The notes under the pieces: model-generated
The model's input: only the letters and a program-made list of their open reading frames with translations
What the model was told of the DNA's origin: nothing
Database searches by the model: none
Part shown: positions 1 through 64,000 of the stretch, piece after piece
Numbering within the stretch: position 1 is the first letter of the stretch
Layout of the letters: every line of letters starts with the position of its first letter
From: a virus
Virus record (IMG/VR): IMGVR_UViG_3300045988_149468
Span: 75,803 to 139,802 of that record
Strand: one strand, 5' to 3'
DNA length: 64,000 nt
Program-made: the position numbers and the translations under genes

Positions 1-2
1 GT

Positions 3-1427
3 ACAGACAAATTAAATACAACTGCTAAGGATTTAAAAGGGGCAGTTAATGAACTTAATACACAATATAAAGATATCGCATCTAGGACTATTACAACCGA
101 AGAGAGAAATAAATTAAATAGTCTAAATAATTATGATGACACAAGTATAAAAAATGATATACAAACAATTAATACACAATTAGGAGATATTGCGAACAAA
201 TTTACAACCGAACAAACAGATAATAATTTTATATTAAAATATGGTGATAAAATAATAGCAACTATTCCTATAAACGGAACATTAGTTAATTATGGTAGTA
301 TAGTTATATCTTGTAATGAAATTTTAGAAATAAACGAAGGTGAAACATTAGACATTGAAGTTTATTTAAGTTCAAAACCTACAAATAATCAATCTATAGT
401 TATTACAACAAGCAATTCTAATATAACTACATCAGTAAGTGAATTAACTTTTACCCCTAATAACTATGCAACAAGTCAAATTATTACTTTAACTGCTATA
501 CATGATGTTAGTTCATTTGATGATAAAAATTGTTTAGTTACATTTGCAAGTGAAAATGTAGAAAATATAACTATTACTGTTACTATAAAAAATACTGATG
601 TTCAACAGTCACATTATATTACAGATGGATTAAGTTTATACTATGATTTTACAGAAACTCCAACAAACCCAACAACTGTTTATGATAAAGTTAATAATGT
701 ATCTATATATAATAAAAATTATACAGCTGATAATTATACAAGCAATGGTGTGTATTTGATAAACGGTGGCGGTTCAGAAGCATATAAATTTGGCTCTAGT
801 AGTGTTAGTGTTTTCGAATATCAAACAATGCCTGAATTTAACAATTTCTTGAATAAAATCAAAGAAGGTAATGGATTGACTATTGAGTATTTCGGACAAT
901 ATATTCCTGTATCTATCATGTATGCATATAATAGTGGGGTTAATGCATCGGGTACAGGAGCAATTGGTGGTGGATATTTAACAAAATACGAGTCTCTAGG
1001 TGGTGTTACCTTTAAATATTTAAATACATCTAATGAAACAACTAGCGTTAGTTTAGCTCAAAGTGATAAAGCAACAAAAGATGGTCAATCAATACTTGCT
1101 TATTCCGCTGATAATAAAGCTGATACTTATATACATCTAGTTATTACTGCTGATGAAACAGGAAAATTAACATGGTATTTAAATGGAAATGTTATGAGTA
1201 ATACTGCTACTGCAACTGATTTTGCATCGTGGGATTATGATACTATGTTTAAAGCTAATTATTGTATGCTTGTTAGATGTGGAGTTGAAGATACAAATAG
1301 ACTTATATACCCCGCAACAAGTATAAAAATATATAATAGAGCTTTAATACAAGATGAAATAAAAACTAATTTAGAGTATGAAATAAGCAAAACAAATTTT
1401 GTTAATTCAGCAAGTGTTACTCCCTAG
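3..1427 (+). CDS. tail fibre / receptor-binding protein, C-terminal part (5' end outside window), LamG/concanavalin-like C-terminal domain
   Basis: Frame 3 is open from base 3 to TAG 1425-1427. The track ORF 750..1427 is only its GTG-initiated tail. KGAVNELN fibre-like motif near the start; LTWYLNGN...IYNRALIQDEI resembles LamG_3 domains. Confidence 0.55.
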   Translation, partial: TDKLNTTAKDLKGAVNELNTQYKDIASRTITTEERNKLNSLNNYDDTSIKNDIQTINTQLGDIANKFTTEQTDNNFILKYGDKIIATIPINGTLVNYGSIVISCNEILEINEGETLDIEVYLSSKPTNNQSIVITTSNSNITTSVSELTFTPNNYATSQIITLTAIHDVSSFDDKNCLVTFASENVENITITVTIKNTDVQQSHYITDGLSLYYDFTETPTNPTTVYDKVNNVSIYNKNYTADNYTSNGVYLINGGGSEAYKFGSSSVSVFEYQTMPEFNNFLNKIKEGNGLTIEYFGQYIPVSIMYAYNSGVNASGTGAIGGGYLTKYESLGGVTFKYLNTSNETTSVSLAQSDKATKDGQSILAYSADNKADTYIHLVITADETGKLTWYLNGNVMSNTATATDFASWDYDTMFKANYCMLVRCGVEDTNRLIYPATSIKIYNRALIQDEIKTNLEYEISKTNFVNSASVTP

Positions 1428-3351
1428 TGCGGCTACAAGTTATTCTTATACAGAATTACCTTATGCTGTAAATACAATTCCTGCATCTGCTATAAATGAC
1501 TGTGAAATTTTAGGAACTGTTGAGAATGACGAAGTAGCCCAAATTAATGATAATTATATAAGTTGTTATAAAAGTGGAGAAACAAATATAAACATTCAAG
1601 TGAACTATAAAGCATCAAAGATCTTTAACATAGAAGTTCCTTTAAAAGTTATTGATACTGTTGATTATGAAGCAACTTCTACTAGAACAATTGAACCTAC
1701 AGGTATATCAATAGTAAATAAAATTACTGAATTGAAATTAGGGGAAGAATTTGTCCTATTGGCAATACTATATCCTTACCATCCTTATATGGATAATTTA
1801 ATTGAGTTTACATCAAGTGATGATTCAATATGTTCTGTTAAGTTTGGTGTTTTAAAAGCTAATAAAATAGGAACTTGTACTATTACTGCAACTGGTATTG
1901 GAACAAACATATCAGAAAGTTTTAATATAAACATAATAGCGAATGAAGAAGAAAGTTTATTAGATTCGGAGATATATAACGTTTTATTACCTTGTGTTAC
2001 CACAAATGGTCAATTATATAATGACGGATCCAATGAAGAAGAGACAACTTATGCTATCCAAGATTTATTAAGCTATGCAAGTGAAAATAATTATAAAAAA
2101 ATAGTATTTCCAAAAGGAACTTATTCTGTAACGGCTGATATTTATGGATCTGATGTCATTGGACCTACATTGTTTTATGTACCATCTAATTTAATAATTG
2201 ATTTTTCAGACGCTATAATTCAAATGCAACCAAATTCACATACTTTATCTCCAAACGGAACTGCTGGAACTGGCGGTGGATATACGACATTTATGTTTGA
2301 TAACAATTGTCAAAATAGTAAAATAATAAATGCTGATATTAGAGGTTGTAGAGAATTAATAGATTATGATATAGCAACAACCGGAGAACAATGTAAAAAT
2401 GTAAGTTTTTATGATGCTGTAAACTGTTCTTTAGAAAATTGTAGTATAGGAAATAGTTGTGGTTTTAATATGGCTATGATAAGAAATACATACAATGGTT
2501 GGGATGGAAGAATATTTATAATGCCAAGTAACATAGAGGCTGGAGGAATAGCAGATGACGGTTCAAAAGATGATGTAAATACATCATGGAATTGGAGAAC
2601 TATAAATATGTTAAGTCTAGATAAATTAGGAGATAGACTTAGTTTTGATATCGGAAATTATCAAGGTTGGGGTGGTTATCAAATAGCAGGTAGATTATAT
2701 GATATCGCTTTCTATGATGAAAATGAAACCTTTATAGAAATTATGAGAAATTGTAGGGTTTATTGTAGATATAATAGACCAAGTAATTCAAAATATTTTC
2801 ATATAGTTTTTCATCAAGAAGAACAACCTACAGAAGGTGTTACTGATTATGGATATTTATATACACTTCAAAGTACAAAAGAACCTTATAGATGTTCTAT
2901 AAAGAATTGTGTTATACATGATAACTATTCTATAGGAATAGCTATAGTTGGTGGAAAAAATAATACATTTGAAGGAAATACATTTATAAATAATAAAGGT
3001 CGTGACCCAAATTGTCATCTTGATTATGAAGATGGTAGAGAGGCTATGATAGGCGATATATGGAGATATAATTCATTTGATAGCCGAAGCGGATATTTAT
3101 GTATTATGGCAGGAAACGCTATGACATTTAGAAATAATATATTTAACTGTTCTGTACAATTTACAGGAAGATGTGAAGGTTGGAGAGTTTATAATAATAA
3201 ATTCAATGGTTCAACAATAACTCAAGGAACTCAATCTGATTCGGTTTTTGCTTTTAACTTATTAAATAAAACTACACTTGAAAACCCTTCGTACTATCAT
3301 GGAGAAAATTCTCAATATAAAGTACATTATTTTAATAATACTGTGTTATAA
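1399..3351 (+). CDS. tailspike / depolymerase-like protein (Big_2 Ig-like domain plus right-handed beta-helix, pectate-lyase fold)
   Basis: Big_2-like segment ICSVKFGVLKANKIGTCTITATG. YAIQDLLSYASENNYKKIVFPKGTYSV and repeated NCxIxxN/GNTFINN turns are typical of beta-helix tailspikes. The start is non-canonical (TTG 1399 or GTG 1414, no SD) and overlaps the upstream gene. Confidence 0.55.
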   Translation: MLIQQVLLPSAATSYSYTELPYAVNTIPASAINDCEILGTVENDEVAQINDNYISCYKSGETNINIQVNYKASKIFNIEVPLKVIDTVDYEATSTRTIEPTGISIVNKITELKLGEEFVLLAILYPYHPYMDNLIEFTSSDDSICSVKFGVLKANKIGTCTITATGIGTNISESFNINIIANEEESLLDSEIYNVLLPCVTTNGQLYNDGSNEEETTYAIQDLLSYASENNYKKIVFPKGTYSVTADIYGSDVIGPTLFYVPSNLIIDFSDAIIQMQPNSHTLSPNGTAGTGGGYTTFMFDNNCQNSKIINADIRGCRELIDYDIATTGEQCKNVSFYDAVNCSLENCSIGNSCGFNMAMIRNTYNGWDGRIFIMPSNIEAGGIADDGSKDDVNTSWNWRTINMLSLDKLGDRLSFDIGNYQGWGGYQIAGRLYDIAFYDENETFIEIMRNCRVYCRYNRPSNSKYFHIVFHQEEQPTEGVTDYGYLYTLQSTKEPYRCSIKNCVIHDNYSIGIAIVGGKNNTFEGNTFINNKGRDPNCHLDYEDGREAMIGDIWRYNSFDSRSGYLCIMAGNAMTFRNNIFNCSVQFTGRCEGWRVYNNKFNGSTITQGTQSDSVFAFNLLNKTTLENPSYYHGENSQYKVHYFNNTVL

Positions 3352-3372
3352 TGAATAAAAAAAGACATTGTC

Positions 3373-3978
3373 ATGGGGGAAATTATGTTTACAGATTTAA
3401 AACAATTATTAATTCAACAAAAATTAAAAAGAGAACATAAAAATTTTTATATTTATAGACCATCATCAATAAGTTTAGCAAAAACTTCAAAGATACAAAT
3501 AAAAGGAAGTTTAACCTTTAATGATGTATATTCTTCAAACCAAAAAAGAAAATTAAGCATATTAGTTATGGGAGAAGATTCTAAATTAGAAGTTAATGGA
3601 AATTTTTCGTTTTTTAGTGGTTGTAGAGTTGGGGTTTTAAAAGGGGCTACACTTTCATTGGGTAACGGATATATGAATTTTGATTCTAAAATATATTGCT
3701 ATAATAATATAAAAATAGGGAATAGAGTTTTTATATCAGAAGGAGTAACAATAATAGATTCAGATGTTCATAGTATATCTAATAAAGATGTATCTGCTCC
3801 TATTGTAATTGGAGATAATGTTTGGATAGGAATAAATGCAACTATATTAAAAGGTGTTACTATTGGAGATGGTGCAGTAATAGGTGCTGGAGCAGTAGTT
3901 ACTAAAGATATTCCATCTAAATGTTTGGCTGTAGGAAATCCAGCTAAAGTAATAAAAGAAAATATAGAATGGAAATAG
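3373..3978 (+). CDS. hexapeptide-repeat (LbH) O-acetyltransferase, maltose/galactoside acetyltransferase-like
   Basis: GDNVWIGINATILKGVTIGDGAVIGAGAVVTKDIPSKCLAVGNPAKVIKE is a canonical left-handed beta-helix acetyltransferase C-terminus. Confidence 0.75.
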   Translation: MGEIMFTDLKQLLIQQKLKREHKNFYIYRPSSISLAKTSKIQIKGSLTFNDVYSSNQKRKLSILVMGEDSKLEVNGNFSFFSGCRVGVLKGATLSLGNGYMNFDSKIYCYNNIKIGNRVFISEGVTIIDSDVHSISNKDVSAPIVIGDNVWIGINATILKGVTIGDGAVIGAGAVVTKDIPSKCLAVGNPAKVIKENIEWK

Positions 3979-4004
3979 ACTAGAAATTAATCTAGTCTAT
4001 TTTT
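3976..4004 (+). terminator. rho-independent terminator after the acetyltransferase gene
   Basis: 9-bp stem tagactaga / tctagtcta with 6-nt loop, followed by ttttt. Confidence 0.6.
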
Positions 4005-4153
4005 AATACGCAGTTAGTTCGCAATTTAAAAATATTGCGTATATAATGTGATCAACAGAATATTCATTATATATTTTAAATATCATGTATAGAATAAACA
4101 AATAAAGGATAAATTATTATTAGTTATTCTATTTGTATGTATTTTTATTATAA

Positions 4154-4190
4154 CCCTTTAGTGATTATTTGCTAAAGGGTATTTTTTTTT
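4154..4190 (+). terminator. rho-independent terminator in the spacer upstream of int
   Basis: Stem ccctttag / ctaaaggg followed by a 9-T run. Confidence 0.55.
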
Positions 4191-4330
4191 ATTTATTTGA
4201 CAATCTTTCAGATATTTGTTATCATAATTAAAGATATAAATAATATTCTCATATTAACTTACATTATCAAATTTTCAATAGAACTATTTTATTTTTTTAA
4301 TAGTCCTATTATTTTTTTGTTTAAAATGTA

Positions 4331-4359
4331 TTGAAAATAATAACTAATTATGTTATAAT
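4331..4359 (+). promoter_or_regulatory. sigma-A-type promoter of the recombinase gene
   Basis: TTGAAA, 17 nt, TATAAT, then leader ataataattaataagaggag and ATG 4397. Confidence 0.6.
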
Positions 4360-4396
4360 TCAATTATAATAATTAATAAGAGGAGAGTAAAGCAAT

Positions 4397-5380
4397 ATGA
4401 AGAATGATAATGAAAAACTAATAAAACAAATAATGAATCATATAAAAAATAATGTTATTACCAAAGATGAAATAGAAAAAATATTATATGAAACTATAAG
4501 AGATTTTAATATTGAAATAAATATTCATCAAAAACATAATAATCAAGATATTCTCGATGAATATAAACAAGATATGGAAACTTTAGATTATTCAAGTGGA
4601 ACTATTAGAAACAGAATGTATACCTTAAAATATTTCTTAGATTATATAAACAAAGAGATTCCTCAAATTACAGTAGTTGATTTAAAAGCTTATTTAAATT
4701 TTAAAAAGAAATCAGTAAAAACTTCAACTATAAATGGATTAATTTCAGTAATAAAATCATTTTTCAGCTGGTTAGTAGAAGAAGAATACATAGATAAAAA
4801 TCCAACGAAGAAAATAAGAAAAATAAAAGAACCACAAAGAATTAGAGAGCCTCTGTCTATAGAAGAAATGGAAAATTTAAGAATGTGTTGTAAGACAGAT
4901 AGAGAAAGAGCTTTAGTTGAATTTATGTTAGCGACAGGTATGAGAGTTTCTGAAATTCAAAAGACAAACATATTTGAATTGGATCTTTCTTCAAATAAAT
5001 TAAAAACAATTGGGAAAGGAAACAAAGAAAGAATTATATTATTTAATGATAAATGTAAATTATATTTAAAACAATATTTAGACAATAGAAAAGGTAAAAA
5101 TGAAGCTTTGTTTATTTCTGAAAGAAAACCGTACAGAAGACTTGGAGTTAGAGCAATTCAAAAGATATTAACAAATATATCAAAAAGAAAAACAATTCTT
5201 CCCATTGTATATCCTCATAAATTAAGACATACTTTTGCTACATCACTATTTAATAGTGGAGAAGACATTGAAACTGTTCAATTTCTTTTAGGACATGAAA
5301 ACATAACAACAACTCAAATATATACAAAAACATCAATGGATAAAGTTAATTATCAATATAATAAATGTTTGATTGTATAA
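4397..5380 (+). CDS. int: tyrosine recombinase / integrase (XerC/D-like)
   Basis: ATGMRVSE (Arg-I), GKGNKERIILF, HKLRHTFAT (HxxR), LGHENITTTQIYTK (His/Tyr), plus an N-terminal SAM-like domain. Confidence 0.85.
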   Translation: MKNDNEKLIKQIMNHIKNNVITKDEIEKILYETIRDFNIEINIHQKHNNQDILDEYKQDMETLDYSSGTIRNRMYTLKYFLDYINKEIPQITVVDLKAYLNFKKKSVKTSTINGLISVIKSFFSWLVEEEYIDKNPTKKIRKIKEPQRIREPLSIEEMENLRMCCKTDRERALVEFMLATGMRVSEIQKTNIFELDLSSNKLKTIGKGNKERIILFNDKCKLYLKQYLDNRKGKNEALFISERKPYRRLGVRAIQKILTNISKRKTILPIVYPHKLRHTFATSLFNSGEDIETVQFLLGHENITTTQIYTKTSMDKVNYQYNKCLIV

Positions 5381-5423
5381 ATATTCTAAAATAAAGTTTT
5401 TAACCTAACTTTTTAGATCAACT

Positions 5424-5451
5424 CTTAGTTTTTACTAAGGGAATTTTTTTT
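5424..5451 (+). terminator. rho-independent terminator after int
   Basis: Stem cttagt / actaag, loop tttt, then gg aa and an 8-T run. Confidence 0.5.
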
Positions 5452-5513
5452 ATTTATTTTTAGTAATATTTTTAAGGAATATCACATATAATTCAGTAAA
5501 AGGAGGGATAATT

Positions 5514-5699
5514 ATGAAAAATAAAAAATCTTTTGAGGTAAGTTTCAAGAATAATATGGAAGACACTCTTTTATATTCCTGGTTAGAAGAAAAATTTATA
5601 ATTCATGGAAATAAGAGTGCCTATGTTAAATATGTTTTAAGAGAAAAAATGTACTCTGAATTAAATCAATCTACTCAAGTAATCAAAAGCAAAAGCTAA
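5514..5699 (+). CDS. small protein with a possible ribbon-helix-helix fold
   Basis: SD aaaggaggg 7 nt before ATG. A beta-alpha-alpha pattern (KSFEVSF / EDTLLYSWLEEK / KSAYVKYVLREKM) is inferred by eye only. Confidence 0.3.
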   Translation: MKNKKSFEVSFKNNMEDTLLYSWLEEKFIIHGNKSAYVKYVLREKMYSELNQSTQVIKSKS

Positions 5700-5789
5700 T
5701 CCAAACCAAAACATTGCTTCACCCATTTTATATCACCTCGTTTAATCATAATTATATTATTAGTTTAACCTTAAAGGAGGATTTTATAC

Positions 5790-6164
5790 ATGAAATCTTA
5801 TACTTTTGAAGAATATAAACTAATGATGAATAATAAAGAATCACTTCTTGATAAATTTATTTCAAGTCTAAATCAAATTGAATATAAAAAATTAATTATT
5901 CTGATAGCTTTGTTTATGCATAAAAATTCAATAGTATATTGTGCTACAACTGAAGCAGAGATATCTATGATGGCTAATCAAATATTGCATATTTTAATGA
6001 TATTCAGTAAGTATGGATGTATGTGTATGGGAGTTAAAGCTATTATTGAAAATGCATTACAAGGTGCAAATTTTCGACAAGCTACAACATCTGGTATTCA
6101 ATATTTTTTGATATATATTCTTTTAACATTATATCCTAAATTATTTGCTATGATTAAAATGTAA
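5790..6164 (+). CDS. membrane protein (signal-like N-terminus plus two hydrophobic helices; VirB2/TrbC-like topology)
   Basis: SD aaaggagg. KKLIILIALFMHKNSIVYCA is followed by two hydrophobic segments. No sequence family was recognised. Confidence 0.3.
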   Translation: MKSYTFEEYKLMMNNKESLLDKFISSLNQIEYKKLIILIALFMHKNSIVYCATTEAEISMMANQILHILMIFSKYGCMCMGVKAIIENALQGANFRQATTSGIQYFLIYILLTLYPKLFAMIKM

Positions 6165-6176
6165 GGAGGTTATATT

Positions 6177-6428
6177 ATGGAAGAAAAGATTGATAAATTA
6201 ATAAATATCATGGATAATTTTTTACACCCAATAGAATCATTTAAAGAATTTGGGTATCAACTTTTAATTAACATTGATAAATTTTCATTTAATATATGTC
6301 TTTTAGCAGGTTTTATAGCTTTATTACTTTATGTATTTGGGTATGATAAAGGTAAAAAATGGGCATTTATAATCCCTTGTGTATATTTGATTTTAAATAT
6401 TATCATAGGAGTAGTTGCAAATGCTTAA
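6177..6428 (+). CDS. small two-TM membrane protein (VirB3-like size and position)
   Basis: SD taaggagg. Two C-terminal hydrophobic helices. The stop overlaps the start of the ATPase gene. Confidence 0.3.
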   Translation: MEEKIDKLINIMDNFLHPIESFKEFGYQLLINIDKFSFNICLLAGFIALLLYVFGYDKGKKWAFIIPCVYLILNIIIGVVANA

Positions 6429-8625
6429 CATTCCTATTTCTAAATATATAGAAATTAAACAACAAAAATATATTTATCTAAAACTTATACCCACTAAATC
6501 AATTAAAAATAATCAAACATATGATATATTAAAATTAGTTAATAAAATGTTTATAAATCTAAATAAACAAATAAAAATTCAAGATAAAAAATTAATAATA
6601 CAAACTCAAATGAAAGCTAGTTATTATATCTACATTACTAAAGAGAAAATCAACTTCTATTTTATTGTTCCTGAAGTATTCTATTCTAAATTTAAAATTA
6701 AATTTAAAGAAGTATGGAAATCGGTTCAAATAGAGGAATGTAATTATATACCACACATTGAAAACGGATTACAATATCAACTAATATATAAGAAGAAAGA
6801 TTTTCTTTCTAGTAATGCAGATATGAGAAATAATGAATTATTAAATGCAAATATGACAATAATGGAATTATTAGAAAATCAAGAAGAAGTGGGAATATTA
6901 TATAATTTCCACCCAATTTCAGAAAAACAAATCAATTATTTTAAAATTTCATGTCAAAAATTCATCAGAGAATATAAGGAAAATTCCATAAAATATACGA
7001 ATAATCAATATTTTAATATAATAATTAAATGTTTAGATTATATGATAGAATTTATCAACTCAACGTTAAACTTTATATTTAATACTAAACAAGTAAAAAA
7101 AATAACACCACAAAAATATTCAGAAAGCACTATAAGAAAAAGTAAATCTGAAATGTGTAAAACTCAAATAGTATTAAATATAAAAGGAAAAAATCAAAAC
7201 CATTCAAAGACATTACTTGAAGGTTTAGTTAATTCATATAGTGAAATTTCAGATGATAATGAATTTATATGTAAAAAGGTTAAGAATGGAAATATAAAGT
7301 CATTAAATACTTCAATATATGAGTGTTCTAATTTTATAAGTTTACCTGGAGATAGTTTAATCAAAGAATATAATAATATAGAACATAATAATATTTATGA
7401 TAAGTCAATTCCTAATTGTTTGAAGAGAGGGCAAGTCCTTCTCGGAAATTCTTTAAAGAATACAAATGTTTATTATTCATCTGATAAAGAATGTAGTAGA
7501 TTAGGTAAAGTATTTATAGGAGGAATGGGAAGTGGAAAAACCTACTCAATGATTAAATTAGCCAAACAAATAATAAATAAAGGTGATGGATTAGTCGTGT
7601 TAGATATTATTAAAAATTGTGAATTAGCAGATAGCATTAAGAAAATAACGCCTAAAGATAAATTAATTGAAATAGATTGTGCAAATATAGATCAACTACA
7701 AGGGTTTTGCTTTAATGAATTAACTTATAATAAATTAGACGAATATGATAAATTAGCTAAATGCATGGAAAAAGCTAATCAACTTCATATTTTGTTAAAT
7801 ACAATTAATACAGATACTAAATTAACACCTAGAATGGTTAGGTATTTTTATTCAGCTTGCACAATAGTCTTTTATAGTAATTTTAATGCTAGTTTTAGAG
7901 AGATAACGAGGGTACTTATGTATCCTAAAGAACGAAAGAAAGCCTTAGAATCGCTTACAGAAAGGCAACTTTTTTTACTTCAAGATGAAATAAATAATTT
8001 AAAAGAGTTGGATAAAGAAAATAAGAACGGAACAATAGAAAACTATGATTCTAAAATAGATGGAATAATTGATAGAGTTAGTATTTTACAAACTAATTTA
8101 TATACCAAGTTAGCATTTAATAAATCAGCAGATAAGAATATTAATTTTGTTGAAGCATTAAGTAAAAATAAAGTAATATTAATTAAAGCTAAAGAAAGTA
8201 ATTTCACTAATAGAAGTATTAGAGACTTAATAGCAACATTTTTTATTAATAAGGTATGGTTAAGCAAACAATTAAATGCTAATACTAGAACAGAAATATT
8301 CATAGATGAGATCAATTTATTCCCAACAGCACAAAATATATTCCAAGACACATTAACTGAATGTAGAAAATATAATTTTATACCTACAATTTCATTACAC
8401 TTCTTTAATCAATGTAATAAAAAATGTAAAGAAGCCATATTAAATTCTGGAATGAATTTTATATTATTAGCTGGTGCAGACATAAGAAATTTTTATGAAT
8501 TAGAAACATTATTTAATAAAGAAGGGTATGATAAGATTGATTTTGTTAATCTCAAAAGATATCAAGCATTATGTTTAATTAGGAATGAAGAAACTGTATA
8601 TTCATCTTTTGTGGTAAATATGTAA
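6421..8625 (+). CDS. P-loop ATPase of the FtsK/HerA/VirB4-VirD4 superfamily
   Basis: Walker A GGMGSGKT at about residue 370, then VVLDIIKNCEL. Walker B EIFIDE at about residue 630, then ECRKYNFIPTISLHFFNQ...ILLAG, resembling T4SS ATPase C-terminal motifs. ATG 6421 has GGAG 10 nt upstream; the track start is TTG 6415. Confidence 0.5.
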   Translation: MLNIPISKYIEIKQQKYIYLKLIPTKSIKNNQTYDILKLVNKMFINLNKQIKIQDKKLIIQTQMKASYYIYITKEKINFYFIVPEVFYSKFKIKFKEVWKSVQIEECNYIPHIENGLQYQLIYKKKDFLSSNADMRNNELLNANMTIMELLENQEEVGILYNFHPISEKQINYFKISCQKFIREYKENSIKYTNNQYFNIIIKCLDYMIEFINSTLNFIFNTKQVKKITPQKYSESTIRKSKSEMCKTQIVLNIKGKNQNHSKTLLEGLVNSYSEISDDNEFICKKVKNGNIKSLNTSIYECSNFISLPGDSLIKEYNNIEHNNIYDKSIPNCLKRGQVLLGNSLKNTNVYYSSDKECSRLGKVFIGGMGSGKTYSMIKLAKQIINKGDGLVVLDIIKNCELADSIKKITPKDKLIEIDCANIDQLQGFCFNELTYNKLDEYDKLAKCMEKANQLHILLNTINTDTKLTPRMVRYFYSACTIVFYSNFNASFREITRVLMYPKERKKALESLTERQLFLLQDEINNLKELDKENKNGTIENYDSKIDGIIDRVSILQTNLYTKLAFNKSADKNINFVEALSKNKVILIKAKESNFTNRSIRDLIATFFINKVWLSKQLNANTRTEIFIDEINLFPTAQNIFQDTLTECRKYNFIPTISLHFFNQCNKKCKEAILNSGMNFILLAGADIRNFYELETLFNKEGYDKIDFVNLKRYQALCLIRNEETVYSSFVVNM

Positions 8626-8631
8626 AATAAT

Positions 8632-8655
8632 AGGAGGATAATTCCTCCTTTTTCT
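8632..8655 (+). terminator. rho-independent terminator ending the rightward module
   Basis: Stem aggagga / tcctcct, loop taat, then tttttc. Confidence 0.6.
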
Positions 8656-8990
8656 TTATTTTTCTTGAATTATTTTTAGCATAATACTCACTCAAATTGC
8701 TATAACCTTGATATGAACATTCCACAATTAATTCTCAGTCGCTATCGCTCCTTTCATAATTGTTACATATATCATAGCATATGATTTTTGTCTTAAAAAA
8801 TATTCCAATTTAACAATATTTTAACATTTATATTATTTATTAATTTGAAGACAATATTAATATACACTTTTACCAACCAATTATTAATTATTATATTCAA
8901 TATATACATTGACAAATAATAATTAATATGAATGCTTATGTTACTATCTTATTAATTACTATGTAAGTATAATTTTAATATTAGTATTTT

Positions 8991-9028
8991 AAAAGGGTTA
9001 TCGTAATTGATAACCCTTCTTTTTTTTT
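8991..9028. terminator. hairpin terminator at the convergence point (strong on +, weaker on -)
   Basis: Stem gggttatc / gataaccc, loop gtaatt. A 9-T run follows on the + strand and tttt on the - strand. Confidence 0.5.
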
Positions 9029-9043
9029 ATTTATTTTTAATTG

Positions 9044-9424
9044 TTAATCTGTTGTATCTTGTATCATTTCAATTATATATTTCTCTGGTATTGTGTTAAT
9101 TTCTATAAGATTTTGACAAGCTCTAATACCAACAAAGAAAAATATTATAACTATTATTGGCGTGATTACAGCACAACCTATTGTTATTACATCATCATAA
9201 TATGTATCTTCTGACCATTTAATAAGTTTGACAGACAAATATATAGATATTATTATTGTTAATATTGATATAACTAACCAAAATATACTAGTGTAAGTTA
9301 TATATTTAGTTATTCTAACCATTAAATCTTGTAAGTAAGGAATTATATTACTTGATGACCAATCAATTGCTATTCCGAACTTATCACATATATGATCTAA
9401 AACTTTAATCGCTTCATTACTCAT
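9044..9424 (-). CDS. membrane protein, unknown function
   Basis: Two long hydrophobic segments. SD aaggaggg precedes the ATG. Confidence 0.45.
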   Translation of the reverse strand: MSNEAIKVLDHICDKFGIAIDWSSSNIIPYLQDLMVRITKYITYTSIFWLVISILTIIISIYLSVKLIKWSEDTYYDDVITIGCAVITPIIVIIFFFVGIRACQNLIEINTIPEKYIIEMIQDTTD

Positions 9425-9436
9425 ATTTAACCCTCC

Positions 9437-9706
9437 TTATATTGTAGGTTTGAAATCTCTATTGTAAGCTGATATAAATTCACTAACATCTCTAATTAAC
9501 CATTCTTTTTCATATTTACCTCTTGAAAACATAAACCAATCTACTTTTTTATTATTTCTCCATACTTCTATATAATTTGATTCAGTAGAAAATATTGAAT
9601 CTAAAGCTTTCATTGGATTTTCTGTAACTCTTAATACTTCCCAATCGTCACAAGGTGAAGAATACATACAAACATAAGTTGTTGTACATTTATCTTTATC
9701 AATCAT
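9437..9706 (-). CDS. hypothetical protein
   Basis: Internal ATG 9706 follows SD aagggag and avoids overlap with the upstream gene. The track ORF extends to 9799. Confidence 0.45.
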   Translation of the reverse strand: MIDKDKCTTTYVCMYSSPCDDWEVLRVTENPMKALDSIFSTESNYIEVWRNNKKVDWFMFSRGKYEKEWLIRDVSEFISAYNRDFKPTI

Positions 9707-9719
9707 CACAAACACTCCC

Positions 9720-10133
9720 TTATTCATCATCTTCTGATTTAAACACCATAGTGTGACCTTTATTTTCCGTTGAATAATCATTAACGGTAGTACCATCAAG
9801 TACTGTACTAAATCCTAAATCTTTTTTATTTAACACCTCACATGATGTTGTTACACATTCTATGCTTTCACCTAATAGAGAATTTAAAAACAAATCTACA
9901 TCATCAATTAAATATTTTTGTTTAAATTTATGACCTCTAAATACAATATCTAAATTAGATTTTCTAACTACTATTGGTTCTGGTATTTTTAACTTTAATT
10001 CTCTTGCTACATCTTTAATATGTTTAGCTTGATATTCAGTATGACAAAGTATTGGATATTCCATTCTAGCACTACGTTTTACTAAAAAGTATGTTTTACC
10101 TCTGCCTCTATCTAAATTTACTATTTCCATCAT
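9720..10133 (-). CDS. hypothetical protein with P-loop-like GRGKT near the N-terminus
   Basis: LDRGRGKTYF motif. Too short (137 aa) to assign a family. Confidence 0.35.
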   Translation of the reverse strand: MMEIVNLDRGRGKTYFLVKRSARMEYPILCHTEYQAKHIKDVARELKLKIPEPIVVRKSNLDIVFRGHKFKQKYLIDDVDLFLNSLLGESIECVTTSCEVLNKKDLGFSTVLDGTTVNDYSTENKGHTMVFKSEDDE

Positions 10134-10162
10134 TTATTTCCCTCCATATTTGTTTAAATTAA

Positions 10163-10360
10163 TCATTGTTTTCTTCCTTTCATTTTCCTTTCTTCTAGTA
10201 TTATTTCTCCAATTATATAAGAAAGATATATCCCTAATGCTATAAATAATAAATTACTACCTATTTTAGTTGAAAAACTAAAAAATATAAATGCTGTTAT
10301 AAGAATTATTGGTATTGATCCAATTATAATAGCTTGAATTATTTGTTTAAATTTATTCAT
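10163..10360 (-). CDS. small membrane protein
   Basis: Two hydrophobic helices; co-oriented and packed with neighbours. Confidence 0.4.
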   Translation of the reverse strand: MNKFKQIIQAIIIGSIPIILITAFIFFSFSTKIGSNLLFIALGIYLSYIIGEIILEERKMKGRKQ

Positions 10361-10649
10361 TATTTAATTCCTCCAATGGTAATATCTCTTCTAATAAATA
10401 AAAATCAGATTGTTTAGCTAAATCATAATCTATTATTTCATCTCTTACAAATTTAATAAATTCTTTATCAACTTCTCCAAATTCTAATAGTTTAACAGTA
10501 CTTTCATCAGATGATTCTATTTTATTAACTAAACCATTTGTTAATTTATTCGCTGTAACTAAGGCTTTTGTTAATGATTTTAATTCACCACTTTCTTCCA
10601 TATCTATTGCTGAAAAATCACATTGACCATTAACGTATATTATCTTCAT
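10353..10649 (-). CDS. hypothetical acidic protein
   Basis: SD aaaggag. No motif recognised. Confidence 0.4.
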   Translation of the reverse strand: MKIIYVNGQCDFSAIDMEESGELKSLTKALVTANKLTNGLVNKIESSDESTVKLLEFGEVDKEFIKFVRDEIIDYDLAKQSDFYLLEEILPLEELNNE

Positions 10650-10702
10650 TCTTATCTCCTTTCTAAAAATAAATCTCTATTTCATAATCTTTTAAATTAT
10701 TG

Positions 10703-10927
10703 TCAACTATTTTTATTTTCATATTCTAATATTTTATTAAGAACATCAGTTTGTATATCTTGAAAAATATCTAATCTAATTTTTAATTTCTCTATTTCTT
10801 TATTCAAACATTCTCTTAACTCACTTGATATACTATAGCCTAAAAGATTCTCCATAGCCTTTATTTTATTCTTTATTGGGTCTTGCTTTCTTTCAAATAA
10901 ATTATTCATTTCATTATATAAGATCAT
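10703..10927 (-). CDS. hypothetical coiled-coil protein
   Basis: ATG 10927 follows SD aaaggag. The track N-terminal extension overlaps the small upstream ORF. Confidence 0.4.
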   Translation of the reverse strand: MILYNEMNNLFERKQDPIKNKIKAMENLLGYSISSELRECLNKEIEKLKIRLDIFQDIQTDVLNKILEYENKNS

Positions 10928-10938
10928 ATTATTCTCCT

Positions 10939-11094
10939 TTATTTTTTTAATAATAAAACTGTTATAACATAAATTATTATTTCTAATAATGTGACTATTA
11001 CTACTGGTGCGAACACTACCCACCAAGAAATAGTAATTAATTTTAATAATTTTAAAACTAATAATACTATTGTAATTGCTCCAGATAATGACAT
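10939..11094 (-). CDS. small hydrophobic membrane protein (51 aa, below track cutoff)
   Basis: SD aagggagg 6 nt before ATG 11094. Translates to MSLSGAITIVLLVLKLLKLITISWWVVFAPVVIVTLLEIIIYVITVLLLKK. Confidence 0.4.
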   Translation of the reverse strand: MSLSGAITIVLLVLKLLKLITISWWVVFAPVVIVTLLEIIIYVITVLLLKK

Positions 11095-11148
11095 AAAATT
11101 TCCTCCCTTATTTTAAAATAAAATTCAGATTTTATTGTTATATTTTAA

Positions 11149-11192
11149 AGATGCCTAATAGAATAGTCATATGACCGTCCTAGAAGGCATCT
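11149..11192 (-). terminator. possible terminator / structured element after ORF 11205..11435
   Basis: 8-bp stem agatgcct / aggcatct enclosing the inner palindrome gtcatatgac. A locally GC-richer patch with a weak U-run. Confidence 0.3.
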
Positions 11193-11204
11193 CAGCTTAT
11201 TTAA

Positions 11205-11435
11205 CTAACTTTCTAACAAATATGAGTACCAAACCCATATACCACTATCGCATTCGAGTTTATATTCGGGTATATTTTCATCGTCCCAATTTTCTTTATC
11301 AATTACTTCCTTAACTCTTGTTTCTTTTCCACCATATTTAATCATAGATTTTACTAAATCAAATTTATCTTCTTTATATAATCCTTGTAGTATTTCTTTA
11401 GGTTTTATTTTAACTTTATCCCCTATTTTAAACAT
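11205..11435 (-). CDS. hypothetical protein
   Basis: ORF with SD. N-terminus KIGDKVKIKP is SH3/KOW-like by eye. Confidence 0.4.
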   Translation of the reverse strand: MFKIGDKVKIKPKEILQGLYKEDKFDLVKSMIKYGGKETRVKEVIDKENWDDENIPEYKLECDSGIWVWYSYLLES

Positions 11436-11453
11436 ATATTACCACCTTATCAT

Positions 11454-12233
11454 TTATTTAGTTCCTGTAGAGCCATCATTGTCAGTATTGTTGTATTGAT
11501 TATTTTCTAATTTTTTATAATTGTCCATGCATTCTTTGGAACAAAATTTACTTGATTTATCTCTCGATTTTATTACCTCGTATTCTTTCCCACAAAATTT
11601 ACATATCTTTTTTACTGAATTTAATTTATGTTTTTCACCTTGATGTATTTTAGCGTGTTCACTTCTAGTAACAATTAGAAGATTACTTATGGAATTATTT
11701 CTTTTATTTTTATCTATATGATGTACGTCCAAATTAGGATTTAAAACTTTTGCTCCGTTTATATAGATTAAATCACTTTCTTTGGCTAGATATTTTTCTG
11801 CCAAATATCTATGTTCTAAAATTCTTCCATCTCTATCCGATAAAGGATGATTAGGTTTATATATTTTTAAATATCCATTTGAAGTTATACGATTATCATT
11901 TCTCCAACTTGAATTTTTATTGCCTTTCACTCCATATTGATGATTATTTTCACCAAGCATAGTTATCTTTTTTGACTCATAAAAACATTGTTTAGAACAA
12001 TAATTATTTTTGGATTTTTTTATATGAGATTCTTTTTTATGAAAATATTTGCCACAGTTATCACATTTACAATTATTTTTAGTCATTTTCTTTCTATATT
12101 CACCTTCACATTTTTTACAACAAAAAGCCAACGCCCTAGTTAATCTTTCTTTATGATATATGAAGATTAACTTTCCACAATTATTACATATCCTAAATCC
12201 TTTTATTTTTCCTTTACTTGCCACTACTACCAA
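11454..12233 (-). CDS. HNH homing endonuclease with repeated CxxC zinc-ribbon modules
   Basis: DVHHIDKNKRNNSISNLLIVTRSEHAKIH is an HNH core, with at least 5 CxxC pairs upstream. The start is uncertain (TTG 12233 or GTG 12224). Confidence 0.7.
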   Translation of the reverse strand: MVVVASKGKIKGFRICNNCGKLIFIYHKERLTRALAFCCKKCEGEYRKKMTKNNCKCDNCGKYFHKKESHIKKSKNNYCSKQCFYESKKITMLGENNHQYGVKGNKNSSWRNDNRITSNGYLKIYKPNHPLSDRDGRILEHRYLAEKYLAKESDLIYINGAKVLNPNLDVHHIDKNKRNNSISNLLIVTRSEHAKIHQGEKHKLNSVKKICKFCGKEYEVIKSRDKSSKFCSKECMDNYKKLENNQYNNTDNDGSTGTK

Positions 12234-12759
12234 ACCCCCCTGTTCTTTCTTTATTTATACAACAGTCATCATCGGTAGTTAAATATTTTTCAAATATACA
12301 TTGACAAACTCGTTCATTTTCTTCTAACACCACTTCTTTATCCGTTGTATTATACAGTTTAACCCCTATATTTCTAGGGTAATATGATGCATCTATTATT
12401 CCAGTTCCATTAGAAAGAATAAGTCCTTTTTTGCACCCGATACTACTTCTAACAAATATTTTTAAAACTTCATCATCTTGCATATAAGCACATATATCTG
12501 TAAACTCTAATTCAGAATGCGAATGTGGTGGAATAACCATTCTACATGGTACACGTAAATCATATCCTGCACTACATTTATCATTTCTTTGTGGTAATTG
12601 AATATTTACTTCTGGATGTTTTCTAAATTCATCTCTCACCAATTCAAAACCTCTTATTTTCATATTTGCATCTCCTCCATTAACTATTTTATCGTATTTT
12701 TCTAATGCTCTTGCATAATTTTTATATTTATTCATAAATTCATAAGTCAAGCATATCAA
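12214..12759 (-). CDS. dut: dUTP pyrophosphatase (trimeric dUTPase)
   Basis: AGYDLRVP, VRSSIG and GTGIIDASY motifs. Either ATG 12759 (SD aggagg) or ATG 12663 (SD ggaggag, MKIRGFEL) could be the start. Confidence 0.75.
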   Translation of the reverse strand: MICLTYEFMNKYKNYARALEKYDKIVNGGDANMKIRGFELVRDEFRKHPEVNIQLPQRNDKCSAGYDLRVPCRMVIPPHSHSELEFTDICAYMQDDEVLKIFVRSSIGCKKGLILSNGTGIIDASYYPRNIGVKLYNTTDKEVVLEENERVCQCIFEKYLTTDDDCCINKERTGGFGSSGK

Positions 12760-12764
12760 ACCTC

Positions 12765-12980
12765 CTAGTTTTTTTTAATAAATCCTATCATCTTTAAAGT
12801 ATCGTCAAATAACCAATTGATTAATAAATCACCTATAGTTAAACCTACTATAAATACAATAAATGATTCGAATTTGTAAAGTGTGTTTCCAAATATATTA
12901 GCATATATAATCACTACTATATACAAACTTAAAAAATTAACACAAGCATTTCTCATTGCTTTAAATATTTTATTCCACAT
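12765..12980 (-). CDS. small membrane protein
   Basis: Two hydrophobic helices. Confidence 0.4.
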   Translation of the reverse strand: MWNKIFKAMRNACVNFLSLYIVVIIYANIFGNTLYKFESFIVFIVGLTIGDLLINWLFDDTLKMIGFIKKN

Positions 12981-12982
12981 AA

Positions 12983-13501
12983 TTATTCTCCTTCAGTTTT
13001 AATTAATATATTTTTTAAATAAGCTAAACCAATACCTATTGCATCACATATATCATCATTTTTGTCCTTATTTTTAGGTATAAATTCAAAATCTATGATG
13101 TTATTTTTAATCAAATAATCATAACATTTTTTCTTTTTATCATTACTTGTGCCTTTATTTATGCCTAATATTTTTCTCCATTCATTCGGGAAGTAATAAT
13201 GAACGTTTATATCGAATCTATTAGCTGTCCTCATAATTCCACCTATTAATTTTCTTAATACTAATATTGTTTTACTATTCACAGATGTAAACTGATCTTC
13301 ACAAACTAGTTCGTCTATTTCATATTTAATTATTAATTGTTCTATTTCATCACATATATAATTAAGTCTTAAATCTTCTGTTTTGAATTTATCTTTTTTA
13401 GTAACTATTTTGCCATATTTTATTAATTGTTCACCTTCAAATATTGCATATCCTGTACTGGCTATACTTGCATCTAAACTTAATAAAATAATAACAATCA
13501 C
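12983..13501 (-). CDS. ruvC: RuvC-like Holliday junction resolvase
   Basis: LSLDASIASTGYAIFE (catalytic Asp motif) and the C-terminal DDICDAIGIG motif. The exact start codon is uncertain. Confidence 0.7.
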   Translation of the reverse strand: MIVIILLSLDASIASTGYAIFEGEQLIKYGKIVTKKDKFKTEDLRLNYICDEIEQLIIKYEIDELVCEDQFTSVNSKTILVLRKLIGGIMRTANRFDINVHYYFPNEWRKILGINKGTSNDKKKKCYDYLIKNNIIDFEFIPKNKDKNDDICDAIGIGLAYLKNILIKTEGE

Positions 13502-13602
13502 CTCCTTCCTTATTAATTATTATATTTGATTATTTATTATTGAATAAGGATTTAATTAAAAATATTAACAATAATATTAATAAATATAATAAACCTTTCA
13601 TT

Positions 13603-13776
13603 CTATTTCTCCTTTAATTCATCTATAGCTGAAGTAAATACATCACACAATGTATAAGCATTTACATCTTCATTTCTATCACAAGTTGATCTTATAGGAC
13701 AATTCACACAACTTTCTATTTCATCTAATGCTCTTGACAATCTTTTAAATATTAATAATAATTTTGTTTCATCCAT
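13603..13776 (-). CDS. small Cys-containing protein (57 aa, below track cutoff)
   Basis: ATG 13776 lies 4 nt after the upstream stop (13780-13782), inside the motif ggagagtaaataATG. Sequence begins MDETKLLLIFKRLSRALDEIESCVNCPIRSTC. Confidence 0.35.
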   Translation of the reverse strand: MDETKLLLIFKRLSRALDEIESCVNCPIRSTCDRNEDVNAYTLCDVFTSAIDELKEK

Positions 13777-13779
13777 TAT

Positions 13780-14358
13780 TTACTCTCCTTGTAAATTTCT
13801 ACTACTCGCCCATAGAAAACAGTAATTGGCAAGATCTACTATTGTATCTGTTATAGATTCATCCCTAACTTCTACTTTTCCATTTTCTAACAAAGAACAT
13901 ATCCTATTGTATTTATCTGTTATTCTCACCAAATAACTTACATCACCAAATTTTTCATATGTGTCTTGTACACTTGAACCATAATCGGCATTTTTACGTT
14001 TGCACAACTTAACAGTTTCATTTACTATTCTTTCATATTCTTCCATGAATGGATTGACAGGATCATCTTCAACTTTTACATTTTTAATTTCTTGTGGTTT
14101 TGATAATTTCGTTAATTCCTCAAACATTTTACAATCTATAATATCTTTCGTAAGATATTTACCCTCTTCAATTATTGGATTGCATAATTCTATTTCATCT
14201 TCGTTGCATTGATAATATTTGTCAGCTTCTATTTGATATTCTTCAAACGATTGTTGTTTGTCATTTTCATCTAAATATTCATTATATCCCCTTGATATTA
14301 TTATCCCTACTATACCATTTGATCTTATTCTTACTTTTTCTCCTAAATTGAATTTCAT
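13780..14358 (-). CDS. DUF1599-like domain protein with an N-terminal SH3/KOW-like segment
   Basis: KRKNADYGSSVQDTYEKFGDVSYLVRITDKYNRICSLL resembles the DUF1599 signature (KN.DYG...R..DK..R). Confidence 0.45.
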   Translation of the reverse strand: MKFNLGEKVRIRSNGIVGIIISRGYNEYLDENDKQQSFEEYQIEADKYYQCNEDEIELCNPIIEEGKYLTKDIIDCKMFEELTKLSKPQEIKNVKVEDDPVNPFMEEYERIVNETVKLCKRKNADYGSSVQDTYEKFGDVSYLVRITDKYNRICSLLENGKVEVRDESITDTIVDLANYCFLWASSRNLQGE

Positions 14359-14410
14359 ATAACTACCCCTTTCTGGAGGGAATTACCCTCCTTATTAATT
14401 TATATATTGT

Positions 14411-14620
14411 TTATAATCTTTCTAATATGAATAAACTTTTATTGTCAAATATACCATATAGATTATCTTTTATATTGATTAACTTATTTGTTTTTAATTT
14501 AATGTGTTTACCTGATGATGTAGTTAAATATGTCTCTTTATCTTGTGTTAATTCACAAGTATCATTGATTATTCCATATAGATTTTTATAATCACTCTTT
14601 AAAAATAATATTTTATACAT
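14411..14620 (-). CDS. hypothetical protein
   Basis: Directly preceded by the canonical promoter-leader cassette. Confidence 0.45.
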   Translation of the reverse strand: MYKILFLKSDYKNLYGIINDTCELTQDKETYLTTSSGKHIKLKTNKLINIKDNLYGIFDNKSLFILERL

Positions 14621-14652
14621 TATATCAGCTCCTTATTAATTTCTATATTAAT

Positions 14653-14681
14653 ATAATAACATAAATGGTATTTATTGTCAA
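14653..14681 (-). promoter_or_regulatory. sigma-A-type promoter, cassette copy
   Basis: Minus strand reads TTGACA, 17 nt, TATTAT, then attaatatagaaattaataaggag and ATG 14620. Confidence 0.65.
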
Positions 14682-14687
14682 TACTTA

Positions 14688-15185
14688 TTATGAAATATAT
14701 TCAAATTCATAATCATAATTATTTGCTTTTTTACCTTTCAATATTGAAGTTATTGTTTTTCTATTCAATTTCAATTCATTAGCACAAGAACGTATTGATT
14801 TAAATATAAATTCTTCTCCTGTAATTTTATGAATTGCTTTAACACCACATCTATATGTGCTTCTGTATAAATTAGAATCATATGAGTGTTGTGTATTTTT
14901 ACTATTAGAAATCCATTCTAAATTTTTAGCATTATTATTTAATTTGTCCCCATCTATATGATTGACCATGCAATTTATATTTGTCTTACCTTCCACAAAT
15001 GCTTCAGCTACTAATTGATGAACTCTTTTATAACATCTTTTCTTATCTTTTCTCAATATTACTTGTTTGTACCCCACATTATCAACCCATTGACATAATT
15101 CTTTTTCTTTAGTTTTAACTCTAGATATCACTATTCCATCATCTGTTATATAATAATTTGGAAAACCTATTATTTCTTTTATCAC
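14688..15185 (-). CDS. HNH homing endonuclease (NUMOD4 / HNH_3 type)
   Basis: IIGFPNYYITDDG (NUMOD4-like) and VNHIDGDKLNNNAKNLEWISNSKNTQH (HNH). GTG 15185 is the likely start; the track ORF starts at TTG 15233. Confidence 0.7.
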   Translation of the reverse strand: MIKEIIGFPNYYITDDGIVISRVKTKEKELCQWVDNVGYKQVILRKDKKRCYKRVHQLVAEAFVEGKTNINCMVNHIDGDKLNNNAKNLEWISNSKNTQHSYDSNLYRSTYRCGVKAIHKITGEEFIFKSIRSCANELKLNRKTITSILKGKKANNYDYEFEYIS

Positions 15186-15353
15186 ATTTAATACCCCACT
15201 CAATATTATATTAATTAAATCCCTCCTACCCAACCCTTTAAATTATTAACTATATAATTTAATCATCATTAATTTGGATAATTGTTTTTCTAAAGTGTTA
15301 ACTATTTGATGCATAAAATCCACCTCCTATTATTAATTTATATATTTAAAATA

Positions 15354-17642
15354 TTATTCACATTTTGTATATGAACAATTAGGGCAAGAAACACAATTTC
15401 CTGTACTATCAAGATCACTTGAACAAATTGGACATTTTCTAAAATTTATTGCAAACCAATCTTCACCATATTTTTTAATCAGTTCTTTTTCTTCATTTGT
15501 AAATTTATTTTCTTCTTTTATTGTTCTATTAGTTTTATAATATCCTAATTCTACTAATTCAGATAAACATTCATTCTGTAATTCTTTTTCGACATCTAAT
15601 AAAGTATATAATATACTTGTTCCACAAGAATTTCCTTTTGATACATATTTTCCTTTCGCCCTAGCTGTTGCATAACTACTACATTTACCTGCTCCTTCAA
15701 AAGATTTTTTATAAGATGCTAATGTACTTCCATGTCTTAATCCATTAGATATTGATATTGCTATATTTTGAATATTCAAAGCACAACCACCAGCTGAGGA
15801 ATTAGTAACATAGACATCAAATATTCTTTTTTCTTTTGGAATTACAGATATATGTAACATCATTTTTCCACAACCCGAATATATTTTTCTTGTAACTTCT
15901 ATTAAATTGTCAGGTTTCTTTTCATATTCACCTCTATGTAATTCATCTTCTATTTTGCTTTCATTGGTAGTTAATATTCCCATCCTTTTGCAACCATCTC
16001 TAAAACAAGTAATACCTTTAAGTCCATACTTCCATGCTTCCATATATATATTTTCTATATCTTCTACTGTTGTATCATTAGGTAAATTTATTGTTGAAGA
16101 TATTCCTGTATCTATATATTTTTGCCAAGTACCTTGCATTTTTATCCTATTTATATAAGATATATCTTGTGATTCAATGAAATAATTTGGTAAATTATCT
16201 GAATTATCATTTGTTACTTGTTTATAGTCTTTTACAATTTGACTATCTACTTTAAAATATTTATCTCCATTACCTAAACTTTCTGTCTTTCTATTATATG
16301 AGAACCTAAAATTAGGTTCAATACCAGTTGATGTACCTAGCATAGTCCCTATGCTTCCAGTAGGAGCAATAGAAGTTAATGATACATTTCTTAATCCATT
16401 TTCTTTAACTATCTCTTTTACTTCATCGCATATTATATCATTATACAATTTAGATTTTAATAAAGAATAATAATTATAATTAGGGAAAACGCCCTGTTCT
16501 TTAGCTAATAATGAAGATTGTTTTATGCATTCGTTTATAAAGATATTTCCTAAATCTTCACTAAATTTTAATGATTGTTCATCTCCATATGTAAATCCTA
16601 ATTTAATAAATGTATCAGAAAGTCCCATTATACCTATACCAACTTGTCTCCATAATTTCGATTGATCTTGTTGCTCTTTTAATGGTAATCTATAAATGTT
16701 TTCATCTAATACTTCATTCATAGCTCTAACTACTACTTTAATTGCTTTTATAAATGATTCATAATCAAATTTTGAATCATTTGTAAATGGATTTAAAACA
16801 AATTCCGATAAATTTAATGATGAAAGCAAACATGAGGAATTTTCTGATAAAGGTTGCTCACCACATGGATTTGTTGAAGTTATATTATAATTTTCATAAC
16901 CATTTGTAAGATTATAATTTTGTATTCTATTATTAAATAAACAACCAGGTTCTCCCATTTCATGATTATTCTCACATAATTTTCTAAATATCTTTCTTGC
17001 ATTTACATTTTTTTTCAAAATATCTCCATGCTCAGTTATAAATTTTAATTCCCAATCTTTATTATTTTCGACAGCTTTCATGAATTTATCATTAACTTTA
17101 ACTGATATATTCGCCTTAGTAACCCTATCTAAATCTTTTTTTATATCTATAAATTCTTCAATATCAGGATGATCTATTTCCATTGTCAACATCAAAGCAC
17201 CTTTCCTGTTGTTTTGTCCTATTATTTCTGTAGTTAATGAATATAAATCCATGAAACTAACTGCCCCTGTTGTTGTCTTAGCACTATTATTAACTTTCAT
17301 TCCATTAGGTCTTAAATTACTAATATCAAAACCTACTCCACCACCAAAGCTGAATACTCTTGCTGATTTTTTAGCTGTATCAAATATTGATTCTATACTA
17401 TCTTTAGGTGCTGGAATTACAAAACAATTTGACATACAACTATTATTATTTATTCCTCTATTTGAAAGTATGCGTCCTCCAAATAAAAATTTCTTATCTA
17501 TTATTAACTGTTTTAATTCTTTATCCCCATTTGATATTCTATCTAGCCATTCATCGAATGTTTCATTATCATATTGATATTTATTTTTCCATATATCTTG
17601 TCCTAATTTATTGTCTTTTCCTAACCACTCTTGTACTAACAT
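15354..17642 (-). CDS. nrdJ: ribonucleotide reductase, class II (adenosylcobalamin-dependent)
   Basis: GGGVGFDISNLRPNG, TTGAVSFM and TNPCGEQPL (a class II-type active-site loop, not the class I NLCxE). C-terminal CPICS...CVSCPNC zinc ribbon. Confidence 0.8.
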   Translation of the reverse strand: MLVQEWLGKDNKLGQDIWKNKYQYDNETFDEWLDRISNGDKELKQLIIDKKFLFGGRILSNRGINNNSCMSNCFVIPAPKDSIESIFDTAKKSARVFSFGGGVGFDISNLRPNGMKVNNSAKTTTGAVSFMDLYSLTTEIIGQNNRKGALMLTMEIDHPDIEEFIDIKKDLDRVTKANISVKVNDKFMKAVENNKDWELKFITEHGDILKKNVNARKIFRKLCENNHEMGEPGCLFNNRIQNYNLTNGYENYNITSTNPCGEQPLSENSSCLLSSLNLSEFVLNPFTNDSKFDYESFIKAIKVVVRAMNEVLDENIYRLPLKEQQDQSKLWRQVGIGIMGLSDTFIKLGFTYGDEQSLKFSEDLGNIFINECIKQSSLLAKEQGVFPNYNYYSLLKSKLYNDIICDEVKEIVKENGLRNVSLTSIAPTGSIGTMLGTSTGIEPNFRFSYNRKTESLGNGDKYFKVDSQIVKDYKQVTNDNSDNLPNYFIESQDISYINRIKMQGTWQKYIDTGISSTINLPNDTTVEDIENIYMEAWKYGLKGITCFRDGCKRMGILTTNESKIEDELHRGEYEKKPDNLIEVTRKIYSGCGKMMLHISVIPKEKRIFDVYVTNSSAGGCALNIQNIAISISNGLRHGSTLASYKKSFEGAGKCSSYATARAKGKYVSKGNSCGTSILYTLLDVEKELQNECLSELVELGYYKTNRTIKEENKFTNEEKELIKKYGEDWFAINFRKCPICSSDLDSTGNCVSCPNCSYTKCE

Positions 17643-17673
17643 ATAATCACTCCTTATTAATTAATATATTGAA

Positions 17674-17814
17674 TTATTTATCTTTAGCTACTAAATCATA
17701 ATTATTTAATAACCATTTTAATAAACAATCAACAAATTCTTCTGTTCTACATATTCTGTCACATTCTTTATTTTCACAATATTGTTCGTGTTTATTTAAT
17801 AACTCCTCCATCAT
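17674..17814 (-). CDS. small Cys-rich protein (46 aa, below track cutoff)
   Basis: SD ggagatg before ATGATG. Sequence MMEELLNKHEQYCENKECDRICRTEEF... Confidence 0.3.
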   Translation of the reverse strand: MMEELLNKHEQYCENKECDRICRTEEFVDCLLKWLLNNYDLVAKDK

Positions 17815-17896
17815 TATTATCATCTCCAAATACAAATTTCTCTATTAAACAAAGCACAATTATTAAACCTATTAATCCACCTATTACTTTAATCAT
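17792..17896 (-). CDS. small membrane peptide (34 aa)
   Basis: SD ggtgga 5 nt before ATG 17896. Sequence MIKVIGGLIGLIIVLCLIEKFVFG... Confidence 0.3.
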   Translation of the reverse strand: MIKVIGGLIGLIIVLCLIEKFVFGDDNNDGGVIK

Positions 17897-18053
17897 CTTC
17901 GTCCACCATCATTTCTAATTCATCTTTAAACTGTAATTCATATTCATCATCTATACATTTCATATTACCTTTTTCATCATAAGTAATATATAAATGTAAC
18001 ATAAAACTTGGCACTTCTCTTTTTGTCTTCTTATTTATAATCCTTACCTTCAA
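17889..18053 (-). CDS. small protein (54 aa, TTG start)
   Basis: Leader-motif SD taggaggtgg followed by TTG 18053. Confidence 0.3.
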   Translation of the reverse strand: MKVRIINKKTKREVPSFMLHLYITYDEKGNMKCIDDEYELQFKDELEMMVDEDD

Positions 18054-18070
18054 ATAACCACCTCCTATTA

Positions 18071-18460
18071 TTAATTATTTATATACCAATCACCAAATAT
18101 TTCGTTATGACTAAACATATGAAGTTCTGTTATCCATTTATTATATTCTGTATCAAAGTAAAATACACTTTCATTTCTATTAGGTGAAGTTATATATTTT
18201 GTTCCACTATAACAACTTTCTATCTCTTTCCCTTCTTTTAAGGATTTCATAGCCTCTTCAAAAGTATATTTTTTCTTGTCTAATATAAATATATCATTTA
18301 AACTAACACCAATATCCTTATATTCATCATCAAATTTAAATATTATACTGTTATAGGTTTTTTGAATTTTTGTTAATCTTTTATTTTTGTATTTATTAAG
18401 CCAAATTTCACCATCATTAATTGTATTTATTACTTCTTGAAATGTTTTTTCAACTACCAT
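18071..18460 (-). CDS. DUF2829-like (Tad2-family-like) protein, two tandem half-repeats
   Basis: YTFEEAMKSLKEGKEIES ... EIFGDWYINN fits the F.EA...LK.GK ... DW.I pattern of DUF2829. The N-terminal half (KTFQEVINTINDGEIW) is a weaker copy. Confidence 0.35.
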   Translation of the reverse strand: MVVEKTFQEVINTINDGEIWLNKYKNKRLTKIQKTYNSIIFKFDDEYKDIGVSLNDIFILDKKKYTFEEAMKSLKEGKEIESCYSGTKYITSPNRNESVFYFDTEYNKWITELHMFSHNEIFGDWYINN

Positions 18461-18595
18461 TTTGACCTCCTATTATTAATTTCTATATTGAATATATAAG
18501 TATTTCAAGGTATAAACACCTTATGAACTTTTTTGAAAGCCCTAAAATCGCTTTTAGACAGTAGCTATTTTTAGTGTTTATACCAAATTATTTAA

Positions 18596-18877
18596 CTATT
18601 TAGCTTCATGTGGTACATGAGGAACAACATCGTCTATGTATTTCTTTAATTCATCAACTTTATTTATTAATGATTCTAAATCAGATGCATTTGTTATTTT
18701 TAATTCTTTGTCTACAATATATTTTAATGCTGAATTTATAGATGGACAAAATCCAATATCTTTAAATTCTTTTTCTACTAATCCTGTATTTCTTCTAGTT
18801 ATCTCTACTTCTTTTTGTACAATGTAACAATAAGCATCACTTGTTATTCTATAATCATTTCCTAGGTTTAATATCAT
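18596..18877 (-). CDS. hypothetical protein
   Basis: ORF with SD aggaggtaataaaATG. Confidence 0.4.
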   Translation of the reverse strand: MILNLGNDYRITSDAYCYIVQKEVEITRRNTGLVEKEFKDIGFCPSINSALKYIVDKELKITNASDLESLINKVDELKKYIDDVVPHVPHEAK

Positions 18878-18901
18878 TTTATTACCTCCTAAATTGTTTT
18901 T

Positions 18902-19243
18902 TTAATTTAAAAATATAGAATCAATTATATCAGATATGTTTATTAGATCAACATTAGTTGTTTTATCACCAACTAATTTAACTATTATATTTTCTAATAA
19001 ACAATCACAATTCTCTTTGTAATAATTTATTTTAATTTCAAGTTCTTTATCATCACTATAATAATTAGCCTTCATACATGATTGTTGAATTTCTTTAGCA
19101 TTTATAGTTCTGATATCTGTTAATTTTAATTTATATTTTTTAAATAATTTTGTATTTATGGCAAGAAGTTTATTGTATATGTGTAATATATTAATGTTTT
19201 CGTTATATTTAAGTATTATTTTTAATTCATTTTTAGTGTTCAT
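18902..19243 (-). CDS. hypothetical protein
   Basis: Co-oriented. Its start codon abuts the stop of the upstream ORF. Confidence 0.4.
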   Translation of the reverse strand: MNTKNELKIILKYNENINILHIYNKLLAINTKLFKKYKLKLTDIRTINAKEIQQSCMKANYYSDDKELEIKINYYKENCDCLLENIIVKLVGDKTTNVDLINISDIIDSIFLN

Positions 19244-19244
19244 A

Positions 19245-19442
19245 TTAATTCAACAACTGATATGTTGTTTCTCTTTCTACAAAATCATCATATACAATTA
19301 AAACTCCTATTAATTTATCATTTAATTTCATTGGTTTAATATCTAATACTTCTTTTATATTATCTTCTAGCCAATCATTTACTTTTTGTTCTATTTTCTT
19401 TGCACTTTCATCTACTATAAACTTAACTTTCATTATCGTCAC
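19245..19442 (-). CDS. hypothetical protein
   Basis: Preceded by the promoter-leader cassette. Confidence 0.4.
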   Translation of the reverse strand: MTIMKVKFIVDESAKKIEQKVNDWLEDNIKEVLDIKPMKLNDKLIGVLIVYDDFVERETTYQLLN

Positions 19443-19469
19443 CCCTTACTTATTAATTTCTATATTTAT

Positions 19470-19498
19470 ATATTACCATATTTAACATTTATTGTCAA
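19470..19498 (-). promoter_or_regulatory. sigma-A-type promoter, cassette copy
   Basis: TTGACA, 17 nt, TAATAT. The 38 nt downstream are identical to the copy at 28463-28524. Confidence 0.65.
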
Positions 19499-19501
19499 TG
19501 A

Positions 19502-21373
19502 TTATTTTGTAAATTTTTTATATTTTGTTAAAATCATTTCTTTATCTTCTAATTCTATCCATTTGTCACCTTCTTTTTTCTTTTTATTCTTAATTTGATA
19601 TCCTTTAATACTAATCACATCACCTATTTCTAATGGATCTTGCTTAAAATTCTTTTTATATATTTTTACATCTTTTAATTTACCATTTCCTATACCATAT
19701 AAAGTAATTCTAGGTGTGTATTTAGTATTTATATCTGTAATAATACATTTATTTCCCATAGATTTATCTATTATATTACAATTACCACAAAATTCAAAAT
19801 AGGTTTTAATTAATTCTATAGTGTCTGTTCCATTATCCTTAATATGTTTTTCTATTGCAATTAACATTGGTAATATATCAATAAAAATATATTTTTTTTC
19901 TGTTTCTCTTTCAGCATATTTACTAAATATTTTATTTAAGCTAGGATATTTATCTTTTGATAATTGTTTTTTACCATAAAATGTTTGATAAAATTCATAT
20001 ACTTTTAATAGTTTTTGAACACCACCAAATTCACTAAAGAAATTCAATGATATTAATATTGTCATTTGTTTAGAGTTTATTTTTTTACCTATGTCAACTA
20101 ATAATTCTACAAAAGAATTATAATTATTATCTTTTAAAGAATATAATAATTCACCTGCATTTTTATTTAAGTTTTTAATTGATTTTATACCTTTATATAT
20201 AGAATTGCTCTCTCTATCTAAAAAATATTCAGATCTGGAAAATCTAAATTTAGGATTTTTAATTTCTATATTGAAATATTCCATTTCTTTGGTCAATCTA
20301 GCAGTTCTTTCAGTATCATCTTCATATTCATTTAATGCTACGGTATAATATTCTAAAGGATAATGAGATTTTAAATAAGCACCATATAAACTATCATAAG
20401 CGTAAGATAAAGAGTGACTAGCATTAAAACTGTAATGAGAGGCATTTTCAATTACTTGCCATGTTTCATTAAAACCTTCCTCTTTTCCTACCACATTGAT
20501 CCAACCTTTTTTTAATTTAATTTTTAATTCTTCTAATTCTTTTTCTTTAAACTTCTTTTTGCTAATTTTTTTAATTATTGTATATGTTTCACTTTCATCT
20601 ATACCTAACCATATCAAATATTTCATTATAGATTCTTGATACATAAGGTAATGATAACTATCTTCTAATAAATTATCTAGTTTTTTTACTCCTGTTGTAT
20701 ATTCTTTTCTTTCTATAAAATTATTTAATAAAGATGCAAATCCTGGTCTAATAGAGGCTACAAAAGCCGACATTTCTGCCAAACTTTTAGGTTTATATTT
20801 CATTATTAAATCAGTAGCAAATTTACTATCAGCTTGATTTATAGAACAGGTTAATCCTTTCTCATATATATTCCATGTTTTATCATCTAATAATTTTGAT
20901 AATTCAGTAGTCGTAGGTATTAAAATATTTGCTAATTTACAAACATCTTTTATAATTTTCCATATACTAACTTGTAAAATGTCATTTTTAAGATATTTAT
21001 ATTTATCACAATTAATTCCATCTATATTGCAAACAAATACATCTCCCGCTTTTAATAAACCTATCTCCTCACTTATAGGTTGAGATAATAATAAAGTAGA
21101 ACATGGACTTTGTGATACAGATTCTATTGTTCCGACAAAGTGCTTACTCTCTTCAATTATTTTGTTCCAATTCTCATCATCTATATAATTATCTAAATCT
21201 TTTGCTACTTCATTATAATCATTAATATTTAATCCTATTGCTTTACAATACAATCTAAATGCACTAGCTTTTTGCAAAGGTTTAAAACTTAACATCCAAT
21301 GACAATTATCTTCACCTAATAATTTCTTTGAAGCATCAATAAATGGTTGTTGTTCAGCAACATTTGTATCCAC
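19502..21373 (-). CDS. dnaE: DNA polymerase III alpha subunit, exon 2 (palm/fingers to C-terminus)
   Basis: Begins VDTNV, continuing the PD|VD catalytic motif of exon 1. FNASHSLSYAYDSLYGAYLKSHYPLEYY matches the DnaE FNKSHSAAYA...AYLKAHYP motif. Confidence 0.75.
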   Translation of the reverse strand: MDTNVAEQQPFIDASKKLLGEDNCHWMLSFKPLQKASAFRLYCKAIGLNINDYNEVAKDLDNYIDDENWNKIIEESKHFVGTIESVSQSPCSTLLLSQPISEEIGLLKAGDVFVCNIDGINCDKYKYLKNDILQVSIWKIIKDVCKLANILIPTTTELSKLLDDKTWNIYEKGLTCSINQADSKFATDLIMKYKPKSLAEMSAFVASIRPGFASLLNNFIERKEYTTGVKKLDNLLEDSYHYLMYQESIMKYLIWLGIDESETYTIIKKISKKKFKEKELEELKIKLKKGWINVVGKEEGFNETWQVIENASHYSFNASHSLSYAYDSLYGAYLKSHYPLEYYTVALNEYEDDTERTARLTKEMEYFNIEIKNPKFRFSRSEYFLDRESNSIYKGIKSIKNLNKNAGELLYSLKDNNYNSFVELLVDIGKKINSKQMTILISLNFFSEFGGVQKLLKVYEFYQTFYGKKQLSKDKYPSLNKIFSKYAERETEKKYIFIDILPMLIAIEKHIKDNGTDTIELIKTYFEFCGNCNIIDKSMGNKCIITDINTKYTPRITLYGIGNGKLKDVKIYKKNFKQDPLEIGDVISIKGYQIKNKKKKEGDKWIELEDKEMILTKYKKFTK

Positions 21374-22715
21374 CCTTTATACCGTAGCTTTCGCTATACT
21401 TTAACACTTATTTAAAAGTCGGAGTAGACTATACCATCAACGTTGATATTATCTCGGTTGCCTCTTGGTAGTCGTTGCGACCTTCCCATATCTTTCATTA
21501 GACTTAGGGCTGTGTCTCAAGATTGCCCAATCCTTAATCTTGTTACTATACCTAATTAGTTAAATTAGCCATACTTCGGTTTCCCTAGTACTTAGTAATT
21601 AAGGCTCTAAGGGGTTTCCTTGATATTCGAGGTTTTCATTATATATCACTATATAATGCGACTATTTTATTATTATATATGTTTTATTATTTATAAAAAT
21701 TTCAGAGGATTCTTTTAATATTCTTTTTATTTTCTTTAATCCTAATCCTGTTTCTTTTTGTAACTCAGGATACCCATAATAAAATTTATTGTCTTCTTTA
21801 CAAAGAAATATATTATAATTACATTTACAATTTTTATAGAATACTATCAATTCTTCCCATAATTTCTCTTTATTAACAACATAATCATCGTCTATTTCTT
21901 TAAAATGATATGCTTTTATCGTTACTCTACTTCTATTAAGTATCCCTACGTTATTGTTATATTTTTCTTTTGCAAATTTTATACATTTAAAAATTTCACC
22001 AGTCTCTAAACATACTACTCTTTTTGCCATGCCATGTTCTTCATTTTTTAAACCATTGTTTTTCATGAATTCGCTAAATTTTTTCTTCTTTTCTTCACTC
22101 CAATAGTTTCCATAATTAGGGTTATTCTCACCATCATATTTGCCTAATTTTATTTCTCTAGCATGATTTTTCATTTCTTTAGTCCAGTAATGAGCATAAT
22201 TAGGATTATTTTCTCCTTTAACTATATCTGATATTTTATTTCTAAATTCCTCACTTTTGTAAACACTATCTTCATTTGTTCTTATTTCAATCATTTTTCT
22301 TCTGAAATCTTCATCTTCCCATCTTTTCTTCGATAATTCTCCTTGTTTCTTCTTCCACTCTTCATCTGGTTTCCATCCAGATACTCCTTCTCCCCCATCG
22401 GTTTGATTTGTTAATCTATATTCGGGATAATGTTCTCTATAATATTTAATTAATGCTCTTTCATATTTAAAAGCCTCATCTTCTTTTAAATTATCTATTT
22501 TAATTCTAAAGTTACAATTATGGGTATTATACATATCTTTAAAGAATTTATTTCTTCCCGATACAGTTTCAGCCCTTCTTTCTTTCCCTTTCCCTACATA
22601 AAAAACTTCATCTGTATCTACTATAAACCATTCATAAATATAATAATTATTCATTTTTTTCACCTCCTTTCTTAATTATCTTTATTTAAATAAAACATAT
22701 ATAATAATTATGTTA
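21374..22715 (-). mobile_element. group I intron carrying a GIY-YIG homing endonuclease ORF, inserted in dnaE
   Basis: A 1342-nt interruption falls exactly between the codons for PD and VD. The 288 nt after the ORF (21374-21661) are conspicuously GC-richer and contain R-like GAGACACAGCC and S-like GGTATAGTCT core elements. The last intron base is G and the last exon-1 base is U. Confidence 0.65.
21662..22654 (-). CDS. GIY-YIG homing endonuclease (intron-encoded) with NUMOD3-like repeats
   Basis: YIYEWFIVDTDEVFYVGKGKERR is a GIY-YIG motif. GENNPNY[AG].YW[ST] repeats three times. ATG 22654 follows SD aaaggagg. Confidence 0.75.
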   Translation of the reverse strand: MNNYYIYEWFIVDTDEVFYVGKGKERRAETVSGRNKFFKDMYNTHNCNFRIKIDNLKEDEAFKYERALIKYYREHYPEYRLTNQTDGGEGVSGWKPDEEWKKKQGELSKKRWEDEDFRRKMIEIRTNEDSVYKSEEFRNKISDIVKGENNPNYAHYWTKEMKNHAREIKLGKYDGENNPNYGNYWSEEKKKKFSEFMKNNGLKNEEHGMAKRVVCLETGEIFKCIKFAKEKYNNNVGILNRSRVTIKAYHFKEIDDDYVVNKEKLWEELIVFYKNCKCNYNIFLCKEDNKFYYGYPELQKETGLGLKKIKRILKESSEIFINNKTYIIIK

Positions 22716-23918
22716 ATCGGGTAATGATTTACTCTGTAATATTCTTGTTGTACTCATAAATCTTGAAGGATATAACGTAATTGGTGAATCAAGTCTATCC
22801 AATGAAGTGAATCCTAATAATTTATTAATATAGAAACTAGGGGCTGAACCTCTCGAACTTTTTGTTATTATTCCATGATATTCAGTTGTAGCTAATTTTA
22901 TCATCTTATAATTTATTAAAAAATATTCAGCCATATTAGTATCTTTTATGACTTGCCATTCATCTTTTATAGCTTGTATATATTCATCTTTTCTGTTTAG
23001 ATTTATATTATTTAGTTCCTTTTTAAATTCTTTTTCTATTATTTCACCTAATTCTTTATTAGGATTATTTGATATATGGGGCATTTTTATATCATCATCA
23101 AACTGTATTCCTTCATATTTATCAAATATAAGAGTATTGTCTAACGCTTGTTTAATTTGTTTATCTGTCAATATACCTTGTTCTCTATATCTTTGAACAA
23201 CTGTTTTATAATTTGGATAATCTAATATAAAATTATTTTCATCTTCATAATTTATACCTTTAGCATGAAGAAATAAATCTCTATATTTGCTATCTTCAGG
23301 TTTTATATAATGGGAATCATTAGCATGAATAATTTGTATATTGTATTTATCTGCATATTCTAATAATCTTTTATTATATATCTTTTGTATATCTACATTA
23401 TGATTTTGAACTTCTAAATAAAAATTATCACCAAAATATTCTTTCATTTTAATTATCCATTCTTCAGAACCTTCAATATTTCTAAGTCTTGAAGCAACAC
23501 AAGCAGTAGTAATTATAACGTCATTAGGATTTAAATTAAACAATAATTCGTTATCTATTCTTGGTTTATAATAATATCCAGTTATATTTGCTTCGGATAA
23601 TATTTTATTAAGTTGTTTTCTTCCATTATTATTTAAAGCTATTATAACTAAATGGTAATTAGATTTATCTTTTTTGTATCTATCTTCTACATAATAAACT
23701 TCTGCACCGATCATAAGTTTTAATCCATTTTCTTTACACAATGTATAAGCTTCATATACATTGCCTTGATAACCATGTTCTGTTGTAAAATAAATCCCTT
23801 TATCACCATCCAATTCTTTAATCCTATTAATATAATCTATTGGCTTAACTATTACATCTAAACTTCTTAAATTAGAATAATGTGTATGTTTATGATAATT
23901 ATTATAACGATATTCCAA
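22716..23918 (-). CDS. dnaE: DNA polymerase III alpha subunit, exon 1 (PHP domain to catalytic PD)
   Basis: YHKHTHYSNLRSLD...FTTEHG is a PHP domain. It ends ...RFMSTTRILQSKSLPD, aligning to the DnaE motif FERFLNPERVSMPD(IDID). TTG start 23918; an in-frame TAA at 22713-22715 belongs to the intron. Confidence 0.75.
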
Positions 23919-23953
23919 TTCTTATTCACCACCTTATTAATTATTATATTTAT

Positions 23954-23982
23954 ATTATATATCTATTGCCAAAATTTGTCAA
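23954..23982 (-). promoter_or_regulatory. sigma-A-type promoter of dnaE, cassette copy
   Basis: TTGACA, 17 nt, TATAAT, then ataaatataataattaataaggtgg. Confidence 0.65.
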
Positions 23983-23990
23983 TATAATTA

Positions 23991-24026
23991 TTAAAAAAGG
24001 TAGATATTTTTTTAAATACCTACCTT
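23991..24026 (-). terminator. rho-independent terminator after ORF 24035..24280
   Basis: Minus strand has aggtag ... ctacct followed by ttttttaa. Confidence 0.5.
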
Positions 24027-24034
24027 TACAATAA

Positions 24035-24280
24035 TTATCTATATCCCATTAATTTTTCAAACTCTTCATCTGTAATCCAGGCATTATAATAATAAATATA
24101 ACCGAATAATAAATTAGCTAATGGAATACAACACAAAATAAATATGATTAAAGTTGAAATAATATTACCAATTATAAATTTATCATCTGTTTTTAAGTCA
24201 TATCTAAATAATCTAATTATATATGGAATACTAGCTAAAAAGGTAAAAATTATAGTACATATGTAAATCTTTATTAACAT
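24035..24280 (-). CDS. membrane protein
   Basis: Two to three hydrophobic helices. Confidence 0.4.
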   Translation of the reverse strand: MLIKIYICTIIFTFLASIPYIIRLFRYDLKTDDKFIIGNIISTLIIFILCCIPLANLLFGYIYYYNAWITDEEFEKLMGYR

Positions 24281-24283
24281 TTA

Positions 24284-24502
24284 TCATTCTCCTATTCTGT
24301 ATTTGGCTTTTATTTCATTTTCATAATAACACTCACATTTTTCTTGTTTTGTCTTACCACAACTAAAACATTCAAAATCATTACAATATGATTCAAATGG
24401 TAAATTTATTTCTCCGTGTAAATCACACACATTAATTCTTCCAGTATGTAAATATAAACAATATTGACACGATTTCCAATCTTTCTTTAAATATTTACTC
24501 AT
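24284..24502 (-). CDS. Cys-rich (zinc-binding?) small protein
   Basis: 9 Cys residues, including CQYC and CFSC pairs. Confidence 0.4.
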   Translation of the reverse strand: MSKYLKKDWKSCQYCLYLHTGRINVCDLHGEINLPFESYCNDFECFSCGKTKQEKCECYYENEIKAKYRIGE

Positions 24503-24518
24503 TAAACAATCAACTCCT

Positions 24519-24608
24519 TTATATTACAATTCCTAAAATTATAAATATTAAACTTAAAACAACGCAACACAATCCTATATATAAATATTTATGAAATTTA
24601 TCTTCCAT
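24519..24608 (-). CDS. small membrane peptide (29 aa)
   Basis: SD aaggag 10 nt before ATG 24608. Its 29-nt initiation region is duplicated at 26064-26092. Confidence 0.3.
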   Translation of the reverse strand: MEDKFHKYLYIGLCCVVLSLIFIILGIVI

Positions 24609-24865
24609 ACTTAATCAACTCCTTAATTATTAGTTTTGAAATAGCCTAATTAATCACATTGAATTTATGAACTTGTGAATAAATGATAATGTGAAAGAGG
24701 AAGAATTTAATTCGCCTTTTAATTAAATGATGACGAAACACCGTAGGTCATTTCTTATATATAATACTCTAAGGGTTTTTATTCTAAAATTGTCATTTTT
24801 TATTGAAAATTAAGGGATTTTAAATTGTTGAAATTTCAATTTTATGAGTTTTACAGCTTTATTTT

Positions 24866-26074
24866 CTAGCCTAACCACATTCTCAATAATGTTCTCATTC
24901 TTGATGAAGGTATATATAAGTTTATTTCTTTATTATCCCTTAATTGAGACCTAAATATCCATTGTATAAGTTCTGATAATGCATATGAATCCTCATCCAC
25001 TCCTACATTTTTAGCTCTAAAGAATTTTAATATCATTGGATTATTAAACGTGTTCACTACATATGCTAAATTTTTCTTATTTCTATAATCATTAGTTGCT
25101 CTAGCATTACAACTAACAAATCCTTTAGTATATCCATTCCCTTTTAATTTTGTCTTGTAATCTTTAAAACAACTCCACATATTCTCTTTTGATTTTGATT
25201 TTACTATATTTTGAAAATAATTTATCATATTATTCTTTAATAAATCAAACGCATCAGTTTTATTTTTATCTTGTTTTATATACCAAGACTTGGATAAATC
25301 ATATCTCCCATTACCTATTTTATTTAATTTTTCATTTTCACAAATATTAATTAAATTTTTAATATGAGATAAATCTTCGTTTTCAATATAATCAACTATT
25401 TCATACTTATCATTAATTTTCTTAACAGATTTATATTCATATCTAATTCCATTCATTCGATAATAGTAGGATTGTAATTGTCCTCTAAACATATAAGTTA
25501 ATATATAAGTATGTTCTAATGCGTTCATTACTTTACATGGAAAAGTCCATAACATAAAACAATCATCAAATATATAACAATCTCCTTTTTCAATCGCATT
25601 TTTATATTTAGTTAATGTTCCTTTATATTCTTTATCAATCCATGTTAATTTTCCATCTTCTGATATAGATACTTTATCTCTTAATAATATCTCTCTATCA
25701 CTTTTAGTGATTTTTATTTCACTGCAAACCTCAAATACCTCATCCATTACTAATGTATAGTTGTATTCTTTTAAATATTTTAAAGTTTCATCATTAACCA
25801 TAGCAAAAAGACTATGTGTCGATACTATATTTTTACCTTGTGACAATAGATTATTAAAATCTTTCAATTTAGAACCTTCTCCTCTTTCAGTTTTAGGCTC
25901 ATAAAATACTCTGTTATCACAAGAAGTTAATACACGTTGAACTTCATCTAAATACGGCGTTATGTAAATGAATTTTTTATCGGTATTATTATTCATGTAT
26001 TCTATAAATTTACTCGTTTTTCCAGAACCACAGATCGAGTCTATTACGGTCACCTTCATATCATTATCTTCCAT
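24866..26074 (-). CDS. DEAD-like P-loop ATPase / putative SF2 helicase
   Basis: Walker A ICGSGKTS, Walker B LVMDEVF, C-terminal QWIFRSQLRD (motif VI-like). ATG 26074 follows SD aaggag. Confidence 0.45.
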   Translation of the reverse strand: MEDNDMKVTVIDSICGSGKTSKFIEYMNNNTDKKFIYITPYLDEVQRVLTSCDNRVFYEPKTERGEGSKLKDFNNLLSQGKNIVSTHSLFAMVNDETLKYLKEYNYTLVMDEVFEVCSEIKITKSDREILLRDKVSISEDGKLTWIDKEYKGTLTKYKNAIEKGDCYIFDDCFMLWTFPCKVMNALEHTYILTYMFRGQLQSYYYRMNGIRYEYKSVKKINDKYEIVDYIENEDLSHIKNLINICENEKLNKIGNGRYDLSKSWYIKQDKNKTDAFDLLKNNMINYFQNIVKSKSKENMWSCFKDYKTKLKGNGYTKGFVSCNARATNDYRNKKNLAYVVNTFNNPMILKFFRAKNVGVDEDSYALSELIQWIFRSQLRDNKEINLYIPSSRMRTLLRMWLG

Positions 26075-26088
26075 ACTTAACCAACTCC

Positions 26089-26541
26089 TTAACATAATAA
26101 TATTACATTATAATCTCTGTACATATTATTTAATTCTTTATTTAGCAATTTATTAACTTTATCTTCTTTAAACCATCTTTTAAATCTATTTTGATCCATA
26201 TAAATTAACACACATGAATAAGTTCCTTTGACATCTTTAAATCCTTTATCTTTTACAACTTTAAATTTTAATAAAAAATCTAAATCATATCTTTTAAAGA
26301 ATTTTTTAACAGTAAATACAACTTCTTCTCCATAATCAATTTTAGTAAAATCTATACCTTTGTAAACTGTAAGAGCTTTATCTAATCTTTTTGTTACAAC
26401 ATCAAATTTATTAGTTACAATAAGTATAGTATTTGTTAGATCTATAATATCATCGGACAATGTATCTTCAATATTATAAATCCAACAATTAATTATGTCA
26501 TGAATTTGTTGTTTGAAATTATTCTTATATTCTTTTAGCAT
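26089..26541 (-). CDS. hypothetical protein
   Basis: Start overlaps the upstream stop (TAATG). Confidence 0.4.
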   Translation of the reverse strand: MLKEYKNNFKQQIHDIINCWIYNIEDTLSDDIIDLTNTILIVTNKFDVVTKRLDKALTVYKGIDFTKIDYGEEVVFTVKKFFKRYDLDFLLKFKVVKDKGFKDVKGTYSCVLIYMDQNRFKRWFKEDKVNKLLNKELNNMYRDYNVILLC

Positions 26542-26714
26542 TAGTATTCTTCTATTGTATCATCAAAATATAAGAATGGTTTAACTTTGTCCAATAGCCA
26601 TTGCATCATACATTCTCTATCATGAAAATAAAATCTTTGACCTTCAAATTCTAATACTAGCGCCTCACAATTTATGACTTCGTCACACCACTCACACTTA
26701 CTTCCTTTAATCAT
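26541..26714 (-). CDS. small zinc-finger protein (57 aa, below track cutoff)
   Basis: SD ggaggg before ATG 26714. MIKGSKCEWCDEVINCEALVLEFEGQRFYFHDRECMMQW is TRASH/MYM-like by eye. Confidence 0.35.
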   Translation of the reverse strand: MIKGSKCEWCDEVINCEALVLEFEGQRFYFHDRECMMQWLLDKVKPFLYFDDTIEEY

Positions 26715-26727
26715 AATTTATCCCTCC

Positions 26728-26949
26728 TTATCCATTATAATGTTCTACTGATGATATATTATCAGAAAAGATAGCAATTTCATTATATTGCTTATTATTT
26801 GAACTATATAATTCTTCCCAAATTGTAATTTGCAAATCATTTCTATCCTTCCCAGTTAATGCTTCTAATAATTTAGTTATGTCATTTGTTTCTGCCTTTA
26901 TAAGATGATATTGACCATTTTTCATATTTATCTTATATATTTCTTTCAC
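26728..26949 (-). CDS. hypothetical protein
   Basis: GTG 26949 follows SD ggaggg. The track ORF starts at TTG 26964. Confidence 0.4.
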   Translation of the reverse strand: MKEIYKINMKNGQYHLIKAETNDITKLLEALTGKDRNDLQITIWEELYSSNNKQYNEIAIFSDNISSVEHYNG

Positions 26950-27129
26950 TAATATTCCCTCCAATCTTTAAAATAAAATCACAATTTTATTTTTATATTT
27001 TTAATACACCTTTTAAAACGCCCTTCTAAGGCTATAACGAGGTATTACAAGAGTTATAGAGAATATTTTAAGAAAAATGTCATATAACCCTTATAGACAA
27101 CCTCTTATTAACTTATATATTAAAGGTTA

Positions 27130-27993
27130 TTAATTTCTATATTGTGCCTGTTTATAATATTTGCAATTTCTCCCACATAAGTTTTTACAGAAAAAAGTGT
27201 TTATATTTTCTGGAATCCAATCTTTTTCATCATCGACATCTTTAAATGATATATCAAAATAAGTATCGATCACATACTGTTTTAATTTTTCTATCATTTT
27301 ACTATTATATTGTACTTCTACTAATAATGGTGCTATATATTCATCTTCATCTGTCATTTCACATCTTTCTATAGTTTTTAACTTGCCTGTTTCACCACTC
27401 CTTATTTTGCAATATTTCAACATATAAAAAACTGGATTTAATATTTTATAGTCTCTATATTCTTCACCTAAAGTATCCTTAATAACCATTGAATAAAGTA
27501 TAAGTTGAAATACTTTACTAGATTCTAAATCTTTTTTACTAAATTTACTACTGCTTTTCCAATCGAGAATCTGTATTGTTTTGTTTTTATGATCTATTAA
27601 TACTAAATCGATATATCCCTTAAATTCTAAACCACAAAATATATAATGAAATTCCAATTCTTGTAACATTTCTTTGTCTTTAAAATTCTCAAATGTTTCA
27701 AAAGCATGAATTATATCTTTATAATATTTTTCACCACTTTTAGGGGTTGGAAATTTCATTCCATCTTTTATACATTTTTTATATGCTTTATCAAAACTTT
27801 CTATTGCTTCTTCCTTTGTTCTTTTACCTTGTGTCATCAATTCATAGCTTTCATGAATTTCAGTGCCTAATATTCCATATACGTTGTTGTCACCTCTATC
27901 TTTTTTAACATAAGATAAATACCAATCATATATACAAGAATGATAACTGCTTATCTTACTATAAGAATATCGTTCGACTTTTTTTTCACCCAT
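27130..27993 (-). CDS. PD-(D/E)XK nuclease, Cas4/RecB-like exonuclease with a Cys cluster
   Basis: GYIDLVLIDHKNKTIQILDWKSS (D...D.K), an N-terminal Cys (SYHSC) and C-terminal FFCKNLCGRNC, consistent with an Fe-S Cas4-type nuclease. Confidence 0.65.
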   Translation of the reverse strand: MGEKKVERYSYSKISSYHSCIYDWYLSYVKKDRGDNNVYGILGTEIHESYELMTQGKRTKEEAIESFDKAYKKCIKDGMKFPTPKSGEKYYKDIIHAFETFENFKDKEMLQELEFHYIFCGLEFKGYIDLVLIDHKNKTIQILDWKSSSKFSKKDLESSKVFQLILYSMVIKDTLGEEYRDYKILNPVFYMLKYCKIRSGETGKLKTIERCEMTDEDEYIAPLLVEVQYNSKMIEKLKQYVIDTYFDISFKDVDDEKDWIPENINTFFCKNLCGRNCKYYKQAQYRN

Positions 27994-28025
27994 TAAATCA
28001 CCCACCTTATTAAGAATCATTTTTT

Positions 28026-28232
28026 TTAATAAGGTATATTCAATCTACCATCGGAATCTTCAGTTATGAATCTAACTTTAGCACCTATTATTTTTACATT
28101 AGAATATTTGCTTCTTATTAAATCATCTATTTCTCTTTCTAAATCATCCATAATAACATTCATTTCATCTACATTTCTATCTTTTATTAAAATATTAGTT
28201 GACATTGTGAATCCTACAATTTTATTTTTCAT
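28026..28232 (-). CDS. hypothetical protein
   Basis: SD aaggagg before the ATG. Confidence 0.4.
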   Translation of the reverse strand: MKNKIVGFTMSTNILIKDRNVDEMNVIMDDLEREIDDLIRSKYSNVKIIGAKVRFITEDSDGRLNIPY

Positions 28233-28254
28233 TAATATTCCTCCTTATTAACCA

Positions 28255-28461
28255 TTATGCTTTATTAAATTCATCTCTTAATATATCACTTACATTTCTT
28301 AAAGTATTAATTATACTATTTTCCAATCTTAAATATTCTTCCACATCTTCTTTATTTATATCCATTTCATTTTGAAAAAATGACATTAAAGATTGTATAG
28401 CAAATTTTTCTTGTAATAACGCATTGTATAATTTGTGTCTTGTATCATTATCTAAGTACAT
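28255..28461 (-). CDS. hypothetical protein
   Basis: Preceded by the promoter-leader cassette. Confidence 0.4.
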   Translation of the reverse strand: MYLDNDTRHKLYNALLQEKFAIQSLMSFFQNEMDINKEDVEEYLRLENSIINTLRNVSDILRDEFNKA

Positions 28462-28495
28462 TAATTATCAACTCCTTATTAATTTCTATATTTAT

Positions 28496-28524
28496 ATATT
28501 ACCATATTTAACAATTTTTGTCAA
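28496..28524 (-). promoter_or_regulatory. sigma-A-type promoter, cassette copy
   Basis: TTGACA, 17 nt, TAATAT, then ataaatatagaaattaataaggag. Confidence 0.65.
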
Positions 28525-28654
28525 TGTATTTTAAATATTCTATTAATAAATTTTCGTATAATCTTTCTAATGCTAAATTATCAGCTATTGTATTTTCTAT
28601 ATATATAATTCTTCACTTGCCTTTCTCATTTCCTTCATTACCGTTATTATGTGT

Positions 28655-29437
28655 TTAATCCGTTATTTCAACTTCGTAATTATATAGAGCTTGATATAAT
28701 TTATCAGGTATTCTACCTTTATAATAATCAGCTACTTGTTTGATGTATTTTTCTTTATAATGCTTGTAAACTTTAAACGCCTCTACTTCTGTGTTATAAT
28801 AACCCAAATATTCGTTTTTAGATTTTCCAGTTTCTGGATTGATTAAATTACAATTTGCTTGATATACTTTATCTCTTTTATGATAACTTGTACCTATGAC
28901 TGATTCTCCTCTCTTCTTATCGCTTTTAATAAATAATTTATTAATATCCTGAGGTACATAAATACAAGTTTCAGGGCTATAAATTTTGTTGCCTTTAACT
29001 AAAATATCCTTGTCAAGGCACATTTGTTGTCCTTCAACTGTATAGAAGTTTTCCTCATCCCATTCTCCAAAGTTCTGAAAGTTTAACCATTTTTCACTAG
29101 TGTTACAATCTTTATAAGTAAGATGTTTTTTATGCTCTTTCTCGCAATAGCATCTTCTTAACATATCATACCAAGTTTGATAAACTCTAGTAGATTTTCT
29201 ATTTTTACTAACGCTATAATCTCCTTCCCCTAAATAAGCAATTCCATAATATCTCTTTTCATAAGGACATTTTACATTACCTTTTTTAAAATTACTATAG
29301 TCTGCATTTTTAAAAGTCCAATTATATTCTGGAAAATAAATATCTACATCTGAGTATTTTCTATATTTAGTTATTATCATTTCACTTCCAAATGTATCAA
29401 TTCTTGTTTCACCTATTCTATCTACTTTACTACCCAT
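28655..29437 (-). CDS. AP2-domain homing-endonuclease-like protein, paralog 1 of 3
   Basis: Shares end-to-end similarity with 32062..32844 and 40164..40943. LDKDILVKGNKIYSPETCIYVP is a degenerate HNH-like segment. C-terminal GTSYHKRDKVYQA...LGYYNTEVEAFKVY is an AP2-like DNA-binding domain. Confidence 0.5.
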   Translation of the reverse strand: MGSKVDRIGETRIDTFGSEMIITKYRKYSDVDIYFPEYNWTFKNADYSNFKKGNVKCPYEKRYYGIAYLGEGDYSVSKNRKSTRVYQTWYDMLRRCYCEKEHKKHLTYKDCNTSEKWLNFQNFGEWDEENFYTVEGQQMCLDKDILVKGNKIYSPETCIYVPQDINKLFIKSDKKRGESVIGTSYHKRDKVYQANCNLINPETGKSKNEYLGYYNTEVEAFKVYKHYKEKYIKQVADYYKGRIPDKLYQALYNYEVEITD

Positions 29438-29452
29438 ATTAATCATCCTCCT

Positions 29453-30460
29453 TTAATTAATAATCATACATTCATTGCATAGTTTTTCAAATATTTCCCT
29501 TCCCTGATCCGTAGGAGAAACTTTACTACCCTTTTTCATATACTTATTATTTTTATCCCATATTATTCCAATTTTTACATCTCTCATAAAAAGACAATCC
29601 TTAATAGTTTTTATATCTCTTTTTATTACTTCAACATCTAGCCCCTCATCTAATGACAGTATTATTTCTGTTACATTCAATTTTAATAAATGTTCTACTT
29701 GTATTTGTGAAATACTGTTACCACCAAGACTAACACAATTGTACACCTCAAAACTATCACATTGCATAACACTCTTCTCTGATTCATAGACGAACACTCT
29801 ATTATTTTTAATATATTCCTTATTTTGATACAATCCATATAGGTGTTTGTGTTTTGGAAACGCTACAAGAGGGAGGTATTTATAGTTTGTTTTTTTATCT
29901 GAATCTATACGTCCAATAATTCCTATGAGATTTCCATCTATATCAAAATGAGGGATTGTAATCCTATTACTACTTTCATCATACCCTATATGATATTTAT
30001 ACTGAGAACAAGGAAGTATTCCGTCATTTAAGAATCTCATATTCCATTTATACTTTGAGTATTGGTCTAATATTGATGGATCATATATAATTTCATCATT
30101 TTCTTCTTGTTGAGGTAAATAAATATCATTGAAAAAATCATCAAATATACCTGCTTCTTTTTTGTGATGACCATTTACTTTTTTGTTAGTCATTGTTTTA
30201 ATCGTATTAATTATTTCTTTATATGATAAATCTGTATGTGTAGCTATTAAACCAACTAAATCACCATTATAAGATGTTGTAAAGTCTGTAGCTGATAAAT
30301 TATCATTTAATTTTATCCTACAGCCACTAGGGTTATTTCCATCAATTTTTGCAAATCTTATTTCATTGTTATTAATTGTTATACTGTGATAATTATAGTA
30401 TTCTAATATCCTTTTGATCTTATCTGGATTTTCTTTTAAATATAGTTTTAATTCCTCCAT
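29453..30460 (-). CDS. dnaG: DNA primase (TOPRIM, DnaG-like)
   Basis: VFVYESEKSVMQ (TOPRIM Glu) and ILSLDEG (DxD-like). No N-terminal zinc finger is evident. Confidence 0.55.
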   Translation of the reverse strand: MEELKLYLKENPDKIKRILEYYNYHSITINNNEIRFAKIDGNNPSGCRIKLNDNLSATDFTTSYNGDLVGLIATHTDLSYKEIINTIKTMTNKKVNGHHKKEAGIFDDFFNDIYLPQQEENDEIIYDPSILDQYSKYKWNMRFLNDGILPCSQYKYHIGYDESSNRITIPHFDIDGNLIGIIGRIDSDKKTNYKYLPLVAFPKHKHLYGLYQNKEYIKNNRVFVYESEKSVMQCDSFEVYNCVSLGGNSISQIQVEHLLKLNVTEIILSLDEGLDVEVIKRDIKTIKDCLFMRDVKIGIIWDKNNKYMKKGSKVSPTDQGREIFEKLCNECMIIN

Positions 30461-30473
30461 ATAGGCTAATCAC

Positions 30474-32033
30474 CTACTTTTTACTGAATTTATTTTGTTG
30501 TTGATTAATGTTTCCTCTTTTTGGTTTTCCTAGACATAATTCGCTAATCCCACCACTAAATCCATTAAAATTAAGTATTACACATTCTCCTGTTTCACTA
30601 CTCGTACTGCATGAACGAGATTTAGTAATAAACATACAACGATAATTACCATTTCTATCTAATTCTACTTTTTCTGCTTTCCATTTACCATCTTGAGTTT
30701 TAACTCTTCTAAATGGTTCTATATAGAATCTGTTATTCGGGTCAAGTTCTTCTTTATAAAGTTGTCTCATACATAATAAAGTAGATAAAACTTCGTTGAC
30801 TTGTTTTGCTTCGGCTAATTGTGATATAGTTAAGAATAATTCGCCAGAAAAAGTTTGTGATTGCTGGATGGCAAATATTATAGCAACGTTATATAATTTA
30901 CTTAATTTTAAAAACGTTCTACTATCCATTATTAAATTCTTATATGATTGTTCTCTTTCTAAATCTGATCCTTTTAGAGTATCATAAAGAAACACATCTA
31001 TATTAGATTTTAGTACATATTTTTTTAATGTTTTTTCAACAGATTTCATATTAGCATCTGCCATATCTGATAATATTATTTTATCCGAATAATGTTCATT
31101 ATAATACTTTCTTGCTAATTCAACATATTTTTTATCTTCATCTGATAAACCCCCACTTTGAAGTTTCTTTTTATTAATTTTTCTATATCCTAATTCATAA
31201 TACATAATATATGTAAAAAAACTTATAAAGAAATCTGGAATCTCCATTTCATTCGTTAATATTAACACTTTATTTCCATTACTAGCTAGAGACATACACA
31301 ATTGAGTTAAAAATGTTGTTTTACCTGCATTAACTGTAGCAGAGATTGCTGAAACTTGTTTTTTCTTAAACCCAAGTAATTCTTTAGATAAATATGGACA
31401 AAAATTTTGTTCACCTATTTTATCAAAAAGCATACCCACTTTTTCGCCAGAATATAATCTTTCTAAAAAATCTTCTCCTATTTCCCCTTCGTGAGTATGT
31501 ATATCATTTGTTACATAAGATACATCAATATATTCGTTACTTCTACTTTGATAATAATTTAAAAATTCATCGGTAGACATTTTACTGGCTAGATCCATCC
31601 AAGATATTTGAATTTGACCTTTTTTAGTTTCTATTGTTATTTCTCTTTCTAAATCCATTCCATCGTTATATAAGTTTATTAATAAATTATGAAGTAATAA
31701 TTTATCTAAATAACTTTCAAAATTTTCAGTAGTAGTTGTTTTAGCCAATATTTCAAATGATTTAAATCCGCCTATATTTAAATACTCTTTTATTATCTCA
31801 CCATTTAAATTTAATCTTATATCTGTATCGGTAACTTTAGATACATTTTCATCACTAAGTTTATTTAGTATAGTAAATATTAGCTCCCCTTCTTTAGTGA
31901 TAAATAAATCCGTTGTCAAATCATATTCTTTAAGTAAATATATATCATTTATACAACATCCTAAAACGACACCTTCCATACTTTTTCTATTTTTTTGTAA
32001 ATACTGTGGTAATTCTTCAAAATTTATTTTCAT
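30474..32033 (-). CDS. dnaB: replicative DNA helicase (DnaB-like)
   Basis: Walker A SATVNAGKTTFLTQ and a RecA-like C-terminal domain. The N-terminal MEGVVLGCCINDIYLL resembles the DnaB N-domain. Confidence 0.7.
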   Translation of the reverse strand: MKINFEELPQYLQKNRKSMEGVVLGCCINDIYLLKEYDLTTDLFITKEGELIFTILNKLSDENVSKVTDTDIRLNLNGEIIKEYLNIGGFKSFEILAKTTTTENFESYLDKLLLHNLLINLYNDGMDLEREITIETKKGQIQISWMDLASKMSTDEFLNYYQSRSNEYIDVSYVTNDIHTHEGEIGEDFLERLYSGEKVGMLFDKIGEQNFCPYLSKELLGFKKKQVSAISATVNAGKTTFLTQLCMSLASNGNKVLILTNEMEIPDFFISFFTYIMYYELGYRKINKKKLQSGGLSDEDKKYVELARKYYNEHYSDKIILSDMADANMKSVEKTLKKYVLKSNIDVFLYDTLKGSDLEREQSYKNLIMDSRTFLKLSKLYNVAIIFAIQQSQTFSGELFLTISQLAEAKQVNEVLSTLLCMRQLYKEELDPNNRFYIEPFRRVKTQDGKWKAEKVELDRNGNYRCMFITKSRSCSTSSETGECVILNFNGFSGGISELCLGKPKRGNINQQQNKFSKK

Positions 32034-32061
32034 ATTTTCATCTCCTTATTAATTTATATAT

Positions 32062-32844
32062 TTAGTCAGTTATTTCAACTTGATAATTGTACATCGCATT
32101 ATATAATTTACTTGGAATTTTATCTTTGTAATAATCTGCAGCTTCTTTTATATTTTGTTCTTTAAATTTTTTATAAGATTCAAATGCTTCTTCTGACGTT
32201 TCATAATATCCTAAACGCTTTCTTTCAATTTTATTTTCTTCATAATCATAAATACTACATTGTGATATAAATTTTTTAGCATATTTATCATAACTAACGC
32301 CTATAGGATATTCTCCTCTATGATTTTGTCTTTTGGCAAATAATAAATTTATTTTTTCTGGAACAAATACAGAAGTTTCTGGAGAATATATCTTATTATC
32401 TTTAACTAAAATATCTTTATCTAAACACATTTTTTCACCTTCAATTTCGTAGTAATTATCATCAAACCATAATCCAAAGTTTTGAAAATTTAACAAATCC
32501 TTATAAACCTCACAGCCTTTATATGTTGATTCTTTTTCATGAAATTTAAAGTCATAACATCTTTTTAACATACTACGCCAAACTTCATAACATTTTGTAT
32601 GCTCTCCATTTTCTTTACTTTTATATTTACCTTCTCCTAAACATCCATGTTCATACACTCTAGGTTCATAAGGACATTTTATTTTTCCTTTTTTAAACTG
32701 ATTATATCCTGTATTTTTAAAAGTCCAATTATACTCTGGAAAATATACATCTATATCTGAATATTTTCTATATCTCACTATAATCATTTTACTTCCAAAA
32801 TTATTAATGTTCTCTTCACCTACTCTATTAACTTTACTCCTCAT
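32062..32844 (-). CDS. AP2-domain homing-endonuclease-like protein, paralog 2 of 3
   Basis: See 28655..29437. Ends with the same NYQVEITD tail. Confidence 0.5.
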   Translation of the reverse strand: MRSKVNRVGEENINNFGSKMIIVRYRKYSDIDVYFPEYNWTFKNTGYNQFKKGKIKCPYEPRVYEHGCLGEGKYKSKENGEHTKCYEVWRSMLKRCYDFKFHEKESTYKGCEVYKDLLNFQNFGLWFDDNYYEIEGEKMCLDKDILVKDNKIYSPETSVFVPEKINLLFAKRQNHRGEYPIGVSYDKYAKKFISQCSIYDYEENKIERKRLGYYETSEEAFESYKKFKEQNIKEAADYYKDKIPSKLYNAMYNYQVEITD

Positions 32845-32859
32845 AATATCACCTCATTT

Positions 32860-33423
32860 TTATAAACCTAATATGTCATTAATATTTCTTCTTTTTTCTT
32901 TCTTTTTAACATTAACCACTATGTCAAAATCATCAAAATATTCATCAACTTCTACTTCTTTGATTTTTGGTTCAATCTTAGGCTCTTCTTTATCAACTTG
33001 ATATCTTTCTAATTGATTTTCTAACATTACTAAACAATATTTAATTCTACTTGCACTCGTTTTAAAATCTTTACTGTCTAATAAATCCATTATATCTTTT
33101 TCGTTTTTACAAGTGTATTCGTATATTAATTCATTATCAAATTTATCAGTTAATATTTTATAAGTGCTAGAAAAATATATACTTTTTTCTTTTTCTCCTA
33201 ATCCACATAATGATCTGCACATTTCTCTCGCTTCTTTTTTCATCTCTTTTGCTCTTTTTTCTTTCAATTCTTTTTCTTCTTGTTGTTTATGATATTTGTC
33301 GCATTCATCTTCATTGCAAAAATATCTATTTCTTACAGTCATTGATTTAGTTAAATACTCTTCTTTGAACGCTAATTCTTTATCTATTGACTCTCCACAA
33401 TATTTACATTTTACGGTACTCAT
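32860..33423 (-). CDS. hypothetical zinc-ribbon / coiled-coil protein
   Basis: N-terminal CKYCG...CNEDEC and a K/E-rich middle. Confidence 0.4.
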   Translation of the reverse strand: MSTVKCKYCGESIDKELAFKEEYLTKSMTVRNRYFCNEDECDKYHKQQEEKELKEKRAKEMKKEAREMCRSLCGLGEKEKSIYFSSTYKILTDKFDNELIYEYTCKNEKDIMDLLDSKDFKTSASRIKYCLVMLENQLERYQVDKEEPKIEPKIKEVEVDEYFDDFDIVVNVKKKEKRRNINDILGL

Positions 33424-33455
33424 AATATCAACTCCTTATTAATTATTATACTTAT

Positions 33456-33484
33456 ATTATATATTATATACCAAATTATGTCAA
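33456..33484 (-). promoter_or_regulatory. sigma-A-type promoter, cassette copy
   Basis: TTGACA, 17 nt, TATAAT, then ataagtataataattaataaggag. Confidence 0.65.
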
Positions 33485-33487
33485 TGG

Positions 33488-33525
33488 TTTTTTTAAATAA
33501 AATGAGGCGGATAATTATCCACCTC
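33488..33525 (-). terminator. terminator hairpin whose 5' arm is an orphan leader motif
   Basis: Minus strand attaataaGAGGTGGAtaattaTCCGCCTCattttattt. 8-bp stem with 1 mismatch. Confidence 0.45.
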
Positions 33526-33535
33526 TTATTAATTA

Positions 33536-34624
33536 CTACATTAATGTTAATGCTTTTTCTAATTCTTCTATTGTTAATTCACTTACTTTAGTTTTATTAC
33601 ATTCGTTTTTGACATATTCTAATAATGCTGTTCTTTGTTCTTTTGTTTGTGCTTTATCTTTTATTTGCGCCATTAATTCTTTTTTACTTACTTTTTCATC
33701 TTCTTTTTGTTCTTCTTCTACTTCTTGTTGTACTTTTTGTAATTCTATTTCAGTTTGTTTCTTTTCTTCTTTTATTGATTCTTCAACTTCTTTTTCTGTT
33801 AATGGATTACTTGCTGAGTTTCTCATACCATCTTTTATTGTTTTCAAGAAATCTTTAGCAAATTGTCTTTGATCTGAATCAACAACTAAATATTCTGGAA
33901 CAGTATCATTGGCAAATCTGCAACCTGCTTCTAATGTAGTAGTGCCCCTGAAGTATAATCTTCTTTCTGTAGATTCTATTTTTCCATCTACAACATTTTT
34001 ATCTACAAGACCAGTTAAGACTAAATCAAATATGTCAGCAAATATTGATTCATAAGTATTAGGAAGGTTAGATGTTAATATTTGATATCCTTCATCTTCA
34101 TTTTTACCTTTTTCAACTATTGTTTTCATTTTTGTATGTGAAATACACATTATACCAAAACCTGCTTTATAAAGAGTTGTGAAATATTCTTTTATTAATT
34201 CTTTAACTTTAGCTTGACCTGATCCGTACCCACCTAGAGCTTTATTGATTGAGTCACAAGGTTTACCTGTTTGAATTTGACTTAATCTACAAACTTCTTT
34301 TTCAGCTATTGGTATGATTTCATCCACCACATCGAAGCAAACCATTTCTATATTATGTTCAGTACCTTTACCTTTTATTAAAAATTGTGATAGTTCCTTT
34401 AAATCTTTCCAATTATTCACATGAGTTGTTTGTAGGTTGTCAAGTAGTGTATAGCCGATTTCATTTCCTACACCACAAAGTAACCCTTTACTAGCATCAC
34501 CATTATATTCTTCTAATATTATATTTCTAAACAAGGTACTTTTCCCGAATTTACTAACGGCTCTTAAATATATTCTTAATTTGTTTAAATTATTTGTACT
34601 TTTATTCATTGTTATTTTTATCAT
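33536..34624 (-). CDS. AAA_24 / Sak4-like RecA-fold recombination ATPase
   Basis: Walker A AVSKFGKSTLF and Walker B MVCFDVVDE, with an E/K-rich C-terminal tail. ATG 34624 follows SD ggaggt. Confidence 0.55.
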   Translation of the reverse strand: MIKITMNKSTNNLNKLRIYLRAVSKFGKSTLFRNIILEEYNGDASKGLLCGVGNEIGYTLLDNLQTTHVNNWKDLKELSQFLIKGKGTEHNIEMVCFDVVDEIIPIAEKEVCRLSQIQTGKPCDSINKALGGYGSGQAKVKELIKEYFTTLYKAGFGIMCISHTKMKTIVEKGKNEDEGYQILTSNLPNTYESIFADIFDLVLTGLVDKNVVDGKIESTERRLYFRGTTTLEAGCRFANDTVPEYLVVDSDQRQFAKDFLKTIKDGMRNSASNPLTEKEVEESIKEEKKQTEIELQKVQQEVEEEQKEDEKVSKKELMAQIKDKAQTKEQRTALLEYVKNECNKTKVSELTIEELEKALTLM

Positions 34625-34703
34625 AATACCAACCTCCAATATTTATTAACTAATATTTTTTATTCCCAACCTCTTCCACCCTATTATTAATTTCTATATT
34701 CAA

Positions 34704-35831
34704 TTAAAATGGTAATAAATCATCATCACCAAATATATTTAAATCATCGTCTGAATTTTCGTTTAAATCTACATTTACTTCTTTTTTTACATCTGTTTCT
34801 GGTTTAGATAATAATTGTTCTATTGTTAATTCAACTGGAATTGCACCTTTCGAATATCCCCTATTAATAGTTAATACACTCATTTTTTCTATTCTACTTC
34901 CCATTCCTAACCCGTATTGAGCTTCCAAATCTTTCATATCCATTAATCCTAATTCAACCATTTCTTTTTCATCGTCTGATAACATTTCAGGATTGAATTC
35001 TAACTCTTCTCTTCTATTTATTAGATCAACTTTAAATCCTATTTTACATAATTGATTTTCATCAAAATTATCTAATAATAATTTCTTAATTACTTTTAAT
35101 TTTCTTTGAGCCAATTCACCTTCAGCATTTAATGGATATTCTATTGATTTATAAAATCCTATATCTGCTTTTTTCTTACCATCATATTGTGGTATATATC
35201 CATTCACTACTAATAAATTTTCATCTTCTAGTCTGTCTTCATTGATACAATCTTCTGTTATGTACATTTCTATACTTGCTGATGCTTCTTCCTCTGTATC
35301 ATCTGGTACAACATATATTCTATTTACTGAATAATTAGTGAATGTTTGTTCTTGATTAGTTTTTTCATTAAACCAACTAGTATATTCAATTTCACCAATT
35401 ACTCTAAATTTAGCATTGTCAAATTTTCCACTTGTTAATTCATTATAAACAAATTCACTATAATCAAATTCATTACAAAATTCATATCTTTCATTATCAT
35501 TAACAAATACCATTTTTTTAAATTCTGCTATGTTTTTCATGTGTTTTTCTTTATCTTTATATTTAAACTTAACACTATTATACTTACCTTCTGAATCTTG
35601 TTCTAATGAATATATATCTGAATCATTTACATTTATTGCACCATCACTTTTTTTAGCTGAATTTAAAAATCCTTTTATTTGAGGTGAAAAGAAATCTTTA
35701 TCTGATTTCATATTTAATTTTAAACTTCTAAATATTCCACCTTTATCAGTTAATTTATCTTCAAATGCTCTATGTTTATCTGAATCCTTTGCGACTGATA
35801 GATTACCAACCATTGTAAATTTTATTCCCAT
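34704..35831 (-). CDS. single-stranded DNA-binding protein-like (atypical, long)
   Basis: The C-terminus FGDDDLLPF matches the SSB acidic tip (DDDIPF). The OB-fold assignment of the N-part is inferred only. Confidence 0.45.
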   Translation of the reverse strand: MGIKFTMVGNLSVAKDSDKHRAFEDKLTDKGGIFRSLKLNMKSDKDFFSPQIKGFLNSAKKSDGAINVNDSDIYSLEQDSEGKYNSVKFKYKDKEKHMKNIAEFKKMVFVNDNERYEFCNEFDYSEFVYNELTSGKFDNAKFRVIGEIEYTSWFNEKTNQEQTFTNYSVNRIYVVPDDTEEEASASIEMYITEDCINEDRLEDENLLVVNGYIPQYDGKKKADIGFYKSIEYPLNAEGELAQRKLKVIKKLLLDNFDENQLCKIGFKVDLINRREELEFNPEMLSDDEKEMVELGLMDMKDLEAQYGLGMGSRIEKMSVLTINRGYSKGAIPVELTIEQLLSKPETDVKKEVNVDLNENSDDDLNIFGDDDLLPF

Positions 35832-35908
35832 AATATCGACCTCCAATATTTATTAATTAATATTTTTGTATCCCACCCAACCAATCCCTTATTAATTACT
35901 ATATTAAT

Positions 35909-35937
35909 ATATTACTACATTTTACATTATTTGTCAA
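35909..35937 (-). promoter_or_regulatory. sigma-A-type promoter, cassette copy
   Basis: TTGACA, 17 nt, TAATAT, then attaatatagtaattaataaggg. Confidence 0.65.
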
Positions 35938-36103
35938 TATCTAATTTTATTTCTTTTAAAAATCTACCAATTGTATATAATTTATCTTTATAATCTACTA
36001 AATATTTTTCTTCATTTTTTAATTTTAAATCTTTTTCCGCCTCCATCAAAGTACTATATTCTTTTATATATTTCATATTTCCCATTGAAACTAATTTTAT
36101 CAT
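35927..36103 (-). CDS. hypothetical protein (58 aa, below track cutoff)
   Basis: ATG 36103 lies downstream of the cassette. Sequence MIKLVSMGNMKYIKEYSTLMEAEKDLKLK... The 3' end contains the next TTGACA. Confidence 0.35.
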   Translation of the reverse strand: MIKLVSMGNMKYIKEYSTLMEAEKDLKLKNEEKYLVDYKDKLYTIGRFLKEIKLDIDK

Positions 36104-36140
36104 TAAACATCATCAACTCCTTATTAATTTATATATTCAT

Positions 36141-36169
36141 ATAATATCATATTTGTTAAATCTTGTCAA
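36141..36169 (-). promoter_or_regulatory. sigma-A-type promoter, cassette copy
   Basis: TTGACA, 17 nt, TATTAT, then atgaatatataaattaataaggag. Confidence 0.65.
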
Positions 36170-36177
36170 TGACTATT

Positions 36178-36903
36178 TTATTTTTTAGGAGTACCACAAG
36201 ACAATTTGCCTTCGGGACAAACACCATAAACACATGGGGCATCTATCCTACTAAATAATATTGGGCAAACTTCTTTACATTCTTGTAACATTAGTTCTGC
36301 TAATTGTCTTATTTCACTTTGCGCTCTATGACATAATCTTTTACTAAAGAAATTATATAAACTTCTAACATTCATACTTACTATTATTTTAGTTTCACTT
36401 GCATTTGGTAAAACATATCTAGCATTTTCATTTGCAACTTTAGTACTATTCATACCATATGTAGGATAATCTGTATCTTCCACAAATTGTTTTATATTAC
36501 TTTGCCATTTCAAGTACATTTTATGTATTTTTAATATATCTTGTTCATATTCTTTTATAGCATCCTCACCCATCGCTATTATAACATCAGGTGTGATAAA
36601 TTCAAATTTACCTTCTTCCTCCTTTACATAACGTTGTGATTGTTGACTATAAGATGCAATTCTATGTCTTACTAGTTGGTGAGAACAGCATCTTGATATT
36701 CCTTCTATTGCAAAAGTAAAAGAACAATGTTCTAATGGACTTTCATGTCCCATATCAACTAAATTCTTTATAAATGTTTGTATTTTTTCTTCAGTTAAAT
36801 TTTCTTCTAGTTCATCTATTCCTACTGGTGAATAACATAATTTACCTGCCATTGCAACTACTTTTTCTAATCCCTGTGTATAACCTATTAATTTACATTT
36901 CAT
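36178..36903 (-). CDS. thyX: flavin-dependent thymidylate synthase
   Basis: RHRIASYSQQSQRY is the ThyX signature RHRxxSxxxxSxR. Confidence 0.85.
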   Translation of the reverse strand: MKCKLIGYTQGLEKVVAMAGKLCYSPVGIDELEENLTEEKIQTFIKNLVDMGHESPLEHCSFTFAIEGISRCCSHQLVRHRIASYSQQSQRYVKEEEGKFEFITPDVIIAMGEDAIKEYEQDILKIHKMYLKWQSNIKQFVEDTDYPTYGMNSTKVANENARYVLPNASETKIIVSMNVRSLYNFFSKRLCHRAQSEIRQLAELMLQECKEVCPILFSRIDAPCVYGVCPEGKLSCGTPKK

Positions 36904-36997
36904 ATTAATTACCTCCTAATACAATTTTTTTATTTTTTTCTACTGTAAGCCTTTTTAGTTTTTACTCCATAAATATTATACTATATAAAAGATAGAA

Positions 36998-37435
36998 TTA
37001 ATATTGTTTTAATTGTTTTTCAATAGATTCTAATTGTTCTTTTAATATTTGTTTTTTCATTTTTAATTCTACAATTTCAAATCCTTTAACAAAATCAAAT
37101 TTATCATCTTTATGAACTTTTGCAGTAACAATTTTGCCTTTATTATTCGCTCTTTTCATTTCAAACATCTTATCGTTATATCTATAAAGAATTTTGTAAG
37201 AAATATTTCCAAATAAAAATATAGTATTATCTATCCAATCACTCCAATTATTAGTACTAAACATTTCCTCAAATATTGCTTCATCTACTTCAATAGAATT
37301 TTTATTTTCATCTTGCATTTTAATTCGGAAACTAGACTTTCCTGTTTCATCAGATGAGGTTGTTGTACTTGTTACTTTATATTCTTTATTATTTAATTTA
37401 CATATAGCTTTATCACCTATTTGAATTTTAAACAT
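36998..37435 (-). CDS. hypothetical protein, paralog of 37868..38269
   Basis: Shares KIQIGDKAICKLNNKEYKV and ILYRYNDKMFEM...AKVHKDDKFDFVKGFEIVELKMKK with the paralog. Confidence 0.45.
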   Translation of the reverse strand: MFKIQIGDKAICKLNNKEYKVTSTTTSSDETGKSSFRIKMQDENKNSIEVDEAIFEEMFSTNNWSDWIDNTIFLFGNISYKILYRYNDKMFEMKRANNKGKIVTAKVHKDDKFDFVKGFEIVELKMKKQILKEQLESIEKQLKQY

Positions 37436-37770
37436 TAACATCCCTCCTCCATTTCCATTTTTCTAAGATTCCAATTCTCAATCCAATCATCTAAATCATT
37501 TTCTTTATAACCTACACTTTTTACCCATTTTGTAAATTCTTCTACTGTGGCATTTATTGGTCTAAAATGTTTTAATACTTCATTAAATGGTTGTAAATAA
37601 TTTTCTATTACTTCTCTTGCTTCCTTCTTAGCATATTCCTTATTGTATCCTCTTTCCATTATTACGTTTACATAATCTTCTTCTGTCATATCTGAATGAG
37701 TCACTGTGTCTATTACAGTTGAAAATCTACAATATAATGCATTGGGTTGTTTAGCTATAAATCCTGCCAT
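37435..37770 (-). CDS. hypothetical protein
   Basis: ORF with SD aaggaggtaaaataATG. Confidence 0.4.
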   Translation of the reverse strand: MAGFIAKQPNALYCRFSTVIDTVTHSDMTEEDYVNVIMERGYNKEYAKKEAREVIENYLQPFNEVLKHFRPINATVEEFTKWVKSVGYKENDLDDWIENWNLRKMEMEEGC

Positions 37771-37867
37771 TATTTTACCTCCTTATATTTTATCATTATC
37801 AATTACACAATATGAACAACTTTCAGTTAAAGAATAACTTACTCCTAATATTCTTATTTATAACCTC

Positions 37868-38269
37868 CTAAAATGTTTTTATTTTATTTCTTGTATTATA
37901 TAAACATTCACTAATTATTTTTTCTTTCATTCTTAATCCCACAAGTTCAAGTCCTTTATAAAAATTAAAATCATCTTCGGGGTGAACCCTTGCTTGTACT
38001 AAATATTCATCATCCATTGTCGTCATTTCAAATGCATTTTCATTGTATCTATATAATACATCAATAGATAAACCTAAAACTTTTATATCGGTCTTAATCC
38101 ATTTACTCCAACCTTGTTTGAATAATTTATTAACTAAATTATATTGTATTTCAAATTTATTTTCTTTATTACATAATGTTATTTTATCTCTAAACGTTCC
38201 TATATTTGAAATTTGATATTCTTTATTATCTAATTTACATATCATTTTTTGTCCTATTTTTAATTTCAT
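37868..38269 (-). CDS. hypothetical protein, paralog of 36998..37435
   Basis: ATG 38269 follows SD ggaggt. See the paralog entry. Confidence 0.45.
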   Translation of the reverse strand: MKLKIGQKMICKLDNKEYQISNIGTFRDKITLCNKENKFEIQYNLVNKLFKQGWSKWIKTDIKVLGLSIDVLYRYNENAFEMTTMDDEYLVQARVHPEDDFNFYKGLELVGLRMKEKIISECLYNTRNKIKTF

Positions 38270-38297
38270 TTTTACAACCTCCAATAAAATTATATTT

Positions 38298-38483
38298 TTA
38301 TTTCCAAACTATCGCTTTACCTTTCATCATATTTTCCCAATATTCACGAGGGGAATTTCCTCTTACATATGGATAACCTTTATTTATCGCTTCATGTTCG
38401 GTAATAAATTTACAACTGTCTGGACTAAATTTATTACCACCATCTATTATAGCTAATACCATTTCATTCTTTTTTATATTCAT
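38298..38483 (-). CDS. hypothetical protein
   Basis: Co-oriented packed ORF. Confidence 0.35.
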   Translation of the reverse strand: MNIKKNEMVLAIIDGGNKFSPDSCKFITEHEAINKGYPYVRGNSPREYWENMMKGKAIVWK

Positions 38484-38494
38484 TTTTATGCCTC

Positions 38495-38692
38495 CTATAT
38501 TTTAATTTTAAATCCTTTTAATTCTATTCCATTTTCTATATTTTCTATTAAATTTATTATAATATCACTTATAATATTAAACTTTAATTCTCTTGTTACA
38601 TCCACATTATTTTGAAATATTTTAAAATTCCATACTTCATTCGAATTGTACTTTATTTTATATTTGCTATCTTCAATAATTATAGTTTTCAT
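38495..38692 (-). CDS. hypothetical protein
   Basis: Co-oriented packed ORF. Confidence 0.35.
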   Translation of the reverse strand: MKTIIIEDSKYKIKYNSNEVWNFKIFQNNVDVTRELKFNIISDIIINLIENIENGIELKGFKIKI

Positions 38693-38715
38693 TGTATCCC
38701 CTTCGATTTTATTAA

Positions 38716-39105
38716 TTAATAAGTAATACCAAATCCATAAAATTCATCTACTGTTTTAAATATATTATCACCATAACATCCATAATCATCATCACAATCT
38801 AATTCTCTAACACCTTCGTCATCTAATACTTTACACCATGAGCATACAACATTAGCCATTAACGATGCTGATATACCTCTTTCATCTTGACATTTTTCCC
38901 AACCAAAAGCCACATCGTTTTTTAATTGTGCTAAAACATTATCTCTAGTCCATTCTAATGGTTTATGATTTTCATCACTCGTTACATAATTAATTTCATT
39001 CATTTGTTCTTTTGTTAAAAAGTCACAAAATCTTATTCCAAATCTATCATCTAAAAAAGTTTCATACTCTTTATAATTATTTAATACCTCTTGAATTGTT
39101 TTCAT
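38716..39105 (-). CDS. hypothetical protein
   Basis: Co-oriented packed ORF with SD ggaggt. Confidence 0.4.
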   Translation of the reverse strand: MKTIQEVLNNYKEYETFLDDRFGIRFCDFLTKEQMNEINYVTSDENHKPLEWTRDNVLAQLKNDVAFGWEKCQDERGISASLMANVVCSWCKVLDDEGVRELDCDDDYGCYGDNIFKTVDEFYGFGITY

Positions 39106-39119
39106 TTTATTTATACCTC

Positions 39120-39302
39120 CTATATTTTAATAATTTTAATTTTACTTCCTTTAATTAATTCTAATTCACTAACCACTTGTTTAACTTCTTTATAATTTGT
39201 GAATCTTTGAGCATGAACTACATTTTCATTTAATACTATATTATTAGTCCCAAATTCTTTACCCATATAATATTTGTTATCTACTTTAATTATATAGTTC
39301 AT
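39120..39302 (-). CDS. hypothetical protein
   Basis: ATG 39302 follows the leader SD aaggaag. The track N-terminal extension runs through the promoter. Confidence 0.4.
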   Translation of the reverse strand: MNYIIKVDNKYYMGKEFGTNNIVLNENVVHAQRFTNYKEVKQVVSELELIKGSKIKIIKI

Positions 39303-39335
39303 TCTTATCACTTCCTTATTAATTATCATATTCAT

Positions 39336-39364
39336 ATTATATATCAATAAATTTATTTTGTCAA
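39336..39364 (-). promoter_or_regulatory. sigma-A-type promoter, cassette copy
   Basis: TTGACA, 17 nt, TATAAT, then atgaatatgataattaataaggaag. Confidence 0.65.
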
Positions 39365-39394
39365 TATATAATATGAATATTTTTAATTTATTTT

Positions 39395-40135
39395 TTATTC
39401 GTCTTTTACTTCATCATATTCAATATCATCTATTATTTCTATAGCATCCTTTAATGATTCTACATATGTATCAAATTCTTCTTGTGTCATTTGTAGTTTA
39501 GTTTCTTCATCTTTTAATAATTCTACATCATCTACTACTTTTATTCCTAGATCTTTAAAATAATCAATACATTCATCAACAGTTAATGTCTGTGGTTCAG
39601 CTTTAGTAAATATGCCTAACTCAACGCAATCATCATAATTAAACCATTGATCTACTTCTTGATTTTGAATTAACCAATTTTTCTCTATCTTAGTTCTACT
39701 AACTATAAATTCATTATATCTATCTTCCATTTCCATATAGAAGTCATTAAGTCTTTGATTAGATGTTACTTTACCATACTCAAACGTAGTTGATATATGA
39801 TTCATTAGCATACAAAATTTAGAACCATCTCTTTCATCTCCTAATAAAAAGATAAGAAATGCACAACTACAAGCTTGATTAGTTACATACGTTTTTATAG
39901 TAATACCTAATTCTTTTAGTTTATCTACTTCAGTTTTTATTCTACTAAAACCACTAACACAACCCCCAACTGAATCTATACTAAGAGTAACACTTCCTAT
40001 TATTTCTCTTGAATAATCTAAAAAATTATTTATTAGATATTTATCGTAATCATATATTGTTCTTAGTTCATCTACTACTTTTGTTGTTAATTCTTCTGTT
40101 ATTTCGCCGTTAATATCTATAGTTCTCTCTATCAT
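39395..40135 (-). CDS. ClpP-like (S14 family) serine protease
   Basis: SIDSVGGCVSGFSRI aligns to ClpP INSPGGxVxAGxxI. NQACSCAFLIFLLGD aligns to GxAASMGAxLL (Ser), LMNHIS to MIHQP (His), and a later VDQWFNYDD supplies Asp. Confidence 0.55.
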   Translation of the reverse strand: MIERTIDINGEITEELTTKVVDELRTIYDYDKYLINNFLDYSREIIGSVTLSIDSVGGCVSGFSRIKTEVDKLKELGITIKTYVTNQACSCAFLIFLLGDERDGSKFCMLMNHISTTFEYGKVTSNQRLNDFYMEMEDRYNEFIVSRTKIEKNWLIQNQEVDQWFNYDDCVELGIFTKAEPQTLTVDECIDYFKDLGIKVVDDVELLKDEETKLQMTQEEFDTYVESLKDAIEIIDDIEYDEVKDE

Positions 40136-40163
40136 AATTATCACTCCTTATTAATTAATATAT

Positions 40164-40943
40164 TTAATCTGTTATTTCTACTTCGTAATTAGACAATGCT
40201 TGATATAATCTTTGTGGTATTTTATCTTTGTAGTAGTCAGCTACTAGCTTGATATTGTTTTCTTTGTATTCTTTATAAACTTCAAATGCTTGTTCAGGTG
40301 TATTATAATCTCCTAAATATGTTTGCTCTGATTTACCAGTCTCAGGATTAAGTAAACTACAACCTACCCTAAATTTTTTAGTGCGTTTTTCATAACATAC
40401 TCCAACAGGATATTTACCTCTTTTACTATCTCTTTTAGTGAATAATAGATTTATCTTTTCAGGTACGTAAATGCAAGTCTCTGCTGAATATATTTTATTG
40501 TTTTTTACTAATATGTCTTTATCTAATGTCGTTCGTTGTCCTTCTATTTCATAGTAGTTTTCACTATTCCAATATCCGAAGTTTTGATAATTTAGCCATT
40601 CATCAGATGCTTTACATTGATTATATGTATGATGTTTCTCGTGAAATTTAGAATCATAACATCTTCTAAGCATATCTTTCCATGTTATATAACATTTCGT
40701 ATATTTTCCATTTTCTTTACTTTTATATTTACCTTCTCCTAAACATCCATGTTCATACACTCTAGGCTCATATGGACATTTTATTTCGCCATTTTTAAAA
40801 GCACTATAGTATACACTTTCAACAACATAATTATATTCTTCAAAATATACATCAACATCATGACAATTTCTGTATTTAACTATTACCATTTCACTACCAA
40901 AGTTATTATATCCTACTTCACCAGTTCTATCTAATTTGCTCAT
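40164..40943 (-). CDS. AP2-domain homing-endonuclease-like protein, paralog 3 of 3
   Basis: See 28655..29437. Ends NYEVEITD. Confidence 0.5.
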   Translation of the reverse strand: MSKLDRTGEVGYNNFGSEMVIVKYRNCHDVDVYFEEYNYVVESVYYSAFKNGEIKCPYEPRVYEHGCLGEGKYKSKENGKYTKCYITWKDMLRRCYDSKFHEKHHTYNQCKASDEWLNYQNFGYWNSENYYEIEGQRTTLDKDILVKNNKIYSAETCIYVPEKINLLFTKRDSKRGKYPVGVCYEKRTKKFRVGCSLLNPETGKSEQTYLGDYNTPEQAFEVYKEYKENNIKLVADYYKDKIPQRLYQALSNYEVEITD

Positions 40944-40944
40944 A

Positions 40945-41607
40945 TTATCCTACCTTTCTCATTTTAGCTAATCCACCTTTTATAATCCTTGAAACTTGTG
41001 CTTGACTAATGTTATGTTTATTGGCTATATCTTTTTGTGGTGTATTTTTAAAAAATTGTTCTATTATCATATATTTTTCTCTTTCAGTTAAAACTTCAAA
41101 TAATGATTCTAAATACAAGTTAGTGTCAAAATCTACTTCGTATCCGAAGCTGTCTTGAAATTCATTTTTCTTATCACATTCATTGTTATCTGCTTTACTA
41201 TTTAAAGATGATACTTTGAAATTTATATTTATTAATTCTTCAATTTCTTTAACATCTTTGTTTAATTCTTTGGCTACATCTTCTATTGACATTATTTTAA
41301 TTAATCTATCTGCTTTACGTTTATTAATTAGTAACTGTTGAGCATAATGTATTCCTTCTCTAGTATGTCTACTATAATGTTCTATTTCCCTCATTATATT
41401 GTAAATAGCAAACGTTGAGAATTTAATATTATATTTAGGATCAAAAGCATCTGCTGATTTTACTAATCCTATAACGCCTACATTAAACATATCTTCATAT
41501 GAATGTTCTATTGCTTCATAATGTAATTTTCTTTTTAATGTGTAATCTACTAATCTAATATTATCAAGTATAAAATGTTCCCTTTGTTCTTTTGTATCGA
41601 ATCTCAC
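40945..41607 (-). CDS. sigma-70 family sigma factor (SigF/SigG-like), paralog A
   Basis: Region 2 is VGVIGLVKSADAFDPKYNIKFSTFAIYNIMREI. Region 4 HTH is QKDIANKHNISQAQVSRIIKGGLAKMR. GTG start. Confidence 0.7.
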   Translation of the reverse strand: MRFDTKEQREHFILDNIRLVDYTLKRKLHYEAIEHSYEDMFNVGVIGLVKSADAFDPKYNIKFSTFAIYNIMREIEHYSRHTREGIHYAQQLLINKRKADRLIKIMSIEDVAKELNKDVKEIEELININFKVSSLNSKADNNECDKKNEFQDSFGYEVDFDTNLYLESLFEVLTEREKYMIIEQFFKNTPQKDIANKHNISQAQVSRIIKGGLAKMRKVG

Positions 41608-41644
41608 TTCAACCCTCTCCCCTTATTAATTAATATATTCGTAT

Positions 41645-42718
41645 TTAATCATTTAGCTTATAAATTTTATTACACATATCATTTAGATCGTATTGTAAAT
41701 ATTTCATGTATTCACTTTTTAATATAAAATCTTGTTTCTCTAAAAAATTAATTACTATCTCTGGGTTAATTTTAAACCACTCACCAAAGGTTCTATATTC
41801 TTCAAAATATTTATGTACATCTTTTTCAATAGCAAATGCATTACTGCATATCATTGATTTATATATTAATTCTAATTCAATTCCAGCACCAGTTTGTAGT
41901 TGTTTAATTCTCTTATCAACATCTTGAGCAACTCCTATCTTAACTGTCTCATTAAGTGGATTTTTAATTACATAAATATATTGTCTTAATTTATTATTTT
42001 GAGGTAATACTTCATCTAATACTTTTGCTTTAAACATATTCATTATAGCTATTTTCATCTTTTGAAATGCTAATATAAATTTAGCTCTATATTCAGTAGA
42101 ATATTTTAACATTAATTGCATTGTTGCCATTTCACCTAATTCATATTGTGTGTATATTTGACCATTTTCAGCTAAGTATGTAGTTTCTTTAAAATCATTT
42201 ATTATAATTTCACTATCCAAATTTGGATTATGAATTTCTTTTAATTTACTTATTTCTTCTCTTATATCTCTTAATATATGAAAGTGTTCTTTACCTGTAA
42301 CTTCAGCTATAACTTTAGATGTAGTTATTGGAATACCATCTTTACTTATAACTAAATTATCTATATTACCTTGAAATGTAGTGTTTTCAATAGTTGTAAG
42401 TATATCAAGTGATTTCTTGCGTATATTTTCAAAATAATCCATATATCTATCAGTAAACAAGTTACCTTTTTCACCTGTCGTTTTATGAGCCAAAAATTCA
42501 CATCCTCTTTTTAGTATTTCAAAACATCTATTTGTTTTTCCACTCTTATCAGTATATTCGTTTTCTATCCAATATTTACTAAGCTCAATTTTGCGCTCAG
42601 TAAAAGTTGAATTAATATTATCTATTTTTCTTAATAAATTCTTATGTGACATTTCCATCATTTCAGCAACTTCTCTACTATTTATAGTTTTGACTCTTCT
42701 TTTAGTTAATTCATCCAT
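41645..42718 (-). CDS. Rha-like regulatory domain fused to a T5orf172/MUG113 (GIY-YIG superfamily) domain
   Basis: N-terminal INSREVAEMMEMSHKNLLRKID is Rha-like. C-terminal YIYVIKNPLNETVKIGVAQDVDKRIKQLQTG...FGEWFKI is T5orf172-like. Confidence 0.55.
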   Translation of the reverse strand: MDELTKRRVKTINSREVAEMMEMSHKNLLRKIDNINSTFTERKIELSKYWIENEYTDKSGKTNRCFEILKRGCEFLAHKTTGEKGNLFTDRYMDYFENIRKKSLDILTTIENTTFQGNIDNLVISKDGIPITTSKVIAEVTGKEHFHILRDIREEISKLKEIHNPNLDSEIIINDFKETTYLAENGQIYTQYELGEMATMQLMLKYSTEYRAKFILAFQKMKIAIMNMFKAKVLDEVLPQNNKLRQYIYVIKNPLNETVKIGVAQDVDKRIKQLQTGAGIELELIYKSMICSNAFAIEKDVHKYFEEYRTFGEWFKINPEIVINFLEKQDFILKSEYMKYLQYDLNDMCNKIYKLND

Positions 42719-42752
42719 TTTTTATTACCCCCTTATTAACTAATATATTTAT

Positions 42753-42781
42753 ATTATATCATGTTTAAGCCACTTCGTCAA
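42753..42781 (-). promoter_or_regulatory. extended -10 promoter overlapping the 3' end of the sigma B gene
   Basis: TTGACG, 17 nt, TGaTATAAT, then ataaatatattagttaataaggggg. Confidence 0.5.
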
Positions 42782-43454
42782 GAATATGTTTTCTCATTTT
42801 ATCTAATGCTTTTCTTATTTTTTTTCCTATTGACTGCTGACAATAAGGATATTTTTTACTCATTGACGTTTGTGTTTTGTCATAAAAAACATAATCTATA
42901 ACCATGTTTTTTTCTTCATCTGTTAATACACTTAGCATATTTTCAATTCTAAATTTTTCATCATAGTCTATATAAATATGTAGATCTTTTATACAATCCA
43001 TTATTTCCAAATCTTCATCATCTGATTTTATATTTGAATTTAATCTTAATTGCGAATAATTTATATCTTTAATTTTTTTAACTTCATCAACTGTTAGTCC
43101 TAATTTTTCAGCTATTTCTTCATCATTCATACGTGGACTATATTCATCAATTTTATTTTTATTCAATACAACTTTTCTCCCAAATCGAATACCACCTTTT
43201 ACTTCTTTTGTAGCATTAAAGACTGAGCCACATATCCACTTCATTGCATATGAACTGAAACTATATCCTTTATTTGTTTCATATTTATCTACTGCACGAA
43301 TTAATCCTGTTAATGCTATTTGTCTTGCATCATCTTTAGTAAGTTCATTACTATAAAAATCATAAAATAAGAATTTGTTTTTTATTGCATATTCTACCAA
43401 GCCTATATTATCTTCTATAAATTTATCTCGTTCTGCCTTCGTTTTAAATTTCAT
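42765..43454 (-). CDS. sigma-70 family sigma factor (SigF/SigG-like), paralog B
   Basis: The N-terminus MKFKTKAERDKFIEDNIGLVEY parallels paralog A MRFDTKEQREHFILDNIRLVDY. Region 2 is LTGLIRAVDKYETNKGYSFSSYA and region 4 is TQTSMSKKYPYCQQSIGKKIRKALDKMR. Confidence 0.65.
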   Translation of the reverse strand: MKFKTKAERDKFIEDNIGLVEYAIKNKFLFYDFYSNELTKDDARQIALTGLIRAVDKYETNKGYSFSSYAMKWICGSVFNATKEVKGGIRFGRKVVLNKNKIDEYSPRMNDEEIAEKLGLTVDEVKKIKDINYSQLRLNSNIKSDDEDLEIMDCIKDLHIYIDYDEKFRIENMLSVLTDEEKNMVIDYVFYDKTQTSMSKKYPYCQQSIGKKIRKALDKMRKHILDEVA

Positions 43455-43508
43455 TTGAATCTCACCTCTTATTAATTATTATACTTATATTATATCACAT
43501 CCTATTAA

Positions 43509-43781
43509 TTATTTTAATAAATCTTTTATATTTTTTATAATTTCTTCAAAATTTTTACTTTCACATTCATAATATATACAGGTATTTTTATTGATATTAA
43601 ATTTACATTTTATATCAATATCTTTTACTCCTCCGATTTGATATATTTCTCTAACTACATTATGTTTGCAAGTAGTACAAGATTTTTGTTCCTTTGAATT
43701 TAGTAATAAATGATAAGCGTATAAATAATTTTTTAATTTTTTATCATCTGATAATTTAAAATTATCACTAAAAGTACTCAT
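43509..43781 (-). CDS. hypothetical Cys-containing protein
   Basis: Co-oriented ORF with SD ggaggg. Confidence 0.4.
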   Translation of the reverse strand: MSTFSDNFKLSDDKKLKNYLYAYHLLLNSKEQKSCTTCKHNVVREIYQIGGVKDIDIKCKFNINKNTCIYYECESKNFEEIIKNIKDLLK

Positions 43782-43784
43782 TAT

Positions 43785-44192
43785 TTATCCCTCCAACAAC
43801 TCTTTATTTTCGTACACATTTCCTATAACTGTACCAAATTCAACTTGGGCATCACATATCAATTCTTCATCTCCATCTGCATAATAATCAAAATAGCAAA
43901 CAAAGAATGCTCCTCGTTTATATACTATTTTTCCTATATGTTCCCAAGTTGAACCTATTTCTCTATCGTCTACTCCTTCTAATCTTATTATATCCCCTTC
44001 ATAAATTTCTTTACCATTAATGTCATAACAATTGGTATATTGCATTACTACATAATTATCATATTCTAAAACATCTTTAAAACTTTCTTCAAAACAACCA
44101 CCATTATTAATCATAAAGTCATATGTATCCTGTACATCATAATACATTTTCTTTTCTTTCTTATCCCATGCCCTAAACTTAATTTCTCTCAT
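43785..44192 (-). CDS. YopX family protein
   Basis: MREIKFRAWDKKEKKMYY is the characteristic YopX N-terminus. Confidence 0.65.
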   Translation of the reverse strand: MREIKFRAWDKKEKKMYYDVQDTYDFMINNGGCFEESFKDVLEYDNYVVMQYTNCYDINGKEIYEGDIIRLEGVDDREIGSTWEHIGKIVYKRGAFFVCYFDYYADGDEELICDAQVEFGTVIGNVYENKELLEG

Positions 44193-44497
44193 TATTTATT
44201 CTCCTTTAATTCAATTATATAATCTTTATTATTAAATGCACCAGAACATCCTACGCTTTGTATAGGTTTACGTGATATCTCAGGAGTAATTTCATAATTA
44301 GTTAATACACCATTAGAATATTTACAAGATTTCATTTCATTATAAATAACTGTTATATATCCCCATTCATAAGGTCTTTCTTTAAAAATTGCTTTAATAA
44401 ATTGTCCAACAGTATATGGTTTATCTAAATACACATACCATTCACTCGTATAATCTGGATAACGTTCACCTTCTTTAAATCTTATCATTTTATTCAC
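44192..44497 (-). CDS. hypothetical protein, paralog of 51256..51501
   Basis: Shared C-terminus IQSVGCSGAFNNKDYIIELKE vs IQNVVCYSSSNNKDYIITIKE. Start is GTG 44497 or ATG 44488. Confidence 0.4.
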   Translation of the reverse strand: MNKMIRFKEGERYPDYTSEWYVYLDKPYTVGQFIKAIFKERPYEWGYITVIYNEMKSCKYSNGVLTNYEITPEISRKPIQSVGCSGAFNNKDYIIELKENK

Positions 44498-44689
44498 CCA
44501 ACTCCCTTACTATCTTTCCCCAACATTCAGAACAATTATGATAATCACATTCTTCTTTTTCATATTTACTTTCACTATTAGTATAATAATTATAAGGGCA
44601 TCTACTTAATAATTCTGCTAATCTCATAAAATTTTGTATTCCTAAATAATTATAAACATCTTTAAGTAACACATCTCTTTGAAATTTTA
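44490..44689 (-). pseudogene. 3' fragment of a phage gene split by the ISL3 insertion
   Basis: Reading frame continues from fragment 46826..46942 once the IS and one TSD copy are removed. The track ORF 44490..44699 borrows a TTG inside the IS terminal repeat. Confidence 0.7.
44682..44689. repeat. 8-bp target-site duplication (left copy) AAATTTTA
   Basis: Identical octamer at 46826-46833, directly abutting the IS inverted repeats. Confidence 0.75.
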
Positions 44690-44729
44690 GGGTATACAAC
44701 TTTAAGTGTGGAAAATAAAAGAGAGTGAA

Positions 44730-46043
44730 TTAAAATTTATCACTCTCTAATACCTCTAGTAATTGTGGAATATCTACTCCAAAACCTTCTGTTAATTTTG
44801 TACTTCCTACGAAATCATTCCAACTAAATGCCGTAGTAAATGTATATGTTTTGTTACTTGTATTTGCTCTTGTATATTTAGGTTTTCTAGTTGCACTTGT
44901 ACCGAATAATACCTTTGCTCTAAGCACCTCGAATGAGTAACCTCTACCAGCTTTCTCGATGTTCTTAATCAAGTTATTTAAACTTTCTGTATAAGCATTT
45001 GTAATTCTACAAGTAAAATAGTTAAATATCTCATACTGCCAGTTATCAACTGTTTTGATTACATCTTGATAGTATTTCATATCCTTTGGAACTGCTTTTT
45101 TCCAGTCCTCATAAGCTTTTAAAGCATCTTCTCGATTATCATGTTTATAGATATCTCTGAATTGTTCCTTCAATTCATAAGCTAACTTTAATTGTGGAAA
45201 ATCTAGAAACATTAGTTGCATATCCCAAATCTGTCTAGCATTTAAATCCTCTTTGTTCCTCAGTAGCAAGAATCTATCTTTTAACAGTTTAGACCTTTGT
45301 TTCTTGTCTAATGAGCCTTTAAACGACTTTCTCTCACCTTCTAATGCATTGTTGACTAATTGTATTACATGGAATCTATCAACGATTACCTGAGCATTTG
45401 GCAACTCCTCATATACTGCCTCTTTGTAGTATCTCCACATATCTATGGTTACTACTTCTATGTTCTCCTTGTTAGGCAATTTGATTAAAAAATCCTTTAC
45501 ATCGGATTTCTTACGGCTTGGTTGAATATCTAATACCTTACGTCCAATTATATCGGTGTAAACGGCTCTCATTGACTTATTAAGATGCACCTCATCTATT
45601 CCTAATATAACTGGAGTAAGGAAGGTCATATCATTTTCTAACTTTTCTATGTAACTGTTAAACACTCGCTTGACTGTGGTAGGAGAGATACTATATTCCT
45701 CTGCTATATTAGCAAACGGCTTTTTAAGAGATTCTTTTTCTATCTGTTCTCTTAAACGAATAGTGATTTTATCTCTATCGTCTATGCTTTCATAATGTTG
45801 GCTAAATGTTGTATCACAGTATCTACATTTATATCTATGTGTATGTATTTCAATCCCTACACGTTTCCCAAAGCTGTTTAAATCCCTTACAAATCGTTTT
45901 GATTTGCCATGCTTATAATATTCAACTCCACCACACTCTGGGCAAGCTACAGGCTCTTTAACTGGTTTTACTATTACCGTCATATCGTGGTCATCTTGTA
46001 TTGTGTCTAAAACTTCAAATTCTGGTAAATTTAGTATATTCAT
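44730..46043 (-). CDS. ISL3 family transposase
   Basis: N-terminal zinc finger CPECGG...CRYCDTTF. DDE region ILGIDEVH / VVTIDMWRYY / VDRFHVIQ. C-terminal AYTESLNNLIKNIEKAGRGYSFEVLRAKVLF. Confidence 0.85.
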   Translation of the reverse strand: MNILNLPEFEVLDTIQDDHDMTVIVKPVKEPVACPECGGVEYYKHGKSKRFVRDLNSFGKRVGIEIHTHRYKCRYCDTTFSQHYESIDDRDKITIRLREQIEKESLKKPFANIAEEYSISPTTVKRVFNSYIEKLENDMTFLTPVILGIDEVHLNKSMRAVYTDIIGRKVLDIQPSRKKSDVKDFLIKLPNKENIEVVTIDMWRYYKEAVYEELPNAQVIVDRFHVIQLVNNALEGERKSFKGSLDKKQRSKLLKDRFLLLRNKEDLNARQIWDMQLMFLDFPQLKLAYELKEQFRDIYKHDNREDALKAYEDWKKAVPKDMKYYQDVIKTVDNWQYEIFNYFTCRITNAYTESLNNLIKNIEKAGRGYSFEVLRAKVLFGTSATRKPKYTRANTSNKTYTFTTAFSWNDFVGSTKLTEGFGVDIPQLLEVLESDKF

Positions 46044-46059
46044 TTTGTCTATTCTCTTT

Positions 46060-46554
46060 CTAGTAATTTGTATTTTTGTATGAGTCTATTAAATTGCATA
46101 TATTTTTTATAAAAATTTCAGTATATTTATCTATAAAATCATCTAATCCACATAAGAAGTCAGCTTGTCCATCTAATGTTCCCCAAATTATACTGCACTC
46201 ATCTAATGCAATAGATAAATCACAATTAAATGAATTGCATTTAAGAAGGTTCGTCTTTTCTGACATATCTTGTATAAGTTCTTTTAAATCCCAACCTTCT
46301 CTGTTTTGTAAGAATTCTTTCATGTCTTTTAACTTATCTACATACTTTGTTTTTACTTCATCTAAATCAACAAAATACTCCATTGGAACATTTAAAACTA
46401 CTGATATTTCTATTAACATCTCCAAAGGTGGTATTATTTCGCCCGATTCGTATTTTTGTATAGTTCTTACATTTTTATCAATTAATTCAGATAATTGTTT
46501 TTGAGTTATTTTTTTATCCTTTCTTAATGATTTGATTTTTTCCCCTATAGTCAT
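46060..46554 (-). CDS. XRE-family helix-turn-helix regulator (inside the IS)
   Basis: IGEKIKSLRKDKKITQKQLSELIDKNVRTIQKYESGEIIPPLEMLIEIS is a Cro/C1-type HTH. Confidence 0.75.
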   Translation of the reverse strand: MTIGEKIKSLRKDKKITQKQLSELIDKNVRTIQKYESGEIIPPLEMLIEISVVLNVPMEYFVDLDEVKTKYVDKLKDMKEFLQNREGWDLKELIQDMSEKTNLLKCNSFNCDLSIALDECSIIWGTLDGQADFLCGLDDFIDKYTEIFIKNICNLIDSYKNTNY

Positions 46555-46715
46555 ATCATCACCTCTATTCGCTAAAGAATAAATCTATTATTAAGGTTAG
46601 AATGTTTTGCCTATATTTTCTTCCAACCAGGCATCTACTTTATCAACTAATATATTTATTTTTTTACCTGTTCTTATCATTGGAAAACCTACAGTGTGTA
46701 TTTATTAATATTATA

Positions 46716-46752
46716 CCACAGTTAAAGTTATAATTTCCACAGTTAAAGTTAT
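46716..46752. repeat. two direct copies of CCACAGTTAAAGTTAT (21-bp period), related to the IS terminal repeat core
   Basis: Copies at 46716-46731 and 46737-46752. The same core CCACAGTTATAGTT lies in the IS end at 46804-46817 and inverted at 44697-44710. Confidence 0.7.
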
Positions 46753-46825
46753 TTTAAGTAATAAATTTTATATTCACTTGTCAAAGTACGTTTTCTTATT
46801 AATCCACAGTTATAGTTTCATACCC

Positions 46826-46833
46826 AAATTTTA
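46826..46833. repeat. 8-bp target-site duplication (right copy) AAATTTTA
   Basis: See 44682-44689. Confidence 0.75.
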
Positions 46834-46942
46834 TTCTCTTTGTATCTATTAAGTCATTTTTGCATTGATTCAATTCTTCATTTGATGCATAAAAATTATG
46901 ATCTTCTTGATCTAAAATATAATAATCATCTTCATATCTCAT
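46826..46942 (-). pseudogene. 5' fragment (39 codons) of the gene split by the ISL3 insertion
   Basis: SD ggagga 6 nt before ATG 46942, which overlaps the upstream stop as ATGA. In situ the frame runs 8 codons into the IS and stops at 46799. Confidence 0.7.
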
Positions 46943-47217
46943 TTTAATTCCTCCAATACAATTTTAATAGCTTTTATTTGTTTTTCTAAATCTGTAATTT
47001 CATTTCTCAATTTAACTTTATTTTTATCCTTTTCGTTTTCACATACAATCCTTAATATCATTAAATCAAGATTTTTATTCCTATGTTGTGTTATTAACCA
47101 CTCTTGATGTTCTTTCAATTCTTCCATTAATTCAATTTTTAAATAATCTTTGTACATCTTAATGTAAAAGTTTAAATCTTTCATAATATTACCTCTATTT
47201 GAAAACTTCATCGTCAT
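46939..47217 (-). CDS. hypothetical coiled-coil protein
   Basis: Co-oriented ORF. Confidence 0.4.
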   Translation of the reverse strand: MTMKFSNRGNIMKDLNFYIKMYKDYLKIELMEELKEHQEWLITQHRNKNLDLMILRIVCENEKDKNKVKLRNEITDLEKQIKAIKIVLEELK

Positions 47218-47725
47218 AATGATTTAATATTGCATTATGATAAAACCAAATTGTATCTAAATCTATTGGTGTAAAATTATGACAATCAACTGATACGTTT
47301 AAACCATAAGATTTTACCATGCATAATTTATGAATATGCCCAAATAAATTAATATTAGTTTCATTTATTTTTCTATTTTTAATTTTACTTGGTTCATGTG
47401 CCATAGTGATAACTTTATTTTCTATAAATATTTGTGCTATATCAGATTTTTTTATAAATTTTTCTTTATCTAAATACTTCCACACATTTAAATCTTTTCT
47501 TTCATAATTACCTAGAATTAAACAAATTTTTCCGTTTAACTGTTCTGCAATTTCATAATTACCAAAATCTCCTAAATGAAATACACCATCATGTTCAGAT
47601 ATAACATTGTTCCAATTATTAATCATTGTTTGATCCATTTCTTCTACTGAATTAAAAGGTCTTTTACTTAATTGTAATGTTCTTTCACTTCCAAAATGTG
47701 TATCACTTGTAAACCATATTTTCAT
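47195..47725 (-). CDS. calcineurin-like metallophosphoesterase
   Basis: FTSDTHFG, HLGDFGN, LGNYE and GHIH motifs in canonical order. ATG 47725 follows SD gaggtgg. Confidence 0.7.
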   Translation of the reverse strand: MKIWFTSDTHFGSERTLQLSKRPFNSVEEMDQTMINNWNNVISEHDGVFHLGDFGNYEIAEQLNGKICLILGNYERKDLNVWKYLDKEKFIKKSDIAQIFIENKVITMAHEPSKIKNRKINETNINLFGHIHKLCMVKSYGLNVSVDCHNFTPIDLDTIWFYHNAILNHYDDEVFK

Positions 47726-47798
47726 TTTATTCCACCTCATAATAAAAATTCCATTTTAACTGTTTTTAACCCTCCTTATTAATTTCTATGTTAATTAT

Positions 47799-47827
47799 AT
47801 TATAATTTAAAATTTCTAATATGTCAA
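47799..47827 (-). promoter_or_regulatory. sigma-A-type promoter, cassette copy
   Basis: TTGACA, 17 nt, TATAAT, then ataattaacatagaaattaataaggaggg. Confidence 0.65.
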
Positions 47828-47959
47828 CTGATTTTCTAACATTTTTTCATTGAATATCAATATTTTATATGCTAATGAAATAGCAGTAGAGGGATCGATC
47901 CCTCTATCCACATATACTTTTGCTAATTCTACTATATTACTTACTTTATCTAATGTCAT
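47816..47959 (-). CDS. hypothetical protein (47 aa, below track cutoff)
   Basis: SD aggag 9 nt before ATG 47959. Contains the 20-bp palindrome at 47887-47906. Confidence 0.35.
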   Translation of the reverse strand: MTLDKVSNIVELAKVYVDRGIDPSTAISLAYKILIFNEKMLENQLTY

Positions 47960-48019
47960 ATTAATTATCTCCTATTCTTTTAGTGTTTAATTATGTATAT
48001 AATTACTTAACAATTAGTC

Positions 48020-48217
48020 CTATTCACATTCATTTTCTAATTTTTCCCACAAATCCCAAATTTCTTTATGAAACTTACAATTTGCATAACATTGTATTCT
48101 TGGGTTATTTTGATATTTTTCAATATAACAACCTGAACGACATATTTGTCCTATGCCTTCATAATAAATATCCTTCAGTAATTGTTGCTCTTTCTTGCTA
48201 AATTTAAAAGTTTTCAT
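48020..48217 (-). CDS. small Cys-rich protein
   Basis: Co-oriented ORF with SD aggaagg. Confidence 0.4.
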   Translation of the reverse strand: MKTFKFSKKEQQLLKDIYYEGIGQICRSGCYIEKYQNNPRIQCYANCKFHKEIWDLWEKLENECE

Positions 48218-48299
48218 AATTATACCTTCCTATATCTCAACTTATCTTTTTCTATATGATTTTGATTTGTTATAATATACCGTTGCATAAAACTTATAA

Positions 48300-48445
48300 A
48301 AAGTTATAAACTCGTAATTTTTATTTTATTTCCTTCTTCATTGAATTCTATTTTGCCGAAGCTACTCTAGTTTGGTGTAACTCTCCAAAGGCTTAAATTC
48401 GGGTACAACGCTCCCTACATCAAATTAGTATTTCTCTCCATTCAC
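48300..48445 (-). ncRNA. candidate omega RNA (reRNA) / right-end region of the TnpB element
   Basis: A non-coding stretch immediately 3' of tnpB that is clearly GC-richer than its surroundings (gggagcgttgtacccg, tagcttcggc, two GGAGAG boxes). Position matches where TnpB guide RNAs are encoded. Boundaries are not determined. Confidence 0.35.
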
Positions 48446-49567
48446 CTATACTAATTCGTAATTACTTAAATTAATGCTTGCATTATAATCTCTATTTATT
48501 TCTAAACCACAATGTTTGCATACATAAGTTCTGTCTTTTAATTTCAAGTCTATTTTAATATTTCCACAATTAGAACAAGTTTTGCTTGAAGGATAATATC
48601 TATCTACCTGTATAAATTTAATACCATTCCATTCGCATTTATATTTCATTTGTCTTATAAATTCATATAAACATTGTTCAGCAATAGCTTTTGATAAATG
48701 TTTATTTTTCATCATGCCAACTATATTTAAATCTTCCATAACAACTCTATAAGGTTTTTCATTTACTATTCTTGCAGTTGATTGATGAATATGATTATTT
48801 CTAATATTAGACAAACGTCTATAAATCATTTTAGCTTTATGTTCTAATTTTATAATGTTTTGAGTTTTAACAAACTTATTTCTTTGTTTATTATACTCAT
48901 ACTTTCTTGAAATTTGTCTTTGAGTTCTTTTAAGTTGTTTCTTTAATTTCTTTACTCTTTTAGTTTTATTGATGTTTTTTATTGTTATTCCATTTGAACA
49001 TACAGCAAGTTCTTTAACTCCTAAATCTATGCCGATGCTTAATTTTGGATTTAAGGTAGTTTGGTTTTCTTCTACTTCAACTCCAAAAGATAAATACCAA
49101 TATCTTCCGTCATAACTACAATAAGGATTACTATATTTGCAATTTGGTATCTTATAATTTGTTTTAAATTTTACTTTGCCTATTTTCTCGATATTACAAA
49201 CATTATCCTTAAAGTAAAGAGCATCGTATCTTACATAAAAAGATTGTTTTGATTTTCTTTTTGATTTAAATTTAGGATATTTACTATTCTTTTTAAAAAA
49301 GGATTTAAATGCTTTATCTAAATTTCTCATACTTTCTACCATAGCTGTATTTGAAACTTCATTCAACCATTTATAATCTTCTTGTTTCTTAAGTTGTGTA
49401 AATTCTTTCCTTATATTACTCATTGAATATTTTTCACCTGATTCATAATGTTCATTGCATTTACTCAATGCCCAATTATAAGCGAATCTACTACAACCGA
49501 TTGTTTTAAACATCAATTCTTCTTGCTGTTCTGTAGGAATAAGTCTAATCTTTAATGATTTTAGCAA
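48446..49567 (-). CDS. tnpB: TnpB (IS200/IS605-family OrfB, RNA-guided nuclease), zinc-finger type
   Basis: RuvC motifs GIDLGV, VVMEDLN and RDYNASINL. Zinc finger CSNCG...CKHCG. N-terminal IRLIPTEQQEELM (OrfB_IS605). TTG start after SD aaaggaggtg. Confidence 0.85.
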   Translation of the reverse strand: MLKSLKIRLIPTEQQEELMFKTIGCSRFAYNWALSKCNEHYESGEKYSMSNIRKEFTQLKKQEDYKWLNEVSNTAMVESMRNLDKAFKSFFKKNSKYPKFKSKRKSKQSFYVRYDALYFKDNVCNIEKIGKVKFKTNYKIPNCKYSNPYCSYDGRYWYLSFGVEVEENQTTLNPKLSIGIDLGVKELAVCSNGITIKNINKTKRVKKLKKQLKRTQRQISRKYEYNKQRNKFVKTQNIIKLEHKAKMIYRRLSNIRNNHIHQSTARIVNEKPYRVVMEDLNIVGMMKNKHLSKAIAEQCLYEFIRQMKYKCEWNGIKFIQVDRYYPSSKTCSNCGNIKIDLKLKDRTYVCKHCGLEINRDYNASINLSNYELV

Positions 49568-49607
49568 TTCTTGTCACCTCCTTTATGTTATTAATTATTA
49601 TATTTAT

Positions 49608-49636
49608 AATATATCATAAAATTATTGAAATGTCAA
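49608..49636 (-). promoter_or_regulatory. sigma-A-type promoter, cassette copy, driving tnpB
   Basis: TTGACA, 17 nt, TATATT, then ataaatataataattaataacataaaggagg. Confidence 0.6.
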
Positions 49637-49706
49637 TAAATATTTATATTTTTTATAAATATTTATTTAACTATGTATCACCCCCTTCCTATATGTATTA
49701 CTTATC

Positions 49707-50015
49707 TTATTTTCTAAAATTTTTTGGAACATTTCTATAATGTTGTGGTTTTTCTTCGCCATCAATTATTCTCTGTAATCGTTCCACATATTTCTTATCT
49801 TTAGCTAATCTTAATAAACTAACTAAGAAATATTTGTTTGTTTTTTTTGGAATTTTATTTTTCAATACACAATCTATTGCATATTGTGTTTGTTCATACT
49901 TTTGCAAATGAGTATGTCCTTCTTGAAAAGGTTTTTTCATGTTATACACTATGTAATTTTTATGCTCTTTGCTGTAAAATACTTTGAAGTTCTTCTTTGT
50001 GTAAACTAAATCCAT
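49707..50015 (-). CDS. hypothetical basic protein
   Basis: Co-oriented ORF. Confidence 0.4.
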   Translation of the reverse strand: MDLVYTKKNFKVFYSKEHKNYIVYNMKKPFQEGHTHLQKYEQTQYAIDCVLKNKIPKKTNKYFLVSLLRLAKDKKYVERLQRIIDGEEKPQHYRNVPKNFRK

Positions 50016-50022
50016 TTAATCA

Positions 50023-50208
50023 TCACCTATTATAAAAATTTTTAACTGCTTCAATTGTTGCTAATTCTTTTATCAAGTGTTCATAAACTTGTATTGCTTT
50101 CTTGTCATCTGTATTTTTAGAACAATAATTATAACCATTATTGAATCTTTTTAATAAATGCTGATAATAACCATTTAAAGCTTTTATAAATTCTTCTCTT
50201 TCCCTCAA
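50023..50208 (-). CDS. hypothetical protein
   Basis: TTG 50208 follows SD gggaggtg. The track extension reads through the leader motif. Confidence 0.35.
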   Translation of the reverse strand: MREREEFIKALNGYYQHLLKRFNNGYNYCSKNTDDKKAIQVYEHLIKELATIEAVKNFYNR

Positions 50209-50251
50209 TTTATCACCTCCCTTCCTGTTATTAATTAATATATTCATGTTA

Positions 50252-51043
50252 TTATGCTAATTCTTTTAAATCTTCTTCAGTAAATTCTATGTTTAATAAT
50301 TTAGATAATTCATAGACACCTTTAGGTGTGAATTTAAGTTGACTATATGAATATTCATTTTTAGTACCCACATTAAGATTATACCATGTTTTATCAACTG
50401 TTTCGTATGGAATCCAATTTTTACCTTGTTTAAATATTATCTTATTTTCATGTAGTAATTTATTCATTTTTTGTCCTGATCCTATTTTAAATAGTTTTCC
50501 AATCTGAGTCGAAGAATACGTTCCTTTACTATTCATGAAATCATCAAACCAAGTAGCTTTCTTTTTAAATTCTTTATTTTGTTTCATTAAATCTGTAACC
50601 ATGCTTAATTGTACTTCATTTGAAAATGATGGGAAATATTTTTGAACAAATTCCAATTCATTCCCTTCCATAACATAACCACCTGTATGATTTAATATTG
50701 GAAGTACTTCATAACATATCCATTCTTGAAATTCTTGTGCATCTGGTAAAGGTGAAGATAATGCTAATTGATTTAATCCACCTTCGTTAAGTAAAATGCC
50801 ACCTCTTTGACCTAATATTTTATAATCAAACTCTATCCCGACGGAGGATTGAGTTTCTTTATTTAACAATAACTGACCCTTAGGTGATACATATTTATTT
50901 ATATACTTAGTATAACTATGAGTCTTTAAGTCATATCCTAATGCCTCTACTACATCCTTTCCTATAAACCAAGGTTTATTTTCTATTTTTATTACTCTAA
51001 CTTCTCCGAATTCTGCATTTTTAAATATTTGCAATTTATCCAT
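50252..51043 (-). CDS. Bro-N domain antirepressor-like protein
   Basis: FKNAEFGEVRVIKIENKPWFIGKDVVEALGY is a Bro-N signature. The C-terminal half is KilAC/ORF6C-like by eye. Confidence 0.6.
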   Translation of the reverse strand: MDKLQIFKNAEFGEVRVIKIENKPWFIGKDVVEALGYDLKTHSYTKYINKYVSPKGQLLLNKETQSSVGIEFDYKILGQRGGILLNEGGLNQLALSSPLPDAQEFQEWICYEVLPILNHTGGYVMEGNELEFVQKYFPSFSNEVQLSMVTDLMKQNKEFKKKATWFDDFMNSKGTYSSTQIGKLFKIGSGQKMNKLLHENKIIFKQGKNWIPYETVDKTWYNLNVGTKNEYSYSQLKFTPKGVYELSKLLNIEFTEEDLKELA

Positions 51044-51056
51044 TTTATATTCCTCC

Positions 51057-51242
51057 TTATAAAAATCTGCTTATATCTTCTCCGTTTTTTATAGCTTCTA
51101 ATAATTCTAACGATTCTTTATCTTTTTTTTCTTTACATTCTTTACACCATCCTACAGTTAAACTTTGTAATCCTCCTGCTTTATGATATAATACATTAGT
51201 TTCTTCACCACATGAACAACATTTATTTTTCTTATTGAACAT
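51057..51242 (-). CDS. small zinc-ribbon protein
   Basis: CCSCG...CKEC. Confidence 0.4.
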   Translation of the reverse strand: MFNKKNKCCSCGEETNVLYHKAGGLQSLTVGWCKECKEKKDKESLELLEAIKNGEDISRFL

Positions 51243-51255
51243 AAAATATCACCTT

Positions 51256-51501
51256 CTATTCTTTTATTGTAATAATATAATCTTTATTATTTGAAGAACT
51301 ATAGCAAACTACATTTTGTATAACTCTAGTTGATATTTCTAATGTAGGTTTATCATCTAGTAGCTTACCATTAGAATAATCAGAATAATATTCTATTATA
51401 TTTGAAATAGCTATAAACCCCCAATCATTAATGTTTTCTTTAAGTATATTATCAATAAATTCTCCTATTGTACAATTTTCAATTAATTTTATTTCTTTCA
51501 T
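51256..51501 (-). CDS. hypothetical protein, paralog of 44192..44497
   Basis: See the paralog entry. Confidence 0.4.
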   Translation of the reverse strand: MKEIKLIENCTIGEFIDNILKENINDWGFIAISNIIEYYSDYSNGKLLDDKPTLEISTRVIQNVVCYSSSNNKDYIITIKE

Positions 51502-51530
51502 TTATTTTCCTCCTTTATAAAACTTTCATT

Positions 51531-51842
51531 TTATTTTAAATAAGTATAATAATGAAATGTTTTCTTAATTCCATTAACAGTATCATCATCTAACTTATAA
51601 ACCCAGTCATAAGGTCTATCGTCTTTACGATAGTTTTCTATCATTCTATCTATGATATCTCTTTTTCTAATTTTACCTGTTTTATAATCATGTGTAGGGA
51701 TTGTAATATCACATCTTAAAGAGATAGAATATTCATAATAATTATTAAATATTCCTTTGAATGTTGTATATCTATCATTTTCCATAATTGTTAATTCTAA
51801 TATTCCACAACCTGTTAGATAGTTTTCTTTACTTAATTTCAT
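51531..51842 (-). CDS. hypothetical protein
   Basis: ATG 51842 follows SD aagggag. Confidence 0.4.
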   Translation of the reverse strand: MKLSKENYLTGCGILELTIMENDRYTTFKGIFNNYYEYSISLRCDITIPTHDYKTGKIRKRDIIDRMIENYRKDDRPYDWVYKLDDDTVNGIKKTFHYYTYLK

Positions 51843-51996
51843 ATTGCTCCCTTCTTTCATTTATAATCTTTTGAATTCTTAATTGATCTTCTTCATCATT
51901 ATCAATAATGGACATAAGTTTCTTTTCTTCTTCTGTCGGTTCTACTTCAGGTACACTCTTTAGAAACTCAACTAATTCTTTAAATTTATTATTCAT
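51829..51996 (-). CDS. hypothetical acidic protein (55 aa, below track cutoff)
   Basis: ATG overlaps the upstream TAA (TAATG). Sequence MNNKFKELVEFLKSVPEVEPTEEEKK... Confidence 0.3.
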   Translation of the reverse strand: MNNKFKELVEFLKSVPEVEPTEEEKKLMSIIDNDEEDQLRIQKIINERREQYEIK

Positions 51997-52232
51997 TATT
52001 TATCACTCCAATATTCTTTAAATGCTTTATTCCAAACTTCTTTATTAATATTGTCTTTCATGTTATTCTTTTCTATATACAGTTTTAGAAAATTTATTTT
52101 ATTACTTAATTCCATTTCTAAATCTAGTCTTCTTTCATTTGACATCCAAGTATTCATCTTTAATTCAAAAGCTGTATTCATAGTTTCTTTCAATAATTCC
52201 ATAAAAGTTTTATAAACTTCTTTTTCATTCAT
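51996..52232 (-). CDS. hypothetical protein
   Basis: Co-oriented, start-stop coupled. Confidence 0.4.
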   Translation of the reverse strand: MNEKEVYKTFMELLKETMNTAFELKMNTWMSNERRLDLEMELSNKINFLKLYIEKNNMKDNINKEVWNKAFKEYWSDK

Positions 52233-52504
52233 TATTCATCACCTAACTTTTCAACTTTATAATCATTACCATAATATACATTATCATCAATAGTAATTTT
52301 ATATACTTTATTATCGTTTAACAATTCATATTCATAACTAAACAACATTGAACATAATATAATCATCAATATTGATAATATAAATGGTGCAAGTTGATTT
52401 ATATCGTTAGTAGTAAACATTATTACAAAAGAGGCTATCGCTAAACAAGTAAATAAAAATATACCAATTCCCATTATACATATATACTGTTGAAGACTAT
52501 TCAT
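52232..52504 (-). CDS. membrane protein
   Basis: Two hydrophobic helices. Confidence 0.4.
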   Translation of the reverse strand: MNSLQQYICIMGIGIFLFTCLAIASFVIMFTTNDINQLAPFILSILMIILCSMLFSYEYELLNDNKVYKITIDDNVYYGNDYKVEKLGDE

Positions 52505-52521
52505 TATTTATCCACATCCTT

Positions 52522-53253
52522 TTAATCTACTTCCCAATTTTTCCATTCATAAACAAAATCTCTATTAAAATCTTTTAACTCATCAAAACATAATGAACCA
52601 CCTAAAACACTAAATACTGGTGATCCATTACAGCGTTTTAAAGCTAATTCCCATATGTCATCATAAATACCTAAATATTCATACCAATCTTGTTTTTCTA
52701 ATTTCTTTTTAAATTCATACATTTCAGAATAAGATTTACAATATACAACTATATCTCCATGTCTAAAATCCATCCAATTAAATCCATTCATTTTCTTTAA
52801 TTTATAATTACTAAAGAATAAATTTTCTTTTATATTCTGTAATCTTTCTTTTTTGATATCATCTTCATATTCTTTTTTATTTTGTTTTAAAAACTTATTT
52901 ATTTCCACAATGGAATATACATTGAGTGTATAATCATAAGAAAAAATAAATTTATAATTATAAGGCTCTGATATAACTAATTGTAAATTATTATAAAACT
53001 CTAAAATTATACTATAATAAAATTCATCAACTTTAAAATATATGCTTAAAGGTTGGAATTCTAATAAAGGTAACATTTTTCTTATATTGTCTACTGTTTT
53101 TAAAAAATCAAATCTTGGTGTTTTATATATACTCATAGGTGGATTATATCCTTTTACAAAAGGTCTATCATCGTCAAGTGGCATATCACTTATTTTATAA
53201 TATAAACTTTCACAATCTTTTAAGGTTTTTAAATTCTCTTCTAATGTACTCAT
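52522..53253 (-). CDS. hypothetical protein
   Basis: Co-oriented ORF. Confidence 0.4.
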   Translation of the reverse strand: MSTLEENLKTLKDCESLYYKISDMPLDDDRPFVKGYNPPMSIYKTPRFDFLKTVDNIRKMLPLLEFQPLSIYFKVDEFYYSIILEFYNNLQLVISEPYNYKFIFSYDYTLNVYSIVEINKFLKQNKKEYEDDIKKERLQNIKENLFFSNYKLKKMNGFNWMDFRHGDIVVYCKSYSEMYEFKKKLEKQDWYEYLGIYDDIWELALKRCNGSPVFSVLGGSLCFDELKDFNRDFVYEWKNWEVD

Positions 53254-53483
53254 TATTTATCTCCTTTCCAATCTTTCAACATATTATATATCTCTGAACC
53301 ACTACAGTAAAATAATACACCAAACACAAATATTCCAGATATTGCACCTAAAACTTCTAATATTATACTTGCTATTTTGAAAGTGAATAAATAATCAATA
53401 GTTATAAATAATAAATACATTAACATTAAACATATAATCGTGAAACCTATACCTAATAATATTTTTTTAATTATTTTAATCAT
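53253..53483 (-). CDS. membrane protein
   Basis: Two hydrophobic helices, preceded by the cassette. Confidence 0.4.
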   Translation of the reverse strand: MIKIIKKILLGIGFTIICLMLMYLLFITIDYLFTFKIASIILEVLGAISGIFVFGVLFYCSGSEIYNMLKDWKGDK

Positions 53484-53515
53484 ATTATCACCTCCTTATT
53501 AACTTCTATATTCAC

Positions 53516-53544
53516 ATTATATCATAAATTAATAATAAATACAA
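53516..53544 (-). promoter_or_regulatory. extended -10 promoter, cassette copy
   Basis: TTGTAT, 17 nt, TGaTATAAT, then gtgaatatagaagttaataaggagg. Confidence 0.5.
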
Positions 53545-53554
53545 ATTGAAAAAC

Positions 53555-54349
53555 TTATTTTCGTTTATTTGGAATAGGGTATTCATTATTCCAACTTATA
53601 GAATCATAATCTGAATTATGTTTATAATTATATAAGATTTTGTTATGTATTGTATTTTTATATTTGCTAATAAAGTATTTTTCTTTTTCATTCATATCTT
53701 GTTCATTTTCACAAATGATATATTCAATTTTTACAATTTTATCATAAATATAAGTTTGTAAAGTAGATTTATCTTTAAAATGTTGTTTCATTCTTTCATG
53801 CATATTTGAAGTTTTTCCAACATATAAAACATTATTATTTTTATCTAAAAATCTATACACATTATAAATAGGTATTTCTATAATTTGTATATTATTCGTG
53901 CTATATTTATATAATTTTGGATTACGAATACACATACATTTTTTATTTCTCATTTCAACAAATTCATCATATGTATTTATTTTAAAATTTAATTCATTAT
54001 TAATCATTTTAGAACTCACTCCACATTTATGAATAAAATTGCTTATATTTAAACTTCCAAGTATCTTATCCACTTTAAACACCATGGGTTTATATTCATA
54101 TTTTGAATTAAGATAAATTTGTAAGTATAAATCTAAAACCCAATAATATTGTTTATAAGACATTATATCGTAAAGGATATCATCGTAAATATAAATATCT
54201 TCATCATCAATAAATAAATGATATATAGTCCCATCACCTGTAATTTCTACTTCAACATTTATATCTAATTCTATTATTTTTTTAGAAGTACTTAATATTT
54301 TATTAAAATTATTTTCACTTAATTTTTCTATCTCGCCATACATTTTCAT
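53555..54349 (-). CDS. protein with a C-terminal GIY-YIG nuclease domain
   Basis: YNVYRFLDKNNNVLYVGKTSNMHERMKQH...EKYFISKYK. Confidence 0.55.
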   Translation of the reverse strand: MKMYGEIEKLSENNFNKILSTSKKIIELDINVEVEITGDGTIYHLFIDDEDIYIYDDILYDIMSYKQYYWVLDLYLQIYLNSKYEYKPMVFKVDKILGSLNISNFIHKCGVSSKMINNELNFKINTYDEFVEMRNKKCMCIRNPKLYKYSTNNIQIIEIPIYNVYRFLDKNNNVLYVGKTSNMHERMKQHFKDKSTLQTYIYDKIVKIEYIICENEQDMNEKEKYFISKYKNTIHNKILYNYKHNSDYDSISWNNEYPIPNKRK

Positions 54350-54389
54350 TTTAATAACCTTCTTTTAATTTTTTAATTATTTTTTTTGA

Positions 54390-54866
54390 TTATAAATTTT
54401 TATATCTATAATCTAATATTGACTCATTAGGGATTATAGCTTTATTAATTTCTTCAGCTTCATTTATATATTTTTTAAAATAATTTATTAATTTCTTTAT
54501 GTCAACATCGAATTTACTATTTAATCTTAGCCATAATGGTATTAAATTTATTGAATTTTCATAAACAATGACATCTATATCCCATTTTTTAAATGCATCT
54601 TCAATATCTTTTTTATTAATTGGTAATCCATCTTTTGCACATTTTCTTCTTGTAATATTATATTCATTACCATCTAATAAAACACCAGCATCGTCATGTT
54701 TAATCCCCCACATAATCATAGCCTTCTTAACTTCCTTTAAATTTTCTTCAATTCCTTTTTTTATTTTAATTTCATATTCACTTCTCCCAAAATCAACATC
54801 ATTTAATATTTCTTGCGAAGTCCATATTGTACCTTGTAATATAACTAATAATTCACAATCTGTCAT
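54390..54866 (-). CDS. hypothetical protein
   Basis: SD aaggaggag before the ATG. Confidence 0.4.
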   Translation of the reverse strand: MTDCELLVILQGTIWTSQEILNDVDFGRSEYEIKIKKGIEENLKEVKKAMIMWGIKHDDAGVLLDGNEYNITRRKCAKDGLPINKKDIEDAFKKWDIDVIVYENSINLIPLWLRLNSKFDVDIKKLINYFKKYINEAEEINKAIIPNESILDYRYKNL

Positions 54867-54975
54867 TTTTTATCTCCTCCTTATAAATATAATTCTAAAT
54901 CTAACTAAAATTCTTAAAGTGGTGGTATGAATCGCACATAGGGATAGTATGACTTACTTCAAGTAGGTTAGTTAT

Positions 54976-55011
54976 AAATAGATAAATATAAATAGATAAA
55001 TATAAATAGAT
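54976..55011. repeat. tandem repeat, 2.6 copies of 14-bp AAATAGATAAATAT
   Basis: Exact copies at 54976-54989 and 54990-55003, partial copy at 55004-55011. Confidence 0.8.
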
Positions 55012-55033
55012 CTTTTCTCATTTTTTTCTTTAT

Positions 55034-55804
55034 TTATTTTAACCATTCTTCATAGGTACACATTCTTATATATAAATTCTTAGAATAAGTAATTTTTCCA
55101 TTTTCATTTATTTGTTTACCATATTTTTCAGTTATGCTTATATAATTTTCTTTAGCTAAATCTCTTAATAATTTACCTATACTTGTTAATGTTTTTTCAC
55201 TATTAATACTCAACCCCATAGCACTAGCTAATGATTTTCTAGTAATTCTGGTTTCATGTTTTGTATCACATCTATATTTTAATATCATATATATTTTAAC
55301 GATATTATGATTATGATTTGAAAATAAACTTTTTAAAATATCTTCTTCAACTAAAACATATTTTCTATTAAGTTTATTTTTATAATCTAATTTATATACT
55401 ATATTTCCATTTACTTCTTTCATCTTAATTAAGGAATTTAAATTAGCTATTTTTCTAATACCTTTTATTATAGTTTGTATTTTTCGATTGGTTAACAATT
55501 CTATCTCTTCTTTATTATTATATAAATCACTTTCAAACACATATCTATTTTGTTCTTTTGGATTTCTTTTGCTGTATGGCAATGGTACTATTATGGGTAT
55601 ATAATTTATAGCTTTATTCATCATATAAGCTTCATCAGTGGGTATAGCATATTTTAATATTTTATCTTCCTTCTCATTTTCTTCTGCATTTTCTATTATT
55701 TCAGTATTTGTTTTTTGATATTCGTCAATATCTTCACCCATACTTAATAATTCATCCATCATCATGTCATATTCCATCTGTCTGTTGTATTCTATATCAT
55801 CCAT
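55034..55804 (-). CDS. winged-helix DNA-binding protein (possible replication initiator or regulator)
   Basis: The C-terminal ITRKSLASAMGLSINSEKTLTSIGKLLRDLAKENYISI looks like a wHTH. Function is inferred. Confidence 0.3.
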   Translation of the reverse strand: MDDIEYNRQMEYDMMMDELLSMGEDIDEYQKTNTEIIENAEENEKEDKILKYAIPTDEAYMMNKAINYIPIIVPLPYSKRNPKEQNRYVFESDLYNNKEEIELLTNRKIQTIIKGIRKIANLNSLIKMKEVNGNIVYKLDYKNKLNRKYVLVEEDILKSLFSNHNHNIVKIYMILKYRCDTKHETRITRKSLASAMGLSINSEKTLTSIGKLLRDLAKENYISITEKYGKQINENGKITYSKNLYIRMCTYEEWLK

Positions 55805-55826
55805 AATATCACACCCTTATTAATTT

Positions 55827-56165
55827 CTATATTGATACAATTTCGATATCGTAGTTACTAAATAATCTTTCTACAATTTCCTTAAATTTATTATCGCCTT
55901 CAATATAAATGTCTTTTAAATTACCTTCTAATGCATTTCCAACTATCTTTTCTAATTCTTCCATTGTAGTATTTTTATTTATTACACATTCTCTTTTAAT
56001 ACCTAATATTTCATCAATTTGATCTTGTTTGTAAAATCTTCTATTTGTTGGACTTCTATAAGCTACTAATTTATTAGATTTCTCCCAATTAATAAGGGTT
56101 TTTGTTGTTACGCCTAAAATCTTAGCTACATCCTTTGGTTTGTAAATTGTTTCACTATTATTCAT
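55827..56165 (-). CDS. MerR/excisionase-type HTH protein
   Basis: YKPKDVAKILGVTTKTLINWEKSNKLVAYRSPTNRRFY. ATG 56165 follows SD ggagga. Confidence 0.55.
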   Translation of the reverse strand: MNNSETIYKPKDVAKILGVTTKTLINWEKSNKLVAYRSPTNRRFYKQDQIDEILGIKRECVINKNTTMEELEKIVGNALEGNLKDIYIEGDNKFKEIVERLFSNYDIEIVSI

Positions 56166-56292
56166 AATTAATTCCTCCATTCTTTGTTATAGGATAAATA
56201 ATTACCCTTATATTTATATAATTACCTATTTTTATATATTTTATACATTTATTTTCTATATTTTTACAAAATATTTTAGATATATAATATAT

Positions 56293-56925
56293 TTAATATT
56301 CCTTCTCTATTTCTTTCATCAATAAATATACTTTCAAATCTTTACTTACATTTTCATCACATAATACTTTTGCTAATGTGTAAACTCCTTTAGCTTTATT
56401 ATTATTCCAAGTTATAACCTCACCTTTTTCAAAAGATATATATCTTTTTTCACATTTACTCATTAATAATTCAGAAAAACTTTCACTATATCCTAATTTT
56501 ATTAATCTATTCACATAAACATCTTTTATATTAAAATTCAGATAATATGCTTCTTTATCCTCTAAATCAACATAATCTAATGATGAATACAATATATTAT
56601 CTAAATTATATAATGATATTAAATCTGAAGGAAGAATTTCACTTATAAACTTAATTTTCTTAGAAAATAATATTGGATTATCTTTTTCAGATTCTAATGC
56701 TAAACATTCAACTTGAAAATATTTATTATTTTTCTTTGTACCAAGTGGAAAATCTTTTAATACATCTTTCATATCAGTATATACTTTGACAGGTTGCTTA
56801 CTTTCATATTCATTGTTAATGATTGAATACACATTCCTAAATACAAAATTACCATCATAAAAATTACAACTTAAACCTTTATATCCTTTTATCCAAACAT
56901 ATTCTTCTTTTTTCAAATTTATCAC
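56293..56925 (-). CDS. hypothetical protein
   Basis: Co-oriented ORF. Confidence 0.4.
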   Translation of the reverse strand: MINLKKEEYVWIKGYKGLSCNFYDGNFVFRNVYSIINNEYESKQPVKVYTDMKDVLKDFPLGTKKNNKYFQVECLALESEKDNPILFSKKIKFISEILPSDLISLYNLDNILYSSLDYVDLEDKEAYYLNFNIKDVYVNRLIKLGYSESFSELLMSKCEKRYISFEKGEVITWNNNKAKGVYTLAKVLCDENVSKDLKVYLLMKEIEKEY

Positions 56926-56930
56926 CCCTC

Positions 56931-57626
56931 CTAAAATTCCATTTCATCTACTTCTAAACACCATTCTCTGTCAATTATGTATTCTTCTCCCTCATACTTT
57001 ATTGTAGCTTCAAATTGATTAACTGGGTCGACAATCATACCATCACATAATTCTAGTGGTTTATATTTTTTTAATAATCTTTTCTGGATAGGAATTAGAT
57101 CCCATGCCAATTCATAATTCTTACCATTTTCAAATGTTTCTATTGCAGTAGCAAATCTTCTTGGGATTTCATGTACAATACCATCACAATCTTCTACAAT
57201 AGCTTTATTCTCATTAACTCTTGTCAATGCTTTATTTTCATCTATTTTAAACATCCAACCCTCTAAATCTTCATTAGGTACATTCATTATATCAAATACA
57301 TAGGTATATCCTTTGATATATTTTGTAAAATATGGATCTTCTTTAATTGAATTTGTAAAGCAATTATCTATTTTCTTTATAATGTCTTCAATAATAAGCT
57401 TTTCTTTATAAACGTTCCCTTCTTTTCTACTAGTAGGATCTACTTCAACTAAATTACATTGTCTTGGAAACACTATGTATTCTTCACTATTGACTTTTAT
57501 TTTGCCTAAGTTTTCAGATTCTACTTCAACAATTAAACCATCACATAATTCAGTCCATTTTCCACCATTAGTTAATTCTTTATTAAATCTATACATCTTA
57601 TTCATATCAAAAATTTCTGTATTCAT
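56931..57626 (-). CDS. hypothetical protein with three internal CDG[LMI]V repeats
   Basis: ELCDGLIVEVE...EEYIVFPRQCNLVEVD, EDCDGIVHEIPRR, and ELCDGMIVDPV...EEYIIDREWCLEVDE. ATG 57626 follows SD aggaggg. Confidence 0.4.
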   Translation of the reverse strand: MNTEIFDMNKMYRFNKELTNGGKWTELCDGLIVEVESENLGKIKVNSEEYIVFPRQCNLVEVDPTSRKEGNVYKEKLIIEDIIKKIDNCFTNSIKEDPYFTKYIKGYTYVFDIMNVPNEDLEGWMFKIDENKALTRVNENKAIVEDCDGIVHEIPRRFATAIETFENGKNYELAWDLIPIQKRLLKKYKPLELCDGMIVDPVNQFEATIKYEGEEYIIDREWCLEVDEMEF

Positions 57627-57749
57627 ATTATTCCCTCCTAATAAAATCAATCTTTTATTTTATTGTAATTCGCACCTCACATAATACTATTTTAAGGCTG
57701 TCAACTCGATTATAAGGTGTTTCAGTTTGTTATTAAACTAATTTAATCA

Positions 57750-57857
57750 TTATAATTCCATTAATGCTATTATAATTAGGAATACTAATAATGTTGGTAT
57801 AACAAACATTGCTGTAAGTAATATTACCATTAGTAATCCAATTAAAAATTTTAACAT
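57750..57857 (-). CDS. small membrane peptide (35 aa)
   Basis: SD agtagga before ATG 57857. Sequence MLKFLIGLLMVILLTAMFVIPTLLVFLIIIALMEL. Confidence 0.3.
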   Translation of the reverse strand: MLKFLIGLLMVILLTAMFVIPTLLVFLIIIALMEL

Positions 57858-57871
57858 TATAATTCCTACTA

Positions 57872-58465
57872 TTAATTTAATGAATTTCTCATTTTATCAA
57901 TTTTTTTTAATAATTTTTCTTTTACTTTAATATCTTCATTATAATATGGCTTATTATATCTTGATGCATTTTCTCTTTCTCTTACTTTTTTTTCTCCACT
58001 ATCTACATAAGATAACATTCTTTCTATTATCATTTGATATGTTTTATAAAATCCATAATTCTTTTGATTTTCTATTTTTATTAATCTTCTTTTGGTAAAT
58101 TCTGATTTTGCATTATGTAAAAGATTTAATTGTTCATCTATTGATAATTCGTTTAAATTTGTTTCTTCTATATTATGGTATATACGGTCTTTAATTCTGT
58201 TAAATTCGTCTTCTTTTTCATTTAATTCTATTTGGTATTTCCCTAATTCTTCTAAAGCATCTAATAAATTTTTAAATAAAGTATCAAATGAATGATTAGA
58301 ATTTTCTTTTACAAATTGTATTTGATCCTCTTTGTACATTGTAATTTTACATGGGATAGATTTATATTCTTCTTTAATTTCTTTATATTCATTTATTGCT
58401 TCTTGATAAGTTTCTGCTGATACTGTGAATTCACCATATTTTAATTCTATTTTAATAAGATACAT
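57872..58465 (-). CDS. hypothetical protein, tandem paralog of 58495..59088
   Basis: Same length (197 aa). Shares KYG.F....T.Q.AI.EYKEIKE..K..P..IT.Y and a C-terminal PYY.E....K pattern. Confidence 0.45.
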   Translation of the reverse strand: MYLIKIELKYGEFTVSAETYQEAINEYKEIKEEYKSIPCKITMYKEDQIQFVKENSNHSFDTLFKNLLDALEELGKYQIELNEKEDEFNRIKDRIYHNIEETNLNELSIDEQLNLLHNAKSEFTKRRLIKIENQKNYGFYKTYQMIIERMLSYVDSGEKKVRERENASRYNKPYYNEDIKVKEKLLKKIDKMRNSLN

Positions 58466-58494
58466 TTTATTATCCCCCTTATTAATTAATATAT

Positions 58495-59088
58495 TTATGA
58501 ATTTAATTTTAAATCTTTTAATATTGTTATTCTTTTTCTTTTAATGTTTTCATGTTCTTTATAGTACGGTTGACGGTAAGCTTTATTTGTTCCTTCGTGT
58601 AATTTGCTAGCTCTTGATTCTTTAAAATTTTTCAATATTTCTATGATTTTAACATTTGCGTTATGAAATGAATAAAAACATCTATTACCTTCTTCTGTTA
58701 CTCTACGTTGTGTTAATTGTTTCTTTAAATCGAATAACACATCTTCATTTAATTCATTCATATCCATCATCTCTATATCATGATAGGATTTGTTTTTAGC
58801 TTGATTGTATTGTTTTTCTAGTTCTGTCATTTTAGCAGACGCTTCATTTATTCTAATTAATACATCAATTAATTCGTTATATAATTTATCAAAATTACAA
58901 TCCAATTTAGTTTTTGTTGTAAATTGTTCTATTTGTTTTTCTGTATTATATAATGTTATAGTTGCTGGAGTATTTTTGAAATCTTCTTTAATTTCTTTAT
59001 ATTTTTCTATTGCCATATTATAATCATCAGTCCCATCTATATTATATTTCCCATACTTCATTTCAACACTTATTTTGTATTTACACAT
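58495..59088 (-). CDS. hypothetical protein, tandem paralog of 57872..58465
   Basis: See the paralog entry. Confidence 0.45.
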   Translation of the reverse strand: MCKYKISVEMKYGKYNIDGTDDYNMAIEKYKEIKEDFKNTPATITLYNTEKQIEQFTTKTKLDCNFDKLYNELIDVLIRINEASAKMTELEKQYNQAKNKSYHDIEMMDMNELNEDVLFDLKKQLTQRRVTEEGNRCFYSFHNANVKIIEILKNFKESRASKLHEGTNKAYRQPYYKEHENIKRKRITILKDLKLNS

Positions 59089-59161
59089 CTTATTTTCCCC
59101 CTTATTAATTTCTATGTTTATAATATTTTTACTAAAAATTTTTATTAATTATTATATTTAT

Positions 59162-59190
59162 ATTATATCCTATAAAACTGTTTTTGTCAA
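59162..59190 (-). promoter_or_regulatory. sigma-A-type promoter, cassette with split leader
   Basis: TTGACA, 17 nt, TATAAT, then ataaatataataattaataaaaa. About 30 nt later comes a second element, aacatagaaattaataaggggg. Confidence 0.6.
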
Positions 59191-59278
59191 CAAATTTCAT
59201 AGGAGGTTATAAATTTTATTAATTGTAATAAATTAGCATTAAAACTTTTAACAAAATCTATTTATCAATCAACTTAAA

Positions 59279-60487
59279 TTATAAGTTTACTTTGAATGGG
59301 TGTAACCCTACGCCCTCTATTCCATCAGCAAACACTTTAGGAAATACTTTTTTAATTATTTGATAAGAACCATTTACATCAGCATTAATTTTTGTTCCAT
59401 TATTACTTATGAATAAGCCTCTATATTTTCTTCTACTTTTATTATAATTTTCTTTTATTGGTAACTCACTATCTAAAAATGAAGTACCACTCGTATAACT
59501 TTCTTCAGTAATAATAACTTTTATTCCAAATTCTTCAGCTTTATATTGTACTTTTTGTATAAAATTATAATAAGGTATACTAATAAAGTTTTGATTTACT
59601 TTTTTATTCATTTTACTGTTTTGTTTCCAATTCTTGTTATTGCCTATTATAATAGTATTAATTTTATTATTTTTACAATAATCAACTAAAAATCTACTAG
59701 CTTTATGTACAAAATCATCTACTTTGTTATTTCTTTTAAATGTTAATTTTCTCATTTTATTAGTACAATCTAGTTTATTAACTCTTTTTGCTATTGATTT
59801 ATAATGAGATATTTGTTTATTATAATATTGATTTATTGATTTTAGACCTTTACCATTTATTACTAAAGGAATTAATCCACAATTATTAGTTATGGTTGCA
59901 AAGTTATCTAAACCTAAATCAATTCCAACATATCTCCCATTATCAACCAATGGTTCAACATCTTCAATTTTATAAACTATTTCAATAACTAAATACTTAT
60001 CTTTAGAAATTATTCTGACTTGTTGCAGTCCATTTCTTATTTTAGTTTTAATTAATAATCCCTTGAATTTTTTAGGAAATTTAATATATCCATTTTTGAT
60101 TTTACAGTTTTGATTAGTTAATATCAATATGTTCCTGCCATTTTTGGGTCTATACTTAGGTAGTTTAGGTCTACCTAAGTATTTACTTGGATTATTGTTA
60201 TAATCTTTTATACTAGCAAAGAATGATTTCCAATTTTTATCTAATAATTTTAAACATTGTTGAGCAGAACTACCTAATGGCATATTTTTATAATCATAAT
60301 TATTATCTTCTTTCTTCAATATTTTATCTAACTCATTATATCTGATCCATTTACCATTATTTATAAATTCTTGTCGTATTATATAATTAGCATAATTGTA
60401 TAGATTTTTACTTTTAAAACAATATTCATCTAACATTTTGTAATATTTATTATTTGATTTTATAATATGTTTTTCTACTCTATTCAT
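59279..60487 (-). CDS. tnpB: TnpB-like protein (IS1341/IS605 OrfB family) lacking the CxxC zinc finger
   Basis: GIDLGLDNF (RuvC-I), ITEESYTSGTS (RuvC-II), RGLFISNNGTKINADVNGSYQIIKK (RuvC-III). No Cys pairs lie between motifs II and III. Confidence 0.75.
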   Translation of the reverse strand: MNRVEKHIIKSNNKYYKMLDEYCFKSKNLYNYANYIIRQEFINNGKWIRYNELDKILKKEDNNYDYKNMPLGSSAQQCLKLLDKNWKSFFASIKDYNNNPSKYLGRPKLPKYRPKNGRNILILTNQNCKIKNGYIKFPKKFKGLLIKTKIRNGLQQVRIISKDKYLVIEIVYKIEDVEPLVDNGRYVGIDLGLDNFATITNNCGLIPLVINGKGLKSINQYYNKQISHYKSIAKRVNKLDCTNKMRKLTFKRNNKVDDFVHKASRFLVDYCKNNKINTIIIGNNKNWKQNSKMNKKVNQNFISIPYYNFIQKVQYKAEEFGIKVIITEESYTSGTSFLDSELPIKENYNKSRRKYRGLFISNNGTKINADVNGSYQIIKKVFPKVFADGIEGVGLHPFKVNL

Positions 60488-60535
60488 GTTATTTTCACCT
60501 CCTTTCTTTTATTAATTTTTATATAATATATTTTT

Positions 60536-60799
60536 TTAAAATAATTTAAATCTTAAATATTGCATGACCATAAATAAACCATCAGATTTATATTCATTAT
60601 ATATATTTGTAAATTCTTCTTTTGTTACTCTTTTTCTGTTTTTGTAAAATATATCTGTCATACTTGTGTCTATCTTTTGTTCAAACAATCTTTCTAATAT
60701 TTCTTTTATTTCTGATTTTACAATATCTTTTTCAAATAAAGCATTTATACTTTCTTCCACATTTACCCCTTCACCAACTTGTAATTTTTTAATTATCAT
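60536..60799 (-). CDS. hypothetical protein
   Basis: Co-oriented ORF with SD gaggggg. Confidence 0.4.
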   Translation of the reverse strand: MIIKKLQVGEGVNVEESINALFEKDIVKSEIKEILERLFEQKIDTSMTDIFYKNRKRVTKEEFTNIYNEYKSDGLFMVMQYLRFKLF

Positions 60800-60825
60800 T
60801 AGTTATCCCCCTCGTTAATTATTAT

Positions 60826-61680
60826 TTATTTTATTAGATCTTTATCAAAAATTTCACGATAAGTTCTATAAAATTCTATTGCATTCATCTTTATGTTGTT
60901 ATCTTTAAAATATCTTTCTATTTTGGACAAAGTCCATTCGATATTTTCTGAAATTTCTTTTTCATGTAAAGTGTATAGTATTCCACTTTTCACAAGATTT
61001 CTAGCAGATAACATTATATTATCTCCGTATTCCTCGTCATAATATTTCGATAATTTCATTAGTCTTTGCTGGATACTGCAAAGAGACATAATGTTCATAC
61101 CATTATTATTACTTTTTATACATCTTGATTTTAGCAAATATGGATTTTCCATGTTAAACTCCATATATGAATACTTTCCATTCTTATAAGTTTGATAAGC
61201 ATACGCTAATCTTGTTCCCCTTACATACTTTTGCATGACTTCGTCACATATAAATTTTTTACCATTTATTATTATATAACTATCATCTCTTGCTATGTCG
61301 GAAAGTTTAATTTTTCTTAAATCAATTAGTTCTTTTCCAGATATACCATGCCACAAAGCATACACTATAAATCTGTCCATAGAATTTGAAAAAGTATTAC
61401 ATAGATTTATTACTTCTTCTTTTGTGAATAAATTTTTTTCATCTGATTTTACACATTCGTTAACATATTTAGTGCTATCGAATTGATAATTAATATTTAG
61501 ATCATTTTTCAAGATATCGTTATATATTTTGATATTTGTATAAAATGAACTCCTATTAAATGTTTTCAGATATTTGTATATAAAATCTTCTAATGTGTTT
61601 GTTGTTATTTCCTTAAAATGTCCTAGATAATCTATTAAATATCCTTTAGTTCTTTCCCTTTTCACATCGTAATCTTTCAT
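60826..61680 (-). CDS. recombinase-like protein lacking recognisable catalytic residues
   Basis: FIVYALWHGISGKELIDLRKIKLSDI resembles the Arg-I box region of tyrosine recombinases, but no Arg, HxxR or terminal Tyr box is visible. ATG 61680 follows SD aaggagg. Confidence 0.3.
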   Translation of the reverse strand: MKDYDVKRERTKGYLIDYLGHFKEITTNTLEDFIYKYLKTFNRSSFYTNIKIYNDILKNDLNINYQFDSTKYVNECVKSDEKNLFTKEEVINLCNTFSNSMDRFIVYALWHGISGKELIDLRKIKLSDIARDDSYIIINGKKFICDEVMQKYVRGTRLAYAYQTYKNGKYSYMEFNMENPYLLKSRCIKSNNNGMNIMSLCSIQQRLMKLSKYYDEEYGDNIMLSARNLVKSGILYTLHEKEISENIEWTLSKIERYFKDNNIKMNAIEFYRTYREIFDKDLIK

Positions 61681-61720
61681 TTTAACCTCCTTACCCCTCA
61701 TAATTAGAGGGATATTATTT

Positions 61721-62665
61721 TTACTTAACCTTTTTATTATTAATCTCTATATTTTCATTTTTCTTATTATTAAAGTATGGGTTATTATCCCAAATATCAT
61801 CGTCAGCAGTTTGTGGATGATAATAAAAAGAAAAACAAGTGTTCATATTACTATGACCCATCAATTTACTGACTTTTTCTATTGGTACACCTGATTCAAC
61901 TAATGCTGTTCCAAAACCATGTCTGAATAAGTGTGTATGCATATTATCTATACCTATTCTTTCACCATATTTCTTGAACACATCATTTAAATTTGCTGAA
62001 TACATATGTTTTCCATTTTTACTTACTAATAAATAATCCTCTTCAGTATCAATTTGATTTCTATAATAAAGATAGTTATGATATAAACTAAGTAATTCTT
62101 TATTCAGTTTAATTTCCCTACTTTTAGAATATTTACCAGTTGTTGTGAAAACACCAGTTGTAAAGTTTATATCGTTCATTTTAATATCTCTTATTTCTTG
62201 TGATCTTAATCCAGTTCCTACAGTTAAACTAAGGATAAAATAATTTCTCATTGTAAGAAAATTTGGATTTTCTTCATAATCTAGTTTAGCTTCATTAATC
62301 ATATTTTTTATATCCCTTGGATCAATAGCTTTATCTGTTTGTTTTATTTTATATCTTTTTAAATCACTTGCTGGATTATAATCTATTAATCTTCTACCTT
62401 TTAGATAATTTAAAAAACTTTTAATAGAAACAATTCTAAGATTTAATGATTGACCACTAAGATTATCTATATCTCTTTTAACATTTAACCAATCTTCTCT
62501 CATAGTAACATAATCTAGTTCTTTTATATCATCTAATGTTTTTATGTGTAAATATTTAAAACATTCTTTTATATTTTTTAAATATTTACTTACTGTTTTT
62601 TCATATGATCTTTGTTCAGATATTACTAAGTATTCGGCATATTCATTTAATAATTTTTCTAACAT
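61721..62665 (-). CDS. tyrosine recombinase (XerC/D-like), second copy
   Basis: GTGLRSQEIRDIKMNDI, TGKYSKSREIKL, HTHLFRHGFGTAL (HxxR), MGHSNMNTCFSFYYH (His/Tyr). Confidence 0.8.
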   Translation of the reverse strand: MLEKLLNEYAEYLVISEQRSYEKTVSKYLKNIKECFKYLHIKTLDDIKELDYVTMREDWLNVKRDIDNLSGQSLNLRIVSIKSFLNYLKGRRLIDYNPASDLKRYKIKQTDKAIDPRDIKNMINEAKLDYEENPNFLTMRNYFILSLTVGTGLRSQEIRDIKMNDINFTTGVFTTTGKYSKSREIKLNKELLSLYHNYLYYRNQIDTEEDYLLVSKNGKHMYSANLNDVFKKYGERIGIDNMHTHLFRHGFGTALVESGVPIEKVSKLMGHSNMNTCFSFYYHPQTADDDIWDNNPYFNNKKNENIEINNKKVK

Positions 62666-62694
62666 TTTAATTTCCCCTTTCCTTATTAATTAAC

Positions 62695-62723
62695 TTGACT
62701 TATAATTTATTAATTTTTATATT
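62695..62723 (+). promoter_or_regulatory. candidate rightward promoter facing the recombinase promoter
   Basis: TTGACT, 17 nt, TATATT on the + strand. Confidence 0.4.
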
Positions 62724-62726
62724 TAT

Positions 62727-62755
62727 ATAATACTACATTAATTAATATAAGTCAA
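62727..62755 (-). promoter_or_regulatory. promoter of recombinase gene 61721..62665
   Basis: Minus strand TTGACT, 17 nt, TATTAT, then ataaatataaaaattaataaa and a second element ttaattaataaggaaagggg. Confidence 0.55.
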
Positions 62756-62844
62756 TATAAAATTTAAAACTTTTTCAAAAATATTTTTCCTACATTATAT
62801 ATAATATAAAAAAAACAAAAATCTAATTAATTTAATGAAAACAG

Positions 62845-62873
62845 TTGACAAATAATGTTTATTAATTTATATT
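62845..62873 (+). promoter_or_regulatory. sigma-A-type promoter, cassette copy (rightward)
   Basis: TTGACA, 17 nt, TATATT, then ttaattatagaaatcaataaggggg and ATG 62907. Confidence 0.65.
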
Positions 62874-62906
62874 TTAATTATAGAAATCAATAAGGGGGAA
62901 TAAAAA

Positions 62907-63146
62907 ATGAATTACAATGAAATGTTAAAAATAAGAATTGAAACAGACTTAAAATGGTGTAAACTAGATTTAGTAGCTAAATTAAAAAGTTTAACAGATA
63001 GTTTAAATCACGAAATAGAATTACTAGAAAATAATGAAAATTATACACCAAATTCAATGGGTATTATTCAAGGGGAAGCAAGTACAATTGATAATTTATG
63101 TGGAAAAATAAATGCCTTAGATGGTATAAATAAAATGTTAAAATAA
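62907..63146 (+). CDS. hypothetical protein
   Basis: Cassette-driven ORF. Confidence 0.45.
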   Translation: MNYNEMLKIRIETDLKWCKLDLVAKLKSLTDSLNHEIELLENNENYTPNSMGIIQGEASTIDNLCGKINALDGINKMLK

Positions 63147-63200
63147 TTATAAAGGTTTGAGGTAATCCTTTAAAACCTCAAAAAAATTTTAAAAAACAGC

Positions 63201-63229
63201 TTGACAAGTAATATTTATTAATATACAAT
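63201..63229 (+). promoter_or_regulatory. sigma-A-type promoter, cassette copy (rightward)
   Basis: TTGACA, 17 nt, TACAAT, then ataagtataaaaattaataataaataaggggg. Confidence 0.6.
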
Positions 63230-63263
63230 ATAAGTATAAAAATTAATAATAAATAAGGGGGAA

Positions 63264-63794
63264 ATGAAAATGAAAGCAAATAAAAAAATAATAGGATTAG
63301 TTATAGCAGGTGTAATAACTACAGGATTAGGATTTCATGTGGGGAATGTCAGATATGAAGATTATTTAGCTTCTAAAGAAAATGCAAAAACAGAACAAAT
63401 TACAACAGAAAATGAATATCAAAACATTAAAACTACTGAACAATCAACTGAAGAAAAACAAAAAGAAATATTAACAAATGCTTCAGATGAAGAATTAGCA
63501 TTAGCAACAGAAAAGACATTAGAAAAGAGTTTTGACCAAACTAAATATAAAATAGAAGTCGATGATTTAGATGACGCACTTATAATAAATGTAATAATAA
63601 GAGACTCAGACTTTACTGGCATATCTGAAAAAGCTTTAAATGAAATGATTATAAGTTACGGTTTAGATTCTAAAATGAATAAATTAGCAAACATGATCCA
63701 TGAAACTTACGAAATAAGTGGAAGAGATAAAAAAATTTTAGTTGCTGTATCTGATGATAATAGAAATGTATTATACGCTACAACTAATGATTAA
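63264..63794 (+). CDS. secreted or membrane-anchored protein
   Basis: The N-terminal KKIIGLVIAGVITTGLGF is a signal/anchor segment. Confidence 0.45.
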   Translation: MKMKANKKIIGLVIAGVITTGLGFHVGNVRYEDYLASKENAKTEQITTENEYQNIKTTEQSTEEKQKEILTNASDEELALATEKTLEKSFDQTKYKIEVDDLDDALIINVIIRDSDFTGISEKALNEMIISYGLDSKMNKLANMIHETYEISGRDKKILVAVSDDNRNVLYATTND

Positions 63795-63800
63795 AAAATC

Positions 63801-63829
63801 TTGATAAATAATTCCAGATATGATATAAT
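63801..63829 (+). promoter_or_regulatory. extended -10 promoter with no ORF downstream
   Basis: TTGATA, 17 nt, TGaTATAAT. Confidence 0.55.
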
Positions 63830-63835
63830 ATACTT

Positions 63836-63911
63836 GTGAATATAAAAATTAACTTTTATTTAAATGTAAAGATAGGTGAATTTGTTACTTTTCCCTATCT
63901 TCTTTTTTTTT
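63836..63911 (+). ncRNA. candidate small RNA (about 75 nt) bounded by its own promoter and terminator
   Basis: No start codon with SD. 7-bp stem agatagg / cctatct (63870-63900) followed by tc plus a 9-T run. The next promoter starts at 63934. Confidence 0.4.
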
Positions 63912-63933
63912 GCTTATTTTTATAAATTTACTA

Positions 63934-63962
63934 TTGACAAATTACAAAATAGAAATTATAAT
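63934..63962 (+). promoter_or_regulatory. sigma-A-type promoter, cassette copy (gene beyond window)
   Basis: TTGACA, 17 nt, TATAAT, then gtaaatataataattaataagac. Confidence 0.6.
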
Positions 63963-64000
63963 GTAAATATAATAATTAATAAGACATTAAATTTATCAAC

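Follow-up and report, generated by a model that had tools for sequence, protein, structure and literature searches.

The four-gene operon at positions 5514-8625 of the window analysed here, a stretch of DNA of 64,000 nucleotides, is in our interpretation a reduced, phage-borne membrane translocation cassette derived from a T4SS, a reading to which we assign a probability of roughly 0.6. The operon encodes, in this order, a 61-aa RHH-like protein, a 124-aa protein, an 83-aa protein and a large ATPase, and the evidence comes from the predicted fold of the ATPase, the small membrane proteins encoded next to it and the conservation of the gene order across related loci.

An operon and an independent integrase cassette

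An ORF check of the window confirmed all five open reading frames described in the earlier note, on the plus strand and at the same coordinates. However, the reading of region 4397-8625 as a single five-gene module fails, since terminator-like hairpins are located before and after the integrase gene as well as after the ATPase gene. The region consists of two independent units, the integrase cassette and the four-gene operon (Table 1). Five terminator-like hairpins were found, as compared with 0.7 expected from shuffled sequence.

Table 1. Coordinates of the features in and around the operon.
Feature	Position (nt)	Strand	Details
Terminator-like hairpin	4153-4180	+	12-bp stem, then T-run; precedes the integrase cassette and ends the tail-fibre/acetyltransferase unit
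Integrase indel cassette, outside the operon	4319-5442	+	Promoter-like sites 4197 and 4331; gene 4397-5380; terminator 5422-5441
RHH-like (ParR-related) small DNA-binding protein (predicted), first operon gene	5514-5699	+	phrog_4223, 3.5e-6
Pilin-like pre-protein (predicted), 124 aa	5790-6164	+	Leader, h-region, signal-peptidase-like site, two-helix hairpin (alignment, 23 lineages)
Two-TM hairpin protein, 83 aa	6177-6428	+	Basic loop (FGYDKGKKW) is conserved; translation coupled to that of the ATPase
Soluble VirB4-type ATPase (predicted), 734 aa	6421-8625	+	N-domain residues 1-335 (nt 6421-7425)
ATPase Walker A	7519-7542	+	GGMGSGKT, residue 367
ATPase Walker B	8296-8310	+	IFIDE, residue 626
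Terminator-like hairpin, bidirectional	8632-8649	.	Closes the operon after the ATPase, converging with minus-strand genes

The integrase gene encodes a protein of 327 aa with a match to Pfam Phage_integrase (E 2.9e-35) and SAM-like N-domains, and the matches to its family are XerA/XerC/XerD-like. It had been described as a tyrosine recombinase, and the R..K..HxxR..H..Y residues are indeed legible in GMRVSE, GKGNKER, HKLRHTF and LLGHENITTTQIY. We place the gene outside the module because it is part of a self-contained indel cassette of about 1.1 kb, which has promoter-like sites and terminators of its own and is precisely missing from a phage with a 98% identical ATPase. In locus L010, the sequence of window positions 4020-4318 joins that of 5443-8881 directly, with the junction inside a T-run. 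Furthermore, an integrase beside the ATPase is not conserved in the other loci of an 85-locus survey.

The proximity of an integrase to a T4SS-like ATPase, with the rest of a conjugation system missing, could potentially indicate the remnant of a decaying integrative or conjugative element that was captured together with the integrase and has no current function. We consider this explanation highly improbable and largely refuted. The integrase is an independent indel, while the four open reading frames of the operon are intact, translationally coupled and preceded by strong ribosome-binding sites. The catalytic motifs are invariant and the gene order is conserved over 22 lineages whose pilin-like proteins share less than 60% identity. 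A remnant integrative element, as suggested in the earlier note, is also unlikely because the cassette is widespread in lytic phages too.

The ATPase and the small operon proteins

Structural modelling indicates that the ATPase has the two-domain architecture of VirB4, with a VirB4-type N-domain and a RecA-like domain that contains intact Walker motifs and an all-alpha insert. The best match in the PDB to the full-length AlphaFold2 model (pLDDT 87.8), as searched with Foldseek, was full-length TrwK/VirB4 (about 860 aligned columns, E 2e-14), followed by TrwB (1e-11) and HerA (1e-10). When the N-domain (pLDDT 85.9) was searched alone, the top 13 matches were all VirB4 proteins (E 9e-6 to 4e-3, probability at least 0.95) and every other match had an E-value above 0.02. 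The TM-scores were modest, at 0.36 for the full ATPase and 0.35-0.41 for the N-domain. The T4SS-type ATPase that had been proposed is thus specifically VirB4-like in its predicted fold, which also bears on whether the N-domain resembles VirB4 or TraC, VirD4, HerA or none of them. No Pfam or NCBIfam model recognised the ATPase, and none of the four operon proteins matched VirB4, TraC, AAA_10 or VirB2/VirB3/TcpE among the Pfam, NCBIfam and PDB sequence models.

The ATPase matches phrog_5156 (7e-72) and contains no transmembrane segment (maximum KD19 1.02). Its Walker A and Walker B motifs are present with the expected spacing, 259 residues apart. Gly372/Lys373 of Walker A and Arg505/Arg552 are conserved in 54 ATPase sequences, down to 19% identity, and in the Walker B motif Asp629 is found in at least 90% of these and Glu630 is invariant. 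The length of 736 aa given previously should probably be corrected to 734 aa, with a start at ATG 6421, as in the database copy P0001, being more likely than a start at TTG 6415.

Weak profile matches to HerA, DptH and the STIV B204 packaging NTPase, all confined to the P-loop region, could be taken to suggest that the ATPase serves in virion assembly, as a FtsK-HerA-class motor for packaging or a terminase-like one, as in membrane-containing viruses. However, the N-domain matches VirB4 only, the ATPase gene is located outside the packaging module and the carriers are tailed phages with canonical head-tail modules. Furthermore, Bacillus phage 0305phi8-36 remains viable and shows no growth phenotype after deletion of the homologous cluster, including the ATPase homologue orf201 (PMC3357382), which contradicts the plasmavirus-type packaging module considered in the earlier note. 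A role in virion assembly is hence extremely improbable.

The 83-aa protein has two transmembrane helices, and Gly55 is invariant in the alignment of its family. The similarity to VirB3 noted previously holds for size and position, but not for topology. An M23 peptidase, a cell-wall hydrolase, is fused to the hairpin N- or C-terminally in relatives (L007, L084 and Nate gp271), and since the fusions occur at either end, both termini of the 83-aa protein would be located outside the cell, unlike those of VirB3. The start codon of the ATPase overlaps the stop codon of the 83-aa gene by 8 nt (ATGCTTAA), an overlap that confirms the suspected translational coupling.

The 124-aa protein contains three hydrophobic segments, and its precursor is predicted to consist of a cytoplasmic leader, a hydrophobic h-region, a signal-peptidase-like site near residue 53 and a two-helix hairpin of about 70 aa with an invariant proline. 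The topology is conserved across 23 lineages and, as judged from the sequence, it is that of conjugative pilins. The protein has no Pfam match and no PDB sequence match. Its positional counterpart on plasmid pCLK passes the Pfam cutoff for TrbC/VirB2 (28.5 versus 27.9 bits), and an hhalign comparison of the family with TrbC/VirB2 gave a weak match (E 0.002-0.004, probability 8-13%). The 61-aa protein has a beta-strand/helix/turn/helix pattern, conserved in the family alignment as I-x-V-S-F-K / helix / G-x-K-S / Y-I-K-x-x-L. The RHH-like pattern is thus present, and the sole outside support for the fold is a weak in-register match to the RHH domain of NikR (E 1.6).

Conservation of the operon and its possible role

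At 50% identity, the ATPase family falls into 392 clusters, almost all of full length. The ATPase is obligately partnered by the two small membrane proteins, an association borne out by the survey of ATPase neighbourhoods, in which both genes were located upstream of the ATPase and on the same strand in 81 of the 85 loci. The RHH-like gene was located upstream in 78, so that 78-81 loci retain the gene order, even where ATPase identity falls to about 30%. The carriers are phages, prophages and phage-plasmids of Bacillus, Clostridium and Peptostreptococcaceae, with an identical order in phiCp-D, TPDSL_ph2, a Paenibacillus prophage and a C. tetani plasmid. Apart from one Microcystis phage record, all named hosts are Bacillus-, Clostridium- or Peptostreptococcaceae-type Bacillota, which are endospore-formers. 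The window itself originates from a large gut phage.

SPO1-like and Tsamsa-like Bacillus phages have an additional ParM, hydrolase and Replic_Relax protein, and the extended cassettes in SPO1, JL and Nate contain ParM, an RHH-like protein, small transmembrane proteins, the ATPase and Replic_Relax. Of the 85 loci, 35 encode ParM/Alp within 9 kb; in SPO1, JL, Nate, L007, L008, L012 and L088 it lies directly upstream. In sister phages, RHH paralogues hold the ParR position after ParM/Alp.

One scenario is that both hairpins have their termini outside the cell and expose their basic loops to the cytoplasm, where a hexamer of the ATPase could dock onto the loops. ATP hydrolysis may then extract the pilin-like subunit or assemble it into an envelope-spanning structure, or alternatively power the passage of a substrate through the cytoplasmic membrane. 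Being related to the ParR-like adaptors beside ParM in sister phages, the RHH protein might mark phage DNA for the machine or autoregulate the operon. The most likely substrate would be DNA, because the longer cassettes also encode ParM/ParR, a cell-wall hydrolase of the M23 type and a putative relaxase, Replic_Relax (MOB_C-like). A DNA channel is not evident in the window, since tblastn searches of the 64 kb identified no relaxase, M23 hydrolase or ParM, none of the window's ORFs of 100 aa or more is polytopic and VirB6-like, and no hydrolase domain was detected within the operon, in agreement with the incomplete conjugation system described earlier. DNA translocation is the leading, albeit unproven, hypothesis for the role of the cassette, and we only tentatively suggest that the cassette moves phage DNA.

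We also considered the possibility that the operon is a moron for superinfection exclusion or defence, in which a membrane-anchored ATPase complex blocks or expels incoming DNA from other phages or conjugative elements. Such a complex would be produced either from the prophage or at an early stage of infection. The cassette of the temperate relatives, between the lysis genes and the integrase/repressor, is in a classic moron position, the equivalent cluster is not needed for lytic growth (PMC3357382) and PADLOC gave a weak match to the mad8 ATPase (5.5e-5). However, this match is limited to the generic P-loop domain, the gene set matches no known defence system and the cassette is also kept in strictly lytic SPO1-like phages, beside ParM and the putative relaxase. 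Exclusion would also leave the pilin-like precursor and the peptidoglycan hydrolase unexplained, and we find it rather doubtful.

Another hypothesis is that the complex acts with ParM/ParR in intracellular genome positioning, so that phage DNA, whether replicating or episomal, would be tethered or moved at the membrane or septum. Delivery to the forespore ("virospore" entrapment) might be part of this, without transfer between cells. The frequent proximity of ParM/Alp, the RHH paralogues in the ParR position and the endospore-forming types of the named hosts, bar the Microcystis phage record, are consistent with such a role, as is a speculative link between SPO1 ParM and spore entrapment (PMC12991052). 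Yet, there is no ParM near the cassette in the window, the host distribution may simply reflect phylogeny, and the combination of a VirB4-type ATPase, its pilin-like partner and a peptidoglycan hydrolase outside the cytoplasm suggests that the envelope is crossed. We therefore regard positioning as unlikely.

Comparison with known systems

Like the VirB4 proteins (TrwK of R388; TcpF/ConE/PrgJ of MPF_FA/FATA), the ATPase has a predicted two-domain fold, active-site motifs and no transmembrane segment. Likewise, two small two-TM proteins are encoded immediately upstream, as for VirB3 and for TcpD and TcpE, which directly precede VirB4 in the monoderm MPF_FA systems (PMC12857230). The proximal gene overlaps the ATPase start in the window, prgI overlaps prgJ, and tcpE precedes tcpF (PMC12857230). 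In contrast to the VirB4 systems, the ATPase has no sequence-model match, no VirB6-like protein or relaxase was found in the window, the proximal hairpin is apparently N-out/C-out and the cassette is carried by a tailed phage rather than by a plasmid or ICE. The C-terminal domain of the ATPase also superposes on the coupling protein TrwB (TM 0.6 of TrwB, E 1e-11), and several homologues pass the Pfam TrwB_AAD_bind cutoff, with PGAP names following. Unlike VirD4/TrwB, however, the ATPase has a VirB4-type N-domain of 335 residues instead of N-terminal transmembrane helices.

The archaeal Ced/Ted systems (CedA, CedA1, CedA2, CedB) are minimal VirB2/VirB4/VirB6 derivatives with pilins of no recognisable sequence similarity, and TedC is processed by signal peptidase I (PMC9905601). 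By description, they share with the window a VirB4-like ATPase, a VirB2-like pilin and another small two-TM protein, and they are likewise minimal T4SS derivatives without a relaxase or coupling protein (PMC9905601). They differ in having a VirB6-like polytopic channel (CedA/TedA), which is missing in the window, and in being chromosomal and archaeal.

The cassette family is already represented in the literature by a cluster in Bacillus phages, orf200-207 in 0305phi8-36 and gp27.3-gp27.9 in SPO1, which Pathria et al. (2012) described as a "DNA translocation operon" that is dispensable (PMC3357382). The window lacks the Replic_Relax putative relaxase and the ParM/MreB-like actin of these operons, as well as any VirB6-like protein, and its ATPase partners belong to well-defined pilin-like and hairpin families, whereas SPO1 has three tiny transmembrane proteins instead. 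The ATPase was interpreted as a VirD4/TraG-like coupling protein in the 2012 paper (PMC3357382), whereas our models point to a VirB4-like architecture. Shared by all are small membrane proteins upstream of the ATPase and a single ATPase family (phrog_5156), with matches of the window ATPase to SPO1 gp27.4 (tblastn, 7e-8) and to phage JL (Foldseek BFVD, 1.6e-43).

Gene structure of the operon and its integrase neighbour

The earlier note had described five plus-strand ORFs in this region, and all five were found at exactly the same coordinates. Its reading of the ATPase motifs was likewise borne out, with GGMGSGKT as Walker A (residue 367) and IFIDE as Walker B (residue 626). The four genes downstream of the integrase gene encode a 61-aa RHH-like protein, a 124-aa pilin-like protein, an 83-aa two-TM protein (here the hairpin protein) and the ATPase, and all four have strong GGAGG-type ribosome-binding sites. 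The ATPase gene likely starts at an ATG that has an 8-nt overlap with the stop codon of the hairpin gene, as in the database copy of the protein (734 aa). Hydrophobic segments number three in the 124-aa and two in the 83-aa protein, and the ATPase has no TM segment. Five terminator-like hairpins were found, against 0.7 expected from shuffles. When the five proteins were searched against Pfam, NCBIfam and PADLOC, only the integrase scored above threshold, and the 5-kb region had no megablast match in a set of 50,697 phage records.

The window matches a human-gut metagenome contig (about 140 kb) at 100% identity, and its nearest named proteins are from Romboutsia and Intestinibacter. The gene content is like that of the big Peptostreptococcaceae phages, with a split DNA polymerase III (Pol III) alpha, DnaB, ribonucleotide reductase, dUTPase, RuvC and several homing endonucleases. 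The operon has the tail-fibre cassette on one side and the convergent replication arm on the other; in the 67% clade it lies between tail genes and lysis genes.

The 327-aa integrase is a tyrosine recombinase (Pfam Phage_integrase, 2.9e-35, plus SAM-like N-domains; phrog_1, 5e-52), and the R-K-H-R-H/W-Y catalytic residues of the Phage_integrase domain can be read from its sequence. The nearest NCBIfam models are XerA, XerC and XerD, but it falls under their equivalog cutoffs. The earlier note had counted it as part of one module with the four genes downstream. In an IMG/VR contig with a 98% identical ATPase (L010), the two flanks of the integrase cassette are contiguous, with the junction in a T-run, which means that a cassette of about 1.1 kb is precisely missing there. 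In the survey of 85 related loci, only the window's own clade and one other locus had an integrase immediately upstream on the same strand, the remainder having either no integrase or the usual divergently oriented lysogeny integrase. The integrase thus does not belong to the module: it is an indel cassette with its own terminators, gone in L010 and not kept beside the operon. For these reasons, we also rejected the idea that it acts as a TcpM-like atypical relaxase. A search for att-like sites and repeats around it returned nothing convincing, only T-rich terminator tails. In a sister clade of 130-145-kb phages, with a 66% identical ATPase, the integrase position is taken by a ParM-like actin, a 96-aa ParR-like protein and a 103-aa ORF.

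The phage carries at least three tyrosine recombinases: the integrase beside the operon, a second on the minus strand of the window and one just upstream of the window. Two Xer-like recombinases with 29% identity, the integrase and another upstream of a BppU_N gene outside the window, bracket the distal tail-fibre/receptor-binding cassette, which is swapped between contigs that are otherwise 99-100% identical. One version encodes an 810-aa protein, a 645-aa beta-helix protein and a hexapeptide acetyltransferase, and the other a single 876-aa CotH/Big_2 protein. The swap could be a recombinase-assisted exchange of a host-range cassette, or simply homologous recombination at the conserved flanks. 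The ribonucleotide reductase also differs between near-identical phages. The split of Pol III alpha may represent an intron or a homing-endonuclease insertion, and the ISL3-family transposase coincides with the only GC spike of the window (0.31 vs about 0.25).

Coordinates of the features discussed (window positions unless another locus is named)
Feature	Coordinates	Strand	Remarks
Integrase cassette	4319-5442		
Tyrosine recombinase (integrase) gene	4397-5380	+	
Terminator-like hairpins bracketing the integrase gene	4153-4180, 5422-5441		
Segments joined directly in L010	4020-4318, 5443-8881		
Four-gene operon	5514-8625	+	RHH-like, pilin-like, hairpin, ATPase
Likely ATPase start codon	6421	+	ATG
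Terminator-like hairpin downstream of the ATPase gene	8632-8649		
Further tyrosine recombinase	61721-62665	-	Phage_integrase 2e-37
Tail-fibre cassette, window	1-4010		= L004 2784-7590
Tail-fibre cassette, contig L005	5176-7589		
Ribonucleotide reductase, window	15354-17642	-	762-aa Ribonuc_red_lgC + TSCPD enzyme
Ribonucleotide reductase, contig L005	18276-22205		NrdD + radical-SAM activase, interrupted or flanked by GIY-YIG and LAGLIDADG homing endonucleases
Split Pol III alpha: PHP/N-terminal ORF, 333-aa ORF between, finger/HhH ORF	19502-21373, 21662-22663, 22713-23918	-	
ISL3-family transposase + two IS605 OrfB/TnpB-like (Cas12f-like TNB) genes	44730-46043, 48446-49567, 59279-60487	-	Phage replication arm
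ParM-like actin + overlapping 96-aa ParR-like RHH (acidic C-terminal tail) + 103-aa ORF, locus L012	4328-5958		In place of the integrase cassette, immediately before the RHH/TM/TM/ATPase operon
TrbC/VirB2-family gene overlapping a distant ATPase homologue, C. botulinum pCLK (L086)	8462-11262		
FtsK/SpoIIIE-domain ATPase, Replic_Relax protein and 162-aa protein, B. cereus 54-kb plasmid-prophage pb3 (L093)	3902-6222		After lysis genes

The fold of the ATPase

The ATPase has a full-length match to phrog_5156 (7e-72), and its sole Pfam match is a sub-threshold one to TrwB_AAD_bind at the P-loop of the Walker A region. It was not recognised by the curated VirB4-type models (Pfam CagE_TrbE_VirB, AAA_10 and TraC_F_IV; the NCBIfam VirB4 families). 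A phmmer search of the PDB with the single sequence gave noise only, and the family profile gave weak P-loop matches to DptH, HerA, DotL, B204 and TrwB. A PADLOC match to mad8 (5.5e-5) covered the P-loop domain alone and was not counted as membership.

An AlphaFold2 model of the protein was obtained from a 54-sequence alignment (pLDDT 87.8, pTM 0.77) and compared with the PDB by Foldseek. The first match of the full-length model was TrwK/VirB4 of R388 (E 2e-14, about 860 aligned columns), followed by the soluble domain of TrwB/VirD4 (1e-11, TM 0.6 of TrwB) and HerA (1e-10). The C-domain is common to VirB4 and VirD4, and residues 1-335 were therefore modelled and searched alone (pLDDT 85.9). 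The top 13 matches of this N-domain were TrwK/VirB4 chains (E 9e-6 to 4e-3, probability at least 0.95), with all others at E > 0.02. The TM-scores to VirB4 were modest (0.35-0.41), indicating a divergent N-domain of the VirB4 type and not a close copy. The earlier note had asked whether the N-domain is that of VirB4 or TraC, VirD4, HerA or none of these, and the comparison with the predicted model points to VirB4.

According to the model, the protein has the two-domain architecture of VirB4, with a VirB4-type N-domain and a C-terminal RecA-like ATPase domain with a helical insert. Residues G372, K373, E630, R505 and R552 are invariant in the family and D629 is kept in at least 90% of the sequences. 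The conserved catalytic residues and the lack of a TM helix argue for a VirB4 architecture and against a coupling protein, HerA or a terminase, and we regard a packaging motor as the most improbable of all readings of the cassette. Coupling proteins of the VirD4/TraG type have an N-terminal TM anchor followed by the nucleotide-binding domain, whereas this ATPase has no TM segment and a 335-residue VirB4-like N-domain instead; its likeness to TrwB lies in the C-domain. A HerA/FtsK translocase, with a HAS-barrel or the FtsK alpha/beta/gamma domains, was rejected because the full-length match to HerA is weaker than that to VirB4 and HerA is absent from the N-domain matches listed. Judged by the predicted structure, the ATPase is thus a divergent member of the VirB4 type. 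The best matches in BFVD were an ‘Msb’ protein of Bacillus phage JL (1.6e-43), gp156 of phage G and an unnamed 802-aa protein, and the current annotations in the family (‘hypothetical’, ‘lipid A export ATP-binding/permease’, ‘coupling protein’) are uninformative or wrong.

The small proteins encoded upstream of the ATPase

The pilin topology that had been claimed for the 124-aa protein is upheld by its family alignment. The members have a variable cytoplasmic leader, a hydrophobic h-region, sites of the VFAN/AFAA/YAM/ALA type at which cleavage is predicted, and a mature part of about 70 aa with two hydrophobic helices, a polar loop (QG/NG) and an invariant proline. The layout is the same in the VirB2/TrbC/TraA pilins and in archaeal TedC. 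None of 23 family members matched Pfam TrbC (PF04956) or T4SS_pilin (PF18895), and none of the 58 relatives found in a large-database search with the family profile had a precomputed Pfam domain. In the C. botulinum plasmid pCLK, a distant homologue of the ATPase (24% identity, 800 aa) is immediately preceded and overlapped by the gene for a 133-aa protein that passes the Pfam TrbC/VirB2 cutoff (28.5 vs 27.9 bits), in agreement with its PGAP name. When aligned with this protein or with a three-sequence profile by hhalign, the mature parts were in register at E 0.002-0.004, with a probability of only 8-13%. The label “pilin-like” is thus established as a description of topology and context, and homology to the VirB2/TrbC pilins is a possibility.

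The 83-aa hairpin protein has an N-tail of about 30 residues, a first TM segment, a basic loop (G-[YWFL]-x-K-G-K-K) with an invariant Gly, and a second TM segment. An M23 peptidase whose HxxxD and HxH motifs are intact is fused to its N-terminus in phage Nate and a Paenibacillus prophage, and an M23 peptidase is fused to its C-terminus at another locus (L084); a similar member of about 209 aa was seen at a further locus (L082). Peptidoglycan hydrolases can only work outside the cell. The fusions at either end, together with the basic loop between the helices, therefore imply that both termini would be outside and the loop cytoplasmic. In VirB3, by comparison, the N- and C-termini are cytoplasmic and the C-terminal helix binds the N-domain of VirB4 (PMC12857230). 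The proposed VirB3 equivalence accordingly holds for the small size, the two TM segments and the position, immediately upstream of the ATPase gene and overlapping it as in VirB3/TcpE partners of VirB4, but fails on the implied topology and on the lack of matches to Pfam TcpE or VirB3 in the family. A search for fusions of hairpin and ATPase among the long ATPase homologues found none; the N-terminal extensions are hydrophilic, which is consistent with a hairpin topology unlike that of VirB3.

The 61-aa protein has phrog_4223, a family of unknown function, as its sole family match. The strand/helix/turn/helix pattern is kept in 25 sequences of its family, which is unmatched in Pfam. Its only outside match is to the RHH domain of NikR in the PDB, in register and weak (E 1.6); searches of the PDB with the pilin-like and hairpin profiles returned nothing or designed proteins. 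Paralogs of the RHH-like protein are located right after ParM/Alp genes, in the position of ParR, at seven loci (L007, L008, L056, L067, L078, L088 and L012).

Distribution and possible function

Relatives of the ATPase numbered 392 among 50%-identity cluster representatives (126 at E <= 1e-30), nearly all of 750-850 aa. Homologues were identified by tblastn in 61 phage records, including Clostridium phage phiCp-D (28% identity), Terrisporobacter phage TPDSL_ph2 (27%), Bacillus phages (SPO1 gp27.4 and other SPO1-like, CP-51/JL-like and Tsamsa/Nate-like), two Lysinibacillus phages, two “Deep-sea” phage records and one Microcystis phage. They were also found in 34 of 72,556 plasmids (32 from Clostridium, two from Bacillus), of which 33 were typed as non-mobilizable by MOB-suite. 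In the databases searched, the cassette was recovered almost only from phages and phage-plasmids of Bacillota that we take to be endospore formers.

The TrbC/VirB2-family gene that overlaps a distant ATPase homologue in pCLK was seen in large botulinum-toxin plasmids; MOB-suite types pCLK as non-mobilizable, yet as MPF_T. The Bacillus cereus plasmid-prophage pb3 encodes a different ATPase, and its 162-aa protein is similar at the C-terminus to the TrbC/VirB2 protein of pCLK (36% identity, tblastn 8e-8). The three genes appear to form a second, analogous set of ATPase, relaxase-like and pilin-like proteins on a phage-plasmid.

For the synteny survey, ORFs were called in 76 IMG/VR loci plus other loci and searched with home-made HMMs. 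Members of the 124-aa and 83-aa families were encoded upstream on the same strand in 81 of the 85 loci, collected with 10 closer ATPase sequences, and the RHH-like protein was additionally present in 78. Since the 85 loci include many close relatives, a fairer number is the 22 lineages of the 124-aa protein (<60% identical) over which the gene order holds, down to about 30% ATPase identity. The small membrane proteins are thus obligate partners of a VirB4-like ATPase, and this core of the earlier note stands, the integrase and the VirB3 equivalence excepted. The note had said that homologues never found together with the small membrane proteins would refute it, and the survey clearly shows the contrary. 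That the cassette is a decaying ICE remnant seems very improbable.

We favor the interpretation that the cassette is a T4SS-derived membrane translocation cassette, with a probability of roughly 0.6. The basis is a soluble VirB4-type ATPase with intact catalytic residues that is strictly co-inherited and translationally coupled with two small membrane proteins, the pilin-like topology of the 124-aa pre-protein, and relatives repeatedly associated with a peptidoglycan hydrolase, ParM/ParR and a putative relaxase. We suggest that an ATPase hexamer would dock on the cytoplasmic basic loops of the hairpins and spend ATP on extracting the pilin-like subunit or polymerising it, or on moving a substrate through the membrane by pushing or pulling, and that the RHH protein would bind phage DNA or the operon promoter. 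The most likely substrate would be DNA, although DNA transfer specifically is proposed only tentatively. Against translocation, no phenotype has ever been reported for the family, and searches of the 64-kb window found no VirB6-like polytopic ORF and, by tblastn and home-made HMMs, no ParM, Replic_Relax or M23; the description of the system as an incomplete conjugation system is thus accurate. It is quite improbable that the cassette is a working, minimal conjugation-like machine owned by phages that moves the phage genome across a membrane without a virion. Such a machine could serve cell-to-cell spread of an episome or replicating genome, or entry into the forespore, with the phage persisting in spores; in both versions the RHH/ParR-like protein would pick the DNA and the pilin-like protein would be the conduit.

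A quite unlikely alternative is that the cassette serves ParM-linked intracellular positioning or forespore entrapment. ParM/Alp genes lie within 9 kb in 35 of the 85 loci, and both the host range, taken to be endospore-forming Bacillota, and the literature on SPO1 virospores (PMC12991052) suggest this alternative; when IMG/VR was scanned for ParM with a limiting pattern, the contigs of the window's clade were not among the results.

Relatives of the window cassette carry an M23 hydrolase and Replic_Relax. In SPO1 and JL, ParM/StbA and an RHH-like protein come first; three tiny TM proteins and the ATPase follow, and then a Replic_Relax protein (PF13814, 3e-12 and 3e-18). Nate has ParM and proteins of 94 and 68 aa, then a 160-aa pilin-like protein, the fusion of M23 and hairpin and a 50-aa protein, and lastly the ATPase, Replic_Relax and a Xer recombinase. 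The cluster in 0305phi8-36 and SPO1 was named the “DNA translocation operon”, with a MobC-like relaxase, a coupling ATPase homologous to gp27.4, and VirB6-like and MreB-like proteins, and its deletion left growth without a defect (Pathria et al., 2012; PMC3357382). An exclusion or defence system carried as a moron is an unlikely function for the cassette. Our literature search found no later functional study; the family, of which the cassette is a pared-down form, was described once and is uncharacterised since.

The translocation hypothesis raises testable questions: what a VirB4 motor is capable of without VirB6, VirB8 and VirD4, whether VirB2-type filaments exist in monoderm bacteria or their phages after all, and whether phage DNA moves independently of the virion, by conjugation-like spread or spore entrapment. 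Genetics should be feasible, given at least 392 clusters at 50% identity and members in the model phages SPO1 and CP-51, in phages of C. perfringens and Terrisporobacter, and in plasmids of C. botulinum and C. tetani.

Among known systems, VirB4 of the monoderm MPF_FA type is closely preceded by two small two-TM proteins, TcpD and TcpE, and LytM domains are known in monoderm VirB1-like hydrolases (2025 T4SS review, PMC12857230). In the archaeal Ced and Ted systems, a VirB4, a VirB2-like pilin that is unrecognisable by sequence and a VirB6-like channel can act as a minimal DNA importer (PMC9905601), whereas such a channel was not found in the window. If functional, the pilin-like protein, the hairpin and the VirB4-like motor would represent the smallest known bacterial T4SS-related apparatus, and it would belong to tailed phages instead of plasmids or ICEs.

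Follow-up and report, generated by a model that had tools for sequence, protein, structure and literature searches.

What purpose is served by an AT-rich sequence that recurs between promoter and Shine-Dalgarno (SD) sequence throughout the early genes of a phage? The question is raised by a 64,000-nt stretch (the window) of the 139.8-kb sequence of an uncultured phage from the human gut. The nearest isolates are c-st and phiCD211. Sequence comparison places the phage among the temperate SPβ/c-st-like phages, and the gene set matching SPβ includes Sak4-like, DnaB, primase, Pol III, RNR, dUTPase, YopX, Ant and resolvase genes.

A repeated block downstream of early promoters

The repeated promoter-leader box reported in an initial annotation is real and was understated (Table 1). 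Its core is a 16-nt block, ATATA-NN-AATTAATAA (i.e., ATATANNAATTAATAA), with 25 exact matches vs 0.13 expected in a shuffled control, and 46 vs 3.4 (maximum 7) when one mismatch is allowed. For AATTAATAAGGAG, 17 matches with at most one mismatch were found, all 17 on the minus strand, vs 1.07 expected (maximum 4 in 100 shuffles). The block is bipartite, 5 and 9 nt flanking a free 2-nt centre, which leaves 14 fixed bases; with conserved flanks it spans approximately 18–24 nt. Its orientation is nearly always that of the local gene.

At each of the 18 promoter spans of the initial annotation, hexamers resembling -35 and -10 elements are separated by exactly 17 nt and the leader comes next; one more cassette, whose -10 element is extended (43469-43517), had been missed. 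The block begins exactly 4 nt past the -10 hexamer in 17 of the 18 listed copies and 7 nt past it in one, and the offset is again 4 nt in the added cassette (n = 19). Some listed spans have off-consensus -35 hexamers (TTGTAT at 53516, TTGAAA at 4331, TTGACT at 62727 and TTGACG at 42753). The identity shared by 19443-19498 and 28463-28524 extends over 39 nt, not 38 as first counted. Taken as a whole, promoter-like matches are about as frequent as expected (154 vs 152), and only near-perfect ones are cassettes. Seven sites match 11 of the 12 hexamer positions and lack a block; five lie within coding sequences and two are intergenic (4197 and 63801).

Table 1 Block copies and associated genes in the window. 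Cassettes consist of a -35 hexamer, 17 nt, a -10 hexamer and the block; 12/12 denotes perfect hexamers.
Feature	Position	Strand	Details
Cassette	4331-4379	+	-35 TTGAAA; ahead of tyrosine-recombinase gene; sole copy in structural-gene region
Two blocks (8881, 8949)	8881-8964	-	gene-free tail, past last leftward gene and its terminator
Block, no promoter	13510-13525	-	directly 5' of SD
Block	14392-14407	-	then hairpin GGAGGGtaattCCCTCC, then SD
Cassette	14633-14681	-	TTGACA-17-TGnTATTAT, 4 nt, block ATATAGAAATTAATAA, GGAG
Block, no promoter	15330-15345	-	with TAGGAGGTGG
Block, no promoter	17654-17669	-	with GGAG; ahead of ribonucleotide reductase gene
17-nt variant, 3-nt centre	18068-18084	-	ahead of SD
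Block, no promoter	18473-18488	-	ahead of SD
Cassette	19450-19498	-	TTGACA-17-TAATAT; 39-nt run shared with 28476 cassette
Cassette	23934-23982	-	12/12; ahead of Pol III alpha N-terminal gene; preceded by terminator 24026-23997
Two tandem blocks	27105-27142	-	at stop codon of gene 27130-27993; no convincing gene start behind
Cassette	28476-28524	-	
Cassette	33436-33484	-	12/12; block GTATAATAATTAATAA; GGAG
Block and terminator	33504-33541	-	block 33526-33541, directly followed by intrinsic terminator hairpin GAGGTGGATAATTATCCGCCTC and T-run; no gene behind
Block 2 of Sak4-like gene leader	34643-34658	-	SD-proximal, degenerate AAATATTAGTTAATAA
Block 1 of Sak4-like gene leader	34684-34699	-	gene 33536-34624
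Second block of leader	35850-35865	-	SD-proximal; from cassette 35889-35937
Cassette	35889-35937	-	promoter-proximal block, then long G-rich leader
Cassette	36121-36169	-	
Cassette	39316-39364	-	12/12
Block, no promoter	40148-40163	-	abuts AP2/HNH gene stop codon; ClpP-like gene next
Block, no promoter	41623-41638	-	ahead of sigma-factor gene 40945-41607
Cassette	42733-42781	-	TTGACG; ahead of Rha-like gene
Cassette	43469-43517	-	weak -35 TTAAAA, extended -10 TGaTATAAT; ahead of sigma-factor gene 42765-43454
Cassette	47776-47827	-	12/12; sole block 7 nt, not 4 nt, past -10
Cassette	49588-49636	-	ahead of TnpB gene
Block, no promoter	50228-50243	-	then 6 nt, then SD
Cassette	53496-53544	-	weak -35 TTGTAT, extended -10
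Block, no promoter	55817-55832	-	ahead of SD; homology with relative stops 3 nt past block
Block, no promoter	58479-58494	-	ahead of SD
Second block of leader	59102-59117	-	SD-proximal; from cassette 59142-59190
Cassette	59142-59190	-	12/12; promoter-proximal block, no SD behind it
Block, no promoter	60509-60524	-	ahead of TnpB gene SD
Candidate block reader	60826-61680	-	284-aa MrpR/SroF(YopR)-like protein, recombinase fold
Tyrosine integrase-like gene	61721-62665	-	directly upstream of MrpR-like gene
Block, 1 mismatch	61737-61752	-	over final codons of integrase-like gene; MrpR-like gene 56 nt downstream
Second block of leader	62683-62698	-	SD-proximal, degenerate TCAAGTTAATTAATAA; from cassette 62707-62755
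Cassette	62707-62755	-	-35 TTGACT; promoter-proximal block; promoter of integrase-like/MrpR-like operon
Cassette	62845-62893	+	divergent arm; 2 mismatches, TTATAGAAATCAATAA
Block, no promoter	32046-32061	-	abuts AP2/HNH gene stop codon; DnaB next
Cassette	63201-63249	+	
Cassette	63934-63982	+	12/12; SD not directly behind block

Copies lacking a promoter

Approximately 16 copies lie directly 5' of SD sequences within operons and have no promoter; their cores are 8–21 nt (mode 12) from the start codon. The remaining copies precede terminators or lie in the 3' tail. The leader-only examples of the initial annotation are genuine, 18058-18085 being the 17-nt variant, as are its two long leaders with two blocks each. 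Two more such leaders (35889/35850 and 34684/34643) had been overlooked, together with the pre-terminator copy (33526-33541) and the 3' tail copies (8881 and 8949). ATG 15314, behind block 15330-15345, is the probable true start of the gene ending at 14688.

Block and GGAG are 0–7 nt apart, and some of the copies are not accompanied by an SD, so that the block is separable from the SD. Moreover, promoter-proximal blocks are retained even where an SD 40–60 nt away has its own copy (59142, 62707, 35889 and 63967), indicating that the site is tied to the promoter and not to translation only.

This arrangement bears on a sigma-dependent element, one of the roles first suggested. Two sigma-70-family genes are present in the window, other phages are known to have early and middle promoters in tandem, and the box "dialects" of related lineages would suit a phage-encoded sigma factor. 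It is nevertheless scarcely credible that the block is a middle promoter placed behind the one read by the host, since with such a block-GGAG gap transcription would begin in or past the SD. In addition, promoter-less copies have no conserved second element upstream, the counterpart of the invariant -11A is a variable N of the block, and pre-terminator copies would be senseless as promoters. No terminators stand ahead of the promoter-less copies, which hence need no promoter.

Some blocks adjoin mobile genes. Three AP2/HNH paralogues end immediately ahead of a block, every TnpB gene seen lies directly behind one, and AP2/HNH genes occur in lineages with the AATTAATAA motif but not in lineage C. 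The main reason for the conservation of the block might thus be that selfish elements (homing endonuclease genes of the AP2/HNH type and TnpB insertion sequences) home beside it and use it as target or flank. We regard this as very improbable: of the more than 45 copies, only about 7 lie next to such genes, a fixed distance to the -10 hexamer would not be expected, and the association would be explained equally well if the elements made use of a sequence that is abundant between genes.

Constraint and distribution

The block is under strong constraint. Compared with a relative of approximately 90% identity, only 2 of 262 block positions differ (0.8%), vs 11.9% of third codon positions and 17.6% of promoter spacer positions. 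The initial view that the conserved sequence past the SD serves specific recognition, and is not a ribosome-binding sequence, is borne out by this difference (0.8% vs 12–18%), by strand specificity and by separability from the SD. Blocks are limited to early and replication genes; no block precedes any of 15 tail genes (L064), a single gene of the 14 in L018 has one ahead of it, and the divergent early arm features approximately 9 cassettes in 10 kb.

Related lineages use differing dialects of the box. In lineage B, a related motif is mostly linked to SDs and found behind stop codons, at no constant distance from promoters, which counts against an operator. In lineage C, the AATTAATAA half is absent and a conserved promoter spacer is found instead, resembling the TAGACA-type SPBRE promoters of SPβ. 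TATAAT-ATAAATATA, the half nearer the promoter, is found again in promoters of lineage C and phiCD211, so that part of it is a general clostridial start-site context. This would suit a cassette that works with host RNA polymerase and ribosomes alone, the block providing an optimal initial transcribed sequence and a standby or enhancer stretch that lacks G/C and structure and is maintained because strong early expression is selected for. Copies would have been spread or homogenised by recombination (PeSL-like), and the phage encodes a Sak4-type annealase and an exonuclease. GC content upstream of genes is 8% with and 18% without a block, and homology with relatives often stops 3–12 nt past blocks (58478, 55814, 47764, 33425, 28472 and 17650). 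However, breakpoints fall at blocks in approximately 30% of cases while 35–40% of gene boundaries carry a block, and are thus not in excess. The block makes no difference to the predicted accessibility of the SD and translation initiation region (p = 0.5), and a stretch required only to be AU-rich and unstructured could do without 14 fixed bases at 0.8% divergence. The block is not used by the late structural genes, whose expression is presumably high, lineage C manages without the AATTAATAA half, and there is nothing to express behind pre-terminator copies. Overall, a factor-independent role appears unlikely.

It is similarly doubtful that the block is primarily an RNA signal, bound or cut by a phage translational repressor or endoribonuclease. 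As the first ~14 nt of primary early mRNAs and an intercistronic element, it could serve to shut off or process early messages in a RegA/RegB-like manner, or make processed 5' ends identical to primary ones. Such a role would account for the strict co-orientation, for the confinement of sites to intergenic DNA that is transcribed (5' UTRs, gaps between cistrons and pre-terminator positions), for the promoter-less copies 0–7 nt from SDs and for the restriction to early genes. Lineage dialects suit a phage-encoded reader, and pre-terminator copies suit cleavage that strips a protective 3' hairpin. Yet the exact 4-nt offset from the -10 hexamer is left unexplained, as is a motif of c-st at a fixed 18–19 nt upstream of -35 in five promoters; lying outside the transcript, the latter indicates a constraint at the DNA level. 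No Rfam family was found at the blocks, and no RegB/RegA-like, RNase or RNA-binding family for the 75 small proteins appears among the families listed (25 of 31 Pfam, 25 of 91 PHROG). The analogy first drawn with T4 RegB, which cuts at GGAG, is thus unsupported; moreover, the block is not GGAG and some copies lack any SD. RNA processing or a translational operator may still operate at the ~16 promoter-less, SD-proximal copies. Of the roles first listed, a regulator acting on DNA is now the best supported.

A candidate repressor

A predicted reader of the block is encoded at 60826-61680. Precomputed annotation assigns PF22823 (MrpR_C_cat) to this 284-aa protein and seven homologues, whereas local hmmscan found no Pfam family in it. 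The protein matches phi3T SroF (9rd5/9rgl) with E = 4.5e-5 in phmmer and E = 6e-6 in a profile search; SroF itself matches SPβ YopR at 5e-36, and direct hhalign comparison of the 284-aa protein with YopR gave E = 0.038 (probability 1.4%). A Foldseek search with a predicted model (pLDDT 68) ranked SroF first and MrpR fourth and fifth, at TM-scores of approximately 0.3. The Arg-I position reads GISGKE, resembling the EVSG of MrpR. The 284-aa protein is thus remotely homologous to the master repressor of the SPβ family, MrpR/SroF. Its synteny with the integrase-like gene is conserved, and the pair compares with yopP...yopR in SPβ.

We favour the reading, for which the case is about evenly balanced, that the block is a predicted SPBRE-type operator of this putative repressor. 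Enrichment, strand bias, the fixed 4-nt offset, constraint and early-gene restriction argue for it, as do SPβ/c-st membership, the MrpR/SroF-like protein and the identical placement of the MrpR box in SPβ. The cassette would comprise two layers. The promoter layer, TTGACA-17-(TGn)TATAAT, would be a strong early promoter of the host sigma-A type, with transcription probably starting, given the geometry, at the A seven nt past the -10 hexamer, within ATATA. The block layer would dock the 284-aa protein as a clamp at about -2 to +14 of every early promoter, blocking initiation or escape, so that some 25–30 strong promoters would be silent in the prophage or plasmid state. The 5+9-nt site with its free centre, spanning about one helical turn, fits a monomer contacting successive grooves, as in the SroF structure. 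The ~16 intra-operon copies, past stop codons and ahead of SDs, and the pre-terminator copies may be extra binding sites that stop read-through transcription in an orientation-dependent manner, similar to L5 stoperators.

Comparison with known systems

Recombinase-like master repressors with dispersed boxes are an established type of system that has yet to be described in phages of the clostridial type. MrpR and SroF of SPβ and phi3T adopt a catalytically dead tyrosine-recombinase fold and act as monomeric DNA clamps at long, asymmetric, AT-rich, lineage-specific boxes at many dispersed early promoters. SroF reads up to 24 bp, and the SPβ and phi3T boxes differ. A YopR homologue is also present in c-st. 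In SPβ, ChAP-seq shows MrpR on SPBRE at approximately 10 early promoters. All bound SPBREs are promoter-associated, in contrast to the ~16 promoter-less copies found here, for which L5 stoperators offer a model without precedent in SPβ. The block is 4–5 times as numerous as SPβ boxes and has no sequence in common with either SPBRE or the phi3T box. However, SPBREs re-derived in SPβ are always gene-oriented and, in yopV, yopM and yonX, lie between the -10 hexamer and GGAG; the block has the same geometry. SPBRE, which likewise abuts the SD, is a proven DNA operator.

Phage type and gene content

The window, which has a GC content of 25%, matches a 139.8-kb human-gut metagenome contig, and every gene between 9044 and 62665 lies on the minus strand. 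Replication and nucleotide genes encode RNR, a split Pol III alpha, DnaB, a primase, a Sak4-like annealase, ThyX and a dUTPase; YopX, a RuvC-like resolvase, a PD-(D/E)XK exonuclease and two sigma-70-family factors are also encoded. The regulators are Rha, Ant/Bro proteins, MerR and HTH_3, and the mobile-element genes comprise several HNH/AP2/GIY-YIG endonucleases, two TnpB, an ISL3 transposase and tyrosine recombinases. No tRNA genes were found in the window.

By Pol III, the nearest cultured phages are C. botulinum c-st and C. difficile phiCD211/phiCDIF1296T (58-59%); a Pol III profile run against genomes retrieved only relatives at 42-57%, in various Firmicutes assemblies, one of them within a 626-kb contig. 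The c-st replication genes are annotated as homologues of SPβ YorF/I/J/L, and SPβ has the same gene set as the window. Because of the Pol III kinship to c-st and phiCD211 and the shared replication genes, the phage, as judged by gene content, belongs to the broad SPβ-like group and is of clostridial type. It is very probably temperate, and its host is probably a Clostridium-like gut bacterium. The Pol III alpha gene, which is a single gene in c-st and SPβ, is here split into an N-terminal PHP gene and a C-terminal gene, with a 330-aa gene between the two halves.

The repeated block and its orientation

A 16-nt repeat, ATATA-NN-AATTAATAA (hereafter the block), occurs in 25 exact copies in the window, versus 0.13 expected from dinucleotide shuffles; when one mismatch is allowed, the copies number 46, versus 3.4 expected and a shuffle maximum of 7. 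The core fused to the Shine-Dalgarno (SD) sequence, AATTAATAAGGAG, is matched 17 times (1.07 expected), on the gene strand in all 17 cases. The shuffle control thus shows enrichment over background, and all 18 spans at which a promoter-plus-leader unit with exact 17-nt spacing had been placed carry -35-like and -10-like hexamers as well as the leader. Conservation of the leader beyond the SD, as first described, holds, and the block is separable from the SD. The first observation is confirmed and extended.

Since copies also occur away from any gene start, the block is an autonomous, transcription-oriented unit and not an SD extension. With one exception, the copies have the orientation of the local gene or of local transcription, and the block is therefore, like SPBRE, the SPβ box, a long, asymmetric AT-rich sequence that recurs in gene orientation at intergenic sites far apart. 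A literature search found no papers on the motif string, and no known RNA family was found at the blocks.

Promoter-linked copies

In nineteen cases the block comes after a sigma-70-type promoter, many of these promoters having a TGn extended -10, and the two together form a cassette (TTGACA-17-TATAAT-type promoter plus block). The block starts exactly 4 nt after the -10 in 18 of these copies and 7 nt after it in the other one. By the usual 7-nt rule from the -10, transcription would start inside ATATA, and the block would constitute the first ~14 nt of the mRNA. Like SPBRE-type boxes, the 19 copies overlap or adjoin sigma-A early promoters. Promoter sites were also picked by hexamers alone, ignoring the block: all near-perfect promoters located directly upstream of a co-oriented gene carry it. 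Seven other 11/12 hexamer matches do not, five of which are inside coding sequences and two of which are intergenic (4197, 63801). As a class, promoter-like matches are not in excess (154 versus a shuffle expectation of 152).

Copies without a promoter

About 16 copies have no recognisable promoter. They are located directly after the upstream stop codon, or overlap it, 0-7 nt 5' of the SD. No conserved sequence was found upstream of these copies, and no terminators precede them; they are therefore intra-operon. A sigma-dependent element had been among the options first listed. As a promoter for a phage sigma factor, the least probable of the readings weighed here, the block is rejected both on geometry and because the promoter-less copies have no terminators ahead of them.

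The distance from block to start codon ranges from 8 to 21 nt. Extended pairing with the anti-SD was discarded, as block and GGAG are separated by a variable distance (0-7 nt) and not every copy has an SD after it. A role as anti-structure insulator was discarded as well, since predicted SD/TIR accessibility is equal for genes with and without the block. That the block is part of a factor-independent expression cassette, in which promoter, block and SD would need no reader, is rather unlikely. The promoter-less copies may reflect an RNA-level function, by analogy with the start-associated sequences (SAS) of Cluster K phages. For the block as a whole, an RNA-level signal read by a phage factor has a low probability. 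No RegB-like family is present among the Pfam and PHROG families listed, and the conserved element here is distinct from the GGAG at which T4 RegB cleaves early SDs.

Some long leaders carry one block close to the promoter and a second one at the SD, and copies are also found directly ahead of terminators (see table). The latter order recurs in relatives (L018 3837; L065 7822 = L066 7021), and compensatory changes are found in the terminator hairpin of the L065/L066 site.

Other features of the leaders and tails are as follows. Two G-rich leader segments, conspicuous in a 25% GC genome, each have a block on either side, one segment preceding gene 34704-35831 and the other the Sak4-like gene (33536-34624), and could be G-quadruplex-like or protein-binding leaders. 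A gene-free tail of ~400 nt consists of a terminator (GGGTTATCaattaCGATAACCC-TTTT) directly 3' of gene 9044-9424, two blocks, ~230 nt and then a second terminator, and could correspond to a small transcription unit of its own or to a non-coding RNA. For the gene that ends at 14688, the probable start is ATG 15314, which is preferred over the TTG/GTG starts of simple ORF calling because it is in frame and is preceded by a block and TAGGAGGTGG.

Positions of block-associated and neighbouring features. Coordinates refer to the window unless another sequence is named.
Feature	Position	Strand	Remark
Cassette fragment, 30-bp			TATAATATAAATATAGAAATTAATAAGGAG
Block, then terminator hairpin directly	33526-33541 + 33525-33504	-	
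Tandem block pair	27105/27127		
Two blocks in gene-free 3' tail	8881, 8949		
Gene-free tail	8632-9043	-	second terminator 8649-8632
Long leaders, promoter-proximal block and second block at SD	59142/59102, 62707/62683, 35889/35850		
Further two-block leader	34684/34643		
G-rich leader segments	~35866-35888, ~34660-34683	-	GGGATTGGTTGGGTGGG and TAGGGTGGAAGAGGTTGGG
Gene with probable ATG start	14688-15345	-	block 15330-15345
Split Pol III alpha	19502-23918	-	PHP gene 22713-23918; intervening gene 21662-22654; C-terminal gene 19502-21373
ISL3 transposase and HTH_3 genes	44730-46554	-	HTH_3 at 46060-46554
Paralogous AP2-domain (HNH-type) genes	28655-29437, 32062-32844, 40164-40943; relative contig L065 5225-5983	- (window)	64-75% nucleotide identity
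RAGATH-18 RNA	48330-48391	-	TnpB gene 48446-49567
Hairpin 5' of MrpR-like gene	61699-61716	-	CCCTCtaattatGAGGGG
Inverted repeat, 10-nt	62690-62760		TTGACTTATA...TATAAGTCAA
c-st repeat AAAATTAAATTAAA upstream of TTGACA promoters	L083 (c-st) 6329, 9690, 25326, 25501, 29063		conserved AATATTTTAAAA linker
phiCD211 direct repeats	L090 (phiCD211) 19130-19500		AAATGACCGTAT(N6)CTCCGTACTTAACA

Constraint and distribution

Constraint was assessed in a 22 kb orthologous alignment of the window and IMG/VR 3300045988_132453, a mosaic relative with 68-96% nucleotide identity. Divergence at the 14 specified positions of the block is 2/262 (0.8%), and none of the 38 NN positions differ; the corresponding values are 11.9% for third codon positions, 17.6% for promoter spacers, 9.9% for the SD zone and 5.2% for other intergenic DNA. 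The spacers of different cassettes in the window are unrelated to each other and have diverged from those of the relative far more than the blocks have, and recent duplication was thus rejected as the source of block identity. Because the spacers are unrelated, this identity reflects either selection or homogenisation limited to the block.

The block characterises the early and replication region. It is absent from 15 tail/baseplate genes upstream of the window (L064), save the cassette of a recombinase gene, and precedes the SD in one of 14 genes in L018, a sequence of the relative. The divergent arm past the window end carries ~9 cassettes in 10 kb.

Recombination and mobile elements

Homology with relatives often stops a few nucleotides after block and SD, and six of ~19 segments end 3-12 nt after a block. 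Breakpoints at blocks (~30%) do not exceed the share of gene boundaries that carry one. A recombination hot spot beyond the general gene-boundary effect is therefore not supported, and the homology ends near blocks look like a consequence of having the cassette at gene starts and give no evidence of a dedicated role. AP2/HNH and TnpB genes adjoin blocks, as they would if the block were a target of selfish elements. This reading is nevertheless very improbable, as the adjacency probably stems from elements exploiting an abundant intergenic sequence.

Among these elements, the AP2-domain genes form a paralogous family that is found in lineages with the AATTAATAA motif and is absent from lineage C (L052/L059). 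In the genes at 32062 and 40164, the protein ends in EITD and the stop codon is directly followed by the block. All TnpB genes seen, in the window and in L065, have the block directly ahead of their own strong SD. A RAGATH-18 RNA (Rfam RF03064, 68 bits), located 55 nt 3' of a TnpB gene, probably represents the guide (omega/reRNA) region of a phage-borne IS605-type element. The ISL3 transposase gene and the adjoining HTH_3 (Cro/CI-type) gene are missing from the close relative 132453, and no relatives of the transposase were found in the genome collection.

A candidate repressor

Gene 60826-61680 (minus strand, 284 aa) lies at the divergent control region, directly 3' of an integrase-like gene (61721-62665, minus strand). 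PF22823 (MrpR_C_cat) is present in the precomputed annotation of its product and in 7/7 database homologues. The best PDB sequence match is 9rd5/9rgl, the phi3T repressor SroF (phmmer E=4.5e-5, profile E=6e-6), which itself matches SPβ YopR, another name for MrpR, at 5e-36. BLASTP aligned the protein with SPβ MrpR at 23% identity over 181 residues of the catalytic-like domain. With a predicted model of moderate confidence (pLDDT 68), Foldseek ranked SroF first and MrpR/YopR fourth and fifth, among Xer, IntI and Cre recombinases, with TM-scores of ~0.3. The Arg-I position (GISGKE) has no Arg, and the MrpR equivalent is EVSG. The protein has no Phage_integrase Pfam match, local hmmscan assigned it to no family, and hhalign against YopR alone gave an insignificant E=0.038. 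The hmmscan and hhalign outcomes and the TM-scores weaken the case; the other features point to an encoded repressor of the MrpR/SroF family, with a catalytically inactive tyrosine-recombinase fold, through remote homology.

A homologue with 64% identity has the same box as the window. Scans for MrpR-like proteins paired with other box dialects returned nothing or only 88-98% variants; short contigs showed only the same dialect. The HTH_3 protein was rejected as a reader of the block, being absent from the relative that has the block.

Two structures occur around this operon. A hairpin directly 5' of the SD of the MrpR-like gene is kept in homologous contigs (L087 ~985-1008, with compensatory changes, GTCCTTACtgattaGTAAGGGC; L088 ~378-394) and may control repressor expression. 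An inverted repeat surrounds the promoter and block of the integrase-like/MrpR-like operon and yields a face-to-face plus-strand promoter (62695, TTGACT-17-TATATT) in the divergent control region.

Box dialects in related lineages

Related phages carry other boxes. In lineage B (Pol III 67-69% identical), AAAA(A)TAATTAATAA(A) is found before most SDs and sometimes just 5' of the promoter. In lineage C, the AATTAATAA half is absent, and promoters have a conserved spacer followed by ATAAATATARWAA-GGAG. The c-st phage, which encodes a YopR homologue, has the motif (C)AAAATTAAATTAAA, with 18 core matches in 41 kb and none on the other strand; it occurs before SDs and also, at five promoters, 18-19 nt ahead of the -35, a constant distance. 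A Bacillaceae scaffold/prophage (L069) carries AATTAAATTAATA before SDs. A TTAA-rich core is family-wide: AATTAATAA in the window, AAAATAATTAATAA in lineage B, AAAATTAAATTAAA in c-st and AATTAAATTAATA in the Bacillaceae prophage.

Lineage-specific boxes are the pattern seen in the MrpR/SroF family. The fixed distances, from the c-st motif to the -35 and from the window block to the -10, are DNA-level constraints. Against an operator, SD-linked copies predominate in lineage B.

At least two of the c-st promoters (6329/6428, 25501/25605) have a second copy before the SD, ~45 nt 3' of the -10, and are hence flanked by two repeat copies. In phiCD211, five direct repeats occur in a 350-bp gap just 3' of the MrpR-like operon; considered as an analogue of the block, they turned out to be a local iteron-like array, which may be a plasmid-type origin or partition site.

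Proposed role of the cassette

The MrpR-like repressor lead explains most of the observations. We give about even chances to the cassette combining a strong host-type promoter with an SPBRE-type operator for an MrpR/SroF-like repressor, with the intra-operon copies possibly acting as stoperators. The 60826-61680 protein would bind the block and repress the promoter, as predicted from its family, while the promoter-less SD-hugging copies may serve as stoperator-like roadblocks, for which phage L5 offers a precedent.

More tentatively, and with a fairly low probability, the ~16 SD-hugging intra-operon copies and the family-wide TTAA-rich core would represent a second conserved control layer beyond the operator. 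This layer could take two forms. The recombinase-fold clamp could block elongation in the manner of a stoperator, in which case stoperators would have been invented independently in Firmicutes phages. Alternatively, the block could have a dual use, as a DNA operator in lysogeny and as an RNA translation or processing signal in lytic growth.

Should a recombinase-fold repressor use the block as its operator, the range of the SPβ/arbitrium-type lysogeny switch would reach from Bacillus to uncultured clostridial-type gut phages, among them relatives of c-st (the botulinum-toxin phage) and of C. difficile phiCD211. Box dialect and MrpR-like gene would then form a sequence signature predicting immunity groups and early regulons in metagenomic phages, and the high copy number and intra-operon copies would provide a system in which to ask whether a monomeric DNA clamp stops elongating RNA polymerase. 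A further question is why a TTAA-rich box adjoins ribosome-binding sites across the whole phage family. In practical terms, the cassette may offer a compact, strong and probably repressible promoter and RBS module for low-GC Firmicutes.

Comparison with known systems

In P1, a plasmid prophage, a single repressor (C1) controls many dispersed asymmetric 17-bp operators, and in T5 the strong early promoters have positions +1 to +20 in common, a conserved stretch with GGAG at its end. The P1 C1 operators and T5 downstream regions involve unrelated proteins and sequences and are not known to have promoter-less SD-proximal copies.

The PeSLs of T4-like phages resemble the window in that an early sigma-70 promoter and SD cassette is repeated before many small early genes, and homology between related genomes often stops inside the cassette, with genes swapped behind it (PMC2839356, PMC4122927). 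In contrast, a PeSL by definition has a stem-loop terminator that overlaps the promoter, a combination that the window does not show: the early region yielded only two terminators (33525, 24026), with one cassette downstream of each. PeSLs also have no conserved leader block and are never promoter-less.

The SAS of Cluster K is a repeated asymmetric motif in one orientation, confined to the non-structural half of the genome, located just 5' of the start codons of some genes and sometimes containing the upstream stop codon; an RNA-level function was proposed and never demonstrated (PMC3203893). The SD core is part of the SAS, which is only 3-7 bp away from the start codon, whereas the block precedes the SD and is 8-21 nt away from the start. 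The block further differs in forming the +1 region of every early promoter and in being present at places with no gene after it.

The stoperators of L5 (Cluster A) are asymmetric, transcription-oriented repressor sites in short intergenic spaces (PMC9283540). The block is similarly a short asymmetric site found at early promoters and in many short intergenic spaces, with an orientation that follows transcription. In L5, a monomeric repressor contacts two successive major grooves, and the site sequence evolves with immunity specificity (PMC9283540), features that invite comparison with the MrpR/SroF family. However, the L5 repressor, which blocks elongation depending on site orientation, has another fold (HTH and stoperator domain) and acts in other hosts, and none of this type was recognised among the families listed. 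L5 sites are GC-containing 13-mers in both genome arms, whereas those of the window are AT-only, restricted to the early region and usually immediately 5' of the SD. The parallel is an analogy of mechanism only.

The closest counterpart is the SPβ/phi3T system. MrpR, the SPβ master repressor, has a recombinase fold without recombinase activity, and ChAP-seq showed it bound to the 15-bp SPBRE at ~10 early promoters (PMC10516654). SroF clamps DNA as a monomer and reads a long asymmetric box over as many as 24 bp; its sites are scattered genome-wide, and the phi3T box, CAGTAATTTTATTTTTATTCTTAATG, is unlike SPBRE (bioRxiv 10.1101/2025.11.27.690993). The block resembles neither box; this mismatch is not a strict criterion, because SPβ and phi3T do not share a box sequence either. 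The window contains at least 45 copies, approximately, in 64 kb, versus ~12 in 134 kb in SPβ, and the block has one fixed position (+4 after the -10), whereas SPβ box positions vary. The ~16 intra-operon promoter-less copies and the copies before terminators also set the window apart, and promoter-less SD-hugging copies have no ChAP-seq precedent in SPβ. Finally, the repressor candidate is only a remote homologue of MrpR, for which binding is predicted.

On the other side, SPβ and phi3T are, like the phage studied here, large temperate Firmicutes phages with the replication gene set in common, in which a repeated long asymmetric AT-rich box is always oriented with the downstream gene and changes in sequence from lineage to lineage, and in which a recombinase-fold protein of the MrpR/SroF family is encoded beside an integrase-like gene. 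SPBRE, as re-derived from the SPBc2 record (roughly CAAATACAAAWAATATGTATATA, ~12 copies), is gene-oriented in every case. It forms the promoter spacer and -10 in five sites other than yopV, yopM and yonX, and a single degenerate SPBRE-like sequence lies ahead of the yonO SD. Among the many dispersed sigma-A early promoters with the box, several have it between the -10 and an abutting GGAG: SPBRE abuts the SD in yopM and yonX, and in yopV the order TTGACA-17-TATAGT-ttatt-SPBRE-GGAG is the architecture of the window's cassette.

Follow-up and report, generated by a model that had tools for sequence, protein, structure and literature searches.

The 64,000-nucleotide stretch of viral DNA analysed here (the window) carries a tnpB gene that has lost the left end of its transposon, stands behind a phage-type promoter and has a predicted guide aimed at an allele of sister phages; for these reasons the module looks like an RNA-guided homing endonuclease. 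We consider it fairly probable that the locus is an immobilised TnpB-reRNA pair, expressed by the phage, which works as a free-standing nuclease for RNA-guided homing or exclusion. The sequences compared below show the anatomy and family of the locus, its lack of a left end, a promoter of phage type, the existence of target alleles and how abundant they are, and the mosaic distribution of the module.

An intact TnpB of the IS607/IStron lineage

48446..49567, minus strand: tnpB, an ORF of 373 aa with a predicted TTG start, encoding an RNA-guided nuclease of the IS607/RAGATH-18 clade (TnpB1)

The product of tnpB matches the Pfam domains HTH_OrfB_IS605 (64.9 bits), OrfB_IS605, which is the RuvC domain (59.2 bits), and Cas12f1-like_TNB (87.1 bits); all three exceed their curated gathering cut-offs (21, 30.5 and 26.3 bits, respectively), giving the domain architecture of a TnpB. 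The nearest solved structure is that of ISFba1 TnpB (8iaz), which aligns over the full length with E=6e-74. In this alignment D181, E278 and D360 match the catalytic RuvC positions of ISFba1, and the C4 zinc finger formed by two CxxC pairs (C331/C334 and C350/C353) is intact, which bears out the description given in the initial annotation of a 373-aa TnpB with both motifs preserved.

TnpB1 shares 77-80% amino acid identity with the TnpBs of IStrons, and the corresponding dN/dS of 0.11-0.15 was obtained with saturated dS and mostly covers time before immobilisation. CbISt4 of Clostridium phage c-st is among its relatives. No protein more than 80% identical to TnpB1 was found outside the phage cluster. 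The element belongs to the IS607/IStron lineage and not to IS605; the IS605 reading, with hairpins and a TTGAT-like TAM, was rejected, and the initial annotation, in looking for IS605-type subterminal hairpins, a feature of IS605, had framed the element within the wrong family.

Guide RNA scaffold, right end and predicted guide

48280..48445, minus strand: scaffold of the reRNA (omega-RNA), with a RAGATH-18 match and laid out as the ISFba1 reRNA (PMC11061315)
48445..48392, minus strand: 5' flank of the scaffold
48391..48330, minus strand: RAGATH-18 core
48329..48280, minus strand: 3' flank and right end
48280..48310, minus strand: right end (RE) of IS607 type, TTTATAACTTTTTATAAGTTTTATGCAACGG, 31 nt, ending ...GCAACGG
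48260..48279, minus strand: predicted guide, 20 nt, TATATTATAACAAATCAAAA, placed by the RE boundary

The Rfam model RAGATH-18 (RF03064) matches the core with 68.2 bits (gathering score, 44.9), and compensatory changes were seen in 11 of the 25 consensus pairs. Support for the reRNA structure comes from the covariance model and this covariation; the single-sequence MFE fold of the region was no better than shuffles (z=+0.5) and is uninformative. The GC content of 48330..48445 is 0.39 and that of the entire scaffold 0.33, compared with 0.247 for the window (top 3% of windows), and no ORF of at least 40 aa was found in 48218..48445. An omega-RNA-like tail, markedly GC-enriched and free of ORFs, had been placed at 48300-48445; the Rfam match upholds the RNA and the absence of ORFs stands, "markedly" is a little strong, and the boundary at 48300 was too short, the RE extending the scaffold to 48280.

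The sequence of the RE is unchanged among relatives, and their flanks part directly past the terminal GG; an invariant ...ACGG is followed by twelve distinct right-flank sequences (about 9 distinct sites). Both the scaffold end and the 20-nt guide (48279..48260), whose definition had been put forward as a check of the annotation, are thereby predicted. As would be expected of a carrier protected from its own nuclease, the guide's self site is preceded by AACGG and not by a TAM, the neighbouring gene (allele A, below) and the rest of the window are without a target, and no TAM-flanked match to the guide was found elsewhere in the window.

A phage promoter and leader in place of the left end

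49637..49683, minus strand: spacer, GGGTGATACATAGTTAAATAAATATTTAT..., common to sister phages upstream of TnpB1 or of an unrelated TnpB
49608..49636, minus strand: predicted promoter of sigma-A/sigma-70 type, TTGACA-17-TATATT
49588..49607, minus strand: stereotyped AT-rich phage leader, 20 nt, ATAAATATAATAATTAATAA, with 34 matches in the window
49565..49584, minus strand: native TnpB translation-initiation region, AAAGGAGGTGACAAGAA, plus TTG (49567..49565), located by alignment to relatives

The predicted tnpB promoter scores 11/12, and a TG two bases 5' of its -10 makes this an extended -10. When up to 3 mismatches were allowed, the leader gave its 34 matches in the window against 2.2 expected (0 of 100 shuffles), and the copy at tnpB is identical over 20/20 positions to those of two further phage cassettes (23934..23953 and 59142..59161). 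A complete -35/-10 accompanies about 15 of the leader copies, the remaining ones consisting of leader and Shine-Dalgarno sequence (SD) only; the claim that about 30 phage genes share the cassette therefore holds for the leader, whereas the complete promoter reaches about half this figure. At other phage genes the leader leads directly into GGAG, whereas at tnpB it is followed by CAT and then by TnpB's own SD. Homology to full-length IS607/IStron relatives, from which the phage leader is absent, begins only at this SD, with the TTG opposite the relatives' ATG; the junction sets a complete consensus promoter-leader exactly before the native tnpB SD. The identity of the leader with two other cassettes suggests, as had been proposed, that the gene is wired to the phage's own expression signals. 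The leader was also considered as the element's own promoter, by comparison with the intron-less relative L053; similarity beyond the shared SD was at null level, and the 20/20 identity with two phage cassettes likewise counters that reading.

In seven independent full-length relatives the left end, GG followed by TAACTAACAGTTAC, lies 150-740 nt upstream of tnpB, and its junctions read AGAGG (twice), TGAGG (four times) and AGGGG (once); from these seven junctions, together with related enzymes, we infer a TAM of WGRGG. This left-end motif was found neither in the window nor in any sampled sister-phage copy, which, along with the start of homology at the SD, agrees with the earlier observation that no left end is visible. 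The spacer was tried as a degenerate left end and rejected: its local alignment beat empirical nulls for two of five left ends, a likeness due only to a low-complexity 19-nt insert peculiar to the window. The relatives also share a conserved block of ~450 nt, for which no counterpart was found in the 64-kb window or in any of the sampled sister phages; Rfam recognised no intron in this block at E<=0.1, and its identity as a group I (IA2) intron follows the literature for c-st (PMC4227781).

No TnpA serine-recombinase motif (Y.R.SS..Q type) was found in six frames of the window, in keeping with the absence of TnpA reported initially; the ORFs neighbouring tnpB carry other domains, and the sole transposase in the window is an unrelated ISL3 DDE enzyme (44730..46043). 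In all sampled contigs the tnpB module occupies one locus. Among the characters of IS607/IStron elements, the terminal-GG right end is present, and the left end, the intron, TnpA and insertion at multiple sites are missing. Hairpins at both ends and multiple identical copies in the host genome had been named as the mark of an ordinary insertion sequence; of the two ends the RE alone was found, and the sampled contigs have no copy at another locus. The comparison supports the conclusion, already drawn in the initial annotation, that the element is not an autonomous IS: it occupies a single fixed locus, without left end, intron or TnpA, and none of 185,579 species genomes contains its RE+guide junction.

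The predicted target lies in an alternative allele of sister phages

49707..50015, minus strand: allele A, a 102-aa gene, the target-free variant accompanying the TnpB module
49684..49708, minus strand: left copy of an imperfect direct repeat, AAGATAAGT-N5-ATATAGGAAGG, the intergenic tail after allele A
48242..48279, minus strand: remnant of allele B, 38 nt from its 3' end (..V YYNKSKSYRKR), stop codon included
48225..48248, minus strand: right copy of the direct repeat, AAGATAAGT-N4-ATATAGGAAGG, the homologous intergenic tail after allele B
48020..48217, minus strand: 65-aa gene, right-hand homology common with target-carrying phages

Allele A is ~40% identical in protein to allele B and contains no match to the guide. 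The 38-nt remnant is identical to the end of an intact 108-aa gene at L034, L035 and L036-L043, as well as at L016, and the predicted guide falls inside it. A search for the guide with an adjacent TAM, as originally advised, returned AGAGG followed by a perfect 20/20 match in the intact allele B of ten sister-phage loci (L034, L035 and L036-L043); the 5'-truncated allele B of L016 also has AGAGG and the 20/20 match, and one TAM variant of the target was seen (AAAGG, at L022). The target of the predicted guide is situated, as for a homing endonuclease, at the allelic locus of nuclease-free relatives. Such a match of guide to empty site is automatic for any IS605/IS607 insertion, being expected by construction, and is therefore no proof of nuclease use.

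An exact scan for the RE or TAM plus guide, the RE+guide junction included, gave 0 hits in the 185,579 species genomes and one hit each in IMG/VR and the JGI metagenomes, both of them empty alleles; matches to GG+guide in IMG/VR and JGI metagenomes were to allele B of sister phages only. The earlier suggestion of homing, or of retention in co-infections, fits a TAM-bearing target at the allelic position of sister phages. No host or plasmid target, the other use suggested, was found, the host search covering the same species genomes (0 hits).

Between the two haplotypes, homology ends precisely at 48281/48280 (right side) and 50023 (left side), and the arms are 96-98% identical. In the empty allele L019 the left-repeat sequence is joined straight to the 65-aa gene. 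The 24-nt direct repeat that flanks the module was rejected as a target-site duplication, its copies being the homologous intergenic tails of two alternative alleles.

Protein homologues of alleles A and B occur in Romboutsia, which is only a hint at the host; AT-rich Peptostreptococcaceae or Clostridia are candidates. The ISL3 transposase, used as a host probe, had no match in the 185,579 genomes, and the 102-aa neighbour, used as a query for related loci, had none in IMG/VR.

Distribution among gut phages and a second TnpB lineage

The phage is a widespread one of the human gut, ~140 kb in length. Across phages the module is 99-100% identical, with a right flank that is ~80% identical or lacks the 65-aa gene. 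Two homology arms and a patchy spread over diverged backgrounds, the pattern of a homing element, are both present; four right-flank haplotypes were distinguished, each found occupied and empty. Summed over the listed cluster members, ~240 contigs carry allele B and ~134 carry TnpB1. Of the ~134 listed contigs, 129 (about 96%) have an intact ORF with its catalytic residues and zinc finger, as well as an intact reRNA scaffold and RE, and a frameshifted tnpB (204 + 184 aa) was present in three samples. Copies of tnpB within the phage family differ by 1-8 codons, nonsynonymous changes being at least as frequent as synonymous ones; with so few differences and no synonymous excess, purifying selection since immobilisation cannot be shown. 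When positions 46500-51500 were compared by megablast with 50,697 phage records, the tnpB part alone was matched, and no isolate relative was present there.

A second RAGATH-18 TnpB, of 388 aa, was found at L019/L022 in a layout like that of TnpB1: a variant allele is followed by the phage promoter-leader, the TnpB, an RE and then the remnant of a 47-aa gene. The predicted target of the 388-aa TnpB is GAGGG+ATC(A/G)ATCCCTCTACTGCTAT; the intact 47-aa gene of the window contains GAGGG and a 19/20 match to the second-lineage guide, with G at position 4, which may be an escape. Variants of the 47-aa gene at target positions 1-4 were also noted.

Proposed mechanism and alternative explanations

On the homing or exclusion model, the locus contains a CbISt4-like element of the IS607 family, from the Clostridium IStron lineage, that has become immobilised. 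Of this element tnpB, the RAGATH-18 scaffold of the reRNA and the RE remain, while its left end, its group I intron and any TnpA have disappeared; it has gained a stereotyped sigma-A promoter-leader cassette, fused to the coding region just 5' of its own Shine-Dalgarno. The predicted ancestor is an allele B interrupted at CCTAAAGAGG by a full element with GG followed by TAACTAACAGTTAC. We infer expression, RNP formation, cleavage and biased inheritance as follows. Host RNA polymerase would transcribe tnpB and its 3' UTR from the phage promoter, and TnpB would bind the 3' UTR of its own transcript, the reRNA consisting of the scaffold to ...ACGG (48280) and, as guide, the next 20 nt, which would be what remains of the 3' end of allele B. 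During co-infection with a sister phage bearing an intact allele B, the RNP would recognise AGAGG and the 20-nt match and cut; repair of the break from the TnpB-bearing genome would convert allele B to allele A plus the TnpB module (intronless homing with co-conversion), or the cut may instead disable the rival genome (marker exclusion). The carrier would be immune because its own copy of the target follows AACGG, not WGRGG, and allele A is without a match. Against homing, the allele with the perfect target continues to outnumber its alternative, and the region is hyperplastic, so that recombination of the ordinary kind between stereotyped intergenic sequences could have produced the mosaicism.

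An inert relic would account for several of these features, and we regard it as unlikely though deserving of serious weight. An IStron/IS607 element would have inserted in allele B and later lost its left part by deletion or recombination, leaving tnpB behind a phage promoter by chance, as neutral cargo that is shuffled and slowly decaying. The guide fits the empty site by construction, the copies show few substitutions and no excess of synonymous changes, one lineage (three samples) is frameshifted, the region is extremely mosaic, and the target allele remains abundant and unmutated. Such a history sits poorly with an ORF, catalytic residues, zinc finger, scaffold and RE intact in 129 of ~134 listed contigs, with a complete consensus promoter-leader placed exactly before the native SD, with the arrival of a second TnpB lineage at the same architecture, and with a near-identical module in four diverged flank haplotypes.

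That the locus is still a transposon seems very improbable to us. It would be an IS607-type IS that is non-autonomous and depends on a TnpA supplied in trans, by the host or from elsewhere in the phage, and the 47 nt of spacer that follow GGAAGG would contain its left end in cryptic or degenerate form; non-autonomous IStrons are common (PMC4227781), and the spacer does begin directly past GG. Two of the five relatives compared have a left end that the spacer weakly resembles (0 of 48 empirical nulls), but the similarity is not robust: for the other three, 10-15% of nulls reach it, and the shorter spacer of L017 does no better than the average null. There is no GTAAC...GTTAC palindrome, an identical spacer precedes an unrelated TnpB in L016, and to the right lies allele B instead of the sequence that continues the left flank in the empty allele L019; the single locus in all sampled genomes, the lack of a more than 80% identical protein outside the phage cluster and the lack of a serine-recombinase motif in the window also argue against mobility. 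We find it improbable, too, that the nuclease has been co-opted to another end, on the model of TldR-type regulators or phage CRISPR systems, its processing of its own transcript tuning the 65-aa gene or its RNP binding or cutting a host, plasmid or unrelated-phage sequence. Regulatory TnpB derivatives encoded by phages are known (TldR; PMC10705468), and no terminator was found between the reRNA and the 65-aa gene, for which reason the two are probably co-transcribed. The catalytic triad of TnpB1 is nevertheless intact, unlike that of TldR; GG+guide is unmatched in 185,579 species genomes and, in IMG/VR and JGI, matches only sister-phage allele B; and the window offers no further match with an adjacent TAM.

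Significance

TnpB is the ancestor of Cas12. To our knowledge, its only demonstrated natural role is to hold its own transposon in place, and the service of a nuclease to another replicon has been documented for CRISPR and for nuclease-dead TldRs, but we know of no active nuclease of this kind in a virus. The locus offers a concrete, testable natural case, in which the transposon machinery is gone, the signals for expression are those of a virus, the targeted sequence is a rival allele in circulation within one phage population, and the design recurs in a second lineage. Confirmation of cleavage and of biased inheritance would mean that RNA-guided homing shapes the mosaicism of gut phages, and would provide compact nuclease-reRNA pairs with a new TAM (WGRGG); otherwise the locus would still be a well-resolved case of IStron decay in phage genomes.

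It is possible, and we propose it tentatively, that this gut phage family has turned several independent transposon nucleases, of at least two RAGATH-18 lineages, into free-standing, phage-promoter-driven RNA-guided homing or exclusion endonucleases; TnpBs of 366 aa and 402/403 aa are perhaps also part of such conversion. Each module would be coupled to a small accessory gene in its resistant allele, and its guide would be the leftover end of the sensitive allele. Were this true, TnpB-reRNA modules would compete for one hypervariable locus in co-infections. Seg/Mob intronless homing would then have its first natural counterpart guided by RNA, which might mark a step on the way from a selfish TnpB to weapons of phage against phage.

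Comparison with known systems

The free-standing homing endonucleases of T-even phages (SegF, SegG, SegB and MobE) carry out intronless homing and localized marker exclusion. As in the phage module, the nuclease gene lies between conserved phage genes and is patchily spread, and a divergent allele is found beside it. Seg/Mob enzymes cut the homologous locus of related nuclease-free phages, spare the allele next to their own gene and bring about co-conversion of flanking markers, all of which by analogy we propose for the module. The module differs in that a 20-nt RNA guide and TAM would replace recognition by protein, in that the nuclease is transposon-derived, and in being known from sequence alone. 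TldRs, which are prophage-encoded, offer an analogy in another direction, as phage-borne, immobilised TnpB derivatives with an adjacent guide RNA that form part of a phage programme. They act as repressors of host promoters, having lost their RuvC residues and C-terminus; TnpB1 shows neither loss of RuvC residues nor C-terminal truncation, its active site and zinc finger being intact, and its guide matches phage DNA, not host DNA.

The RAGATH-18 TnpB clade is characterised biochemically by an AG-rich TAM, a 20-nt guide and RuvC-dependent cleavage (PMC11061315). ISFba1 TnpB (Ren et al. 2024, PDB 8IAZ) shares with the phage TnpB the protein family, the D/E/D residues and the zinc finger; its reRNA likewise lies wholly 3' of the stop codon (5' flank, RAGATH-18 core, 3' flank and 20-nt guide), and its TAM is also an AG-rich 5-mer ending in GG or similar. 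The ISFba1 TAM was measured as AGGAG or GAGGG (PMC11061315), whereas that of the phage is predicted to be WGRGG (AGAGG at the target), and the 3' flank is 64 nt in ISFba1 and 50 nt in the phage. The phage element, unlike ISFba1, is without a left end, is phage-borne and stands behind a phage promoter.

Group B IStrons of Clostridium and its phages (CbISt4 of phage c-st/D-1873; CboIStron, Zedaveinyte et al. 2023/24) are nearest to the phage element in both DNA and protein, with ~70% nucleotide identity to c-st CST113 and 77-80% amino acid identity to metagenomic copies. They share the 31-nt right end, GG at both junctions and a scaffold ending ...CGG, and their TnpB-reRNA is documented to home into the empty site (10.1101/2023.11.20.567912). 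Splicing of IStrons is "always retained" while the IS part decays (Tourasse 2014; PMC4227781); the phage module presents the reverse decay, the intron, left end and ORF A remnant being gone and the nuclease-RNA part being kept and re-promoted, no longer intragenic in a functional gene.

A 2026 review of OMEGA systems describes "transposon non-restorative homing" into co-infecting phages or plasmids (PMC13565253), in which TnpB needs no TnpA to cleave the empty orthologous site of a different replicon, exactly the mode that we propose here. In the review this is a theoretical category accompanied by a plasmid experiment; the locus described here would place it in a natural phage population, in an element that is no longer transposable.

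TnpB1 and the phage promoter-leader cassette

All three Pfam domains of TnpB1 (HTH_OrfB_IS605, OrfB_IS605 and Cas12f1-like_TNB) scored above cut-off, and the best solved structure was 8iaz, the ISFba1 'IS607 TnpB', which matched over the full length (E=6e-74). The RuvC and zinc-finger motifs, described as intact in the initial annotation, were complete; TnpB1 keeps catalytic D181, E278 and D360 as well as zinc-finger residues C331/C334/C350/C353. The gene and its upstream region are arranged as follows:

49567..48446 (-), tnpB1, a 373-aa ORF whose TTG start aligns with the ATG of relatives
49636..49588 (-), promoter-leader of tnpB1, TTGACA-17-TATATT with an extended -10, then directly ATAAATATAATAATTAATAA; upstream of the Shine-Dalgarno (SD)
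23934..23953, 28476..28495, 33436..33455 and 59142..59161, examples of the 34 leader sites of this stereotyped regulatory cassette

At <=3 mismatches the leader occurred 34 times in the window versus 2.2 expected, and in none of the IStron relatives; the central proposal of the initial annotation, that TnpB lies behind the phage's own promoter-leader cassette, is correct. The consensus consists of TTGACA-17-TATAAT, a 20-nt leader, ATAAATATA(A/G)(T/A)AATTAATAA, and GGAG; about 15 leader copies have the complete promoter, and about half of the copies are leader only. Nearly all adjoin GGAG directly; at tnpB1, CAT and then the native TnpB SD follow instead. Different genes, unrelated TnpBs included, stand behind the same cassette in sister phages. 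The arrangement resembles that of T4-type phages, whose promoter cassettes (PeSLs) are mobile.

Guide RNA scaffold and right end

The 228 nt between tnpB1 and the next gene contain no ORF, in agreement with the tail initially described, and carry the sole Rfam match in 64 kb, RAGATH-18 at 68.2 bits (gathering score, 44.9), which bears out the omega-RNA (reRNA) scaffold proposed there. The GC enrichment noted downstream of tnpB was likewise recovered (0.39 across the scaffold's first 116 nt versus 0.247 overall). In this TnpB clade the reRNA is built around RAGATH-18 as its core: it starts ~13 nt past the stop codon, with a 5' flank ahead of the motif and a 3' flank and 20-nt guide after it; the measured target-adjacent motifs (TAMs) are AGGAG or GAGGG (Ren et al. 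2024, PMC11061315). A single-sequence fold of the reRNA region was no better than shuffles; alignment with five relatives yielded 25 consensus pairs, and compensatory changes were seen in 11.

When aligned with Clostridium phage c-st CST113 and metagenomic relatives, 31 nt, TTTATAACTTTTTATAAGTTTTATGCAACGG (48310..48280), were invariant, and beyond the equivalent of 48280 the relatives' flanks were wholly different (twelve distinct flank sequences, ~9 distinct sites). The block is the right end of an IS607-type element. Because the right end stops at 48280, the guide is predicted to follow directly, giving a layout as in the ISFba1-clade reRNA:

48445..48392 (-), 5' flank of the reRNA scaffold
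48391..48330 (-), core, matching RAGATH-18
48329..48280 (-), 3' flank, ending ...CGG as does the scaffold of the C. botulinum IStron
48279..48260 (-), predicted guide, TATATTATAACAAATCAAAA, adjoining the right end

Loss of the left end

Seven independent full-length relatives (1,442-2,048 nt) begin GG|TAACTAACAGTTAC...; in most of them, a conserved block of ~450 nt and an RHH ORF in antisense orientation separate the left end from tnpB. The copy in c-st is equivalent to CbISt4, a published group B IStron (IA2 intron, IS607, 2,053 nt; PMC4227781). The five bases preceding the seven left ends were AGAGG, TGAGG (four times), AGGGG and AGAGG, from which we infer a family TAM of WGRGG. The relative L053 (1349..2792; 1,442 nt) has no intron and is inserted after AGAGG within a small ORF; its left end is just 150 nt from tnpB, and the order is left end, internal TTGACA-17-TACAAT promoter, tnpB, reRNA and right end.

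The window's homology to full-length relatives begins only at AAAGGAGGTGA, the SD, and neither the left-end motif, the intron block nor the serine-recombinase motif was found anywhere in the window; the element had been said to lack a transposon left end and a TnpA, and both statements hold. The 47-nt spacer weakly resembles the left end, but this similarity failed an empirical null and was discarded.

In the IStron relatives themselves, the GC-richer block of ~450 nt (L004 ~765..1250; L001 787..~1300) gave no Rfam match at E<=0.1, even though in c-st it has been published as the group I intron of CbISt4. The antisense ORF of L004 (1260..1412, -) encodes a 50-aa RHH_5 protein. A segment of L004 (~1220..1244) shows complementarity to the right end, which suggests that intron and reRNA 3' flank may pair long-range in these relatives.

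The guide matches an alternative allele in sister phages

Allele A, the 102-aa gene upstream of TnpB1 (50015..49707), was found in 408 index blocks, and the DNA beyond it is hypervariable. Among sampled sister-phage loci it is followed directly by the 65-aa gene in L019, by a 403-aa TnpB of another type in L016 and L022, by two TnpBs in L020 and by none in L018 and L024; in other phages, as in the window, TnpB1 follows. In further phages its position is held by the 108-aa allele B (~40% protein identity), which ends ...CCTAAAGAGG|TATATTATAACAAATCAAAATCATATAGAAAAAGATAA. The 38 nt past AGAGG in allele B are identical to 48279..48242 of the window, past the right end, and the window's guide is therefore a remnant of allele B. 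AGAGG with a perfect 20/20 guide match was present in 10/10 sampled loci with intact allele B and in the 5'-truncated allele B of L016; L022 has AAAGG in place of AGAGG. A search of 185,579 species genomes for GG plus guide gave 0 matches. Listed cluster members number about 240 contigs for allele B and about 134 for TnpB1.

In a BLAST comparison of the allele-B phage L040 with the window, arms 96-98% identical stopped at 50023 (left) and 48281 (right); where one haplotype has allele B, the other has allele A, spacer, promoter, tnpB and scaffold. The 24-nt 'direct repeat' (49708..49684, 48248..48225) proved to be simply the homologous intergenic tail of alleles A and B. The self site in the window reads AACGG where the target has AGAGG, and allele A has no guide match, so that self-protection of the carrier is visible at sequence level; the counterpart in CboIStron is TCGG versus TGGG.

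A candidate homing or exclusion nuclease

Reasoning by homology with ISFba1 and CboIStron for all four steps, we propose that host sigma-A RNA polymerase would start at the phage cassette and transcribe tnpB1 with its 3' UTR; that TnpB1 would bind the 3' UTR to yield the reRNA; that the RNP would cut allele B of a co-infecting sister phage after recognising WGRGG plus 20 nt there; and that the break would be repaired from the carrier genome via the flanking arms, converting allele B to allele A plus module. Alternatively, the cut could end in loss of the rival genome.

The signs of spread fit what repeated homing predicts. TnpB1 genes of seven distinct phage backgrounds are separated by 1-8 codons; identity across the module stays at 99-100% in phages whose right flank is ~80% identical or lacks the 65-aa gene; and for each of four right-flank haplotypes an occupied form and a form with uninterrupted allele B were found. 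The same patterns could arise by ordinary recombination, the region being mosaic.

Right-flank haplotypes, occupied form and empty form (L numbers, sister-phage loci)
window; L040
L017; L016
L021/23; L022
L015; L041

We consider it somewhat probable that TnpB1 is a functional homing or exclusion nuclease, and place it no higher because of four caveats. The guide match to the empty site is automatic for this transposon class. No purifying selection since immobilisation was measurable among TnpB1 copies from seven distinct phage backgrounds, which differ by 1-8 codons; dN/dS of 0.11-0.15 was obtained solely against IStron relatives, where dS is saturated. A frameshifted TnpB1 (204 + 184 aa, overlapping ORFs) occupies the same locus in L055 (1935..3055), L056 and L057, from three different sequencing runs. 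The allele B target is still common and unmutated in the population. We consider it unlikely that the module is an inert relic, and still less likely that TnpB1 serves in another co-opted role. A still-mobile IS, with its right end kept and its left end gone, is highly improbable.

Other TnpBs and selfish genes of the phage family

A second independent example is a 388-aa RAGATH-18 TnpB (L019 and L022), whose module reads:

variant 41-aa allele of the 47-aa gene; phage promoter-leader; tnpB; right end ...TATATAACGG; ATCAATCCCTCTACTGCTAT..., the 3' part of the 47-aa gene

In the window's intact 47-aa gene (47816..47959, -), GAGGG+ATCGATCCCTCTACTGCTAT at 47904..47880 matches the guide of this TnpB at 19/20, with the mismatch at position 4, and 18/18 sampled loci without the 388-aa TnpB differ from its guide within positions 1-4; these could be escape variants, or else the guide could have mutated. 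The 47880..47904 site is also a palindrome that scored as terminator-like. L019 (4690..4750) and L020 (5990..6060) share one phage promoter-leader (TTGATTTTTGTAAGATTTTATGyTATTAT-AAGAATATAATArTTAATAAG) at the same genomic position, which precedes the 388-aa TnpB in the former and an unrelated 366-aa TnpB in the latter.

The window holds a second TnpB of 402 aa (59279..60487, -; 3' end at 59204), merely 24% identical to TnpB1. The lack of the RuvC-II glutamate (..NTIIIGNNKNW..) and of a CxxC zinc finger, with NADVN in RuvC-III, marks it as a TnpB that is 'derived/rearranged' or dead. A phage promoter adjoins its conserved 3' end, ...ACAATTAATAAAATTTATAACCT, and no Rfam match was found downstream of the gene; solo ~25-nt copies of this end occur in L018 and L020, and the element type also occupies the allele A/B hotspot of sister phages, with differing right flanks.

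An exact match to the TnpB1 protein placed the window on a contig of 139,830 bp from a human-gut metagenome. Sister contigs of 137-148 kb, one of them an IMG/VR viral genome, were present in many samples; no isolate relative of this large phage was found among a 50,697-record phage collection. The window (24.7% GC, nearly every gene on the minus strand) encodes a split DNA polymerase III alpha, ribonucleotide reductase, helicase, primase, sigma factors, Bro/ANT and YopX proteins, and several selfish genes. The polymerase (19502..23918, -) is divided into a PHP/N-terminal part (22713..23918) and a finger/HhH part (19502..21373), between which lies a 333-aa NUMOD3-motif endonuclease ORF (21662..22663). 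An ISL3-family DDE transposase (437 aa) and adjoining HTH_3 gene (44730..46554, -) are shared with some sister contigs (L025-L028) and missing from most other variants, and therefore probably represent a recent IS insertion. Three diverged paralogues of 259-263 aa (28649..29160, 32056..32567, 40158..40669; 60-72% nt identity across about 500 nt) are scattered across the replication-gene region.

Comparison with known systems

Each component of the TnpB1 locus is known: the TnpB-reRNA of the RAGATH-18 clade (PMC11061315), IS607 IStrons, Clostridium-phage copies included (PMC4227781), TnpB homing (10.1101/2023.11.20.567912), and, for the protein endonucleases of T-even phages, intronless homing. 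A 2026 OMEGA review (PMC13565253) includes 'transposon non-restorative homing' into co-infecting phages as a purely theoretical category, and full-text searches turned up no described phage case. What appears to be new is the combination of a lost left end and intron with a nuclease and RNA that persist, fused to a viral promoter, linked to a resistant allele and aimed at the sensitive allele of the same phage population; that a second lineage shows this design also appears to be new.
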